Shown here one piece after another: positions 1-64,000 of a DNA stretch of 64,000 nucleotides; position 1 is the stretch's first letter; the number at the start of each line of letters is the position of its first letter. The notes under the pieces were generated by a model. The model saw only the letters and a program-made list of their open reading frames with translations. It made no database searches and had not been told where the DNA came from. The stretch comes from Cenococcum geophilum (taxonomy: Eukaryota): NCBI GenBank assembly GCA_050273025.1, contig CP158635.1, forward strand, positions 15,252,001-15,316,000. Reading direction: 5' to 3'. The translations under genes were made by a program, and so were the position numbers.

Positions 1-1644
1 TATTATAACAAAATGCAAAACTTTTAATTAAATATTCTTTTATTTCTTATAGCATATTATTATCCCTCTGTACATATATATCGTCTACTGGTCTTATACC
101 TTTTACTATATAGTAACTCTACCCACTTCTATAGTCTCTGACGTAATAATCCTATTTTCCGCAATTTATGCAAGCTCCTTTTTTAAACTATTTCTCTTGT
201 TATGGAGTCCGCCTAAATATCTTCTGCTATTAAGATCCCTAATTCGGCCTTTACTCCTTAGACCTTTAATTACTTAATTCTTATCCTCTAGGTTTCTATG
301 GTTTGCTCCATCTCTTATAGGCTTCTTTAGTACTACTTAGGTCTATTAGCTCTGCGCCATACCATAGTTTCTAACTTGGCTTTTATCGTTGCGTACTCTG
401 CGCCTTATATAACTGTAGAACTCTATCCTAGCCTCTCTTAGCCTATTCCCTTTGGTAGATCTAATTGTTAATCTTAATTGCCTAATCTATTAGTTCCCTT
501 AGGGTGTCTATATCTTCTATTAGGATAATCACGTTCTAGACTTTAGCCTTAAGTCCCTGTTTATACTATGCCATAAGCGCCCTATTATTCCACTCTACTT
601 GTGTTGCTAGTGTCTAGAACTATATTATATACTTAATTGCTAAAGTTCGTTATATAAGGTTCTAGAGTTTTCTTTCCGCTATAGTTGTTTTTTCTAGGTC
701 TCTAAATATCTGCGTAAGTCGTTCTATGAATCCTTTCTAACTTAAGAACATAAATCGCACGTCTTAGTTAGTGGTCGTTATTCTATTTGCCTGTATCTCT
801 ATAAGGTAGGGTTTAAACTACTTAAGTACTTTCCCTAATAAGAATAGTCCTATATAGGCTATCCAATCTACAGATATAGGTAATTTTACTCCCTCCTATA
901 AGACCTTAAAGTGCATCTGCGTAAGGAATCCTTTAAGCTTTAACCTCTCTCCTGTAAATCTCTTAATTAATAGTAGCTTAATCTTTACTGCTCCTATCCC
1001 GTTAAGTCTTTCTTCTAATACTATATTATTAGCTGTTAACTAGTTAACTACTTCCTATAGCTATCTAACTATTATAGGTTGCTATAAGTTAGTATCTGCC
1101 ATACTAGTGTTACCTCCTATCCTTAAAGTAGTTGCTGCCGTTAATAGCGTTATAGTGGCTACTTTTAGTAGCATGTTATTCAACTTCTTATATTAATACC
1201 GTAACCGGGTAGTAATTATATAATAGAACCTAGTAGCAAGAACTACGATGGGTTCGTTAATGGGCTAGGTATATAGGAAATGCAAGTATAAAAGTTAATC
1301 AACATAATAATAACTAGTGGAGTAGTTGCCTAACAGATTAACTCTAATTATATTTTAAGAATTACTATAAGGAAGGAACTATCTAGGTAGGGACTAAGGG
1401 TCCTTAAATACATAACCGTACTCCTAAGAAAGTTGTTACTCTGTCTACTCTATCTGCTTTATTTGCTCTGCAATAGATCTTATAGATTATACAGATTATA
1501 CAGATTATATCACGTGACTCTGCTTACCATTCCTCGTCACATGGTTCCACGGGTTCCATCCTAGACCGTGCTTGTATTAACCAACTAGCTTCTTCCAACT
1601 CCTCTCCAAGTAGTTGTAACATTGTACTTAAAGCGTCCGTAACA
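1..1644 (-). mobile_element. Gypsy LTR retrotransposon, family A: 5' LTR and gag, running off the left edge, RIP-mutated
   Basis: The reverse complement matches the LTR and gag start of the element at 23764. LTR is 1219-1644 (starts TGTTACGGACGCTTTAAG on the minus strand). gag ATG is at 1174. Confidence 0.9.
1219..1644 (-). repeat. LTR of Gypsy family A
   Basis: Homologous to the LTRs at 23764-24187 and 31094-31500. Confidence 0.88.
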
Positions 1645-2109
1645 GTAACACTAATAATCTATAGGGGTCCTTTTTAGGACGTAGTGTGGCGTTCCTGCAA
1701 TAGTTATAGCGTCTTAGCGTAATGTCTAATACGCATAGCCTCTTTTATGTAGTATAATTATTATATAAAATATTATCCATTTAACTAAAGCCTCTTTCCT
1801 TGCCTAAAAAAAGGTAGCCGCTATAAAGTCGGCCGCTATAACTATGGGGATAGATTCGTCTAGGATTTTAAATATGCTTTTTAATTGTATTATATTACTT
1901 AAAATATTCGGGCAATTAATAAGCTAAAACCCATATATTAATCTTTATAGGTAACTTTATACTACTACCTTCCGCTTACGCGCGTAAGCGTAGTATCCGT
2001 CTTTAAACTATAATTTCCTTACTTATAATAAACCTTATATATAACGTAGACTTAGGAAATATAGTATAAGCTAATCCCTTTAAGGGAACCTCTGGTTCTT
2101 ATAATAGGG

Positions 2110-2760
2110 TTTTTATCTATAAATATGGTAGATATATGTGTTATCTTTATAGGGAACTACCTTAATATAAATAGACTTTATAAGTGCCTAGGAGAGATTA
2201 AAGAGGAAATTTTCGGTATAGTAGTTTTCTTTAGCCTTATTTATCTATTTTATATCACTAATATAAATAAACCAGTTTACCTACAGACGCCTTACTAAGT
2301 CGCCACCAATAGTGTTTTTATAAATTTTGCGAGTCTTATAGATAGGATAAGATTTCTTATTAAGTACCTTTTATATTAGCGCGTTAATCGCAGCGTCTTT
2401 ATAGTTGCTATCCTAAATTTTATCCCCAAATATATACGTAGATATAAGACGCTCCTACTTAACCTCTATCTTAATATCCTCTTCTATAAAGAATACTCTA
2501 GTATATAGCTAATAAATATACGCTAAGACAACGTGCGGATCGTCCTTTAGTAATAGAATAACGCGGTCCTAGACTTCCTTTTATTTTTGCTTAGTAGTAT
2601 TTATAAAAAATTATACAGATGCGTAAAGAACGTCTTAATAGATACAAAATTTTATAGGATTCTTTACTCCGATAGAAAGTGTTATTATATTAACCTTAAG
2701 CCTTATTCTTAGATTAGTATAGGTGTTTTATATATAATTTAAAGTAACTTACTTAGGAGC
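2110..2760 (-). pseudogene. BTB/POZ-domain protein, RIP-inactivated
   Basis: De-RIP reading gives roughly F.IHQDVLCASAQFF.NA.KQKWKE.QDRVI.LPKDDPHVV.AYIHWLY...YIFGDKIQD.NYKDAAIDAL, a typical fungal BTB pattern. Many TAA/TAG stops. Confidence 0.7.
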
Positions 2761-3369
2761 CTCTGTAGATAGCTTCCGTTAAAGTATATCTTTAAAAGAC
2801 GGAGCTAAAAGTATTATAATACTTGTTTATATATTATTAATATAGGGGTCTTAAGTTATCCCTTTATTAAGTAAATATTTAAGTAAGAATATTAAGAGAG
2901 TGCGGGACAGATTGTTAATTTATGGGATTTAGGTAGGAAAGATCTAAAATGCGAAAATCTTAGCGTTATGTTTACGTATAGCTGGCGGTTAAGGGTAACA
3001 ACTATATAGCTATTCTATAACTTACTATAAGCGTTTCCGCATATTCTTGTTTATATTTATTATTATAAGAAATTATATATAGTACGGCTTATAGGAGCTA
3101 GCAGAAAGGACGGCCGACGCGTACTAGCTATACTTTATAAGCCGCTACTATACCCTTATAATAACGACAGACTAAGAAAGTAGAGGAAAATTTATCTTGG
3201 ATATTCTTTTATATATATCCTGGTTATTTATTTACCTAGTTCCCGCTATAAGGCCGTCCGTGCGCACCTAAACGTAAAAAAAGAAGCACTAACCTAGAGG
3301 AAGTCGCGAGGCTTATTACGAACCTAAAAGAGACTATAAACAGCGTTATTATAGAGTAGGGTAGTATTA

Positions 3370-4036
3370 GTAGTAACTCTTTGATTAACGTCTGATACGG
3401 ATCCTACTGGCCCACGCAGACTACTCCGTCACAGGGGGAAAACTTGTGTATTTACAGGAAGAAAACCCTGCAGTTGGGTTGGGGGAGGAAAAACCCTATG
3501 AGCCACCTCAGTAGGATGAAAAACCCCGATTTGCCATATCCGTCCGTAGCAGCGGCCCTGCGGGCCTACGGCTACATCCTGTCCTCCTTAGATGTCTTGA
3601 ACTCCTTGGGAACCACTGCTTCCTTCTCTCCAGCTTATCCTAAGCTGAGGTTCACTACGTCCCAGCTAGGCCTTGCCAGTTGATCGATCGCTGTGCCTTA
3701 TCGTCGTTTCCCGTATTTTGACCGTCCCCTGTGTGCTATCTCTTGTTAACCATTGCCATATACGCCATGCCTTCCCCCCCCTAGGGCCTATCGAAGGCGT
3801 AAGGGGGATTCATCCATAAACTACCACTATACTAAGAGGCGAGCAGGACGTGTGTGTGTATGCCTGGGTATCTTTTGTGCCTAGGCCCCAGTTGCTAGGC
3901 CCTCGCCAAGGGTCACCACTCCTTGAGAGGAGACAGGAAAACCGTACGGTATTGTCCAGGCTGCCAGGTAGTATTTGGTAGTTGATAGCGAGTGACCGCA
4001 TGCTCCGCGGGCGATCGCCCTGGGGGTTAGGAGGGA
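3370..4036. mobile_element. GC-rich unclassified insertion between 13-bp direct repeats
   Basis: Abrupt GC-rich island in RIPped DNA. TAGGGTAGTATTA occurs at 3357-3369 and 4037-4049. Confidence 0.4.
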
Positions 4037-4059
4037 TAGGGTAGTATTATTAAGAGTGT

Positions 4060-4960
4060 TAAAGCTAACCTTATAGGGATTAAATTGGAATAGGGAAGCC
4101 TTAAGACTTAAAATACTAAACTCTAAGAGAAGATCCGTTCCCTCCGAACGTAGCTTAACACTTTTTTAGCATTGCCCCCATTAATATAATTATGGGCGTT
4201 AGTAGCGGCTAGCGGAGGCGTAAGAGGATTAGGAATAACTCTCTTGCGAGTAATAAGTACTAGGAGCCTAAATAAGAAGCCTAACCGCTAGCTAGTAGTT
4301 AATGTCAGATAAGTAAGAGAAGAAGTATTAGAGAAGGTAGTGACGACTTAAACAAGGAAGCTAAAGGGTAATAGCTCTTTAGCCCTACCTTAAGTATTAT
4401 AAAAGGGAATAGATATAATATTGTTTGTTATATATAAGGTATATACCAAAATTATAGGCTTAATTATATTGGCGCTTAGGTTATCTAAAACGTAGTCTAT
4501 TGATAATATTTGGTATATTAAAAATGCGCTTATATATTTATAAAAGTTAAATAGAATTCTAATAATATAGAACTTAAAATTAGCTAAATTTAGTATAAAT
4601 TTATATATTAGCTGTACTAATTTAGCTAAAACTTTGTCTACTAATTTTATTAAAGCTTTAATTATCTTCAAAAAGCGTAATAAGTTTAGGAGCTTAGGTA
4701 AAGATTTTCTTATTAGTTGGTGAGAGTCTTAAAGGTGCGTCTATAAAGCTTAAAGGCGGCGTAATATGCTAATATTTTCCTTAAGGAGGCTGCGTAGTAG
4801 ATATAACCGTATATTGTGCCACGGGAAGGTCCGCATTGTAAAGTTAAGCGGTAGTATTTGCGAGAACTGGTTAAGGTTCCGTAGGCTTTATTTAACTTAA
4901 ACAGCCAAATAGTACGCAATAGCGTTAGTAGGGACTGTGGCTATATACCGCTACCACGCT
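4060..4960 (-). pseudogene. Uncharacterised RIPped gene divergent from the NLR, paralogous to 10660-11750
   Basis: The reverse complement of about 4650-4880 aligns with about 10740-10960 (QHITPP.S..APS..S.TDEK.FTQAP-like peptide). Confidence 0.4.
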
Positions 4961-5029
4961 ATACTTAAGAGTGTTAGTTTTTACGCCAACTAGTTACCCG
5001 TTTACTCTATATTCTCTATTCCTTAATTT

Positions 5030-6192
5030 TAAAAAGTATACCCTTAATAAAGGTTTAGTTAGTATAGCTTAGCTACCCTCCCTACTAGCAAAGGCGAGCT
5101 TAAAGTATTTTACGCTTTAATCCCTTATTATAAACACCGCTAATTATACTGTCGTTAAACCTATTCTGTGCTAAGTTAAAATACGGGCGTTAGTAGAAGG
5201 TAGCCCTATAGCTAAGCATATAGTAAAACTACTTAGACTTACCTTAGGCAGCAGTTTTAGCAGTAAGCTTTACCTAAAATAGTTAAACGCTATACTTAGA
5301 CGGCTATATAGATAGTATGCCATTATAGCCTACTATAATATTTTATATAGTAAAGTATCTTATATAAATTAGTTTATTTCTTTAGTCGCCCTAGCTCTAA
5401 TTAAGTACCTCTACTATAATAAAAAGCACTAAACTATTTTTAATTTAGTAAGAGAAGGAAGATTAGGCCTTAGTATATATTTAATAAAATAACTAGTAGC
5501 GTCTTACCCTGTACGCATTTTTATATACGCTTATTAATAGTAAGGTAGTATATAGGTACTTAGTAAGCTATAGCTAAGGGCACTCCTATTTATAACTTCT
5601 TTTATACTTTCTAATACGCTCTTTATTTTTAAACTAAGCCTTATCTTAAAAGCGCTAGGCTTTATAATAAGCTATAAATATATACTATAATTTATAAAAC
5701 TATATATATAGCGGCAATTTCTATAGTTATAGCGCCCTATTTTTAGCTGGCAATCGTTTTAATATAGGTAGTGATAATATATACTTTATAAGTCTAGGTA
5801 TTATAAGTAATTAAGCCGGCCTTTATTATATTATATTAAGGCTAACTTTTAGTATATAAGATAGCTGTAAACGACAATACTAATAATTAATGCTTAAGCG
5901 CTTAGCGTTTAACTAACCTATAAGAGGATAAAGATTAAATTTTAAGTAGTAAAGATCCTTTACTTAAAGGCTTATATATATAAATCCTCTACAATTAAGC
6001 CTTTATATAGTAGTGGAATAATAATAAGTCCCGTATTTTATAGATATATAGTAATCTAGGTAAGGGCAAGACAATAATAATAATAGCTTTTATTAACGAG
6101 ATATTACGGCGGCTTTAGTTAAGCCCTAGGTTAGGGATTTTATTATACTTCTTTTGCTAGAATATAATCTAGGAACTAAATAATGTAGTTTT
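5030..6192. repeat. Inverted duplication, arm 1 (NLR upstream region and N-terminus); partner at about 9456-10615
   Basis: Near-colinear reverse-complement match over about 1.15 kb, differing mostly by transitions. Confidence 0.9.
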
Positions 6193-7960
6193 AATTATTT
6201 AAGGCCTTACCTACCTCCTAGCTACGCTAAATCTAATATAACCTAGTATCTATGGAAGAGGTATAATAAAACCAACAGCCACTCTTTTAAGGGGTTTAAT
6301 ATACTCTATAGCCTTTAGAGAACGCTTTTAAAAATAGTATAGGATTTAAGTTATCTAAGAGTCTACTTAATAGTTAATACTTTTAACGAGTGCAATTCCT
6401 AGTCGCTTAAGGCCTTTCTAAAACTACTTAGCTACTCTAAATTGTTAAGTAAAGTCAAGTAGGTAGTAACTAGCCGTAACGAGACAAAAATTAATAAATA
6501 TCTTTAATATAGCTACCTTAGCCATAATATAAGCCTAGAGTTAAACTTATCCTATATTTTAGAAGTTGCTTCTTTTATTAATTATAAGGTTAACGATTTA
6601 GCTACCTAAAAGAACTATAGAAGTGGGCTCTAGAGTTTTATTAAAGAGTATCTTACTAAGTATACAGATGGAACCTTTCTATAGGTAGCTTTAGTCTATA
6701 AAGAACTTAAGAAAGTACTAGTATAGAGAACTCTAGATATCTATATAAAGTTCCTAATAGGACTAGAGCCTCTCTACTAGCGAATATTAAAGTAAATTTA
6801 GTATAATAGAGATCTGGAAGAGGTAGAAGTCTACCTATAAATTCTTCGCACAATTACGCTCTTCTATTGTCCTCTATACCTTAATAAAATAGGAATTATT
6901 GCCGGCTTTTTAGAAGATCTTAGTAATAACTTATAAGCTTTGCAAGATCTAGTTAGCTCTTATAGTTCTTTCTTAACGCTTTATAAGCCAATCGTCTACT
7001 TTGTCTATTAGTTGGCAAAGGACTACTTTAGCGTTAGTAATAGCTTAAACCTCTTTCTATTAGGGCAGACTAAGGCGTATAGCCTACTAGCTAATTAATC
7101 GCTGTGGCTTATATCAAACTCTCTAAGAAAAGATATCTGCGGTTTATAGAGGCTAGGCACCCTTATATAAAAGGTAGATAATAATATAGTAGGCCGTTAT
7201 ATTCCCACACACGTTTAGTATATATATTACTACTAGGTACACCATCTAAAAGAGAGTAAAAGTCCCCTTAAAGACAATAAATAGGTTTATATATGCCTTT
7301 AAGAGCACTTCTATATTAGCTTAAAGCTCTTAGTTTAATAAGGAAGATCTCTAATAAGGCTATTATAGTAAGACTATTAGAAAAAATGCTTACCGTAAAT
7401 AATTAATTCTGCTAAGCTGCAGTGCTAATAGCTAATTTAGTAAAATAAAAGCATAATACAAATTCGCTTCTACTAGTGATCATTCGTAATATAAAACGCT
7501 TTATTCTCTGTTTTGGGTCAATCATTAAAAACGCTCCTCTGCAGACATATAGCGCTGCTCTTACATTTAGTCCACTAAAAAGTGAAATTAGGAAACAGTT
7601 CTGGAATCACAGACATCCGCTAATTAAACGTGTCCTGCACGTAGAAGAAACCTAGAATTCAGCGCGCGGCACGCTTAAGGGCATTCGGATTCGGTCTGGT
7701 CGGTCGCATTCTCGCCAGACGGCCAGCTGGTTAAGACAGATAGTAGAGCATTAGATATTCGTTCTCTTCTCTTTAGTACTGTTTCTTATTCTTCAAATTA
7801 TTTATATACCCTCTTTGTAGCAAACGACTGGGTAATTAGGGAGGAGAAAAATATCCTTTAGCTTCCTTTTAATTATTATAAGACTTATACAGCCGTGCGG
7901 AACAGTATTTTTATCTTAGGACACTTATCTAGAGGTGTTTTATTCTTCGAATTAAAGTGA
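5674..7960 (+). pseudogene. NACHT-WD40 NLR (HET-E/HNWD-like), RIP-inactivated
   Basis: Walker A region ILWIHGNPGKGKTMMM near 6040-6080. FFCQ, Walker B YLIVD.FDEC, KWVVTSR, ADGTFLWVALVCKEL and VYFVHQSAKDY motifs follow. One WD remnant HSDSVWSVAFSPDGQLV lies near 7682-7730, then a C-terminal ILWLP motif. Confidence 0.88.
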
Positions 7961-8278
7961 CCTTATTATCTTAACCTCTTCCCTACCTACCTCCTACTTA
8001 TTTAGATTTCTTATATACTTACTAATAGAATCTGCTAGAATAACTCTGCCTAAAAACGTGCCTAGTTTTGAAATTAATTCTACTTTAAAATCAATTTTGC
8101 TTTAAAATTAATTCTGCTTAGAAATTAACTCCGCTAAGAAATTAATACTGCTTTTAAGAGGATTAGTTAATTAGTAGCCTATATATCTATTAGCTTAACC
8201 TAGTTTTGAAATAATAATAGTACTAGTAGGTATAGATTTACTTCGCAAATCCTATACCTCTGTTATGCTTAGTAGGGC

Positions 8279-9455
8279 AGGGGGCTGCGCTACGGGGGCT
8301 GCTTTATAGTAAATTATAGAGCTGCGTAGAGCTTTATAGAGTTATATATAGGCGTTATATAGGCGTTTATTCGGGCGATCGTATAGACGTTATAGAGCCG
8401 CTCGTAGAGACGATTATACGGCGATTAATTGTATAGGCGTTTATATAACCGATTATAAAGCCTTTCTAGTATATTAGTGCTGTATATTAGTAGAGCTTTA
8501 GACAGTGTAGCTAATAGGCAGCGTTTAGCGAGTAATAACGCTATTTGCTAATTAACTATAGCTAATTATATATATACGCTGACTATAAAGCTAATAGCGC
8601 GCTTATCCTAATTAGGTAAATTAGATAGATCTACTAGAGCTATGGGGTTAAAATTCTAGATTTTTGGCAGCACCTCCGTATATATAAATATTAATATTAT
8701 CTAATTTTAGATCTACTCTATTTAACCTTAAATAGTATCTAAATATCTTTAGATTCGATTAGTACGCCGCAGAGGCTTTAAAGTAGGTATTTACACTAGT
8801 AGTGACGGCAGTAGTAAGGATTTAGGTTAGGTAGTTAAGCGGGCTCTCTTTTAAAGTTAGACTCTATTAAGGAATAAGCTTTAGTAAACTTACCTATTTT
8901 AGCTAATATTTCTACTGCTATCTTTAACTTATAACCAGTTAGGTTAGTGTTTAAATTTATTAGCTAAGGCGTAGCTAAGGCGCCGTTAAAGCTAATATAG
9001 TTAATTAAGCTGCTTATAGAAGGTCTTTAAGAAGCTACTACTTCTAATATTAATCTGCTTTAATTGTGTCGGCTATAAGCTTATTACGCTTATTAGTAGC
9101 GATCTTTTTAGTTTAACTAAAAGCTTATTTATAGGCGGAGCTTATTACTAGTATAGAAAATAGATCTAGAGCGATCTTGGTAAGGATTAGATAGAGTATT
9201 TAACCGGTTATAAGCTACTAATTAAGAGAATCTAGAACGACGTTATTTACCTTACTGCCGTTTTTATTATAGATCTTAGTAAGTTTAAGGCCTACGTTAT
9301 AGTAGCGATTAAGCTCCGTAGTAAGCTTAATTTACTTCTATAAGTGTAAGGAAATAAGGTCCTTATTAACTAGTAAAGACTATAGATATTTATCGCTTAA
9401 ATCGTCGTTAGTTAGGAATATATAGCCGTAGTTCTAGCTAGCTAGTAGAGGATTT
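8279..9455 (-). mobile_element. hAT transposon 3' fragment, RIPped and truncated
   Basis: About 9040-9260 on the minus strand de-RIPs to LDWW...YPILTKIALDLFSIPAMSSACEQAFS...RNKL.ADTIEA, the hAT dimerisation domain. The terminus near 8279 is tentative. Confidence 0.75.
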
Positions 9456-10615
9456 AAACTATATTATTTAGTTTCTAGATTATATTTTAGCAGATAAAAT
9501 ATAACAGGATCCCTAACCTAGGGCTTAACTAAAGCCGCCATAATATCTCGTTAATAAGAGCTATTATTATTATCGTCTTACTCTTACCTGGATTACTATA
9601 TATCTATAAAATATAGGACCTCTTATTATTCTACTACTATATAAAGGCTTAATTGTAGAGGATTTATATATATAAGCCTTTAAGCAAAGGATCTTTGCTA
9701 CTTAAAATTCGGTCTTTATCCTCTTATAGATTAGTTAAACGCTAGGTACTTAAGTATTAATTATTAGCACCGCTGTCTATAGCTATCTTATATACTAAAA
9801 GTTAGCCTTAATATAATATAATAAAAGCCGGCTTAATTACTTATAATACCTAGACTTATAAAGTATATATTACTACCACCTATATTAAAACGATTGCCAG
9901 CTAGAAGTGGGGCGCTATAACTATAAAAATCGCCGCTGTATATATAGTTTTATAGATTATAGTATATATTTATAGCTTATTATAAAGCCTAGCGCTACTA
10001 AAATAAGGCTTAGTTTAAAAATAAAGAGTATATTAAAAAGTATAAAAGAAGTTATAAGTAGGAGTGCCCTTAGCTATGGCTTACTAAGTACCTATATACT
10101 ACCTTACTATTAATAAGTATATATAGAAATGCGTAGAAGGTAAGACGCTACTAGTTATTTTATTAAATATATACTAAGGCCTAATCTTCCTTCTCTTACC
10201 AAATTAAAAATAGTTTAGTGCTTTTTACTATAATAGTGGTGCTTAATTAGAGCTAGGGCAACTAAAGAGATAAACTAATTTATATAAGATACTTTACTAT
10301 ATAAAACATTATAGTAGGCTATAATAGCACACTATCTATATAGCCGTCTAAGTATAGCGTTTAACTATTTTAGGTAAAGCTTACTGCTAAAACTGCTGCC
10401 TAAGGTAAGTCTAAGTAGTTTTACTATACGCTTAGCTATAGGGCTACCTTCTACTAACGCCCGTATTTTAACTTAGCACAGAATAGGTTTAACGGTAGTA
10501 TAATTAGCGGTGTTTATAATAAGGGGTTAAAGCGTAAAATACTTTAAGCTCGCCCCTACTAGTAGGGAAGGTAGCTAAATTATACTAACTAGACCCTTGT
10601 TAAGGGTCTACTTCC
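9456..10615 (-). pseudogene. Second, truncated copy of the NACHT NLR 5' region (inverted duplication, arm 2)
   Basis: Reverse complement of 5030-6192. It breaks just after the FFCQ-equivalent motif and joins hAT sequence. Confidence 0.85.
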
Positions 10616-10659
10616 TAGGAAACTATAGTTAGTATTATCTTAAGTATGGCGTTATAGCG

Positions 10660-11750
10660 GTAATGCGCTGCCTCCGTTGCTCGTTGTTTGGCTTAGCGTA
10701 GTTACTAAGTTAACTAAAAATATACCGAAACCCCTAAACCCTAACCAATCCTCGAGATAACTACTATTTAACTTTAGGATATAGCCTATCTTATACTATA
10801 ATATACGGCTTTATTTATATCACAGCCTCCTTTAAAAGAATTTTAGTATATTATACCGCCTTTAGGCTTTATAGGCGCGCTTTTAGCGCCTCTGTTAACT
10901 AATGAGAAAGCCTTTACCTAGGCTCCCTAAGTTATCGCGCTTCTTAGAGATATAATAATTAAAATCTATAGACACCCTTTTAGCTTATATAATAAAATTA
11001 AGTGTTAGCTTAGGCAAGATAAGTTACTATTTAGGTTTATTAAGGATAAAATATAGTATATAGCCTCTGGCGGGGAAGAGGTACTAGCTAATAATACTAG
11101 TTGGATAAATATAACTATAATAGCAGAAGGGATTAACTTATTGTTTATATACCTACTTAGCTATACTAAAGTAGAGCGCTTTTAAGCTTCTATATAAATA
11201 AAGGCTTTATAGCGATAGGTAGAAGAGCTAGATAAAGGGCGGTATCTAGAGCGTATATATTTATTATCTCGCTGCCAAATTAGCAGTTTATGCTATACGA
11301 GCTTGCTTAGAGGTATATTTTAGGCACTATCCTCTTAACAAAGGTATTTATAGCGAAAATATCCTCTTAGGACGCCCTATTAAGCCTATAGTAGAATAAC
11401 CCCTACTTTATTTTATTTATAGAATACTATTACTTTTGCTACGTTTTAGATATTAACTTATAGATAGTATTATAAAAGGATCTATATTTACTAGTTAGTA
11501 ATACCTATAAGGCTACTACTTAATATCTTAAAGCCTTACTATAAGCACTTTAAAATGGAATAGTTTAAATATCTAAGTGCATTTTCTTACTATATGCAGC
11601 TGTTTTTATATATCTTTACTGTTAATATATCTATACTAATATATATAAATCCAGCCTTATTTAAGTAGAGATAAGTATTAATAGTTTATATACCTACTAA
11701 AGTCTACTTTCCTTAGCTCTGTTCTATACTAATAGCTTTAAGAAAGATTA
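10660..11750 (+). pseudogene. Uncharacterised RIPped gene, paralogue of 4060-4960
   Basis: Similar to the minus-strand gene at about 4.6-4.9 kb. A de-RIP LIV.MPTQLH-like motif lies near 11135-11165. Confidence 0.35.
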
Positions 11751-13350
11751 CTCTATAAAAGGCTATAAAACTATAAATTTCTATAAAAGAAGGTCTAGTA
11801 TTCTGCCTTAAATTTATATAATTATTCCTTACTATCTATAGAAAGCAGCTAACTCGTCTCTAAAGGTATATTATGTATATTTAGGAAACACTCTTATATA
11901 GTTACGATTACTTTTACTCTAATAAATGCACGCGTAAGTATAATACGGCTAAATAAAATAGTATATAGTGTACGGAAAATAATTTAAATAATATCTAGAA
12001 TATAAGGACATTATAGGGTATATATAGCTATGATTTAGAGTATAGGACGCCAGAATTAATAGAATAAGCCTTTTAAAGTTAGAAGTGCCCGACGTAATAC
12101 TTTTTATTTATAGTTATAAATATAGCTAAGTTAAATAAAACCTTAGTCTCTTTCTAAATTCCTCTAGCCTTAAATAGAAAAATTTAAGAATATTATTTTT
12201 TAACCCCATTTCTTAAATTACTATATATCTATAATTAGCGCTTTATTATATTATTCTAGCTAATATCTCCTACCTCTAATAGACATTTTCCCTTCTTAGG
12301 CTTTAAACGGTTCTTTCTTAACTTAGTATTATTAGCTAAATATCTATTAGAGAAGCCTTTAAATAAAAGTACTTATAGCGGCTTTAAATTCTTACTAGAT
12401 ATCCCGGGAGGTACTAGCGTTTACCATTTATATATAAATAGGGTAATCTCTAGGTTTATATCCACGCTAGTCTTTAATATATCTAAAAGGAACCTCTAGC
12501 TTTAGTTAGTATTTATAAATTACTTTTAGTTAGTTATTAATACGCCCTAAGAGTTTTATATCTTTAAGAGTATATACTATAAGTATATCACTTTAGAGGC
12601 GCAATTATAGAAGTTGGAGATATATATCCTCGCCAGGCTTAAAGTAATTAAGTAGTATTATAATATTTATAAGACTATACATTGTAGTAAAATAGCGAGG
12701 CTTATTCCCTTTTTTATTAAGTATAGCAGTTAGACTAGAAATAAGGCCGTTAAGCGCTGTGTTAAGATTAGGGCTAATATAAATAATGGTAACTAGAGTA
12801 AGCGTAAAGATAAGACAAGAATGCCTATTAAGAAGATATTCTAGATTTATTTAGACTTAAGATACTATAAAAGTAATTAGGCGGAGCGGAGAGTTATTAA
12901 TAGAATTTCCTATTGCTTAAATAATTAGTATTACTGCTTAACTTAGGGCCGAGCGCTAGAGAGGAGGTAATAATGTTAAGAAGGTTTAGGGGATTAAGTA
13001 GACCTTAAAAATTAAGTATTTAATTTTAGGCGTTAAACAAAAGACCTTTTTTAGATTAGTTAGATGCTCCTTTAATTATTGCTTATTATAAGGAGTAAGG
13101 TATATATTTTATTATCCTAGCCCTATACGCAGTGTAGCGCAGTATAGGCACTTAGCTTAGTATTGCCTTAGGCGTATAAAGCCTTATACTTTACCGTGTC
13201 TCTAATCTTTTATTCTTTTACTACTATCTACACTATTTATAGTTCCTTTATAGTAATTATACTAGAAAATAAAGGTAGAGATAGGCAATTAAAATTAGTT
13301 CTTTTAGGATTAAGAGTTTAGGTTATACAACCTCTCTAACTCCTTTAATA

Positions 13351-15699
13351 ACCTAGACCTTTCACCACACATGCAACCTTACTAAAAGGTAGCGCTGCAC
13401 TTCCAAACTTACGCATACCCATCTTACTATCAAAAACAATCGATTTTCCAACTCTCAAGACCCAATTCCTACTGCCTACTAAGCTAGAGGTGGATTTGTT
13501 TACCCTTTTACCCCCTTTATCCGAAGAGAAAATTCTTCTAAGGGTGGTCCTAGCTTATAAGTGAGGCAGGGGTAGGAATACGAAAACTATCAAACATAGA
13601 CTTTTCCTAGATTTTTCTTCTATAGAAAGTAAAAGCCTAATAAAATTAGGGGTGTAGGTACTTTTCTATATCTCTTTTAGTCAGATTTTCTTTAAAGAAG
13701 AGAAGGATTGCGTTTAGGGCTTTTCTACTAGTAAAAGCCTAACAAGTCCTTTTTTTTAGTAGTTTTTTCTACTTCTAATAGAAAAAGAAAATAACTATAC
13801 GAGTCTTTTTTAGCTAGTTTTTCTGCTACCTTTAACCCAATCTCCCTAGAAATCTTCTAGTAGGATTAGTAAGGAGAAAGGGCGTAAAAGGATAGTAAAA
13901 ACTAGCAAGGCTTTTTGCCTAGTTTTTTACCTTTAGGACTAGGAGATAAGAGACCTAAGGAGGTTATTATCTACTAAAAAAACTAGGAGACCCCCCCTAT
14001 AAGATACAAAATGCCAAGGCCTAATGGGTCTAAAAAAATACCTCCTATAGAAATAAGTGATAAAGGGTCTACATCTACCTTTTCTCCCCCTTCTCCTTCT
14101 CCTAGCCTATTTAGGACAGGAGAAAAAAGAGGACATCCTTAGTCTTCTCCTAAAAAAGAAAACTAAAAACCTATAAAAAAGACAATAAAACTAATAACTA
14201 CTACGGATAGAATACCTAGTATACCTTTTCCTCCCCTCTCTCCAGAACAACACCTATAAAAGGCTTTAGAAAGCCTACTCCAGGCCTATATAGGGCTAAA
14301 AAAAAGAAGAAGAAAAAGAAAAAGAACAAGTTAAAAGGATAGGGAACTATATACGGAGTATCTTAGTAAGAGGAGATCCCTTTACAAAAGAAGAAATAGA
14401 AAAAGATGTCCTAAAAGAACTAGTTGAAGAAGTAAGAGTTCTCCGTAAGGAGGTAGCCCCTACTAAAGAAACCTACGCAGAGAGGCTAAAGAAGGGCCTC
14501 CTTACTTCGTCCTCTTTACCCTTATCACTACCGTCTCCTACCCCCTCTACTTCTACTAAAAGTAAGAAAAAGCAGTTATAAGAAATAAAGCTAGTCCTAA
14601 TTATAGACCAAAAGGACCAACTTCTAAATACCTTCTCTATAAGAAATAAAGTCAATTAACTATTTTCATCGAAACTGCAAGTAGAAAAACCCGTTTTAGC
14701 ATCTATAGCTAGAACTAAAGGAAAATAAAATATCCTCCTCATAACTATAGAAGAGTATAATATAGATTTCTTAGTTAAGTATAAGGAGATCTAGCATAAC
14801 TGCTTTACCTTTTAAAGAGAACAAAAACTAGAACTATGGGTTTAAATTATAGCCAATGGGGTTCCTACCCTACCTTTCTTAAGAGAAGGAGGCTCTAAGC
14901 TTCTAAAGGAAGAAATTAAGACCTTTAATCCTATAAGGATATAAGGACTACCTAAATAGATCTTATTTAGTAAAAAAAGACATAATCCACAGACTAGATT
15001 TAGCTCTATAGTTTTTACTATAGAGAACGAAGAAAAAAGACAAGAAATTCTTAAATAAAAAGAGATATCAATTGCAGGTACAGCTACTAAGGTAGTAAAA
15101 TACCTAGAAGTCTCTCCTACTACGCAGTATACTAGCTGCCAAAAATTTGGCTATATAGGAGATAGGTGCTCTACCAGGGCCTGCAGATTCTATGCGGCTG
15201 TATATTTATCTAAAGACCACATCTGTCCTACCTGTATAATAATAGGCAAATCTTATAAGCATACTACTCCTCTTTGCATTAATTGTAAAGAAAAACACTT
15301 TACTAATAGTAAAGACTGCGAGACTCTTAAAGCAGCTAAACTAGTACGTAGTACTAGTGTAGAAAGTTCTATGGAAGAATAAAACAAATAATATCTTAGA
15401 AGGAGGCAACTCCTATTAGGCTCTTAAAAGGTTAATAGAGAGCAAAAGGATAGGGATAGGTGTTAGGATTTCTTATAGTTTTTCCTACCGTTTTTTTATT
15501 CCCTAGTAGTTGCAGTAACTTAGTTTACTAAGGAACTATAAACTCCTAGTTTAGGGGTTTATAAACTACTAGGATATAGCTATTAGTATATATTAAGCTA
15601 TATAGAAAGGATTCATATATATAGAACTATAGCGCCATAGCCTAGAGGCTGCATGCGCAGTATTATACGTAGTGTAATACAACGGATTTAAAAAAAAAA
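13351..15699 (+). mobile_element. LINE (Tad-like) element carrying only ORF1, with poly(A) tail and 13-bp TSD
   Basis: TSD AACTCCTTTAATA at 13338-13350 and 15700-15712. Poly(A) at about 15690-15700. ORF1 has zinc knuckles. No room for endonuclease/RT. Confidence 0.85.
14011..15382 (+). pseudogene. LINE ORF1 gag-like nucleic-acid-binding protein
   Basis: ATG at 14011. C-terminal de-RIP C.SCQKFGH.GDRC, CRFCAA.HLSKDHIC and CINCKEKHF.NSKDC knuckles. RIP stops and frameshifts. Confidence 0.8.
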
Positions 15700-16199
15700 A
15701 ACTCCTTTAATAGCGGCGGCGGGTTCTTACTTTTAGTAAAACGGGAGTGTACGGAATTATTACCGGTGTTAGTGGCGTTAAAATTGTAGTAGAGTTAGGC
15801 TAGTATAAGATCTAGCTATTAGAGCCTTTAAAGGCATCTTATAGCCTTTCTAATAGTATTAGAAAGCTTTTAGCGGGCCCTAATATAAAGAATGTATAAG
15901 CGCCGCAAATATTAAGAAATTTAAAGAAAGACTATTTTAAGAAATATTAAGTATAGTATATATACGCGGATAATAAGATTAGGTTAAGAATAGAATAGTG
16001 GTTAATATAGTACTAAAACATTTTTAGTATTAATAGTGCTAGTATTCCACCCTAGGCAAACGGCCCCTATGGCTATATTAAGAAAATATATACCAGCAGC
16101 AGCCACTAATAGATAGCCTAAATTAGTTTAATAAATAACTATACGTTAACCTATAGTGTAATAATAAAAAATTAATTTACTAAGCTACTATTTTATTTT

Positions 16200-16750
16200 A
16201 CCTAACTAATAAACCTTACCTTTTAGTTCTTTAAGGATAGCGGACTAAGTATCTTTAATAAGCTCTTTATATTCCTTAAGGCATTCTTTAGTAAATATAA
16301 TATTGCCTATAGACCTGTACTAGTGTTAGCTCTAGCCTATATAAGTACGCCTTTAATATACAACGTAATATCTATTATCTTTATTACGATAGTAGATATA
16401 TATATATTTAAAGTATATGTAAAGCTAAAGATATCCTGGCCTATATACTTAAATATAGCCTAGTTATAAGCACCTAATTAAGCCGCCTAACTAATCTGTT
16501 TATTAAGCTCTTTATAATACTTGCTATAACTTTATAAAGGGAGCTCTAGTGCTATAAATTTAGTATTTATTATAGTTAATATCTAAGCAAGCTTTTCTAA
16601 TGCCGTGTTAAGGGCTTTAAGCGGTTCTATAAGTTTAGGTATAGGGCTTTAACTTAGAAGGCCTCTAGCTATAAGATATAGCGATTGACTTAACTAAAAA
16701 GTAGATGTTACTAGGTCCGCTAAATTAGAAGTAGTTTTTATTAAACCTAT
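16200..16750 (-). pseudogene. HeLo-like/SesA-related fungal STAND N-terminal domain protein, RIPped
   Basis: De-RIP EL.EPLEALDTALEKL...ALELPL.SC.K.CKEL.KQI...DWA.FKY.GQDI.SF..TL..Y.STI resembles, from memory, the Helo_like_N family. Confidence 0.5.
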
Positions 16751-17254
16751 TATTTTATCGCTTGTTGTATATTAAGATAGGGTATAACTTACTAGATTTA
16801 CCGCATTAAGCTATATATATATATAAAGCACGCTCTTATCTTTAGTTATTGCATTATTTAGGCTAAACTGCCATAAGAATAAGTTATACTAAATATAGAG
16901 ATAGTAAGTATAGGAGCCGCGAGAATAGCTAGTAGGGTTAAGTAGGGTTATGGTATACATCGGCAAAATATGGTACCCTTTCAATGGCCTCAATGGCTGG
17001 TGGTTGACGCAATTGGCGCGCAGTTGAGGTCATTTAGCAACTCGACCGACTAGCCTATGTCGTGTTTTTTTGACACGCAGCCTGCGCGCAGCCTGCCAGT
17101 AATCTGCGCATTTGGCAACCATAATTATATTTACCTCTTTTATACTAATAGCATATTTTAAATAAATAAAAGCTATTTTAAAGCTATTTATAAGGCTAGC
17201 AAAATAAATAATATTATTTTAGATAATTTAATATAATATAGCGATGGTTCTCTT

Positions 17255-17535
17255 CTACCTATCTACCTATTGACTTACCTACCTGCCTATCTACCTACCT
17301 GCTTGCATCGCCTACCTATCTGCATTGCCTACCTATCTACATTACCTACCTGTCTGCATCGCCTACCTGTTTACATCTGCCTACCTGTCTATATCTGCCT
17401 ACCCGTCAGCATCTGCCTACCTGTCTGCATCTGCTTACCTATCTGCATCTGCTTACCTGTCTGTATCTGCCTACCTGTCTACATCTACCTACCCGTCAGC
17501 ATCTCCCTGTTTGTGCCTACCTGTCTGTGCTACCT
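17255..17535. repeat. Tandem array, about 18-bp unit CTACCTGTCTGCATCTGC
   Basis: Visible directly. Confidence 0.9.
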
Positions 17536-17569
17536 TAATTCGATCAATCGATCGAATCGTTTATAGTGT

Positions 17570-18085
17570 TCGCTGGCTAGTCGTTGTCGTCTGGCTCTGG
17601 CGACAGTCGTCTAGTTCTAGCGACGGTCGTCTGGCTCTAGCGACAGTCGTCTGGTTCTGGCGACGGTCGTCTGGTTCTGGTAACGGTCGTCTGGCTCTGG
17701 TAACGGTCGTCTGGTTCTGGCGACGGTCGTCTGGCTCTGGCGACGGTCGTCTGGTTTTGGCGACAGTCGTCTGACTCTGGAGACGGTCGTCTGGTTCTGG
17801 CGACGGTCGTCTGGCTCTAGCGACGGTCGTCTGGCTCTAGCGACGGTCGTCTGGCTCTGGCGACGGTCGTCTGGTTCTGGTAACGGTCGTCTGGTTCTGG
17901 CGACGGTCGTCTGGTTCTAGCGACAGTTGTCTGGCTCTGGCGATAGTCGTCTGGCTCTGACGACGGTCGTCTGGTTCTGGCGACGGTCGTCTGGCTCTGG
18001 CGACGGTCGTCTGGTTCTAGTAACGGTCGTCTGGTTCTGGCGACGGTGTTTAGTTCTAGCGATAGTCATCTAGTTCTAGCAACGG
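17570..18085. repeat. Tandem array, 20-bp unit CGACGGTCGTCTGG(C/T)TCTGG, about 25 copies
   Basis: Head-to-tail units with no spacers. Confidence 0.95.
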
Positions 18086-18214
18086 TCCTCTGCTGGCTGC
18101 CGTTCTAGTGCCTCCCTAGGTAGGGAGGATGTAAGGAAGGAAGGAAGGGTAAAAAATAAGGCGGCTACATAGGCAGAGACACGTGTAGACGCTATCGGGA
18201 ATATAGCGGGGACC

Positions 18215-18835
18215 CGATGCAGAGCTTCGTGTAGAGCCTCCGTACGCAGAGCTTCGCGCAGAGCCTTGTGCAGAGCCTCTGTACGTAGAGCTTCGTATAG
18301 AGCTTCGTATAGAGCTTCGTGTAGAGCTTCGTGTAGAGCCTCCGTATGCAGAGCTTCGCGCAGAGCCTCGTGCAGGGCTTCGTGTAGAGCCTCCGTACGC
18401 AGAGCTTCGCGCAGAGCCTCGTGCAGAGCTTCGTGCAGAGCTTCGTGCAGAGCCTCCGTACGCAGAGCTTCGCGCAGAGCCTCGTGCAGAGCTTCGTGCA
18501 GAGCTTCGTGCAGAGCCTCCGTACGCAGAGCCTCGCGCAGAGCCTCGTGCAGAGCCTCTGTACGTAGAGCTTCGTGCAGAGCTTCGTGCAGAGCCTCCGT
18601 ACCCAGAGCTTCGTGCAGAGCTTCGTGCAGAGCTTCGTGCAGAGCTTCGTGCAGAGCTTCGTGCAGAGCTTCGTGCAGAGCTTCGTGCAGAGCCTCCGTA
18701 CGCAGAGCTTCGCGCAGAGCCTCGTGCAGAGCCTCTGTACGTAGAGCTTCGTGTAGAGCTTCGTGTAGAGCTTCGTGTAGAGCTTCGTGTAGAGCTTCGT
18801 GTAGAGCTTCGTGTAGAGCCTTGTGCAGAGCCTCT
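18215..18835. repeat. Tandem array of 12-bp (GCAGAGCTTCGT) and 15-bp (GCAGAGCCTCCGTAC) units
   Basis: Visible directly, with higher-order alternation of the two units. Confidence 0.95.
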
Positions 18836-19382
18836 AAGTAATAAAACTGTGTAAAAATTCATTTGCGTAATTAGCATATAACTTTACCTTAATTGCATGT
18901 CAAGGAATATATAGTTAGCTTTTAAAGTTGTTAAATAGGTTAACTGCGTGTTAAGAAATATACAGTTAGCTATTAAGTAGGTCAACTGCGTGTTAAGGAA
19001 TATATAGTTAGCTTTTAAAGTTGTTAAATAGGTCAACTGCGTGTTATTTGACTTTTAGATGTGTTAAATTGGTTAATTGCGTGTTAAGTTGGTTAATTGC
19101 GTGTCGAGTTGGTCAAATTGCATGTCAATTACGCGAAACGCGAAAACCAAAGTCTACTTGAATCTCATCCTGCGAATATTTTCCCGATGTAGATCTATAC
19201 CTATTAAGAGTAAATAGGAATATATATATATAGCGTAAACAACATTCTATAGGCTAGATAATTAAAAGATAGAGCTATTTTAAGAATGCTATGGCTGTAG
19301 TATAAATGGACCTTCCATATACTACTAAGTTGTAATAATAATTAAGCAGCTCTAAAAAGCAATGCCGAAATAAAAAGTAGTA

Positions 19383-19808
19383 ACGTAGTCTGCGGGCAAG
19401 CTGCCCATGCGGGCATCCTGCCCAACCTCAAAACTTACCAAAAATTAAAAAATTCATACTTTAACATCTTAATAACCACTTAATAATAAATTCTAATAAT
19501 TTGGATTTAGACTTTTATATACGCTTTATAGCGTCTATTAAAGTTGTATAGTAATTAATTTTGTAGTTTTTAAGATATTATAATTTAGGGGCTAAAATAA
19601 AGCCAAATTCCTACGAATTCGTATATCTTAAAAACTACTAAACTAATTACTATGCAACTTTAATAGGAGCTGCAAAGCGTATATAAAAGTCTAAATCTAA
19701 ATTATTAGAATTTATTATTAAGTGGTTGTTAAGATGTTATAGTATAAATTTTGGTGAGTTTTGAGGTGGGCAGGATGCCCGCATGGGCAGCTTGCCCGCA
19801 GATTACGT
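19383..19808. mobile_element. Pogo/Fot1-type fold-back MITE
   Basis: TA|ACGTAGTCTGCGGGCAAGCTGCCC ... GGGCAGCTTGCCCGCAGATTACGT|TA. Almost fully palindromic. Confidence 0.9.
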
Positions 19809-20095
19809 TAGAAGAGTTTATAAAGACGTAGGTTATATAATTGTGTTCTTTAGGTATAGCTGCAGCGAAAACTTATTTAGTAAATATAAAGTAAAAAATA
19901 TGTTATAACTACCTATATACCGCACGAATAATTAAGAGCCCCTTTTATAGCCTATCCTAAGTTAGCCTAATTAGAAAGCCTACTAGGCGCTACTCTATTA
20001 TAGCTTAAGGCCAGTATATACTAAGGGTTTTACTACTCTCTATTATAAAAGGGTTTAAAGGTTATAAATTATACCAACTTAAAACCTAAATTAGT

Positions 20096-20449
20096 TGTAA
20101 CGGAATTCCCCAGAAGGTACATATCAGATGAGACAGAAGGAGGTCTCATCTATGTTCCAGAAGGAGGTCTCACCTATATTCCATCTACGTCCCAGAAGAC
20201 ACGGTCAGACAGATAAGGGGCAAAGGGTTTTACTGGCGTCTTAGAAAGATCATATAGGGAGCTGGTTCTCCTCTAGAGAAGAACCAGCGATTAGTCTCTG
20301 AATAGAAGTGGTCAGAAGCATTTGTCCTTCAATACGTGAAACTCATTCTACCTTTAACTTACCTTCTATTTACCTTCGACTTACCTTCTACTTACCGGTG
20401 ACACTGTCGATTAGATAATCATACGTTCCGGTCAGGCTGGCCTCTTACA
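20096..20449. mobile_element. Solo LTR, 354 bp
   Basis: TGTAA...TTACA ends, 5-bp TSD TTAGT at 20091-95 and 20450-54. Confidence 0.9.
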
Positions 20450-21519
20450 TTAGTACTCTTTACTAACGTAATACCTTAATAATAGTAAGGCGTAAGCCTA
20501 GGTATATAATTGCTATTACCTAAGTAATCTAGTTAGCTGTTCCCTTAATTTTAGTTATAAAGTGCCTTTTATTATTTTTTAAAAGATTAGAGGACATTAG
20601 TATTATAAGTAATACTATTCTTCTAACTTAGATAAATCGCTAGATAAACCGGCGTGGTCTAAATAGGCGTATTTAAATAAGAGAATCCTTATGTAAAACT
20701 ATTATATAGTAGAGCGTTATATAACTAAACGCCCCTTATAACTAGGCGTTCCCCTTTATTAATAGTTCTTTTAATCCACTTACAGGTTTCTTAAAACTGC
20801 ACAGTATATTAAAACCATTATCTCGCGTTATTTAAGTAGTGCATCTTAGCTTAATCGGCTATAATCTGAATTAACGCTTTAAGACGCTTTAAGAATGATA
20901 AGGAAAGGAAGGTCGTAGGCTATAATACTACGTTTTAATAGTTAAAGGTATAACAAATACTATTATACTAAGTTTAGACTTTCTTTATAACCTCAGGGCT
21001 AGCATTATAAATGGGATTATAGTAGTCTTAATAAGGGTCGTCTAGGCTAGTGACAAAACGACTAAACCAACGGCCGATAGCGGAAGGAAAAACCGCGAAA
21101 GTAGGATGCTTTAAGGTATTAAATAATAAATTTACTGTTACTAAAGTAAGAGACGTCTATAAGGAGATTATTTACACAATTAGTGTATTTATAAATCTCC
21201 TAAGTTAGGGAAACACGGCCACTTTAATATATTTTTTACCTTTTTTAGGTATAAATCTAGGCATTTTAATTAGCGTAATTAACACGCGCTTTTAACCGGA
21301 TGCGCTAGGGTAGTATATATACATATATACATTTTCGTAGCGTGCGCTTTAAAAGTCTCTTAAAGGACACGTTACTAATAAGTAAGGCTAGTTTAGGTGC
21401 CCGTAATAGGGCACCCAATACTTAATTAAATTTAGTTTAGTAGATAATAAACCCTAGTCTAAAGCGAGTAGCTGTAAAAAGCTAGCACTTAGTGTACTTA
21501 TGATATTAATAAGTACCTA

Positions 21520-21735
21520 TAAGTAGGAGTACCTATAATTATGGGGAACACCTATAATAGAAGGGAGTACTTTTAATAGTAAGGATTATGTATAATAATA
21601 AGGAGCACCTATAATAATAAGGAGTACCCGCGATAAAGGGGAGTACTTATAAGTAGTAGTGCCTATAGTAATAGGGAGCACCTATAATATTAAGGAGTAC
21701 TTATAATAGTAGGGAGTAACGGGGAGTGCCTATAG
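21520..21735. repeat. Degenerate ~21-bp tandem repeat (GGGAGTACCTATAATAATA-like)
   Basis: About 10 degenerate units, possibly a coding heptad repeat in a RIPped gene. Confidence 0.6.
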
Positions 21736-23567
21736 CGATATACCTTTAGCCGGTTTTCAGTGACAGTCTTTAGATAATTATCGTTTAGCTTATAGATTTC
21801 GCTTATAGATTTCGTAAAAAAGTATACTATTTAATTAGTATTTACATCGCTTTATTTTTATAAATTAGAAAATAGATACTTTAATTATAATATAACTCTT
21901 AGCTAAGTTATAGTAATTACTAGAGATCTTTGTAAGAGTCTTTACTATAATTAATTTTAGGCCATCCTAAGAAGAAATATCCCTTAAGATGCCCTACCTA
22001 AATCTATATTATACTAGTCCAGTCTTAGCCAATTACCTTAGTTATATCTCTTAGCTCGTAAAACCTCCTAGCTCGTAAAATAGTTCTCTACCTTTGTATA
22101 TTTAGTAGCGTAAGTTAGGCTAGCCTATAACTTATTGAGTCCTCTATAAAGAAAAGACTTATTACTTTTTAATCTAGATATTTTAGAGTTAGCCTTTATT
22201 AGCCTACCCTCTTTAACTTAGTTAAAATATATTTGCGTTTTCTTAACTAATATAGGATAGAACTTTTCCTATAAAGTAGTTAGTAGTCTATATAGTAATA
22301 GAGAGAAGAGGGCCTACTAGATTTTATAGGTTTAGAGGCTATAAAGGTTAATCTATAGATATATAGGTATAAAATCGACTATTACGCTATATTAGGATAT
22401 AGGAATCTACGTTATAGTCTCGCTTTAATCTATTAGCCTTTTGTAAAAAGGTCTCCTTTTACTTTTAAAATTTCTTATTTATAGCTCGCTTTAACCTTAG
22501 TAGTGACCTTTACTTTAAACAAATTACTATAATATTAGATAATTAATAGCCTATTAGCGTTTTATAGGGTAACTAGGATGCGAGTTAGCTCTAAATTGCA
22601 TATTAATAAGGCGGGAATGTTAAGAATAAATATAGAATCTACCCCTTAATATTAGCCTAAGTTTTAACTAAAAATAAGATCTTGTTTTAATAACTAGATC
22701 TAATTCTAAAAACTATATTTTAATTCTAAAGGCTATGTCCTAATTCTAGGTCCTAGACATACTAAATATAACTAAAAAGATATAGTATTAAGCGAATTGG
22801 ATTATTTTTAGTTTTAGCTTAAATTGCGATTTTAAAAACTAGACCTAATTTTAGAGACTAGATTCTGTTCTAGTTTTAGAATATAAGCCAATTAACTACT
22901 ATAAAAAGGACGCAATTTTAAAAACTGGATTTAGTTTTAGGAACAGGATCCAGTTTTTAGGAAATAGGTTAATTAACTGCTGTAAAAAGAGGTTACCTGT
23001 ATTTATATTTAGTAGGTTAGATTTAGCTCATTTTAGGATTAGCTGCACCTTACCTAGCGCCTTTAGTATTACTATATTAAAGCCTCGCTCTATTTAAGCC
23101 TTATATATTATAGAATAAACTAAAGTTAATAATTACAATTAGTTATAGACTAATAAATGCTGCCTATAGCTTTCTAATAATACTAAAATCCTATATACGT
23201 ACTACGTTTTAGCCTATATAACTAGAGACTACAAATAGTGTCCCCGTACTTTGGGTTATTATAGCTTAGTATTTAAATAAGCTCCGTAAAGCCTTAGTCT
23301 AAGCCACGTTAAATTGGCTTAACTTTTCCGCGTCTAATCTTTAATCCTCGCGTTTTACTTATATCTTGCTTCCTTCCTTATACTTTTCTTCCTTATTATA
23401 TCCTTATTTTAAGACGTGACCAATATGTTTTAATCTCCCTATGCTTATTTACTTCTTTACTATTATACTATCCGTTGTATCCTAGCCTCTTTAATATCCC
23501 CTCCTCGCCTACCTACCTACTTACTATATTAGCCCTCCTAATATAGCTCTTAGTGCGTTTACCTACA

Positions 23568-23763
23568 ATAGCGAATCTCTTTAGATTAGAGATAATTAAA
23601 ACGAAACCTATTAGGGAAGGGCTAGATAACTTCCGCGATTTATTTAACTTAACTTATTAGGATTTAGGCATCCCTAGCTCTTTAGACTTATTATATTAAA
23701 TAGGCGATAAGGGTATTTATTAATACGTATAGGGCTTAAAAATCTCGTTATTAACCTTACCCC
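23568..23763 (+). pseudogene. FunK1 fungal-type protein kinase, 5' part, cut by the Gypsy insertion
   Basis: De-RIP MAN..RSEII.TKPIGEGLDNFRDSFN...GLKNLVIDL continues after 40100. Confidence 0.65.
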
Positions 23764-24232
23764 TGCTACGGACGCTCTAAGTACAATATTACAACTACTG
23801 GGAAGAGAGTTAGAAGAAGCTAGTTAGTTAATTTAGGCACAGTCCAGGATGGAGCCGGTAGAGCTATATGACGAGGAATAGTAACTAAGGTTATATGATG
23901 TGATCTATATAATCTATAAGATCTATATAATCTATAATAGAGTAGATAGAGTATATATATATTATATATAAGAAGGATTTTATAGGAGTACGGTTGTGTA
24001 TTTAAGGACCCTTAGTCCCTACCTAGATAGTTCCTTCCTTATAGTAATTCTTAGAATATAATTAGAGTTAATCTATTAGGCAACTACTCCACCAGTTATT
24101 ATTACGTTGTTAACTTTAATTTGTATTACCTATACACCTAGTCTAATAATAAGCCTATTATAGTACCTACTATAAGGTTCTGTTATATAATTACTACCTA
24201 GTTACAGTATTAAATATAGAAAGTTAAATAAC

Positions 24233-27200
24233 ATGCCACTAAAAGCAGCTACTGCAACGCTATTAATGGCGGCAACTACTTTAAGATCAGAAGGTAACAC
24301 TAGTATAGTAGATACTAACTTATAGCAACCTATAACGGTCAGACAGTTATAAGAGATAGTTAACCAGTTAATAATAAATAATGCGGCGCTAAAAGAAAGG
24401 GTTAATAGAATAGAAGCGGTAAAGATTAAGTTACTATTAATCGAGAGGTACTTAGGAGAAAGATTAAAGCTTAAGGGATCCCTTACGTAAATGTACTTTA
24501 AGGTTATATAGGAAGGAGTAAAATTGCTAATACCTATAGATCGAATAGCCTATACGGGACTATTCCTATTAGGAAGAGCACTTAAGTGGTTTAAGCTTTA
24601 CCTTATAGAGATATAGGTAAATGAAATAATAACTACTAATTAAGAAGTGCGATTTATATTCTTAAGCTAGGAAGGGTTTATAGAGCGACTTATATAAATA
24701 TTTAAAGACCTAGAGGTAGTAACTACAGCGGAAAGAAAACTTTAAGACATTATATAGCGAACCTTAGCAATTAAGTATATAATATAGTTTTAGACATTAG
24801 CTATATAAGTTAAGTAGAATAATAGGGCGCTTATAGCATAGTATAAATAAGGACTTAAGGCTAAAGTCTAGGATGTAATTATCCTAATAAAAGATACGGA
24901 CACCCTAAGGGAACTAATAGATTAAGCAATTAAGATTAATAATTGGATCTACTAAAGGGAATAGGCTAAAAGAGGTTAGGATAGAGTGCTATAGTTGTAT
25001 AAGGCGCAGAGTACGCAATAACTAAAGCTAAGTTAAAAACTATGGTATAGCGCAGAGCTAATGGACCTAAGTGATACTAGAGAAGCCTATAAGAGATAGA
25101 GTAAGAAACTATAAAAACCTAAAGGTTAAGGATCTAGTAATTATAGGACTAAGGAGCAAAGGCTAAACCAGGGATCTTAGTAGCAGAAGACGTTTAGGCG
25201 GACTTTATAGTAAAGTTAATGATTTAAAGATAGAGCTTATATAAATTATAGAAAATAAGGTTACTATATAATGAAGGGAACTAGACTAGTAGAAGATATA
25301 TATATATAGAAGAATGATAGTATACTATAAGGAATAAAAGAATATTTAATTAGAAGCTTTGCGTTTTGTTATAATAACGTATACCAAATTTATAAAGACG
25401 CTAAGTACGGCGTAAGCTATTGGCCATAGGAGCCAAAATCCTTAGAGTGTAGGGGAACTAACGAACCAGTTCGTAGACCGGATATTAAGGACAATTAATT
25501 CGATATAGGCGAAACATTCTATAATAATAAGGTAATAAGGGCAGCTTACTAGAAGTATATAGACCTTAAAGATATTATATAAGAGGTAGAGGATGATTCT
25601 ACTACAGAATAGGGAACATTAATAGGGATTAAAACCCTACTAGATATGATGTTTATCGCTTTATAAGATATAAGAGAAGTAGGATAGTAAACTACTTCGG
25701 CACTTAATAAAGGCAAAGGGCCAAAGACTTAAGATTCTTAAGATAAGATAAGGTAAACCTAAGGACCTATAATAGACAGAAACCGGTAGAGTAGGGCAAT
25801 AGCTTAGTTTAAAGATATACGAATAAGCTTGGGATAGAGTTTTGCCTAGGTATAAGACTCTTAAGACAAGATAAGAATACCCAAGCTTAGTTAGACTAAG
25901 GTAGGAGTAAAGCTTAAGTTAGAAGCAAGCTTAGGATTAAGAATCCTATAGAACTAAGATTTTAAAACATAAATAAGGACCATTAATAAGATTAAGAAGT
26001 AAGAGGACTTTAAGGATCTACTCACAAGGCGAAAACTAAAGGAAACTATAACAGAATTTAGAGCAAGAATTATCGCATAGCAACAGCAGAAGTTAGATTA
26101 GAGAACTAATACACTAGGACATAGTAAGGATAGAGTACCTATATAAAGAATTACTAATAGGCCTAAGACAGGCATACTAAGAGCTAAGTAGCTTACTAAA
26201 TTAGAAAATAAAGAGGATTTAGGAATTTTAACTAGGTTTAAGGAATAATATATAAAGGGCTGTTATAATATAGTAATAAGAAGATACTTCCTTACGGACG
26301 AGCTGTATATACTCTAATAGCTGTACTAAAAGTGGTATAGGCAAAGGCATAATAATAAGTGGGAAGATTTCTATATATAGTTGGATGAAAAAGTTATCTA
26401 GGACCACCCTATTACGGAAAAGGCAATAAGTTATATTAAAGGAGCCTTAATTATAACACTAAAGGATCTAGAGGAGCGTTTAGAGGACTAGAGAAGCGGA
26501 AGGCGTATCTTAGTACCTATAAATAAAGTCATAACGTTTAGATTAATACGATAGAGGTTTAAACTTAAGGATAAAGACGAGCTAAGAGTTAACCTAAAGC
26601 ACCAAGTATATTACACATTAGCGTGGATTATATATATAGATAATATATATAATATATATAGAGCACCAAAGGATAAGCACCATAAGTATCCTATAAGAAT
26701 GTATTGGATAATAAAGAAGTAAAAATATCGGAATGCTAAGTATATGCATAGATGGCATCTAGTAGAAGTTTAGGAGTTAGGTAACTTAATACTTTAACTA
26801 GAAAGATTCCTTACGGAAGAATACCTAGATAGATAATAGTAGTGGGAATGCCCGGAGAATATATATCTATAGTATATTAAGGATAAAAAGCGAACTAAGT
26901 ATTAGCTAAAGGTGGACTAAATATAAATAGGATTAAGCAGCTAATAGTTAGGAAAAGTGGAGGCCTATAAAACTAGAGGGAACTAGTGGTAAAGCCTTAG
27001 ACCCTTAAAGGAATTTAAGAACAACATCTAAATTTACAAGCTAAATGGTAAGATTAATAGTTTAAAGTATTGGTAGATAGTGGAGCAATAAGGAACTATA
27101 TCTTATTAGCAATAGTTAAAAAAAATAGGGTTACCATATAGGAAAAAGGAGCATCTTTACCTATTAGTGACAATTTTAGGAGATCCGATAGCCTACAGAG

Positions 27201-30200
27201 AAGGTATTATTAATCTTAAAATAGGACCTATTTAGTTAACCATTAAAGGGAGATAAATTAAGATATCTTTTAATATACTACTATTAGGGAATGACGAGGC
27301 AGTATTAGGAATGCCTTAGTTATAGGAATATAATTTAAGGATCGATTGGGTTATAGGTTAAGTTAATATTAAGGATACTTAACGCCGTAGGATGCGATAG
27401 TAAGCTAAGTTGGTATAGTACTAAGTAGGAGCAACCTATAAAGAAACAGAGAAAGGATTGAGTGATATACTAAAGAGATACTATAAGTATAGTAAGAAAC
27501 TATGGTTATTAGAAAGTAAAAAGCTAGTAGAATATATAGCATAGGACTATAAGATAGAGTTAGAACTAGGAATAAGTTTAAGGTTCTTTTTAACCTATAA
27601 GCTTACCGAAGAAAAAGGTAGAGTATTAAAAGAGTTTATCTAAGAAAACCTATAAAAGGGATATATTAGACTATTACAGTTATTAGCAGAATATCCAGTA
27701 CTATTTATATTAAAGAAAAATGGTAAACTAAGGCTATGTATTGACTATAGGCAGTTAAATAGCATTACTAGAAAGGATAGGTATCCTTTACCCTTAATTA
27801 GCGAAATCTAAGATAGGATAGGCAATATATAAATCTTTACGAAGATAGATCTAAGATAGGCATACTATTAGATTAGAATTAAGGAAGGCGATAAATAGAA
27901 GGTAGCCTTTAGGTTAAAGGAAGGACTATATAAGCTATTAGTTATACAATTTAGGCTTATAAATGCACTAGTAATATTCTAGAAGCGTATTGATAATATA
28001 TTAGGAGAATACTTGGATAAATTTGTTATAGTATACCTCGACAATATTATTATCTACTTAATGACTAAGGAAGAACACGGGGAATACGTTAAATAGGTCT
28101 TAAGGAGACTATAAGAAGAATAGATGCTAGTAGTAATTAAAAAATGCGAGTTCTTTACCAGGAAGACCGATTTTATTAGATTTATTATTAAACTAGGCTA
28201 ATTTAGTATAGATTTAAAGAAGATCAAAGCTATAGTAAATTAGCAGGAACTAGAGAATATTATACAGTTAAAATCGTTCCTAGGGTTTTATAATTACTGT
28301 AGAAGGTTTATAGCATAATGGTTAAAGGATATTAAGCTATTTACGCGACTAATAAAGAAAGAAGAACTATAGGTATAGGGAAAGGAATAACGGGAATTAT
28401 TTAAAAAAGTTAAGGAACTATTTACCTAGGAGCTAGTTCTTAAAATCTATTAACTAGGACTAGAAACAGTTGTAGAAATAAATATATTAGACTATATACT
28501 AGGGGCATACTTTATATAGAAATATTAAGACGGATAGCACCTAGTAGTATACTATAGTTGGAAGATAATACTACTAGAGTTAAACTATAACATCTATAAT
28601 AAGGAGTTATTAGGTATAGTTACAATACTAAAGAAATAGAGAGCATTCTTATAAGGTATAGAAAAACTATTTATGGTTAAAATAGATTATAAGAACCTAA
28701 TGGGATTCCTAATAATAAAGGAACTTAATTAAAGATAGGTTAGATAGGCAGAGATGCTTACAGAATACTATTTTAAGATTTAGTATACTAAGGGTATAGA
28801 CAATATATAAGTAGACGCTCTAAGTTAAAAGGCTAAACTATAAAACGACAAAAAGCTATTAGGGGCTTTACTACGAAAAGATATAGACGGATTAATTAGG
28901 TACAATTATCTAAAAATTATAGCAACTTAAGAAGATAACAAACTAGGAAGAGTCTACAAGATACTAGAAAGCTTTTAGGTATAAAGAATCTTTAAAGCAT
29001 AGCTAAAGGAATAGTTGGAATATCTAGGAGAAGAAATATTATATAAGTATAAAGAGGCAAAGTACATCCTAAGAAGCATAGCAGAGCATTTTATAGAAGA
29101 TTTTTATAAGGGAATAACTTAAGGACATAATAAAGCTATGGGCTTAGTATTAAGACTCTAGGAGGAGTATATTGTTAATAGAATCTAAGGCTTAGCGCGA
29201 AAGGTTACTAAGGAATATCTAGATTACTAAAGGAATAAACTAATGAGATATAAGCCGTATAGAGGGCTATAACCTATTAAAATACCAGAGAGACTATAGG
29301 AGGTTATATTATAGGACTTTATTATTAAGTTACCGAAGTTAAAAAAGCCCTATTACCGGATAGGATTATAATATAATTTTAGTAATAGTAGATAAGCTTA
29401 TAAAGTGGGGATACTTTATAGCATATATAGAAGAAATATTAGTAGAAAATGTCGCTAAAATCTATATTAAGGAAGTGTTTATAAGACATAGAATACTAAG
29501 TAAGATTATATTAGATAGAGATCTAAGATTTATAGCAGTATTCTAGGAATTATTTTTAGCGGAATAAGGAGTTAAAGCAGTAACTTCGACTATATATTAC
29601 CCGCAGACAGACAGTTAAACAGAAAGGCTAAATTAGACACTAGAGCAGTATCTAAGGCACTATATTAATTATATATAGAATAATTAGGTATTATTGTTAC
29701 TAGTTATATAGTTTATATATAATATAACACCTTAAGAAGGAATAGGTATATTACTATTTAAGGCGAATTATAGATATAAGCTAAGAACATTATTGTTACT
29801 ATGGTAAGCGAAGAAAACAAGTAGTATAGCTAAAGAAAGGATAAAGACGTTAATAAATCTTTATATAGACCTTATAGAATTAGTAAAGAAAGTATAAGAG
29901 AGAATAAAAAGGTATTATAACGCTAAGAGATTTAAGGGACCAGATCTTAAGGAGGGAGATAAAGTATAGCTACTATATAAAAATTTTAAGGGTTAATAAC
30001 TAAGTAAGAAGTTAGACTACGTTAGACTAGGACCTTTTAAAATTAAGTAAAGGATTTTACCAGTTACGTTTAAATTAGACCTACTAGCCAAAATAAAGAT
30101 CTACCCTATATAGCATATCGCGATGCTAGAGCTAGTATATAGGAATATTAAGCCACTAGTTTATAAAGCAGACATATATAGAGGATAAGAAGAGGATAAA

Positions 30201-30350
30201 TAGCAAGTTTTAAAGATTATTAGTTATAAGGACATCGACGATAAAACATAGTATAAAGTTAAGTAGATAGGCTATACTAAGACTACCTAGGTACTAGAGA
30301 ATTTAAAAAACGCTATAAGAAAGGTACAGGAGTATTAGAAGAAATTAGGT
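24233..30350 (+). pseudogene. gag-pol (protease, RT, RNase H, integrase, chromodomain), RIPped
   Basis: LVDSGA near 27070; [11 protein letters not shown] near 27730; YLDN (from YLDD) near 28035; NYNIYNKELL near 28585; IVDKL.K near 29390; chromodomain-like Y.VKW.GY near 30255. Confidence 0.92.
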
Positions 30351-30399
30351 TAGGTAGCATTAATAAGGAAGGATTATAAAAAAATAAGTTACCTAAGGG

Positions 30400-30985
30400 G
30401 GACCTAAAAAGAGTAGTTACCGAGCTACTTAGATCTATTTCCTTCTCTATTAAAAGAGAATCCGTTCTTTTATTACTAAGTTCCTATAAACCTTATTCTA
30501 TAAGTTTTTACTTCTTAGAACGGACCTTCTTATAAACCTTCTTAAGATAGATTAACTAAGCGGACGCTATAAGATAAGACTTAAGGGCCCGTTACTAAGT
30601 ATTAGCAGCCTCCTATTTTATATTATAAGAACGGTATAACTCCGCCAGGGTAACAGACAGTTTATTATCTAGCCGCGTAGTAGTAAATTAAATATAAGAC
30701 CCTAAGATATATTAATTAGGGAACCTAACAACTATTAAAAGTAATAGGTTGCGTATATTTAGTATTAGAAATAGAGTAAATGTTATAAAACGAGCGAATA
30801 TTTACTTTAGTGCACTCTAAGTAAGAGGACGGTTATCGTAAAGATAGACTTGCTAATGTAATATAAACTAACCCCTCTTTTAAATAGCAAGAATATAAAG
30901 ACGGTATAATCTTACTAAGAGATAGTATTACAGTAATAGTGTAAATATAACGAGCAGTTAAAGATAAAGAAATTGCTTTAGGTAT
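30400..30985 (-). pseudogene. Antisense accessory ORF of the Gypsy element, with a six-Cys zinc-cluster-like motif and predicted coiled coil
   Basis: De-RIP LSLGEIMPS.CS.C.KEGLVCI.LASPS.R.PSSC.ECTK.NIRS.CDI followed by ASA.L..L.KV..KVRSK...L.EQGL.EL. A homologue lies at 50760-51340. Confidence 0.65.
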
Positions 30986-33109
30986 AATAAGTAATAATAT
31001 TAACTAAATTAATTAGACGGATATTATACCTCTAGTAAATAACTTAGAGATATTTAGAATCTTTAAGGACGAAAATAAAGAGGAGGGAGATAGTGTTATG
31101 GACGCTTTAAGTATAATATTATAACTACTAGGAAGAGAGTCAGAAGAAGCTAGTTAGTTAATTTAGGTATAGTTTAGGATAGAGCCGGTAGAGCTATATA
31201 ACGAGGAATAGTAACTAAGGTTATATAATATAATTTATATAATCTATAAGATCTATATAATCTATAATAGAGTAAATAGAGTATACGTATATTATATATA
31301 AGAAGGATTTTATAGGAGTATAGTTGTGTATTTAAGGACCCTTAGTCCCTACCTAGATAGTTCCTTCCTTATAGTAATTCTTAGAATATAATTAGAGTTA
31401 ATCTATTAGGTAACTACTCCACTAGTCATTATTACGTTGTTAACTTTAATTTGCATCACTTATACACCTAGCCTAATAATGAGCCTATTGTAGTACCTAC
31501 TGTGGTGGTGGACGCGGTCCCTCTCAGATTGGAAGTCATAATGCTGTCTGTCTGTCGGTCGGTCGGTCAGTCAGTCGGTCGGTCGTCAGTTATAATCAAT
31601 TAGTAGGAAAGCAGTCAGTAAGAAGAAAGGAAAGAATGTATTCCGGTAGGTCGTCGTAATAGAGAGAAGGAGAGAAGCCGAAGGCTTAATATATACAGGA
31701 AAATGCCAAGGCACTAAGTAGTGGCCTATTTTACCCTACTATATACCTCCCCCACTAAGAACGTTGTCCCCTAACGTTCTATACTATAGAAGAATAGCCA
31801 AATAAAAGAATAGCAAAAGCAGAATAGAAAAAGGAAAGCATATCCCTAAAAGAATACAGGTAACCTTATCCTTAGCCCTCCTATAAAACTATCCTACAGT
31901 GTCCTTCCTACTAGCGGTAACCAAAATAGCTGTAAACCAGAAATGATAATAGTAGTAGCAGTAGTAGCAGTAGTAGCAGCAGTAACAGCAGTGATAGTAA
32001 CGGTAGTAGTAATGGTAAAAGTAGACAGTTGGCGCAGTAAGACAAAGCAAAACGGTTAATGGTAGAGCGGTTAGTAATAGAACAGTCGGTAGAAGAACTT
32101 GGTCTGTGTAGTAAGCAGTAGGACATCTAGTAGCAGAACTTTTAGTAGCAGAAATCTTGGTAGCGGCAGACGGTCGGCAGCAGTTAGTCGGTAGCAGTCA
32201 GTCGGTAGCAGTTAGTCGGTAGCAGTAGAACAATCGGAACAATATAACGGAACAGTCGGAATAGTAATGGCAGTAGTGGCAGCGGCAGAACAGCTGGCCG
32301 GCAGCAGTAGAACAGATTGGCTGGAATAGCAGTATAGAACGGCATGACAGACCTAGCAGATCCAGCAGTAAATAGACCTAGCAGCGGTACAGATCTAGGA
32401 CGGTAGAGATAGTAGTTGGTTGAGACAGTAGGGACAGAATAGTCAGACGGAATAGCAGCAGCAGCGGCGGCGGTAGTAGGGCAGTCGATTAAGACGGCAG
32501 AGGGTATGACCCGACTCGGTAGTTCGGCTGGTCGTTTGATATTAAGGCTCTATACCTAGATCTGCATCGGTTTGCATCGTACACGGCTCTCAATCAAGGC
32601 TCTATCCGTGGCGTTGTATTAGGCCCTGCATCGCCAAGCTTTACGTCTGCATAGCTCTGCATCTGACTGTGCGTCTGACCGTGCGTCAGGCAGTATATCT
32701 GGCTGTGCATCTAGCTGTGCATCAGTAGCTCTGCATTGCATATTCTGCGTCCGTGTCTGCGTCCGTGGTTCTAAAACGTTGACTGGTGATGCTTCCGACG
32801 GTCTACTGACCGTGTACTGATTTCCTATATAGGCCTAGTGCCTGCGTGCCTGCGTGCCTGCGGTAATGCATCTCAGGGTTGTTTTGGATAATGCGAATAA
32901 GCGAGCATAAAATATCCTTTATCCAATAGAAAATGCATAAAATATCGCAATCGATAAGGATAAAGGTGCCCTGTGCGGAGCTTTTCTACCCCAACTAGGT
33001 AGAATAGGACTCGGTGCTGGCAGAATTCGGTAGAATTTAGTAGACTTAGTAGAATTTAGCAGATATTGCAGATATTGCAGATATTGCGGATATTACGGTA
33101 CCTTTCCCC

Positions 33110-35232
33110 CCTAACTATATAATAGCTAAATACTTAGAGAAAACCCACCTATTTCTCTTATAGTTCTTCTCTAATACCAATTCTTTAAACACTCTATTTT
33201 CTTAAGAGTTTCAGAATCTATCTGCATTCTCTCCTATAATACCGTACGACGTCCTCCTAAAAAGACTCTTTCTAGCTTATCGCTTATTGCTAGAATTAAG
33301 ATAATTTTAATTGCTATAAGCGAGAGCCGTAGCTAGCGCTTTTGTTACTATTCTTAAGACCACCACTAAAGTGCAGTTATTAAAATCTTATATAGCGTCT
33401 TAGAGATAAAGTCCTCATACTTATCTTAACTTTTTAGTCGAAATATTATACTATTAAGATCCTCAGCAATCTTATTAAACTCGTTAAGGTCTTAAGCTAG
33501 AGCTAGCCTTTTATACAACGACATACTTCTAGGCGTAGAACTCCTATTCCAATATCTTTCCTAAAGCTCTTTAACGCCGTTAAGTATAGGCTTACGCTAC
33601 TCCTTCTTCTAAACCTACTTAATATATCTTATATAACGGGCTAGATAAAGAATAAGTGTAGTGGTGTAAAGGGGCGAGTTATCTGTTTTATAGTAATATC
33701 TATTAAAGGTATTCTAAGCATTTTTAATACGTTTAGAGAACTCCTTATTAGATATATACTCCTTCTATTATATAATATTAGCTAAATTAAGAAATAGAAA
33801 GGGGAGATAAACTAACCTAGGATTTATTAAGGTGCTTAATTATAACATCTATTATAAAGAGTATATTCTTAAGCGTTACTTCGTATCCCTAGCATTTTAG
33901 GGTTACCTAGTAGAATATCTAAAGAAAACTTTTTATCGTATAAAGCGCCTCCTAGTCCTTTGGACTAAGATAGTCCTTTTTAAGTGTATTAAGGTTACGC
34001 TTAGTATATATATTAAGGGCAGACTCTTTCTAAATTGCTACGCTAAGTATAAAATACTAGCTATTCCATCTTATATAATTATTAAGCGGAATTCTTCTCC
34101 CTATAAGACTTTTAAACTCCCTTATACGGCTAGCTAAGCTATAGGTGTGTATGGTAATATTATAAAGCTTTCTAAGTGCGCCAAGTTTCCAAAATATATC
34201 ACTTTTCTCTTTCTCCTCTTTTGGATCTAACCCCCTCCCCTTTACCTTATCCCCTTCGTACAACTTAATATTATTAAGACTAATTAAGTTTTTAAAGAGG
34301 AAAGCCTATACGGCAAGGTTAAAAATATAACCCTAATAGCGAATCCGTTAGTAGACGGGATTCCATTTAATTCCTTCTTCCTAAAGAAGCTAGTCACTTA
34401 TCGTATAATAAAGCTTATTATTTACAGTATGGTTATTAGATATAACGGCACTTAGCTTTCACATAATCCCGTAGTCCTTAAGCACTAGAAGGAGAGTATT
34501 CCATTACTCGTCCCTATTATAAGAGGCTACCGTACGGAGGCCGAGAAGAGCGTTTGTAAGCTTTTCCTAGCTATTAATAAAATGGCCGCAGATTATAAGG
34601 AGAAGGTAATTATTTAGAGAGGTCTAAATATTAATAGAAAGATAAATACTTATTAATGCAGACTGCAGCCTCTTTCGTACAATATCCTTTTGCGATAGCT
34701 ATAAGTTATAGATCTTTTTACTAACTGCTGAATGGGCTATAGTTATATAGCCATCTACTTTAGGATTAATTAACTGTAGAAGAACATAGAACTCTGGCCA
34801 CTCGACTATCCAAAATGGTAGGTTTTATATAATAATTAATGTAACAAGGGCCTCATTAATAACTTCCTTCTTTAGGACTGCTTGGAGTACTTCTAAATCT
34901 AGCTCTTCTATCTCGTTTTAAGATGACGCTTTAAGGTAAAGGTCTTTTAATTAATCCCGTATTGCTTCTTTTATATAACTAGTTTTAGGCTCAACCGTAA
35001 TGCTATGCTTTAACGCTAAGTGGTTTCGGAAGTTAGAAGTTAACTATATAGCGTACGACTTTGTGCAGTATTTACAATAGAATAAAAGATAGGCTTTTTT
35101 ATTTTGTATGGGCTTATTACTGCCTAGTGGACGGGTATACTCCTATGTCAAAAGAGCCGAGCGACCTCTTGTATTTTTTGATTTAGAGGTATTAATAGAG
35201 TCGAGAGCTTCTGATTCCACTTCTGAAGCCAT
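33110..35232 (-). pseudogene. hAT transposase, RIPped
   Basis: MASEVESE start, BED finger FYCKYC...TSNFRNHL..KH, de-RIP IHLS.DIWTSPN and VISDN motifs, C-terminal dimerisation region. Confidence 0.9.
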
Positions 35233-35311
35233 ATTTTATGCGATAATAAAGAAGAAGAAGGCGACTGAAAATTTATTTGGGGTATGCCAAGACTTATCGC
35301 GATAAGATTTA

Positions 35312-35673
35312 GGGGGTGTTCGGTTGCAAAACCGTCAGATTGAATCTGAACTGAAAGTCCGGCAGAAAGAACGCGTCCCTTCCTAATTTGTCACGCGTCT
35401 GTGGCTTTGTAATCGCACGGACGTGTGCAATCTGAAGCCTTCATATTGAAATGGAATCTGACCTGGAGCTTCGAGCTCCAGATTGAAATGACGCCAAGAG
35501 CTCCATTTCAGAAGCTGTATACGGTAAAGTTGCCAATATTTTAGCGTACTATTCTGGCGTTTTGCGAGCGGTGAGAGGAACGTCAAATTTTTGAGGCTGT
35601 GCAGACGAAATCACTCCGAATCAACGGATTCTGAACTGAATCTGAGGCCTCCAGATTGCAACCGAACACCCCC
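35312..35673. mobile_element. PIF/Harbinger (Tourist-like) MITE
   Basis: TIR GGGGGTGTTCGGTTGCAA and TTGCAACCGAACACCCCC. 3-bp TSD TTA at 35309-11 and 35674-76. Confidence 0.9.
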
Positions 35674-37299
35674 TTATCCAAAACAACCCTGATGCATCTT
35701 TAACTGCCGATCGAAGACGTCTGACGGCGACGGTGACTGATTCGATTTGACTGTGACAACGTATGATCGGCTGACGCTTAAATAGGGTATTAGGTCGGCC
35801 TGACCGAAGGCTCTAATTTGACGACTTGACTGTAGAGGCAGCGTTCGACTGATTAGGATTTGACTGAGGCTCTGGCTTGACTTAAGGGGTCTTCTGCTGT
35901 ATATACGATCGAGGCTTTGCATTCGTAGGCCCTGTATCTGCAGACAATCGATCGGGACTCTGGCTGTGCTGTCGTTTGGTTAAAGCTCTGCATCTATGCA
36001 ATTAATCAAGGCTCCGCATCGTATAATTAAAGCTCTTGGTATCCTCCAGACGTCCAATCCAGAGGCCTGTCTTAAGACGTCCTTGTAAGCATAAACGGCA
36101 GCTTCTAGTAGACTAATATCGCGGGCCCGGTGCTTTTATAGGACGTCCTTGCTCTTGGCTTCTTTGGTGCATCCTTAGGCTTTTATGGCTGCTTCTTTGT
36201 TTTTGCTGCTGGTAGTACGCTCGCGTATCCTTGATTTTCCTCCGGCTTAAGAGCCTTTTTAGGATTGTTTTCTGCTTCTAGTCTCTTTGTCGCTGTCCTG
36301 CTAACTCCGCGCTTTGTCTGGGTCGTCCTTTAAAACCATCCGGTGGCAGCTTCTTAGTTGCTGTAACTACCTCCGTTGCATATCCCTTGCCCTTGTGTCC
36401 GCAATACAGTCCTTCGTTATAACGACCTCTGAGGAAAAGCGCCGGCTTCTATATATCCAACTCCTGTCCCTCTTGTAATCCTTAATAAGGTCCTTTACTA
36501 GCTTAGTAGATATGGCTCGGTTCCGTCTTTAGTTGCATAAGGATGGCTTGAGCTTGACGTGGTTAGCCGTGCCCTGTGTACGGCCTCTTGCAGTGCCTTT
36601 TTGTATACTACTCTACCGTTTCCGCGGTGCTTTGTCACTGATATCGTGCTATTGCCTTTGTATAGGTCCCTTCCTTGCTGTGGTGTCTGTTTTCGTCGTG
36701 CAGCTGGCGCAGTACTAAATTCGGATGGCAGTGACGGAGCTGCAATCAGCTGTTGTTTAAATAAGGAATAAGGTCGGCCCGGTCGAAGGCTCTAATTTAA
36801 CGACATTCGACTGATTCGATTTAGTGACGGCGACGTGCTGACATCGAGGCTCTGGCTTGATTCGATTCCTCGACCAGTCGCGGCTTCTGTGCAGTCATTC
36901 GATTGATCAAGGTTTCCGTGCAGTCGTTCGATCAAGGCTCTGCGTGCAGCTCTACGTGCAGCTCTGCGTCGTACAATCGGCTCTGTATCCGTGCAATCAA
37001 TTGAGGCTCCTGGTGCCGTTCTTATTGTGTAGCTAGCGCATTATTAAATTCTAGGGGCGGTGTAGAGTTCTGCCGGCTTTACTGCTGAATGGACCAATCA
37101 GGATTTTCCGTGCCGGGCATAGAAAATCGCTATTGGCTCGGTAATAGGCGGTGAGCTGAACTGATATCTCTGCAGTAGGTCGTTGTGACTAACGCGTCGC
37201 GATTAAGAAAGTAAACAAGAAAGGAGCTTTAGGAAATATAGTAAATAAACAGATAAATAGAAATCTTTTACACGGCCGTTACCTACGTCCCCTCCCCTA

Positions 37300-39650
37300 C
37301 CTTAGAACTTGACTGTCCCCTAGTTAAACATCCTATACCTCCTGCGGAGCCTGCTACGGAGCCTACTACGGCGCCTGTTATAGGTCAATGGCTGACCTGG
37401 TCGAGCGTCCGTCTCTAAGACCGTCTCTAAGGATTAGACGATTTATTCTTCTTCCTAACTTTAGCTGTCTTATCCGTAGGCTGTGACCTAATCTGGATGT
37501 AATCTCCCGGTCGTATATTCCTCTCCTGCGGCTGTGCCTGCTGCTGTTCAACGGCTGTCCTGGTTGTACGGCTGTCTCTAAGGGTTAAGTAAGTCTGCGG
37601 ACGTTGCTGGCTGGGCGTTACTAAGTCCGTGGGCCGTACTTAATAGCAGTTCTCCCAGTTCGTCCATATTTCGTTACTATTCTATAATACTCCTCCGTTA
37701 TGGAAAGCAGTAAAATCCGTTCGTACTATTAGGGCCCATTACTGCGTCTATCCTTGTCCTTCCCTTTTCTAATTTATAGCTAGGTCTATTCCTTAGTACG
37801 TATAGAGCCAGTCCTTAATACCCTTTAGTTGTCCTTTATTGCCGAGCTATGGAAGTATAGGTCCAGGCCGATTACGCGTCCCCGCTACTAGCCTCCCTTA
37901 ATTAGACAGATGTACAAATCCTCGCTAAATAAGATCCTTTAAGCCTTAATATTTGTGCTCGGTGAAACGGTGACTTCCTCCGCATCTAAAACAGGTCTGC
38001 AGGCCTTGTCCTCGCTGACCCCGTGCGTCCTATTGCGGCCGTCTAAAGGCGGTAGAACCTTGCGGATATTAAGGGTCCTGCGGATATTGAGAGTCCTGCG
38101 GAGGTTGAGAATCTTGCGGGATAAAGGGAGCTCGGGCGCTATTCTGCTAGTCTTCGTGTCCTGGTGCTGGCTTATATCCTTGTGCTAGGCCTTGAACTGC
38201 AGCTTGATTTATGGTAGGCGACTGCTGCTGCACTAGGGCTCCTCCGTGTACACCTGGTCTAACTAGGTTAAGAAGTCTTCCTTTTCTTCTGCGACTAATC
38301 TCGTTCCTTTGCTGCCGTAGCTCTTATATAAGCTAGATATTTAGGGCGTCTTCTTCTAGAAGGACATCCATTCGCTTGGCGCCCTCTATAGCCATCATCC
38401 TTAACTTTATAGCCTCCTTTAGTCTTTCAAACATAAGGGTACTAGGCTCGTCTGCTACGGCCCCTGTCTTTTCTATTACGTGCTTACGGTATTTAATAGG
38501 AAGTCCTTGCACAAACCATCGCCCCTTCTCTTGCTTAGTAAGGTTTCCTGCGGCTACCGCTTTGGCTAAAATGGTAGTAAAGTCCTACACGTAATGACGT
38601 AAGTTGCCTGGCTATTCCGCAGATTTTTAAATAAAAGCTTCCACAAAGTCTCTTATCTCTATGCGTCGGTAGTAGTCCTCGGCTTAATATTTGGCTCGGA
38701 GTTTAGTCACTAGTTGGCTCCAGTCGTCCTGTTTGAATTCCGGCATTATCTAAATAGCTTCCGCGTACGTGTCCTCGCAATAGTTAGGGAGACACGCGAG
38801 CCTGCGGTCTTCGCCTACGTAGTACCTTTAACACATGCCCTCGTAGGCCTTAATAAACCTAGAGATGTTCTTTCCGTTAAACCGTGGAACCCCTTGCCTA
38901 AAAGGATCTGGTATTGCTACCGTTGGAACGAATACGTGGCGTACTTCCCTTGCTGCCTGAGGTGAGGGTGTCCTAGATGGCTGTCCTAGTGGTACTTTAG
39001 TACGTACATGCTACGGCTAGTCCACTTGTATATCTGCGTCCCTAACGGAAGGCACCTGCTTCTTAACGCCTGAGGGGGGGTCTCCCTAGGAGAGCACTGC
39101 CACCGAGTCTTGATGCGTTTGTCCGTTTCGGCCTGCTGTCGTTCTGTGTGGTAGGGTGCTGCTAAGCCTTACGCTTCTGTATATATCTACTTCTTAACGG
39201 AACGCCTCTTAAGCCGCCGCTGATATAATCCGGATGACTTGAAAGAAGATAAAGCTAAGCCAGAATAGGAAGCTTTTAAGGATAGACCCAATCTCGTATG
39301 CTTGCGACCTTACTCAGTATTGTGTCCTTTGTTCTTAAAGGGCAGTGCTGACTTCCTCTGCCGCCAGTTTCTATCTAATTAACTGGCTCTTGGCTACCTG
39401 TCGTCGTCTTTGTATCTTTAATAAAGCTCTGGCCATGCTTGTGCGCGCGCGGGTGGTGAGATATCGGGTAACTTTGACTGCCGGTCGACGTCGTCTGATT
39501 GGCTCGCTGGTTCGCTTGACGTCCTTTACGTAACTTTCCGAGACCTTTACCACCCCTTTTTGCCTTTCGTTGCCACTCTTTGGCCTATGCGTTGAGTCTA
39601 ATGTCCGTCTTTTCCGCTGTCTTTCTGTTTAGGGACTACCTGGTTCCCCT
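37300..39650 (-). pseudogene. gag-like ORF of LTR family B
   Basis: PDPF.QGVPRFNGKNIS.FI.AYEGMC motif, and a knuckle-like CFRCGGSHRFTEHK(C) near 37950-37995. RIP stops. Confidence 0.7.
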
Positions 39651-40100
39651 TGCTGTCCGATACTACCTGGTTCTCTGCTTCCGTCTCGTCTATCTGGCTG
39701 GTCGTTTTTCTACAGCTATCCGTTTCTCTACAGCTAGTTATTCTTCTGTAGTCGTAGTATATTCCTACGTGTCTCCTGTATATAGAGTTGTGTATAGAGT
39801 GCCAGACTTCTAATCCAAAGAGCTTGCCGTCGTCCCCACGTAGAATGCCATATGTGGTGGTGGACGCGGTCCCTCTTAGATTGGAAGTCACAATGCTGTC
39901 TGTCTGTCGGTCGGTCGGTCGTTAGTCGTAATCAATCAGTAGGAAAGCAGTCAGTAAGAAGAAAGGAAAGAATGTATTCCGGTAGGTCGTCGTGATGGAG
40001 AGAAGGAGAGAAGCCGAAGGCTTAATATATACAGGAAAATGCCAAGGCACTAAGTAGTGGCCCATTTTACCCCACCACACTACTATAAGGTTCCGTTATA

Positions 40101-42266
40101 ACCCTAGTATTATAAACCTTTCCGCTGCTTAACTACTGCTATTTAGCGCTAGCTGTAGTAATCTTCTTTATAACCTTATCTGACTTAACTCCTTAGTTAA
40201 TTCTGTTAACTTTAATATTAAACAGTTTACCCCTTTCCTAAAAATAGTTCTTAATCGCGAATCTAATAAGGACGTTTGGAGTAATACTATTGCCACCGTA
40301 ATAGAGTTTACGCCTCCTTTCTAACCGCTGCCATTCTATATTTAATAAACCCCACATTAACGTAATATAAGTAGCTTCGCCAACTTATCTAAATATAGGA
40401 AATATATAAATAATGTTCTAAAGGGGGAGCTAGGCCCTCTTTATATAGGAATTCCTAGCTTATATAAAGCATTCTTTAAGGAAGTAGAAGGTCTTAAAGA
40501 GGCAAACGCCGCCGTTTTTAAGAAATGCAAGGAAGGGGACAATCTACTATACACTAAGGACAGCTGGTGTAACTGGCTTAAAGGCGCGAAAAAACGTAGA
40601 GTCCTAAAGTAGTTTAATAAGCTAATTATATTATTTCTAGACTTTATAAAGGAGTATCGGTTCGTTTTAAAGGCACGATAAAGACTAGTAATATATACTT
40701 AGCAGCCTTTATAAGGATTTACGGCCGGCCAAAAGCTAGATATCGGCTTTGTAGATAATTTAATAGCCGGCGAAAGCTCTTAATATTATTAGTTGTATAT
40801 ACTTATACTAGGAGAGCTAAAGAGTAATCTAAATACTAATATAGCCTTAAAAGCATGGTTCAATTTAGGGAAATACGTAAGGGAAGTATTTACCGCTTAA
40901 GACAATCGTCGCTTTATTCTAAACTTTACCCTTTATAGATCTATTATGCGGTTATAGGAGTATAACTAGGTAAAAGGCGTTATATTATTACTATTTAATA
41001 TTAATAAAGAAGTATTATAATTTACCTTAGCAATGTTAGGATTTCTCTAAATAAATAAGGAGCAGCTTAGGTTTAACCCTACTATTTTAATATTAGACGG
41101 CAAACGGTATATTAAAATTGTATATAATAACCAGACTAAGCGTCTTACCCTTAATAAGCTTATAAAGTGGGTACGCTGTATTGCTAGTTAAGCAACTACT
41201 TACTAGAAAGTATACCGTAAAGGAACACCTAATATACCCCTTATTATTAAAAACTTATAGCAGTACCTAGAGTTGCGAAGGAGAAGGTAAACTACTATAT
41301 AAGATATTAGAGAAGAAAGTAGTTAACGTAGCCAGGTACTATTAGCATAAAACTATTCGCGTAAGTGAATAAGATAATAATATCTTTAATATCTATAAGG
41401 GGCTAGATATTATAAAAGTAATAAACTATAAGCTAGAAGGCTTAATAATGCCTTTAAGACTAGCTAAAGTGCAAGGAAGTATAAGAAAAGGTTAAAGTTT
41501 TAGCAGAAAGAGGTTTTCTAGCTATAGCGCCCTATTACCGTCCAGTAAGCGCCTATATTTAACCTCTTTAACTAAGCGCCCTATTATATAGAATCGCGTA
41601 TACTAATCTGTTATTACTAGTGACTATAAAAAGCCTCTTTATAAGGCAAGCTCTTCGGCTATAATACTTACTATACTAAAGGGTAGTTTTAAAGAATATA
41701 AGTCTTTATATATGTAGGCCGGCATTATCTAATATAATATTTTAATAGGAAACCTTATAATAAACGAGGAAGATAACAATTATTCTTAGCTAGTATTCTT
41801 AATTAACTTTAATCTCACAATTAAAGAGAAGTAAGAAGGACCTTTAGAAGTACGGGGTAAGACTAGTATAAGAGTGTTTATAGCTATAGGAGTGCTTCTA
41901 GGCGAGAAATACTCCTTTAGGTATAATCTAGAGTTGTTCTTCTAGGTGCTTTTTTAGATATGCGTACACTATAATGGGCTAGGTAAAGATATTAGTCTAA
42001 CTAAGTTTAAGCGTTAAAACTATAAGAATACTACTAAGTTAACTAAGTTAAAATTAGGGCTAGTAAATAGGGAAGGGTATTTTCTTAACCGTATAGCTAA
42101 GGCATTTATACCTTACTACCAGCTGCTAGTCCTATAGGTTAATAAGCTATAAAAGGTAGTTTTCCTAATAGATAGGAAATAGAAGAAGGAAGATAGGGGG
42201 CTTTATTCTTAGATAAAAGAAATTCTTTAGCAAGTATAGAAGTATTTAAAGGTGCTAGTAGAGTAG
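40101..42266 (+). pseudogene. FunK1 (Pkinase_fungal) kinase, main body, RIPped
   Basis: De-RIP KLDIGFV, H.LIPGELKSNP, YVREVF.AQDNRRF, GRATTCWKAY, DIS.GNLM, FLIDFDL, KTGTRVFMAIGVLLGEKHSFRHDLESFFWVLFWIC. Confidence 0.88.
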
Positions 42267-42559
42267 ATAGAATAACATTTTATTACCTTATACTCTTCTA
42301 CTATACGAGTTAAAGGTTTGTAGAGATTTGGGCGGCTAGGGCTCGGTAATAGCCTTGGTTAAAACGTATATAAAATAGTATAGAGTAAATAAACCTGGGA
42401 AAGCGGATAATCTAATCTTCCGCTAAATTATTAGGTCTCTATACCCTACTATCTTATATAGGCTTTATATTTCTATAAAATATAATCTACTCTCTAGCCT
42501 ATTAGAAGGCGCCTTTTGCTGCCTAAATAGAGGCTATAAAAGAATTAATTCCTTCCTTT

Positions 42560-43070
42560 AACTAATCCTCTACTTAAATAAGTCCCTTACTTAAATAAAT
42601 CCCCTATGGGAGCTAATGCCCACGTGTTTTGCCGCCCTATAGGAACTAGTCCCCTACTTTAATAAATTCCCTATAGGATTTAGTCCCTTACTCTAATAAA
42701 TCCCCTTTAGGCGCTAATACCTATATATTTTACCGCCCTATAGAAACCAATTCCCTATGGCTTATATTCCTATATAGCTTTTACTCCCTTATAGAAACTA
42801 GTAGCTACCTTTTCTACTTCCCTATAGAAACAAATCCCCTATAAATTCCGTTCCTATATATAGTAATAATATCTTCTACTACCCTATAAGAACCGTACCC
42901 TATAGCTTTTATTCCCATATAGCTTTTACTCCTCTATAGAAATTAGTAGCGATAATTTCTACTCCCTTACGGAAACCAATCTCTTATAGCTTTTAGTTCT
43001 TTATAGGAATTAATACTAACCTCTTCTATCCCTTTATAACTTTTAGTTCCTTATAGGAACTAATACCCTA
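42560..43070 (+). repeat. Degenerate low-complexity repeats (CCCTATAG(G/A)AACCAAT/CCCCTATG-like), possibly coding
   Basis: Recurrent PYGNQSP-like de-RIP peptide. Confidence 0.45.
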
Positions 43071-43469
43071 TAGCTCCTATTCTCCCATTCCTAAATTCGC
43101 CCGCGTTATAGCCTACTATATAGGCCTTATTATTATAGGAGTAAGGAAGTATATAGGTTTATATCCCGTATAGGAATGGGAGCTATTTACGCACTAGCTA
43201 CCCGCAATTAAGGTTTTAGGAGGGTAGTAGGTACTTTAAGTTATCTAGTTATATTTGTTGGAACCTAGGCCTATAACTAGGGGTTTAATATATAACTACC
43301 CGACTATATTTATATCTAAAATCGCAGCCGCCTAGAAGTTTTAAAAAGTGGGAAGTACTTAGTAGTAAGCGTTTAAATTGCCAACTTGGCCTAGACCCTT
43401 ATAGTTATAGTTAAACTTATTACCTAGTTATAGAACTATTTCTAGATACTAATAGGATAACGATTTTTT

Positions 43470-45849
43470 TTCCTTATACGCTAAGGTAAGGGCTGCTCCT
43501 ATGGCATTTTTAATCTGCGAAATATAAATAATTTAGCATAAAAATTCTTTACTAGAACTTTAGTATTCCTATCTATTAGCTATTAAGCTCCCGTTATGCT
43601 AATTCCTTAAGCTTTTTATAACTAAATCTTACCCTACTAGTAACTGCCTTTATTAGGAAACTGGCCTAAAGGCCCCGTCTCGTATTAGCGCCTAAGGGAG
43701 GGTATTTTATAGCTATACGTATTCTGCTTTATATTACGTCGTTAAAGTCTTTTATATAATTAGTAATAAGGATTATAATTCCTTTATAGTATTTAAGTTT
43801 CTATAGAAAAATTAAAGTTAGGTTATTGCCTATATAATTTAAATAATTGTTGCTTTATAAATACGTTAACTTTATTTAATAAAAGTATAGTATTTTAATA
43901 GCTGGCTAGCCGGAAAGTGTAAGAAAGCAAAAATTTAACCTCCTTTATATTAGTGGCTAGGTCCCCACTAAATAACTAGAAGAGTTAGGCAAGTAGTAGC
44001 AGTTTAAATAAGTAGGGTATACCGTGTAAAGCGGCTTTTATAGCTCTTTTAAAAGTCTTTTTATAGTTAAGGTCTTTCTAACTTTAGGAGGACTACTAAT
44101 ACTCTATATTAGTTTTCTCTAAGTATAAAGTAGAACGGAGCTCGTACTATAGTAGTATAATTAAACTACGTCCTTTACCTAGTATAAAATTATTAAACTA
44201 AGCCCTATTTGCGTAAGAAGCTATAAGAGCCTAAATAAGCTTCTTCCAGTCCTTTAGGATAGCAAGATTTTAAAAAAAGAGGGCATTTTACTTAATATTG
44301 CTAATATTGTTAACAGCAAACTCTACTATAGGATATTAAATTAGCTTTATAGTTTTTTTAGCTCGTAAATCTAGGAACTTATACTAGAGCTTATTATTAA
44401 GACTAAACCCTAATATAGTTAGGCTGTAAATAAGTAAGTTCTTATATTTTAACTTAGTAGGCTCCTTGCTATTACTCTTAACTTTATTAAGTTTTTTCTT
44501 AGCCGGTTCGCCAAAACAAATCGTCTAAATATTATTGGTTTGGTATTTTCGCTACTTATTAATGCTAGGTTTAGCGTAGTTTAGATTATTCCCTTAGAAA
44601 AGTACCGGGTTAACTATAACCTAACTATTAATAGACAATCTAAAGGGCTTTCCTTTCTCTATATAAAAGGCTTTGCCTTTATACTATTGGTGGTGCGTCC
44701 CTATTAATAAAATTAATTTATAACCGCTATTAGTAAGTTCTCGCTTCTCCTTCTTTATATTAGGGTGATATTTAAGGGGAAAATATACAAGGCTGTATAT
44801 TAGCTTCAATCCCTAAAACTTCTAAATGGCGGCTGCGGTTATAGCTTTACCAAATTTTTTACTATTAAAATCTAGATACTAACCTTAAATGCGGAAATAT
44901 TTATCTCCTTTATCGTCCTCTTTTACTTCGCCTAAGTTAAATCTCGTGCATCTATGCTTCTTAGTGCTATAGTATTTCCTATATACTAATTTATTCGACT
45001 TAAAAAGAGTCTAAAGTAGATTAAATGTAATTTCTCTGCTATCTTATAGCGATTTAAGGCGCTGTTTTATTAAGATATATGCATCCCTAATATAGTTCAC
45101 TAAGAGGTTAAAGTGGGTGCTGTTCTCTAGGGCTCCCTTATAAGCTTCTAGCTTAGAAAGGAAGTAGTATAATATATTCCACTCTATTTAGTCTTAAGTT
45201 AGCAGCCAATCTAGGGCCCAATAGATAGGGTTTTATACCGTAGGTTTGTCTTCCTTAAGGAAAGTTCTATTTACACCTTTTAGAACGGACCTAAGTATAT
45301 CCTATAGGCCTTTAGACTTAATATTAATAAGGTACATTATACGTTTAGTCTTCTTATCTATTATTTTACCATTAGTAATATAAATCTAGTAGCTATTTTC
45401 GTGCTTACTAATATATATAAATAACAATTATATATTCATTATATGCGTCTACCTTAGAAGGTACTATAAAGGATTTAACTATCTTATATTTTAAGGTTGT
45501 ATTATTCTAGCTATATACGGCAAATTAACTAGGGTTATACTTTCGGTTTAGTAGGGATATACATTTTATTAACTATTTTATACTCTACCTTTAAAGCTTA
45601 GGCTCTTGGTTTTTAATGTTAGAAACTGTCTATAGCTTAAGGCTTAGTAGCCTTAGGAGAGTTTATAGCGCTAGGTATTGCTTTTACTGCCTTTAATACG
45701 CCTTTAAGCAGCTCTATAAGGTAAAGTATAGTAACTAAGTCTAAGGGCGGTATAACTGGGCTAGAAAGAGGCGTTTATAGACTTTTATAGCTAGGAGGGG
45801 TATCTAGAGACACCTTATACGGCTTTATAGTCTTAGGCTAGTTTAACAT
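43470..45849 (-). pseudogene. AAA+ ATPase (fungal family with long N-terminal domain), RIPped
   Basis: De-RIP ITFDLLWTLFK, YLDFD.KKFG, FDDF.PGKGR.LI.LLH / GPP.VGKTLTAE (Walker A), ILLLDEVDVF (Walker B), FDDAIQSRI. Confidence 0.82.
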
Positions 45850-48800
45850 TATTGCTTTATAAAGCTTTGGTAACGTAGTGCTAAATTAAAGTATAAAATT
45901 GGTAATGAGCTAAGTGTATAGAGTAAGGAGCTAAGTGTAGAGAAAATTGGTAGTATTAATTCTTAAATAAGATCCGCCCTTTTTATACCTAGCGATGCGA
46001 TATACTATATAAATGCTTTCCCCTATTTATCCTAGGAGACGCTATGTTATATATATTAACATTAGTTCCGATATAGTAAAGGACCGAGTAAATATTATAC
46101 GATCTTGCCTTAACTATAGAAATAGAGCTAAGACCTATATTTAGGAGCTTAGCGGATCTTATACCACGGTTATATTCTTACCATCGCTGCGGAGGTATCG
46201 CGAGGGCTTATATACGGGATTCTTATTCTAACTATTAGAGTTATACCAAAACTAATATAACTGCATTGGTTTATATACGGTAGTAAAGGTAGATATTATA
46301 AATTAAGGGAAAGAGATACGTATATAGTATTAGATGCGCCTTTTAAACAAGAGAATATTTAAATAAGCCCCTATTAAATATAAGCGATATTACTAAGCCC
46401 TATACTGCCCCGCACTTTAAGCTATTAAATTAGGCCAAGGATTTTAGAGAGATATACGGGCAAAATAGAACAGGTAATAGAAATTATTGCATTAGAATAT
46501 AGCCGCGGTCAGTTTAAACTTAGGTTCCCGCTATATGGTCCAGTCCGGTCTAGTTGCATTTTTATTTTACCTTAGTCTTATTCTTTTTTTATCTTATCTA
46601 GTCCGCTTCTATTAGCTCCTATGCCATTTTAGCCTTATTCGTTCGTTTTTAATTCTGCTATATCCTTAAAGTCTATTAAATTAAATGACTGGTTAATCGA
46701 ATAACTTAAGAAAGAAAGAGCGGCATTTAATAACGATACGTACCCATTACTGTTATACTAAATTAATGCGTTTAGATCGTGTTATGATTTACTATAAGAG
46801 GATATAGTATCCCTAGCGGAGCGGTTAAAATAAAGTTATAGTAAGAGGCTATAAGCACGCACTTTTTTAACGGATATCTTCCTAGGCGTAGGACCTAAAG
46901 TGTTCCTATTATATATCTTAGCAATACCTATCTTAAAGTTATATAAAATAACGCTAAAGGGCCTCCTTCTAAAACTTTAAAGTTGGTGGAAGTCTGCCTC
47001 GCGCCTATAAGGACTAATAGCGGTTATAATAGAACTTTGTAAGGCTAATTTAATTAGCACCTTAATTTCCTTATCTTAGAAACGTTAGTTTTTAAAGATT
47101 ACTTTTACCACTAGTAGACAAACTCTTTTATCTTAAATAACTTTATTACTAATTCTTAATAGAGTAAGGCCTATTATAAAGCACATATACTCCTTTATTA
47201 GAGAGTTACTTACTAGGCCTTAATATAGATCTAGACCTAGGAATTACACCTACTTAGACTCTGCAAACTACGTATACCTAAGTTATATACTAAACACTAG
47301 GTATATATAACTCCTCCACTCTTAATAACTAATTATTTATTTGTAGTAGAGCAAGACTTAGCGTAAAAAGAAAGCGCTCTTATATTAGATATATAAAAGA
47401 CAAATTGTTTAAGAACCTCGTCCCCAAACTTTAATAATAGCGTATTTAAAGATAGATGCCTTATTAGATTCTTGTTCTAACGCTACGTTAGTTTTAAACC
47501 TTAAATTTATAGATTTATTTAGCTTCCTATAGTAATATAAGGCTAGCTACCCGAACTTATAAATAACATATCTGTATATTGGTGTGCCGTTACTATTTTA
47601 TTAACATTAACTTGGAACCGACTCTTAGATTAAGCGTAAAAGTGGAATTCTCTCTTTAATTAAGTGAGGCGTTACTTTAATATATGCTTGCTTTAAGAAC
47701 TATAGCGGTAAAAGTACTAGATAGAAGGACTACTAAATAGCCTATAAGTTTTACTAGGCCCTATAATAACGATAATAAAACTAGTACCCTTATTTAGACC
47801 TATAACTACGTTCCTTATTAGGTTACTAAAGACTCTAACAGCCTTACTAGCGCTATGTTTCTTAATAAGGATTATATAAACTAACGAGTCCACTATCTTA
47901 AAGTCTATGCTAATTGTCTTAGGGTTTATAACAAGATCTACTTTAAACTAGATAGTATTTAGCAAAAATATATTCCTATAAGCCCTATAATTATCTTACT
48001 AATTATATAGCCTTCTCCTTAAGCTTATAATTATCTTACGCGATATTATCTACCAGCGTTATTTAACTTGCCCTAGCTATAATTAGGGCCCTTATATAGT
48101 CTAGCGTAAGGCAGGATAATATATATTTAGAAAATAGTGCCCTATTATATAAAGGCCGTCTAAGATTAGATTAAGGTCTTTGTTAATAGTATACGAGATT
48201 TAATAAGGGGGTAGGTCTCTTAGCGCGCGCTTAGTAAAATCCTATGGTAATAATTTAAGGTAATAATTGCAAGGCTTAGTTAAGGGGAAGAAGCGTTTAT
48301 ACATAAAAATGCATCTTCTACTAAGGGGAGGGCTTGGTTGGGGGTATCCTCTAGGTAAAAGGAGGCGAGAACGTATATATGCTTACTAAAAGTACTGCCT
48401 ATAAAATAAGTAACTATATAATTGCTATAAGGATAAAAAGTTGCTTATATACAATTTACCTTAAAGTTTTAGAGGTATTATTAAGCTAATAAAATTTTAG
48501 AGAAAAGGGGCTATTTACGTAAAGCTAAAAAAGTTAAGTTAATTAAAATAAAGAGGGCCTATATACTATATAGCAAACTATAAAGTATACATAATATTTA
48601 AAAGAATATATAAGTAGAAGCGTATAGCACGAGAAGGCGAAATATGCCTTATTTAAAGTGATACTAGCTATAAACGTTAATACCCAACTTATATAATGGC
48701 TATCCCTTTAGCTTTTAGTGGAGTGGATATTATATACCTAATAGCTAAGGGTTAAGCGCCAGACTGTTAGATGCGGCTCACCCTAGCCTATAGTATTAGT

Positions 48801-49225
48801 GTTAGTTAATATAAGCAGCTCTTGCTTACCGACTGCAAATAATAGCTTTTACTTAGCCTTTTAACCTTTTTATAGATATTTGTGGCTAACTTTTATTTAA
48901 TAAGGCGAACTAGTAGGTAATAAGTGCCTATATATAGCTAGTTTAGGACTATCCTAATTACGATTTGGGTATTAAACACACTAAAGGTTAGGTTTAAGAT
49001 CGCTACCATAAACTTAATCCCTAAAAGGAGTCCAGTTAAAGAAAATAGAAAACCTAAAAAATTAATTATAGCTTTATCCCTAAAGATAGATAACTCCCCT
49101 AGATGGCTATACTTTAGTTATCTCCTACATTAAATCTATTCTTACTAGACCCTCTGCGCCTAATCGCCTTAATACTTCTCCTTATCTATAGTACTTCTAG
49201 GCTTATATAGAAACTCTTATACTAA

Positions 49226-50190
49226 TAAACTTACACCGCATATGCAACCTTACTAAAAGGTAGCGCTATACTCCAAAACTTACGCATACCCATCTTACCA
49301 TCAAAAACAATCAATCTTCCAACTTGTAAGACCTAATTCCTACTACCTAGTGACCTAGAGGTGGATTTATTTATCGTTTTACCCCCTTCTTCCTAATAGA
49401 AAAATTTCTCTCGGGGTGGTCCTAGCTTATAAGCGAGGTATAGATAGGAATACCAAAACTACAAAATAGGGGCTAGTTTTCTACTACCTTTTAGCCTAAT
49501 CTCCCCAGAAATCTTCTAGTAGGATTAGTAAGAAGAAAGGGTATAACGTACCCTACGGGCCAGTGGGCCCAGCAGGCCAGTAGGCCACTTTAAAAACTCA
49601 CCAAAAATTAGGAAATTAACACCTTAATATCTTAACAACCACTTAATAATAAATTCTAATATACTTTATAGCTTCTATTAAAGTTATATAGTAAATGGTT
49701 TAGTAGTTTTTAAGATATAGTAGTTTAGCCTTATTTTGGCCCCTAAAATTTAATATCTTAAAAACTACTAAACTATTTACTATATAACTTTAATAGAAGC
49801 TATAGAGTATATATAAAAGTCTAAATCTAAATTATTAGAATTTATTATTAAGTGGTTGTTAAGATATTAAGGTGTTAATTTCCTAATTTTTGGTGAGTTT
49901 TTAAAGTGGCCCACTGGCCTACTAGGCCTACTGGCCCATAGGGTACATTAAAGATAGTAATAACTAGGAACCCCCCTATAAGATATAAAATGCCAAGGCC
50001 TAATAGGTCTAAAAAAAACCTCCTATAGAAATAAGTAATAAAGATTCTACATCTACCTTTTCTCCCCCTTTTCCCTCTCCTGGCCCGTTTAGGATAGGAG
50101 AAAAAAGAGAATATCCTTAGTCTTCTCCTAAAAAAGAAAACCAAAAACCGGTAAAAAAAGATAATAAAACTAATAGCTATTACGGATAGT
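49226..50190 (+). mobile_element. Second, truncated copy of the LINE 5' UTR and ORF1 start
   Basis: Matches about 13360-14210 with internal deletions. Interrupted by a MITE and fused to Gypsy pol. Confidence 0.85.
49546..49948. mobile_element. Pogo/Fot1-type fold-back MITE
   Basis: TA|ACGTACCCTACGGGCCAG ... CTGGCCCATAGGGTACAT|TA. The empty site is visible in the first LINE copy near 13885. Confidence 0.9.
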
Positions 50191-50194
50191 ATAG

Positions 50195-51869
50195 CTATAA
50201 AAAAAAGGATAAAGATATTAATAAATCTTTATATAGATCTTATAGAATTAATAAATATAGTATAAAAGAAAATAAAAAGATATTATAACGCTAAAAGATC
50301 TAAGGAACCAGATCTTAAGGAGGGGGATAAAGTGTGGCTACTATATAAAAATTTTAAGAGTTAACAACTAAGTAAGAAATTAAACTATGTTAAACTAGGA
50401 CCTTTTAAAATTATATAAAGGATTTTACTAATTATATTTAAGTTGGACCTACTAGCTAAAATAAAAATCTACCCTATATAGTATATTGTAATACTAGAGC
50501 TAGTATATAGGAATATTAAGCCACTAATTTATAAAGCAGATATGTATAGAGGGTAAAAAGAAAATAAATAGTAAGTTTTAAAGATCGTTAATTATAAGGA
50601 CGTTAACAATAAAATATAATATAAAGTTAAGTGGATAGGCTATAATAAAACTACCTAAGAGCTACTATAGAACCTAAAGAACGCTATAAAAAAGGTATAG
50701 GAGTATTTAGAGAAAAAGGGTTAAGTAATATTAAGAAGGAGCTAAAGATAAAGGGATTAGTTAAAGGCAATAAACGAGCCGGATTATTTAAGGGATCTAC
50801 TACTAGCATATTAGTTATTTCCACCTTATTTTAATTAGAATCCTTTTTAGCCTTTTTAGCCTTAAGCTTAAAGAGACCTTATTTAATAAGACGCAACTCT
50901 TTTAAGTGCACCTTTTTATAACCCTTTATTAGACGGCTTAGGCGAGTATAAGTATCTAGTTAAGATTTTAGAGCCTAAGACATCTTATTAGAATAACGCT
51001 AAACTTTAATAAGGGCCTTAGCTAGCTTACTTTCTAGTTTTTCGGCTACTACTAATACGCAAAACCCTAAGACAAATTAGATAACTAAATAATTATAAAG
51101 ATTAATAAAATACGCATACTTAGCGTTAAAGATAAATTAAATATTATAAGATGATTATATGTTTGCTTACGTATACTTAGCGTAAAAAGAAGGTTAGCAA
51201 CTGGATAGAGCCGCAATTATAATATATACTAACTTCTCCTCCGTATAATAAGAGTAGGATAGTATAACTTTACTAAGAGAAAGAATAAATATTACTAACT
51301 AATTACAATAATTAGACATAAAGGATTTAATAAAAGGTATTAGAAATAATAAAGGTTATTAAATTAAAAATAGGAATGCTATACCTTTAATAAATAACTT
51401 AGAGATATAAGATATCTTTAAGGACGAAAATAAAGAGAAGGGGGATAGTGTTACAGACCTTATATCGGCAGTAGTAGCACTATTAAAAAGATATATAAAT
51501 AGACTAGTGATAGAAGTATAGGAGGTGCTAAAACTTGTTAAACTATAGGATAAGGGGTAACCGAGTTATATAGTTAGTTACGTTATAGATTTGGAACGTA
51601 GGAACGTAGAAACGTAGGAACGTAATATACTAACGTACTAATATACTAACGTACTTAGTACATTTCTTAGGCGCAGTATTATATATTTAAAGGACTATAA
51701 TCCCTACCTAGATCGTTCCCTTCTTTGTAGTAAATCTTAGAATATAATTAGAGTTAATCTATTAAGTAACTACTTTACTAGTTATATTACCGTTGCTAAC
51801 TATTCCTTAACTTATATATCTAGCCCATTATTAAGTTTACCATAGTTCTTGCTATAAGGCTTCGTTATA
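50195..51869 (+). mobile_element. 3' fragment of a Gypsy related to family A (integrase end, chromodomain, antisense ORF, 3' LTR 51449-51869)
   Basis: Aligns to about 29830-30350. PPT AAAGAGAAGGGGGATAG is followed by TGTTAC. Confidence 0.85.
50760..51340 (-). pseudogene. Antisense zinc-cluster-like ORF, second homologue
   Basis: De-RIP ILSLGEVMPSCS.C.EEKLVCI.IAAPSS..PSFCAECT.ANMRSSCDI. Confidence 0.6.
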
Positions 51870-52657
51870 ATAGGACTACTAGATTTAAAACCATATATAC
51901 TAAATCTTAAGAGATAAGTCTCTTTAACTAACTAGTTAATACCTTAACCGCATTTAATAACCTAAGGGTAAATATAGGAGTAATATATTAGTAATATAGG
52001 GGATTATAAGAAAAGGATTATAAGAAAAGATTATAGATTATATCTTAGCAGTTAAAGACAACGGTAAGCTAAGGCTCTATATATTAAATCCTATACTAAA
52101 AGGTTCTATAGAACTATATTAGAATACTAAATTACCTATAATACTTATAATTAATTATAAACTGATATAAAGGCTTAGAAGTAAAGTTGTATAAAAATCC
52201 CTATATTAGCCTAAGTAGTTACTAGTATACTTCTAGTAGGCTTTTAATAGGTCTCCTAGTAATCCTTATATCTTTTCTCTAGTAATATTTTTTCCTTATT
52301 AAGGTTTTATAGGAGTTTAAAGTAGGGGTTAAATAGATAGATAATATATAGCGGTATACCAACGTCTCTTTAATATCTCTCTAAACCCCTTCTAAAATAA
52401 GCCCTTATAATCTCCCTACCGTAAGGTAATAGCGATTAGGGGCTAACCGTAAGAAGGGGGGGGGCAATATAAGGGATATTATTGCGGACACCTCGGGTTG
52501 CCCTCAGGACAACCCCTGGACGCCCCTCGGATGGTCGCCGGTTACGTGCCGGAGGCACGTGCCCGTAGTATATAGTCTCCACGATCCCGGAGGCCTTACC
52601 TCCTCAAGGATTCGTCTCTCTCACCAATCTATCCTGTTCCACAATCGTGCCCTTATA
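51870..52657 (+). mobile_element. 3' end of another LTR retrotransposon with a short LTR (52468-52657)
   Basis: PPT AAGAAGGGGGGGGG is followed by TATAAGGG...CCCTTATA, read as RIPped TGTAAGGG...CCCTTACA. Confidence 0.6.
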
Positions 52658-52836
52658 GCCCCCTGTCTATAAAGTCCCCTCACAAAGAGCGATAGAACGG
52701 CAGTAGATAAGAATTATCTAATTATTACTGTGTAACACTCATACGCCCAGTACCATGGCCTCCAAGTGCCGTTAAATTCATCCCCCCTCATTACTACCAT
52801 ATTATTAGGCTCTCCGGATAAGCTCTGTCAACCAAT

Positions 52837-53911
52837 TTACAACTTCTGCCCCTCAAACCCCACCTCAACAATCTGATCCATTCCTTCGTACGGCGGAAGA
52901 TCCAGTCCATACTTCTCCGCCATCTCGGGACTTAAGAAACTATACTACTAAGTCAACGTTCCGTGGCGTACTCGTGGCATTCCGCCCTATTCGCAGGGGA
53001 AACGTAAACCTACCGGCCTCCGATAAAATGTCTCCCCCTGAACCATTCGACCAAGGGCTTTGGAGCAGTCAATGATATAAGAGCTTCTGGCTGGAAATCT
53101 TTCCCAGGACCCGAAGGCGGTGGTCCGTTCTCGATATTCCAGGAAGATGGCGCATCAACTGCAAGAATGGGAACTGTAGTGTCTCGCAGGGCTTCGATGA
53201 CTTTGGGAAAAGGTTCACGGACTTCACCGGAGAAGGAGAAGCCTGGTTGGCAGGTTTAGTCCACTGTCAGAAAGGGAAGAATGGAGCTGAGGAGTCAATA
53301 GTACCAAATATAGCGTCGACGACATGGTCAGCATGCTTCAAGGCTGTTTCAAAGTCCTCAGTGAAAGGAATACCGAGGTCTTTTAACTGTTTGGTAAGGC
53401 GCTAGGCATGGGTGAGCTATAAGTCGTTGTAGAAGGTGCCAGGATTTGTCACCTGGTAGAGCTCATTTTTGCTCTGCTTGGGATAATACATCATTGGCTG
53501 GTATCCATAGTGCCAGAGATGCCTTGCTGCTACAAGACCATCACCACCTGCCATCTATAAGCCGGGCTGCACAGATATGACATATTATCCACAGGTATCA
53601 CCATTATTGCCAGGTCCGCAGGCTACTAGGATCCGCCTCCCTTTGTTAAGCGGCTGTAGCTTAAAGACTTATACGTGAAATTAGCTCTCGAATAAGTTCA
53701 CCATGAACCAAAAATAGCTATGGATGATGTCTTTCTCATACCAGCCTGTGAAACTGATAATCCTGCCAACTCCATTAACTGATCGATGGAAAAGGCCCCG
53801 GTGCTCATAAGCTCCTTGTCTAGCGCAGCAGCATTCTTTGCTGAAAGAGTCTGGGGTTTGTGTTAGAGTAACAGGAGAATAAGGATGGCGGGACTGTACT
53901 CTTAAAGTCAT
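52837..53911 (-). CDS. NNR1: NAD(P)H-hydrate epimerase (YjeF N-terminal/AIBP family), 7 exons, 236 aa, intact
   Basis: Exons 53911-53900, 53850-53742, 53667-53602, 53547-53453, 53401-53305, 53242-53014 and 52939-52837, all GT-AG, splice in frame. Motifs: [64 protein letters not shown]. Confidence 0.95.
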
Positions 53912-54024
53912 TTCCCTGAGCTGTTTTGAACGCTTCCTCGGCTTTGGGAGTTGAGGATCGGAACCTATGGCTGGAAGGAGACTTCGGACGCCTAGAGGGG
54001 AAAGCGATTACATCACACTGCTTA

Positions 54025-55467
54025 GTAGCCGAAATAAGTGTCGGTTTGGGGCACGTGCGCGCCCCACCCTGAGCATGCCTCACAATCATAACAAACCTTA
54101 CAACACCACCATTTCGCACCCAAATTCGTTCGCTGCAATTACTAATTATAACCCAAGTTACCAAGGAGCCTACATCCTAAAAAATACGGGCAAAACACTT
54201 TACCCCACCCCTAGAATTATACTATAATGCTGGGGAAAATAAGCATCTAAAGACTCCTCCACGCACAGGAGTTCTCTACGCCAAAATCTTTGGCTAATTA
54301 CTAGGTAAGGCTATTCCTCCGGCTATTATATAGCAGGCTACTAGAATTATAGAGCACTCTTAGTAACGTATTGTGGCCTTAAAGCAATGCAGAACTATAT
54401 ATAATTTTAGGCTAGAAATAAGAGGGAGAAATCGAGCTCTTACAAAGGAAGATACCCACGCTATTGCCGTGTATTTAGACGACCCTAATCTCAATTAAGA
54501 CTTAAAATCAGCCCTATAGCAGACTATTATTTAAAAGGCCCTAAATTATAAAGATCTTCTAATGGTTCTAACTTAAAGAACAGGTTGCTAACCTCTTGGA
54601 AATAAGCTAATTTAAAGAGCCATAAAAAAGGATAAAGGATATATTAATGCAAAGATAGAAGAAAAGAAGTGGCTTAACTAGGAGCAGGCAGATAGAAGAA
54701 AGAATTGGTACTATTTATAGCTAGAAAAAAGACCCTATCCTAAAGACTGGAATAATATTGCTTTTTATAATAAATATTACTTTAGTTTAGGTGTAGAAGA
54801 AACCCATAGAATTAAGAGAAGAAGTAGTAATCTTTACCGCTATTTACCACAGAATATTTATAGGAAGAAGGGGGTTACTAAAAAGGATAAAAAGGAGAAG
54901 GCCTAAGAGAAGAAGCATCTTAAACTGTTTAATGTCTTTATTGTTATTAGTAGGACCTAAAAAAAGTTCTTCTTATATAAGGTGGATAACTAGGTAGGTA
55001 AGATAAATTTAAAAGCCTATACCAAGCAGGTGTTACCATAGCTTCTTTTAAAGTTTAATATTAAGGGAATTACTTTATGCTAGGATATAGATTTAGCGCA
55101 TAAATCAAGGGAGTCTTTAGCCTGGGTAAAGGAATGGGACTTAAAGCTTCTAACATTGCCTGGTCTATCACTAGATCTATCAATTATAGAGTCCTTAGCC
55201 CATCCTATTAAGAAGAAATTCCATTCAAAGCGCGTTGAAGAGGACACAGCATTAGAGCGTTTTATAGATGTTTAGGAGAACCAAGTAGATCAGGAGAAGA
55301 TTGCAGAGATATACAGCTGGTACACGAAGCGCCTACATGAGTGCATTAGGGCTGACGGGCAGATGACTCGATATTGAATTGATTTGGCTGTATTATGGTA
55401 TTGTGATCGTGAACTATGATTTTGGTGGGTGCGCACGTGCCCCAAACCGACACTTATTTCGGCTACG
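54025..55467 (+). mobile_element. Tc1/mariner DNA transposon with partly RIPped transposase
   Basis: TIR (C)GTAGCCGAAATAAGTGTCGGTTTGGGGCACGTGCGC, TA flanks. LPGLS(P)DLSIIE motif near 55160-55190. C-terminus RLHECIRADGQMTRY*. Confidence 0.9.
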
Positions 55468-55506
55468 TAGAGACTGCTTAGTAGCGGAAGAGAACGGAAG
55501 AATAAT

Positions 55507-58500
55507 CGGACCCTCTCCGGGCACAACCATCCCACACAACCATGATTACTTAGCACTTAGTAAGCACGCACGGGCCACTATCGGGGGTGCGGAAGAACTT
55601 CAAAAAAGCATGTCCTCACCGCAACTTACATTATAGAATATCTATGCAACTACGTAGTAAATAGACTAGTTTAGGGCGCGGAATTAATAGCTTATTGTGT
55701 AGACTAAAAGTCCTAAACAGCTTATAAAGTAAATATTAGTGCTAGGTCTAAGATATAACACCAAAGTCGGACGGCTTGGTAGCAAGTTTTTGGAAGTTTT
55801 CTACTACAAAGTCGCTCCAAATCTACACCTTGCAAAGCCTATATCAACTTCCTATTATACAGCATGGCCGATAGCTCTTCGTTTAATATCAATTCAACTC
55901 TTCCCGACCTTAATAAGCTCCTACAGCGTTACCCTACTACCTATACTGCCTCTACTACCTCTACTGCCTCTACTGCTCCAGTACGAAAATCTGGTAATCG
56001 CCAGAGCAACCCCATTAAAGTCCTTAATACTCCACCCCCCCTTCGCTAGGTTACTCCAGCCGCTTAGCGTAAGGTTCCTCAGGCTCCGTTAACTCCATCT
56101 TGGCTTCACCGGCCATAGTATACGGGTGTAGAGAGCTCAGCACAGGCCTCTACGCAGGAGCCGTTCTCTCCTCTACCCCCTCCTAGAACTCCACCCCCTA
56201 GCGGTTATGAATATTATGCTGCTTCTGCTTCTTTAGTATACGATACAAATAATCCTCCGCAATGGCTTCAATCGCCATCACCAGAAGTTAAGATCCAACG
56301 CCCAGAGTGGCAGCCGAACTACCGTTTGCATCCAGACCTAGCTCCAGTAGTAAAAAAAGTGGTTAACTCTATGCCCGCTCACCACCTTCTAAAGCCGTAC
56401 GATGGTGAGACCTTTAAGAATCCTGACGCCGCGTTTAATCGATACCAGGACTACGCCTTCAGCAAAGGCTTCTTTATTATTACGCTGTCCTTAGGCAATA
56501 AAACTGCTCTATGGCCGCACCGTATCTTTAGCTGTAAACACCATAGTAAGCATACCCGGAACTACCGCAAGTTAGACAACTTCCGCGGTAATAATAGCAA
56601 CCGGCAGTAAGAGGCTACTAAGGTACACCAAAAGAACTGCGGCTGGTGTATTCGTGTGGCCTAGAAGAAGCTTCCTGGCCATACAGGTGATATTAAAGGA
56701 TAGGTGGCGACTATTACGCGCGCCAAGCACTCTAATCTAAATACTCCAGAGGCTCCAGAACACGACTTTATCGCGAATCCCCTTGCTTATATTGGCCACC
56801 AGGATCAACTACCAGAGGCTAAAGAGGCAGCTGCGGAAGCCTACCGCCTTAGGGCAACTCGAGAGACCTATCTTACTACACAGCGTTAGCTTTCTTCCCG
56901 GGAGTTACATATAAGCAAGAAGAAATACTATAACTTAACGCGATCGTTAAGCGGCCTTCCTAGTGGGGCTAAGGGCCAGCCGCGAGCGCTCAGCGCCCTT
57001 GAGCTACTTCTCCACTAGCATAGATTTAAGTACCGGTCTCGATATACCTACACAATTAATCCAGAATCAGGTCGTCTAATTACCCAGAGTCTCCAGCAGC
57101 TTATATTCTAGCTTCCTATCTAGGTAGATTTAGCACAAAGGTTTATTACCGACTTTGGCTGCTAGATGGACGCTATATTTAATACCAATCGATCCAAGCT
57201 CTTATTGGCTATTATTACTAGCGTTACTAATATGGGGTCCTCTTTTCTAGCAATGCAGTCATTTATTAAGAGCGAGTCTTAGCTAAATTAGACCTTTTTA
57301 CTAGAGTCTGCTCAGCAGAAACTTTGGAAACGGCCACCTAAAGTTATTATTGCTGATTTTGGTAAGGGCCTTGCAGCCGCCTTATTGGTAGGGCAGTTAA
57401 TCGCAGTTATTCTCTAGTACTACCAGTGGCACGCCGCGAAGGCAATAAAGAAGCGGATTAATAAGGGGATCCAGACAAAGGTTAAGAGGCCGCATAGTTA
57501 CTCGGCGGAAGAGAGGAAGGTAGTAAAGGAGCTATTTTAGCCCTACCTAAAATCTAAAACGGTAGCAGAGCTTAAAGCCAATTAAAAGGCAGTCCTAGAT
57601 AAGCTACACCCGTACGATAAGGTGTGGTTTCAGACTATATACGTTGAAAAGGAGAGCCAGATGATTACCTGTTATATTAGGTAAGCTTTCTATATTAGGT
57701 TAACTTTTAAGCTGGGGAACAGAATGTCGCCATAATATATTTGGATGAGCTTTACTATGGGCTAGCCTATAGTAAAGCTCATCCAAATGTCTCGTGGCTA
57801 CATTCCGTTCCCCGGCTTAAAAACCTTATTTTAACGTCAACTTTTCCTCAACCACTTACCTCCTCACTAGATACCTTCTAAATTTAGGTGCAGCGGCAAG
57901 CCAACGAGGCGAGGGTATTAACGGAGGATTGAAATGCTTTACTAATTATTAATTAAGCCTTAAGGATGCTATAATTAAGCTAAAGAGGTGGATTTCAATA
58001 TTATATAAAGAGTTAATTAAATCCAAATACACGTCTAAAATATCCCTCCCCCGAATAATTACCCTAAATCTCTTTCAGCACCACTTCACGAAGATTAACG
58101 GTATAGTGACACACTACACGCTTAAGCGAATCTTTAACTCTATGCGTGGCGCGAGAGCTTCGACGAATAAGGAAAAGCAAGAGTGGGCCAATTGGGAGTA
58201 GAAGCAGGACGACTGCAACTGCGAGGACCCCTACCGATATGGCCTCCCCTGTCGCCATATGCTTATTCGGTTCTTAATACAGAGGCTTCCTATATCGTCG
58301 GCTTTAATCTACCCTCGCTGGTGTATTACAACAAAGCTAATTGCTGCTCCAGATTGGCAGCCGCAATATACTAAGGATATGGCATTCCAGGGCGACCTAC
58401 TGCCAGGGCACCCGGAGGCTCTTACTAGGATCCGGCTATCGGTTCTTCGTCTCCTTAATATTATTAAGGACCTTCCTGCTAAAGAAATAAGCGAGCTTGC

Positions 58501-59507
58501 TAATAAATTTGAAGACTTTAAGGTGGCTTAAATGGCTATTTTAACTAGACAGGCAGAGCTTTAATCACTACCTAAAGGTGCTCCATTTAAGGTTCCTCCA
58601 AAGGCTCGCTGGCAGCCACCACCTAAAAAGAAGCACGGTAAGGCCAACTAGCGGGGTAAGATAAGCGCTGAGATTGCTGAACGTGCTGCCGACGTCGCTG
58701 TGCAAGAGCTCTAAAAGGAAAGGCAGGAGGAGGCCCGGAAGCAGAAGGAGCAGGTACTAAGCGGCGGCGTAGATCTTAGCTAATTTCTAATCCAAAACAA
58801 AGAGCCAGCCGACGAAGTAGATATGGATATTGAGGAGGATAAGCAGCAACCGTTTGACGAACCGTCGGTGCTATATGACGAAGTTTTAGGGGGGTTGGAG
58901 GACGAGGTGGTTATTTTGGAAGCGGAGGACGACGACTCGTGGCTTAATAACGCGGAAGTACTCTACGGTACTATATTGGACGACCCTTACCAAAATATTA
59001 GTAAGAAGGAGCCTATTGCGAACTATTCGGCACCTGACAATTATTAAGAGCCGCCATCTCTCCTACTCTATCAATCCGGCAGAGCGGCGCGCACTAGAGC
59101 TCGAAGGACCTATACTTAATTAGCTTGTGGTAATTTTACATTAATCTTAAGTAATACTGACGAGGATCCTAGTGGTCCTAAGCTAAAAGAGGTTGTTAAT
59201 CCTAAGCAAAAAGAGGTTGGCATTCCGTTAAAATTAAAGCAATGGCGACAGGGAGCTTCTGCAGACGCGTATGAGGCTTATAAAGCTAGCGCACTTGCTA
59301 TTAGGTCCCCCAAGGCCAAGCGCACGCGTGGTAATAAAAAGGGAAAGGACACTGTTGAAATAGACGGCCGAATATTGGAGTATTACACGTGTAAATAGTG
59401 CTTTGTTATTCAAATCGGAATTCAAGTTGGCGATAGTGGCCCGTGCGTGCTTACTAAGTGCTAAGTAATCATGGTTGTGTGGGATGGTTGTGCCCGGAGA
59501 GGGTCCG
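55507..59507 (+). mobile_element. Complete Mutator (MULE) transposon
   Basis: About 77-bp perfect TIRs (CGGACCCTCTCCGGGCACAACC...). TSD AAGAATAAT at 55498-506 and 59508-516 (or 11-bp GAAGAATAATC if the TIR begins GGACCC). Confidence 0.95.
55864..59230 (+). pseudogene. MULE transposase with RIP stops
   Basis: FNRYQDYAFSKGF (FAR1-like), MDA.FNTNR.KL, PKVIIADFGKGL, Q..QWHAAKA, and SWIM-like CNCEDPYRYGLPCRH. The 3' end is approximate. Confidence 0.85.
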
Positions 59508-61279
59508 AAGAATAATCCCCAAAGAAATCTGTGTTTAGAAACAACCCACTAAATTATTAACTGAGAAACTGTAAATTATGGTTGGGTCTGCAATTATCAT
59601 AGTGGTATGAGCAATGTACCTCTAGTAAAGCCGGTGTCGCACGACTTTGAAAATAGGAGTTGGCGTAGTTATGCATAAATGCTCTACTGTAAGGCTGTAC
59701 TCAACATCCCCAACCCACTTCGTAGAATGCCATCGAACGACCTCGTTCTCCAGCGATATTAGATTTATAACCACAGAATTCTTCAGCATTTTATGAGTAT
59801 ATCTGACCAACCCACACGCCTCTATCATGTGTTTTAAGTGACTGCAACCAGCGGAATCTCGCGTTTTTCACAATGGCAGCCGATAATTAAGGCTCCAATT
59901 GATGATCTATCTGCAGTCCTTGACGTACTTTAGAGGTTATATGATATTACTATTCCTTTCTTACTACGATGCTAGAGACTTTATTACAAGGCACAATTCC
60001 TGTACAGTATGTTCCCCTCTTAAATAATTGCATCGGCTTCCCTTACTTCTGTTGCATCTACTAAATGCTGGCGCCTGGAGGTTATGCTTCAGCTTGATTG
60101 GAAGAGTCGACACTTCACACAACTAATACAGATAGGGTCTACTTAGAAGATAGGGAAGGCCTTTTTTTTTGTTGGGATAGGCATATGAACAGGTCTTACT
60201 ATTTCCGATTGCGGATGCAACGCTGTATCCTATGCCTTTCCGTCCTCCATGCCCGTTCCAGTGAATGATAGAGACTTTGGTCACAGGATCTGGACAACTG
60301 GCTTATCCATTCCGAGCAAATAGCTTCTTGTTAGCAGCTTTTCGTTGATTCTGTTCGATCAGAAGTATGGAGGAAATCGCAAATTTAACTGTTTAACTGA
60401 GTAGCTTTGACTGGATGAATATGCGACTTGTCTGACTTCTCATTGCACATGAAGCGGTCCCTGTTGGCAGAAGTGCGAGGCGTAATCTGCTTGGTCATTG
60501 CCACAACATATATAGATTTAGAACAATAACAGATTAATCTCAGAAGGGGGCACGCGTATTCATTAAAGGTTTTCATTCTGGAAATCTTTGCTACATACCT
60601 CCAAAACCCAATAGCAATCTTTTCACAGACATTCTATCTTACCGCATCGACAAATCAGGAGTAATTGTAATGGGCGTTTCAGGATAGAGAATGAATAGAC
60701 GAGGGTCGCCCACCCATCACACTATAAAATCTTTCGCAAAAGCAGAGATGACACAGAGCAACACGAAAAACGCCAGGTAGATGAAAACAGTAACAAAGGA
60801 AACCCATTGGATATACCGGTACATGAAACAGGGAATAAGAAGCTTTCGGGTTCTCTTTAAGGGGACGGAAGAACCAAAACGGAACTTGAAGTGCTCATTT
60901 CTCGGCCGCAAGGAGCTAGGGTGTAAAGGTTTGCGCCGCTGATAAAGGTGAATGTGTTAGAAATTATTACAACAAGCCAAAAATCCGGGTATCGGGCAGA
61001 GAAGCGCAGCCGAAGATGAGTGATCGAGTTATATCGAGTCATATCGATGAGATATCTAGAATCTCAGGGCACCAATGCCTCTAGACATACCCTCCTCTTC
61101 AACTCCTCCGCTTTTGAATTGAGAAACCCGCGCGCATCTCAAGAAGTGGACATCCATAGCAGTTGTTACAGCCAGTGAGGATACTGGAAGAAGACGAGAA
61201 ATGAAATCCTGACGACAAGGAAACGTAGTCATCGCAAGAGTCGTGAAAGAACGGTCGTGGAGACCCAGCCTCCCTCAAC

Positions 61280-62416
61280 CTATAGCAGGATGAGATAGTT
61301 GCTAGGCGCAATGCCAGTCTCGCCGTTTGGTTTCTTAGCCTGCCACCACCTCCCGCTGACATCTGAAACCTCCAAAATATCATGTTTCTGGAAGCTAATC
61401 TCATTCACGTCGTCAGGGTTTGCTTCGTAGCTGTAAATTGCCTTTGCGCGGTACGGATATTCCACAGACGTGCCGGCCTCGCCTTCGTTTGGACCATCTG
61501 TGGGAGTGTGCACTTGTGACGTATTATTAAGAGCTGTTGCGCCAAAGCGTGGCTGTGAAGAGTTTCGCTGATCCACACCAACAGGCCCACCCGGGTAGCC
61601 TGAAACAGGGGAAGATGTTTCGAATCCGTTGAGTTGAGCGGAAGTGTACATTTGTGGCGCGGGATTTGCAGTGACGGAAGTGTCGGGTCTTGCACCATAG
61701 TTGTTTGACATCTGCCTTGAGTTGCGTGAGGAGTGTCGATCTTTGTGGAGCGCATATGAATCGACGAAGGTTCGGTGGCTAGCTTGCGGCTGGGAGCCGT
61801 AGTAGAATACCCAAACGATCTGGACGTAATATATTAGTATTTGCACACCGTGAATTGTATAGTTTGTGCTTACCGCAACCATGGATAACAAAATGAAACC
61901 TGCTGCTGCTGCTTCGAAAGCAGCTGTGGGAGAGTACACCAAGGAATTGACGGAAGAGGTAGTAAAGACTAAGCCAGCAGCAAGGAAACCAACAATCTGT
62001 ATGAGCATTAGCAAAAATCGACTTCTATATGCATCCAAAATTTTGGTAGTGGACTCACCGCGACATGATATGTATGTTCAGAGTCCGAGGCTACCGTGAC
62101 TGTGACACCCACTATGCAGAAGAACATGAAGACCAGAGCCCACCACGCGAAATTAGGGAAGCCTCCATGAATGGCAGAGATGATCGAGCTAACGAAGGCA
62201 ATAATCCAGGCGAGCTGTTAAAACAGGTCGAATATTAGTCTTGTCGTACATACGAGACCAAGACCGTCAGTCACTTACAATACCAATCGAGATTGTTGCT
62301 AACGCAAAAGGGTCTCCCACAATCCGACCAAAGGAGAATGTTGATCTATTCCCGTAACTATGTCCGTTTTCCATTTTGCGAAGCGATGGGGAGGGAATGG
62401 AGCCGTAGGATGGCAT
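61280..62416 (-). CDS. SHO1: High-osmolarity signalling membrane sensor Sho1 (4 TM plus SH3), 4 exons, 318 aa
   Basis: Exons 62416-62279, 62214-62059, 61996-61874 and 61819-61280 splice in frame. Motifs: [26 protein letters not shown]3 [17 protein letters not shown]...[21 protein letters not shown]. Confidence 0.97.
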
Positions 62417-63811
62417 GAAGTTCAGCTTGCGATGTCGGGTGAAGAGCGAAGGAGATGTTGCAAAAGGGCGCGACGACGGCTTAAAGCACACTGTTCGGGT
62501 CTTGCGAACGACGTGCGATAAGGTCGAGCTAGGAGCGAATAGAGGTTATGAAGGTTGCCGCAGCGCCTGGCCGAAGACGAGGAGTTAGAGGCGAAAGGTG
62601 AGGAGAGATTTTCGACGAAAGGGCTAAAGCAGGCGACGCCAAACAGCGACGACGGTAAAGAAGGCCAGCAACGAACGAGCCCAAAAACACCAAAGACTGA
62701 GAGAAAGCGCGCGCACGACGATGGAGCTCGCTGGCGCTATGTGTCGACTGCTGCTCAGGGCGGAGAGTTGAGAGGTCGAGATCGGAGGAGTTGCCAGGTC
62801 CCTCGCGCTTCTCTGGCTGTTTCACCCCAACCCGCCCAAGCGTCGGCAATGTGCAGGGTCGACCTGGTTGATTGGCTGGCCTGATGGCTTTAAAAGCGCA
62901 CCCAGGGAATTGGCTGACAGTTAAGAGCCAGCAAATTTAAATGGCAGCCAGTGGCGCTGAGAGAGTCCCTTGTCACGAATCCATTGCGGGGGAAGAGAGA
63001 GTGCCAGCACAAAAAGCTGGTCAAGACCCCCGACTCGACGAAATCACGAGTGCACTGCCGCTGTGGGCGAATGGAGTTGACTTTGCTGCTCAAAGGAGCC
63101 ACCCAAAGTGCCACGTTGTTAGAGCAACACCTGTACCTCTCTCTCTATCGCCATGCCCATCTACTCTCCGCTTCCTTCCCCATGGATTCTTTGCCCACTG
63201 CTAATCGACAACACTAGTGCTGAAATTACTTAGAGTGCTCATCAAAGCACATGGTCAATGCGATCCCGTGTAGATCGGGCCCAATGGAGTATTTGAGACG
63301 CTGATGAAACCTTGATCCAACACAATGCTGGAATCGGAGAAGAGAAATCCGATATTCCACAAGCACAACTCCATCATATCGGTATTTGAGTGAGCGGGTC
63401 GCTCACATATTGGATTTATTATCGGAATGCCTGATGCCGAAGTGCCCGGAAGGGGGAACAAAAGCTGACGCACTCATCAGATTCAGAACCCAAAACGCGA
63501 AGAGAAGAAATCTTCTGCTTGCGAAGTAGGGCGGGCTAGCTAGATGTTCTAGAAGAGCGTCTCATCCGCCTCGTCACCAGTCGCCCAAGCTCATTACTTA
63601 TTCGCCATTATCAAGGCTAGACAGATACTGCCCCAGGTTCTGTAGTCGTCAAACCATCTTCATTCGAACTTCCATTCTTATGGGTAGCGCATACTAGCAG
63701 CCGCTGCATCAGAGCCTTGCGTATATCGCAAACAATAATATTGATGTGATGTAATGACGAAGACGATCGTTGAAGGCCTCATAATCCACGCGTAATCGTG
63801 GCCGTGCTGGA

Positions 63812-64000
63812 CTAAGCCTCATTCTCCTTGGAAATCCTGACTTCCTTCCTTCTAACTAACTGCTCAGCCTTCCTGACCCGCGTGTCCCATTCAGCCCAGC
63901 ATCTTCCTTGTCCCAGGATAAAGATCTCGTGCCAACGGAGGACGAGAGCTCCACTTCTCTTCCTTAGATCGGATATCTCTATGGCTTGGGTGAGCTGGCG
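63812..64000 (-). CDS. 3' end of a gene, probably RO10-like nuclear distribution protein (dynactin p24)
   Basis: Open frame from the window edge: RQLTQAIEISDLRKRSGALVLRWHEIFILGQGRCWAEWDTRVRKAEQLVRRKEVRISKENEA*. Family assignment is from memory. Confidence 0.6.
   Translation of the reverse strand, partial: RQLTQAIEISDLRKRSGALVLRWHEIFILGQGRCWAEWDTRVRKAEQLVRRKEVRISKENEA

Follow-up and report, generated by a model that had tools for sequence, protein, structure and literature searches.

The RIP-erased genes in the left part of this window are very probably cargo from the distal part of a derelict Starship, one copy in a high-copy family, as judged from sequence comparisons. The window is the whole stretch analysed, 64,000 nucleotides at C1:15252001-15316000 of a fungal genome of 178 Mb in seven contigs (G000; C1–C7). 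A sequence-only reading had seen there a RIP-erased block of BTB, NLR, HeLo-like, FunK1, and AAA+ genes at 1645..49225, close to the intact gene NNR1, and had proposed that the block was once multicopy, for example a Starship whose captain lay outside the window or had been deleted. A captain does lie outside, 122 kb upstream, with its 5' part missing. The cargo is likewise real; the element, however, measures ~175 kb rather than 48 kb and has lost both true ends.

AT-rich DNA with a positive RIP index runs from position 1 to ~52 kb and gives way to normal sequence at NNR1 and SHO1. The composite RIP index exceeded 0.4 in all but two of the 1-kb bins of 1–53 kb, a stretch with a GC content of mostly 0.28–0.35, and was negative across NNR1 and SHO1. 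When aligned with a lightly mutated copy, the FunK1/AAA region showed 1,016 C>T/G>A changes and 85 others (44 reverse changes and 41 transversions; 5,912 aligned bases). The corresponding counts were 204 versus 15 for the BTB region and 390 versus 82 for the NLR region, and CpA and CpG were the main contexts of the C>T/G>A changes. This one-way excess was confined to duplicated DNA, the pattern of a RIP target, and the spectra together with the index bear out the proposed erasure of the block. The features of the window are as follows.

1..1644, minus strand: end of a nested LTR retrotransposon (Gypsy-type, by eye); the putative Starship goes on 122 kb leftward to the captain.
1645..2034, minus strand: multicopy cargo fragment; the C3 copy has it, as do copies headed by another captain lineage.
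1929..3181, minus strand: RIP-erased BTB gene region, for which a single further copy was found, intact, at C1:3123213.
3368..4035, no strand: many-copy repeat, probably solo-LTR-like.
4348..5650, minus strand: paralogue, in inverted orientation, of the first part of the unnamed cargo gene at 10.6 kb.
5034-6195: inverted copy of 9452-10613 (inverted duplication, 93% identical).
5651..7731, plus strand: RIP-erased NLR with a short Gly/Asn-rich N terminus, NACHT, and one WD40 repeat left.
8573..9414, minus strand: nested hAT transposon fragment.
9452..10613, minus strand: matching arm of the inverted duplication, with the start of NACHT; the 44.5-kb extra insert has its right edge here.
10618..13269, plus strand: family core cargo without a Pfam name, at 20 or more other loci at 79–90%.
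13270..15758, no strand: nested insertion, missing from the C5 and C2 copies.
15759..16961, minus strand: family core cargo with a HeLo-like PF17111 domain at ~16253-16741.
16962..19189, no strand: nested minisatellite-bearing repeat, also at unrelated loci.
19190..23762, no strand: family core cargo and two small nested inserts (19383-19808, 20096-20445).
23763..40102, no strand: transposon nest (Gypsy-type LTR element, second LTR element, hAT with zf-BED).
40292..42280, plus strand: RIP-erased FunK1 kinase; the C3 copy has an intact 799-codon frame.
43900..45400, minus strand: RIP-erased DUF7025-AAA+ ATPase (limits approximate; DUF7025 at ~44762-45058).
46150..49226, no strand: family core cargo without a Pfam name, cut by a transposon at 49226, with ~9 kb to the family right end missing.
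49227..52684, no strand: transposon debris replacing the right end.
52685..54033, minus strand: host DNA resumes with NNR1 (YjeF_N), unmutated and 96% identical to a relative's contig, L111.

The Gypsy-type labels come from translations read by eye. The earlier limits, 1645 and 49225, are not element ends: 1645 and 49226 are transposon junctions, the former being the end of a retrotransposon LTR. Several copies stop at 49226, which had been considered as the right terminus; it was ruled out because copies continue beyond it, eight of eight others carrying on into sequence missing from the window. The stretch 52470-52680, also considered as a terminus, reads as a solo LTR. Host DNA resumes at 52685 with an unmutated NNR1.

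All five gene types named from the letters are present. The Pfam scan covered the window outside 21600-23760 and most transposon nests. With stops read as X, the window's own frames matched FunK1 (PF17667, E 1.5e-29 and 1.9e-22), DUF7025 (E 1.2e-19), and PF17111 (E 7.7e-10), the last of which we take to be the former Helo_like_N; NPHP3_N and WD40 were matched weakly. BTB, NACHT, and AAA had no Pfam match in these frames. Because the frames of 1645-13500 are nearly blank in Pfam (three weak matches in 18 frames), less mutated copies were used for naming: intact paralogues matched NACHT (E 8.6e-12), AAA (E 1.6e-7), and BTB (E 0.0026, below the cut-off). Two stretches tried as a HeLo-like gene, 4400-5000 and 8500-9400, were rejected and proved to be the paralogue of the unnamed cargo gene and a piece of hAT element, respectively. 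Non-TE DNA in the block came to ~24 kb (16.7 kb of core and ~7 kb more, an estimate based on block limits), near the ~25 kb of cellular-type DNA given by the sequence-only reading.

The intact NLR paralogue at C4:3732249 (L086:4832-9821, C4:3.73 Mb) has 11 WD40 matches (L086:8010-9821), and one remains in the window (7662-7731). It stands head to head with a PNP_UDP gene, and a Gly/Asn-rich motif is common to the NLR N terminus and the C terminus of the PNP_UDP enzyme (~14 of 31 residues by eye), a pair that, by sequence, resembles an amyloid-signalling pair. The NLR motif was also considered as a PUASM and does not fit the pattern published in the accessible text of PMC9815663. The window NLR keeps a RIPed form of the motif (5651-5800), and its partner PNP_UDP gene is absent. 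Near a further NLR copy at C2:7756857-7770130 lies an inverted partial duplicate of its own start; the piece at C2:7768450 is RIPed.

The block is multicopy, as had been proposed, with its core at 20 or more loci genome-wide. Window 10.5–13.3 kb matched at least 20 other loci at 79–90% (39 of 2,202 candidates scored), 40.1–49.2 kb matched at least 33 pieces of at least 1.5 kb at 79–90% (28 of 1,493 candidates scored), and the middle core had at least 65 matches (40 of 320 candidates scored). Once nested inserts are subtracted, 10618-49226 amounts to 16.7 kb, and the copies at C5:14.25 Mb and C2:14.76 Mb are collinear with it; in a copy at C1:5.19 Mb, 23762 is joined directly to 40103 without the transposon nest. 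FunK1, DUF7025-AAA, and HeLo-like genes form the core cargo of the family; BTB and NLR lie outside the core in an extra 44.5-kb insert. The least mutated copy is C3:7967953-8046467 (L089-L097), 78,515 bp long with both ends present; besides FunK1, it carries a Myb gene and other kinases, and a single TAA falls in its captain match. A 10-kb stretch within the C5 copy, C5:14214265-14224700, also occurs in elements headed by a second captain lineage, suggesting that the lineages exchanged cargo or became nested.

Genome-wide, the DUF3435 profile (PF11917) gave at least 165 matches, nearly all with TAA/TAG stops, and none of the matches listed falls in the window (100 of 341 candidates scored), in keeping with the sequence-only reading, which had recognised no DUF3435 there. 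The captain lies at G000:C1:15130062-15131573, on the same strand as the cargo, with a PF11917 match at C1:15130201 (E 1.2e-29). This captain is 5'-truncated, RIPed, and 89% identical to that of the C5 copy. The RIP block begins at C1:15130062, directly preceded by intact host genes for an MFS protein and a transcription factor (TF); the captain is the first feature past the TF gene, the position of DUF3435 as the first 5' gene of a Starship. The 5' truncation was considered as a subfamily mark and rejected: of three candidate captains, two matched, and both of these have their start elsewhere. Among the DUF3723 matches listed for the element search (85 of 174 candidates scored), none falls in the element; genome-wide there are at least 86 matches, nearly all with RIP-type stops.

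Two core blocks that adjoin each other in the C5 copy are separated at this locus by 44.5 kb of extra DNA. This insert, which ends at window 10617, carries the BTB gene and the NLR besides an intact HET-ankyrin gene and an inverted duplication of 1.16 kb. It is quite possible, though somewhat short of an even chance, that the locus is a composite of two or more nested or recombined Starships and that a second element brought in the BTB/NLR/HET insert, which would then not have been captured into the first, an origin compatible with the main reading. The insert is missing from the C5 copy at a clean join, its pieces are in inverted order relative to the C3 copy, and a NACHT paralogue at C5:8.93 Mb adjoins the same cargo fragment. 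However, among the matches listed (100 of 341 candidates scored) no second captain lies in the insert, and the family end motif was not found in it.

The ends of the family could be defined from sister copies. A common left end was present at 12 distinct loci, always preceded by AC (TTAC at six, TAAC at four, CTAC and ATAC at one each), and a common right end finishing in TTTAC was present in 18 of 30 loci. The 78,515-bp C3 copy has an exact 15-bp terminal inverted repeat (TIR) and TTAC on both sides. What is left of the window's copy begins 1.42 kb in, at a TTTAC within the captain, and on the right it is cut by the transposon at 49226, ~9 kb short of the family right end; TTTAC is thus found on the left only, and the TIR is not kept in place. 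No direct repeats can be recognised for this copy, as neither of its true ends is preserved. The C3 copy is 78.5 kb long and the insert at this locus 174.6 kb, which is of giant size. We then took the 16 captains picked by DNA likeness to that of the C3 copy, a set outside the second, more numerous captain lineage and the divergent hits. Nine had a same-strand right-end match 49–126 kb downstream (random placement: mean 0.28, maximum 4 in 10,000).

The other seven captains had no right-end match within 200 kb, as might be expected if the upstream captain were a compact, cargo-less transposon and the window genes a separate nearby repeat or segmental duplication. The same cargo is also found behind captains of the second lineage, and long nested inserts, which differ between the two loci, part the captain from the first cargo block here and in the C5 copy. 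This explanation is nevertheless very unlikely, because block order is unbroken from the captain to 49226: the longest same-strand chain against the two-ended C5 copy comprises 28 blocks and 29.6 kb at 77–92% identity, and 16.7 kb of the window block falls within it. The captain tail runs directly into cargo in three of four further copies fetched, the fourth leading into unrelated DNA. In the C2 and C7 copies, the tail abuts cargo blocks that at this locus lie ~50–68 kb in, and in one C3 copy it reaches the sequence of window 15867 onward (the HeLo-like block) after <300 bp. Moreover, the right-end motif was absent from the 6–50 kb scanned past the captain in all six copies. These joins indicate that the cargo travels with the captain as one unit.

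An empty site beside NNR1, which the sequence-only reading had suggested seeking in other strains, was present in one of 20 metagenome contigs found via the TF protein. This contig, L111, lacks the whole insert: its left flank matched at 95% up to the same TTTAC, and 135 bp further on it continues with window 52685 onward through NNR1, so that the host flanks are 135 bp apart in L111 versus 174,618 bp in this genome. The host flanks show no mutation excess against L111. The L111 spacer has a GC content of 0.20 and carries a likeness of the family right end, and L111 may therefore be an emptied rather than a pristine allele. Among contigs of four other runs at the left junction, one reached 13 letters past TTTAC, too few to count, and the rest stopped at or before it. 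L110 departs from the match ~50 bp short of the junction, L112 and L114 (both more distant) have in common a flank unlike this one, and in L114 a HeLo gene comes next, with no NNR1 within 6.8 kb; these differences indicate that the TF–NNR1 neighbourhood is itself derived. Between NNR1 and SHO1, window 54034-59506 is a DNA transposon nest with inverted repeats (54025/55427, 55506/59431) that is missing from L111.

Within the dead element, the HET-ankyrin frame (C1:15220761-15223445; L080:8761 onward) is intact over 895 codons. The gene is single-copy (one match, one candidate) and unmutated to within ~300 bp of RIPed DNA. In the BTB region, 29–39% of C/G sites are changed, evenly in seven of seven bins, and the one partner in the genome is intact; we infer a lost or segregated BTB partner. 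That single-copy host genes were mutated merely through lying among transposons has next to no probability: BTB sits between repeats and its sole other copy is intact, but the core cargo has 20 or more copies, the BTB changes show no gradient, mutation in the HET island and in either host flank ceases no more than a few hundred bases from RIPed DNA, and the cargo genes are missing between TF and NNR1 in L111. Single-copy genes syntenic with NNR1–SHO1, which the sequence-only reading had named as the case for such leakage, are not what the locus holds. Leakage is, on these comparisons, refuted for the core. With the cargo multicopy, the single-copy HET gene unmutated, BTB evenly hit, and the host flanks clean, duplication rather than leakage accounts for the erasure, BTB being the weak spot.

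Captain–cargo linkage, sister ends, copy number, RIP spectrum, and the allele without the insert were combined with published Starship biology, from which the following steps are drawn. The captain tyrosine recombinase would have integrated the element, probably from a circle, at a TTTAC just behind the TF gene. RIP in sexual cycles would then have destroyed every part with a partner, since the family had tens of copies, and spared single-copy cargo. Nested transposons and the 44.5-kb extra cargo block (HET, BTB, NLR) would have enlarged the element to ~175 kb; the first 1.42 kb is gone, apparently by loss between a pair of TTTAC motifs, and the final ~9 kb presumably disappeared where the nested transposon sits at 49226.

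Directly ahead of the insertion TTTAC, a run of 28 bases agrees with the family right end at 24 of 28 positions here and at 21 of 28 in L111. This likeness is located in the ~50 bp where the lineage departs from L112 and L114, a lineage-specific synteny break, and none of the 12 other left ends has a right-end-like flank. It may be the scar of an older copy reused as a target. A more speculative and rather doubtful extension, against which those 12 left ends speak, is that old Starship right-end scars act as attB-like landing pads, where re-integration would recreate a circle-like right-end/left-end junction that the captain could cut again.

Starships degraded by RIP have been described as derelict or degraded (PMC11162782; 10.1101/2021.12.13.472469, Gluck-Thaler et al.). 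In the accessible text of these accounts (10.1101/2021.12.13.472469; PMC11162782, Gluck-Thaler and Vogan), Starships share with this family a 5' DUF3435 captain, cargo including NLR genes, direct repeats, TIRs, insertion into AT-rich DNA, and inactivation by RIP. They are called low-copy there, but for this lineage a single genome contains at least 16 captains and 18 right ends; of the auxiliary genes DUF3723, FRE, PLP, and NLR, NLR is present here, and none of the DUF3723 matches listed lies in the element. Hephaestus, as far as its accessible text goes (10.64898/2026.09.21.753150), has a TTAC-type junction as well. All 12 left junctions here have an invariant AC after variable bases, in agreement with the TT//AC crossover described for Hephaestus. 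Hephaestus is active and was shown to form circles, whereas mobility here is inferred from the copies and one empty allele. Tangerine, in the accessible part of 10.1101/2025.11.25.690456, resembles this element in its short TIRs and in that nested RIPed transposons make up over half of it, and a putative degraded copy has one intact gene amid RIP, like HET here. It differs in having few copies, DUF3723 and PLP, and clean ends against an empty site, whereas the window's copy lost both ends. A search for Starship with FunK1 found no literature in a collection lacking most subscription journals, so the family is not thereby shown to be undescribed; in a search for Starship with Cenococcum, the accessible text of PMC12910237 had 'Starship' only in its reference list.

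Degraded Starships are thus a known kind, to which this locus adds high copy number, defined ends, an empty allele, a surviving HET gene, and a right-end likeness at the target. Gene-based tools would overlook this many-copy family, for which ends, a junction motif, and core cargo are now available. If right-end scars do serve as landing pads, they would account for the lost first 1.42 kb, and such sites would be rearrangement hubs. The locus is also a natural control for RIP, with duplicated cargo dead and the single-copy HET gene intact in the same element, which indicates that Starship cargo can outlive its carrier. An ORF-less, AT-rich block of 175 kb between two host genes probably began as one Starship insertion and then gathered other transposons; in this way, Starships can seed large RIP regions.

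Follow-up and report, generated by a model that had tools for sequence, protein, structure and literature searches.

The question raised by this locus is whether the short coding relic ahead of a ruined NACHT region once belonged to an amyloid-signalling receptor. That an NLR can pass an amyloid fold on to its effector by templating is well established as a principle of fungal immunity and cell death. The initial annotation of the window, the entire 64-kb stretch of DNA analysed here, had placed about 40 codons ahead of an intron and a NACHT region in two copies, and this arrangement is borne out. The codons form exon 1 of a dead NACHT-WD40 NLR gene, and this exon occurs twice, once on each strand (Table 1). 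Following up the relic brought to light a conserved motif, left unannotated by the largest survey, and three receptor/effector pairs that share it.

Table 1. Features of the NLR relics and their surroundings, in window coordinates
Feature	Position	Strand	Remarks
Inverted-repeat arm 1	5034-6195	+	Repeat search: 1162 nt, 93%; confirmed by self-BLAST
Only native 5' sequence left ahead of the NLR relic	5554-5673	+	L001 likeness gone farther upstream
NLR copy 1, 3'-truncated	5674-7756	+	
Exon 1 relic, copy 1	5674-5797	+	41 codons + 1 nt (phase 1), one stop; encodes the motif
Intron relic, copy 1	5798-5864	+	67 nt, GTATTA..GCTAAC..GATAG
Exon 2 relic, copy 1 (pre-NACHT block and NACHT)	5865-7404	+	Aligned to L001 exon-2 ORF 10192-11736
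Walker A / P-loop codons GKGKT	6059-6073	+	Aligned to GDPGKGKT of intact homologues
First WD40 repeat, start only	7676-7732	+	Pfam WD40 E 1.6e-3, residues 609-627, below cut-off
RIPped hAT transposase C-terminal dimerisation domain	9056-9193	-	Pfam Dimer_Tnp_hAT E 7.3e-5, 22.9 bits (cut-off 21.4)
NLR copy 2, 528-nt 5' fragment	9973-9446	-	
Copy 2 intron (9783-9849) plus ~337 nt from the start of exon 2	9446-9849	-	Purine/pyrimidine BLAST 97.3%
Inverted-repeat arm 2	9452-10613	-	Pairs with arm 1, 1162 nt, 93%
Exon 1 relic, copy 2	9850-9973	-	Motif less mutated than in copy 1; frame-correct translation

An intact counterpart of the gene lies on a metagenome contig, L001, which shares 97.97% purine/pyrimidine identity with the window over 2066 nt. 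For such two-letter sequences BLAST E-values are meaningless for short matches, and alignment length was used instead. Exon 1 of copy 1 was aligned base by base to L001 10001-10124. Its 41 codons are collinear, one for one, with residues 1-41 of both the intact L001 gene and a Cenococcum geophilum protein (P0266/OCK99178.1). ATA stands in place of the start codon ATG at 5674, and codon 8 reads TAA in place of CAA. A Pfam search of the exon as it stands found no family. Of the 25 positions specified in the peptide that the initial annotation had restored by reversing repeat-induced point mutation (RIP), 16 agree with L001, but its guesses of H and G at several Y and S codons are wrong or unprovable.

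The intron starts with the GT at 5798, as first proposed, but ends at 5864 (..GATAG/CT) and not near 5852. The intron at the aligned place in L001 reads GTACCG..GCTGAC..AATAG, and exon-2-only ORFs of relatives start just upstream of the same point. An acceptor at ~5852 was rejected; the AG at 5850-5852 was made by RIP, because TGG stands there in the intact L001 gene.

Downstream of the intron, copy 1 carries the pre-NACHT block CLSA.RLT.. and then the NACHT region. The relic of exon 2 gave 3114 matches in a phmmer search. It contains 37 stops among 514 aligned codons and 1-nt deletions at 6239 and 7308. The Pfam family NPHP3_N matches residues 53-126 (6008-6229) with an E-value of 6e-4, below the cut-off. 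The protein cluster of the L001 NLR takes in OCK99178.1. The intact counterpart cluster of the relic, P0152, carries PF24883 and PF05729; these domains, the L001 counterpart, and the GKGKT codons identify a NACHT/STAND NTPase module with a Walker A motif in copy 1. Likeness to L001 stops at 7733-7756 (the purine/pyrimidine BLAST ends at 7733, the alignments at 7740-7756). Copy 1 is truncated at its 3' end, because L001 runs on past this point. It keeps the start of one WD40 repeat, against 12 WD40 stretches in each of the full-length relatives P0015 and P0037.

Copy 2 corresponds to nucleotides 1-528 of the L001 NLR, with 97.3% identity in purine/pyrimidine BLAST. It ends ~43 codons past the P-loop, where it adjoins a hAT relic, and keeps no WD40 repeat. 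A reading of copy 2 as NACHT past 9452 was rejected, since that stretch is the hAT relic and not NLR sequence; the Dimer_Tnp_hAT match covers residues 202-247 of the minus-strand translation of 8701-9796.

The two copies of exon 1 lie in the arms of an inverted repeat, and both are destroyed by RIP. Transitions account for 80 of the 87 differences between the arms. The RIP indices in the arms are extreme, at 1.79-1.82 for TpA/ApT and 0.27-0.29 for (CpA+TpG)/(ApC+GpT). From L001 to the window, 429 of 535 mismatches over 2183 aligned nt are C>T or G>A, mainly at CpA (205) and CpG (133). Arm 1 is made up of unrelated RIPped DNA (5034-5553) and of NLR sequence, namely ~120 nt of native 5' flank, exon 1 with its intron, and the opening 331 nt of exon 2. 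In 40-nt blocks, purine/pyrimidine identity to L001 is 0.78-0.82 in the native flank and 0.60-0.72 farther upstream, against a chance level of ~0.70 that is a rough guess only. Both NLR copies are embedded in transposon debris and are biologically inert. They cannot signal, because the start codon is lost, stops and frameshifts interrupt the frame, at most one partial WD40 repeat is left, and the 64 kb hold no partner gene.

The function of the exon is read from intact relatives, and the intact proteins of the L001 cluster open with the same 41 residues. Named NLRs of the family include OCK99178.1 (C. geophilum 1.58), KAH7392014.1 (Phaeosphaeria), KAF2789052.1 (Melanomma), KAI9658392.1 (Bathelium), OBT39539.1 and KFY93175.1 (Pseudogymnoascus), and KAL9078303.1 and KAL9078305.1 (Trypethelium). 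Homologues from these six genera start 4-10 residues ahead of the motif, and seven named proteins, two of them from Pseudogymnoascus, share the start point. In L001, a divergent gene on the other strand begins 281 nt upstream of the NLR ATG and leaves no room for a hidden upstream exon. In a second related locus, L005, the stop of the upstream gene lies 296 nt before the NLR ATG. The 41-codon exon, the homologue starts, and the L001 spacing thus describe an NLR that has a short N-terminal motif and no folded effector domain. In these relatives, the motif is the whole N-terminus before the NACHT module. An upstream exon for a folded effector domain, which the initial annotation had named as counting against its reading, is not found in them.

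The motif reads N.F.G...GG..hAGN.F..GGG.h.h, where h is hydrophobic. Its conservation extends over 11 NLR N-termini of Dothideomycetes and Leotiomycetes, among which N and G never vary and F, A, G, and G hardly do; a lack of conservation, also named by the initial annotation as counting against its reading, is not seen. The motif is ~31 residues long and contains 20% glycine, 60% G+N+S+T+Q+H, and 4% charged residues. Among 9683 six-frame pieces, a profile built from the 11 intact NLR N-termini only (A2) recovers exon 1 of copy 2 with 28.2 bits (E 5.6e-7) and that of copy 1 with 12.9 bits (E 0.033); the best of 9683 reversed-sequence controls scores 11.2 bits. A profile search of 5.8 billion proteins gave 12 matches among the 8000 candidates scored, all of them NACHT proteins and two of them new. 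No effector with the motif was among those 8000 candidates, which is weak evidence. A word-indexed search with residues 1-45 of P0010 produced 58 candidates, none of which was scored. None of eight intact N-termini had a Pfam match, and no prion-domain family appeared at E up to 10. Pfam includes the sigma models Ses_B and NACHT_sigma, and the motif also shows no internal three-fold repeat of the sigma kind. Against PDB chains, the profile found one unrelated match at chance level (E 0.86).

Scanning effector C-termini for the motif, as the initial annotation had suggested, gave a positive result in three related loci, L001, L002, and L005, where the gene adjacent to the NLR ends in the same motif. 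The NLR-only profile locates it at the extreme C-terminal end of the partner in L002 (minus 8784-7996, 17.9 bits), L005 (plus 1857-2000, 16.8 bits), and L001 (minus 9276-8590, 15.9 bits). All three matches align 26-29 profile positions in register and score above the best reversed control. The partner motif is encoded by a small last exon of its own, and the motif exons of NLR (first) and effector (last) are both bounded by phase-1 introns. Each effector ORF has one significant profile domain, that is, one motif copy and not two.

In L001 and L002, the partner is a divergently transcribed gene of the PNP_UDP_1 phosphorylase family. On the N-terminal half in L002, the PNP_UDP_1 model reaches 35.4 bits (cut-off 25.1); on the C-terminal halves it reaches 20.6 and 24.3 bits. 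The L001 effector gene carries 2-nt and 4-nt indels relative to L002, and that of L002 contains an additional ~560 nt and, near its start, a shift of 1 nt; these pairs may themselves be decaying, or they may be misassembled. In L005, the partner is a same-strand upstream gene of uncertain family. It has no credible Pfam domain (TrkA_N, E 0.048, is chance-level) and no PDB match, and the ESM Atlas leads to DUF676/alpha-beta-hydrolase clusters (0.87-0.91), which are leads only. A further locus, L007, has no partner motif within 2.9 kb upstream of its motif exon. In the 64-kb window, Pfam, tblastn, and purine/pyrimidine searches found no effector relic; six-frame Pfam covered 3601-5706 (0 families), and tblastn and purine/pyrimidine searches covered 10614 onward.

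Receptor/effector motif pairing defines amyloid signalling motifs, and for this reason the pairing supports an amyloid-signalling reading. The N-terminal motif of the dead NLR, common in relatives to the tail of the PNP_UDP_1 partner, was probably an amyloid-type signalling tag. The proposal of a relic amyloid-signalling receptor is supported in this respect, but the partner is PNP_UDP_1 and not the HeLo effector first envisaged. By analogy with the NWD2/HET-S and PUASM pairs, we infer that the motif forms amyloid. In the living system, a ligand would bind the WD40 repeats and the NLR would oligomerise, gathering its N-terminal motifs into a β-arch or amyloid-like nucleus. By templating the C-terminal motif that matches it in the effector, the nucleus could then switch on the PNP_UDP enzyme domain, with cell death or defence as the presumed output. 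A structure prediction that combined two NLR N-termini with the L002 effector tail returned a score of 0.02, which is no answer and counts neither way.

The pairing resembles catalogued systems in several respects. Like NWD2/HET-S and HRAM1-5, it joins a NACHT-WD40 NLR, whose N-terminus is a motif of ~20-30 residues alone, to an adjacent effector ending in a homologous motif. The available text of Daskalov 2015 describes NLR-side motifs with fewer D, E, and K and more S and H, and the motif here is likewise poor in charged residues and rich in S and H. The same text gives a 21-residue HRAM signature with N, Q, or H at position 3, hydrophobic residues at 5, 8, 10, 16, and 18, R or K at 15, and G at 19. 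The N, x, F of the present motif and the G-N sixteen residues past N correspond to positions 3, 5, and 19, and a K of the effector corresponds to position 15. Inspection shows that NLR and effector motifs both follow the signature at positions 3 (N), 5 (F), 16, 18, and 19-20 (G-N), and that the effector motifs also follow it with K15 and Y10. The NLR motifs lack hydrophobic residues at 8 and 10, and in some members the distance from N to G is one residue less. The effector is PNP_UDP_1 and not HeLo, HeLo-like, or SesA, and it carries a single motif copy, whereas HRAM effectors usually carry two. Neither the HET-s prion-domain model, which the available part of Daskalov 2015 gives as PF11558, nor solved HET-s chains matched the eight N-termini or the profile, respectively.

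The architecture is that of PUASM (NLR32), in which, according to the accessible sections of Wojciechowski 2022 (PMC9815663), a PNP_UDP effector that ends in one motif is paired with a NACHT or NACHT-WD40 NLR whose motif lies near the N-terminus; such pairs are known from Pezizomycotina. By inspection, neither the 11 NLR motifs nor the three effector tails contain the PUASM pattern given there, FxGxGxQxxGxGxF. The central Q is missing, the spacing differs, and the core is AGN.F..GGG instead. PF01048_015, which we assume to be the 'PUASM 2' of the 2025 paper, is also linked to PNP_UDP in those sections, and its NLR motif lies at residues ~9-28. Its Fusarium NLR N-termini read ..PVYGSNVVTGISATGN.. 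and differ from the present motif when compared by eye, and its 15 listed pairs include no Cenococcum (OCK) accession. The PP motif is described in the available literature as a pseudo-palindrome centred on Q with a GxQxG segment, and inspection found GxQxG in none of the 11 NLR motifs and three effector tails.

The available part of the 2025 paper counts about five motif families catalogued in fungi, and that of Wojciechowski 2022 reports motifs in only 17% of short NLR N-termini. In Table S2 of the latter, which gives the authors' own scan of NLR N-termini with 16 NLR-side motif HMMs, OCK99178.1, OBT39539.1, and KFY93175.1, three of three family members among the rows listed, are marked 'noasm'. 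Nine of its 11 supplement files hold no occurrence of the motif string. Going by these marks and by the differences in pattern, the relic probably represents an uncatalogued variant of a known system, as the initial annotation had considered possible; the lack of Pfam matches agrees so far. It is quite possible, though somewhat less likely than not, that the motif forms a further amyloid-signalling family beyond HRAM, PP, sigma, and PUASM 1-2. Such a family would be a single-repeat HET-s-like β-arch tag carried on phase-1 mini-exons, linking NACHT-WD40 receptors in Dothideomycetes and Leotiomycetes to PNP_UDP effectors and perhaps to a DUF676-type hydrolase. Exon shuffling could then rebuild receptor-effector wiring, and fused PNP_UDP-NACHT paralogues could represent the unsplit state. 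If true, the poorly understood PNP_UDP effectors would gain a new motif family, motif pairs would extend to an ectomycorrhizal Dothideomycete lineage, and an exon-level picture would emerge of fused and split receptor-effector architectures changing into one another.

The pairing as such shows a common terminal motif and not its mode of action. The motif might be a docking tag that acts by ordinary, non-amyloid binding, such as short β-strand addition or a recruitment peptide, with no self-propagating fold. The missing match to any prion-domain model or solved amyloid would fit this, as would the published grammar/HMM scan, which raised no flag. The composition and the N..GN register are nevertheless like those of tested amyloid motifs, and all shared-terminus motifs of fungal NLRs and effectors that the available texts report as experimentally tested are amyloids or prions. 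A docking tag is thus rather unlikely, though the most serious competitor of an amyloid-type tag.

The motif could also be a functionless leftover of gene fission or exon duplication, in which a fused PNP_UDP-linker-NACHT ancestor was split and the linker exon kept twice. Fused PNP_UDP-NACHT paralogues do occur in the same clade (L003, L004, P0249, and P0252), and the phase-1 introns around both motif exons would suit such an origin. In L003 and L004, however, PNP_UDP directly precedes NACHT and the motif is absent, which fits a motif that replaces the covalent link. Conservation across two fungal classes next to a variable linker, and the presence of the motif on a second, different upstream gene in L005, also speak against a passive remnant and make it improbable.

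Chance likeness between NLR and effector tails might be suspected in a short, G/N-rich sequence of low complexity with effector-side scores of modest size. It is very improbable, given that three of three matches sit at the very end of the gene adjoining a motif-bearing NLR, in register and above every reversed control. That the short N-terminus is an annotation artefact, with upstream exons for a folded effector domain in the real gene, has next to no probability: many database models of the clade are indeed truncated, exon-2-only ORFs, but the 281-nt (PNP_UDP) and 296-nt gene spacings and the seven shared starts contradict it.

The window copy, as a duplicated NLR ruined by RIP, also has a published parallel. 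The available part of a 2026 paper (GBE) describes Podospora nwd6/nwdp-2 as a RIP-hit, duplicated NWD-type NLR in AT-rich sequence amid transposable elements. That example is a HIC NLR of a Sordariomycete, whereas the second copy here is partial and inverted, the host is a Cenococcum-like Dothideomycete, and the interest lies in the N-terminal motif.

The 41-codon stretch at 5674–5797 (+) is followed by a GT..AG interval, after which another frame reads CLSA*RLTNL*EDKD..LWI..GKGKT, a block typical of fungal NACHT NLRs. Pfam matches of the stop-masked translation to NPHP3_N (E 6e-4) and WD40 (E 1.6e-3) are weak and lie under the cut-offs, as expected from repeat-induced point mutation (RIP). 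Among 1.84 billion representative proteins, phmmer returned 3114 matches, some of them NLRs with short N-termini, and a later search found a protein cluster containing OCK99178.1 of C. geophilum 1.58 (1011 aa, 'WD40 repeat-like protein'). Residues 1–41 of OCK99178.1 are collinear codon for codon with window 5674–5797, and the residues right after them, AADGDADNQCLSAWRLTDPRE.., align with exon 2 of the relic.

A metagenome scan located an intact counterpart gene on contig L001. With only purine/pyrimidine scored, this gene is 97.97% identical to window 5674–7733 over 2066 nt and 97.3% identical to copy 2 (window 9973–9446) over 528 nt. Aligned base by base, L001 and the window show 535 mismatches; read from L001 to the window, 429 of these are C>T or G>A changes, in CpA (205), CpG (133), CpC (46), and CpT (45) contexts. 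L001 therefore represents a near base-for-base pre-RIP state of the relic. The ATG of exon 1 has become ATA at 5674 and codon 8 has changed from CAA to TAA. In exon 2, 37 of the 514 codons are now stops, and frameshifting indels are located at 6239, 7308, and 7682. Both window copies are dead. The true intron is 67 nt long (5798–5864); L001 reads TGG where the window has the AG at 5852, which was rejected as acceptor for this reason. Similarity stops at 7733–7756, within the first WD40 repeat, while L001 itself continues, and only ~120 nt of native 5' flank (5554–5673) is left.

The two copies form the arms of an inverted repeat (5034–6195 vs 9452–10613; 1162 nt, 93%), and transitions account for 80 of the 87 inter-arm differences. 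The surrounding fungal DNA is AT-rich. Extreme RIP indices are found at 5034–7500 and 7760–10613 (TpA/ApT 1.79–1.86, (CpA+TpG)/(ApC+GpT) 0.27–0.40); the indices are normal at the right end of the window (1.07 and 1.12, respectively). RIP signatures end abruptly at 7500–7760 (TpA/ApT 1.00) while NLR similarity extends to ~7750, and this end may mark the edge of the formerly duplicated segment. Heavy RIP at 6196–7500 of copy 1 lies far past the repeat arm, implying either that the genome contains another copy at a different site or that RIP leaked over a long range. Past 9452, copy 2 is not NLR sequence; it adjoins a hAT transposase relic. In origin the window feature is ordinary: it is an inert pseudogene left by RIP of an NLR gene that had been duplicated, an event also described for Podospora (GBE 2026).

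The initial annotation had described an NLR with a short N-terminal motif in place of an effector domain; intact homologues bear out the short N-terminus and show the motif to be conserved. The motif lies 4–10 residues from the protein start in named proteins of C. geophilum, Phaeosphaeria sp., and Melanomma pulvis-pyrius, and likewise in Trypethelium eluteriae (two), Bathelium mastoideum, Pseudogymnoascus (two), and metagenome proteins. In L001, 281 nt separate the NLR ATG from the start of a divergent gene upstream, and a hidden effector exon would not fit between them. Many of the clade's database entries are ORFs that begin just within the intron, confirming its position. Eleven aligned N-termini give the consensus MxQxNxFxGxxxSxGGxxxAGNxFNTxGGxIxI, in which N and one G are invariant and F, A, G, and G are present in at least 90%. 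The 31-residue core contains 20% G and 13% N; G, N, S, T, Q, and H together constitute 60%, and charged residues 4%.

A search for the motif at effector C-termini, as initially proposed, was positive. An HMM built from NLR N-termini only was run on 9683 six-frame pieces from 26 fetched loci and the window. It matched NLR first exons and three other places, in loci L002, L001, and L005 (table), against a top score of 11.2 bits for a reversed-sequence control. The N-terminal half of the L002 ORF matches PNP_UDP_1 with 35.4 bits (cut-off 25.1) and its L001 counterpart with 20.6 bits; the C-terminal halves score 20.6 and 24.3 bits, respectively. The partner ORFs of L001 and L002 are PNP_UDP_1, an identity confirmed by tblastn with the PNP_UDP N-domains of two PNP_UDP–NACHT fusion proteins (P0249 and P0252). 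In these loci a neighboring gene ends in the motif, and in L001 and L002 it is of the PNP_UDP_1 type, not the HeLo type named in the initial annotation.

Coordinates of the transposase relic, the partner-gene motif matches, and the introns preceding the motif exon
Feature	Sequence	Position	Strand	Remarks
hAT transposase dimerisation-domain relic, RIPped	window	9056–9193	-	Pfam 22.9 bits vs 21.4-bit cut-off; adjoins broken end of NLR copy 2
Motif match	L002	8784–7996	-	position of the 263-aa ORF; match in its final 29 residues, 17.9 bits
Motif match	L001	9276–8590	-	position of the ORF equivalent to that of L002; match in its final 26 residues, 15.9 bits
Motif match	L005	1857–2000	+	ORF end, just upstream of motif-bearing NLR, 16.8 bits
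Effector phase-1 intron	L002	8180–8121	-	precedes motif last exon
Effector phase-1 intron	L001	8762–8703	-	precedes motif last exon
Effector phase-1 intron	L005	1830–1878	+	precedes motif last exon

The PNP_UDP genes are transcribed divergently from the NLRs; in L001, the effector's ATG-like site lies at 9719 and the ATG of the NLR at 10001. The effector-side motif is its own last exon of ~42 codons behind a 49–60-nt phase-1 intron, a mirror of the 41-codon first exon of the NLR, whose end is in phase 1. Such a self-contained mini-exon on both partners would let the tag be moved by exon shuffling. For the upstream gene of L005, the PDB gave no match and Pfam nothing credible (a single TrkA_N match at chance level, E 0.048); the ESM Atlas offers only leads to DUF676/alpha-beta-hydrolase clusters. 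Several observations weigh against the pairing. In locus L007, the same HMM found no partner match in the 2.9 kb upstream of the motif exon.

Between L001 and L002, the effector genes show frameshifting indels of 2 and 4 nt, a shift of 1 nt close to the start and, in L002, ~560 nt of additional sequence within the coding region (L001 9129 and 8593; L002 ~8661–9260 and 9689). Decay to pseudogenes, an extra intron, or assembly errors may account for these differences. A profile search of 5.8 billion proteins, with 8000 candidates scored, gave 12 matches, all NLRs and no effector. The window shows no trace of an effector gene, with no tblastn match at E<1, a purine/pyrimidine alignment score of 24 (21–29 for shuffles), and a longest two-letter BLAST match of 80–87 nt (2066 nt for the positive control). 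Two T. eluteriae NLRs with near-identical motif N-termini (KAL9078303.1 and KAL9078305.1; locus tags _002766/_002768) lie on one 51-kb contig, and the one gene that separates them is an obvious partner candidate.

In the paralogues of loci L003 and L004, PNP_UDP directly precedes NACHT on the same strand and the motif is absent. The paralogue (L003 8840–9691 and 10001 onward; L004 969–1820) is 69% identical, with PNP_UDP_1 (37.6 bits) upstream of the NACHT exon. It therefore represents the split pair in fused form, and the clade has both fused and split, motif-linked architectures. Other N-terminal domains in this NACHT clade are RelA_SpoT (PF04607), the commonest, then PNP_UDP (PF01048), HET (PF06985), and NACHT_N (PF17100); some members have the short motif only.

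None of eight intact N-termini matched a Pfam prion domain, even at E up to 10, and the motif profile found no HET-s chain in the PDB. By inspection, the motif lacks the published PUASM pattern FxGxGxQxxGxGxF (Wojciechowski 2022), the GxQxG core of PP, and the ~40-residue three-fold repeat of sigma. Compared with HRAM as described by Daskalov 2015, both sides share N at position 3, an aromatic at 5, hydrophobics at 16 and 18, and G-N at 19–20, and the effector side alone also has K15 and Y10. [quoted passage not shown] Fusarium N-termini of PF01048_015, another PNP_UDP-linked motif, read differently.

In Table S2 of Wojciechowski 2022, OCK99178.1, OBT39539.1, and KFY93175.1 belong to N-terminal cluster POR31696 and are all 'noasm'; many other members are assigned PP, HRAM, sigma, or NLR34. 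Cenococcum is represented in the pair tables of that study by PP pairs only, and pair file 6 contains no OCK accession. A full-text literature search, including 2025 and 2026 papers, found no description of the motif in the text accessible to it. Judged against the described motif patterns and the published tables, the family seems to have escaped the current catalogue.

By analogy with NWD2/HET-S and PUASM, NLR oligomerisation would nucleate a beta-arch or amyloid fold of the N-terminal motifs, which would template the effector tail and thereby activate the enzyme domain. Amyloid-type templating from the NLR motif to the PNP_UDP effector is, on this analogy, the probable mode of action. A non-amyloid docking tag is an unlikely reading of the motif, and the remaining alternatives carry small odds. 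The initial observation stands, and its reading as a relic amyloid-signalling receptor is supported after corrections, with the intron acceptor at 5864. That both window copies are relics, that the N-terminus is short, that the motif is conserved, that gene pairs share it at their termini, that the partner is PNP_UDP, and that the fused paralogues lack it are all observed. The inert relic points to a receptor/effector motif family apparently absent from the current catalogue.

Elsewhere in the window, a GC-richer island at 17343–18800 contains tandemly repeated units of 18, 20, and 12/39 nt (families D1–D3), and ORFs crossing it give only spurious low-complexity Pfam matches. CCHC zinc-knuckle-like strings seen by eye at 1–300 (-) and about 13000–14500 (+) (C.NCGK..Y..RDY; CINCKEKH) suggest putative RIPped retroelement gag relics. 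The largest clean ORF of the non-RIPped right end, at 61280–62077 (-), encodes an SH3 domain (SH3_1, E 5.6e-9) and is presumably a single exon of an ordinary gene.
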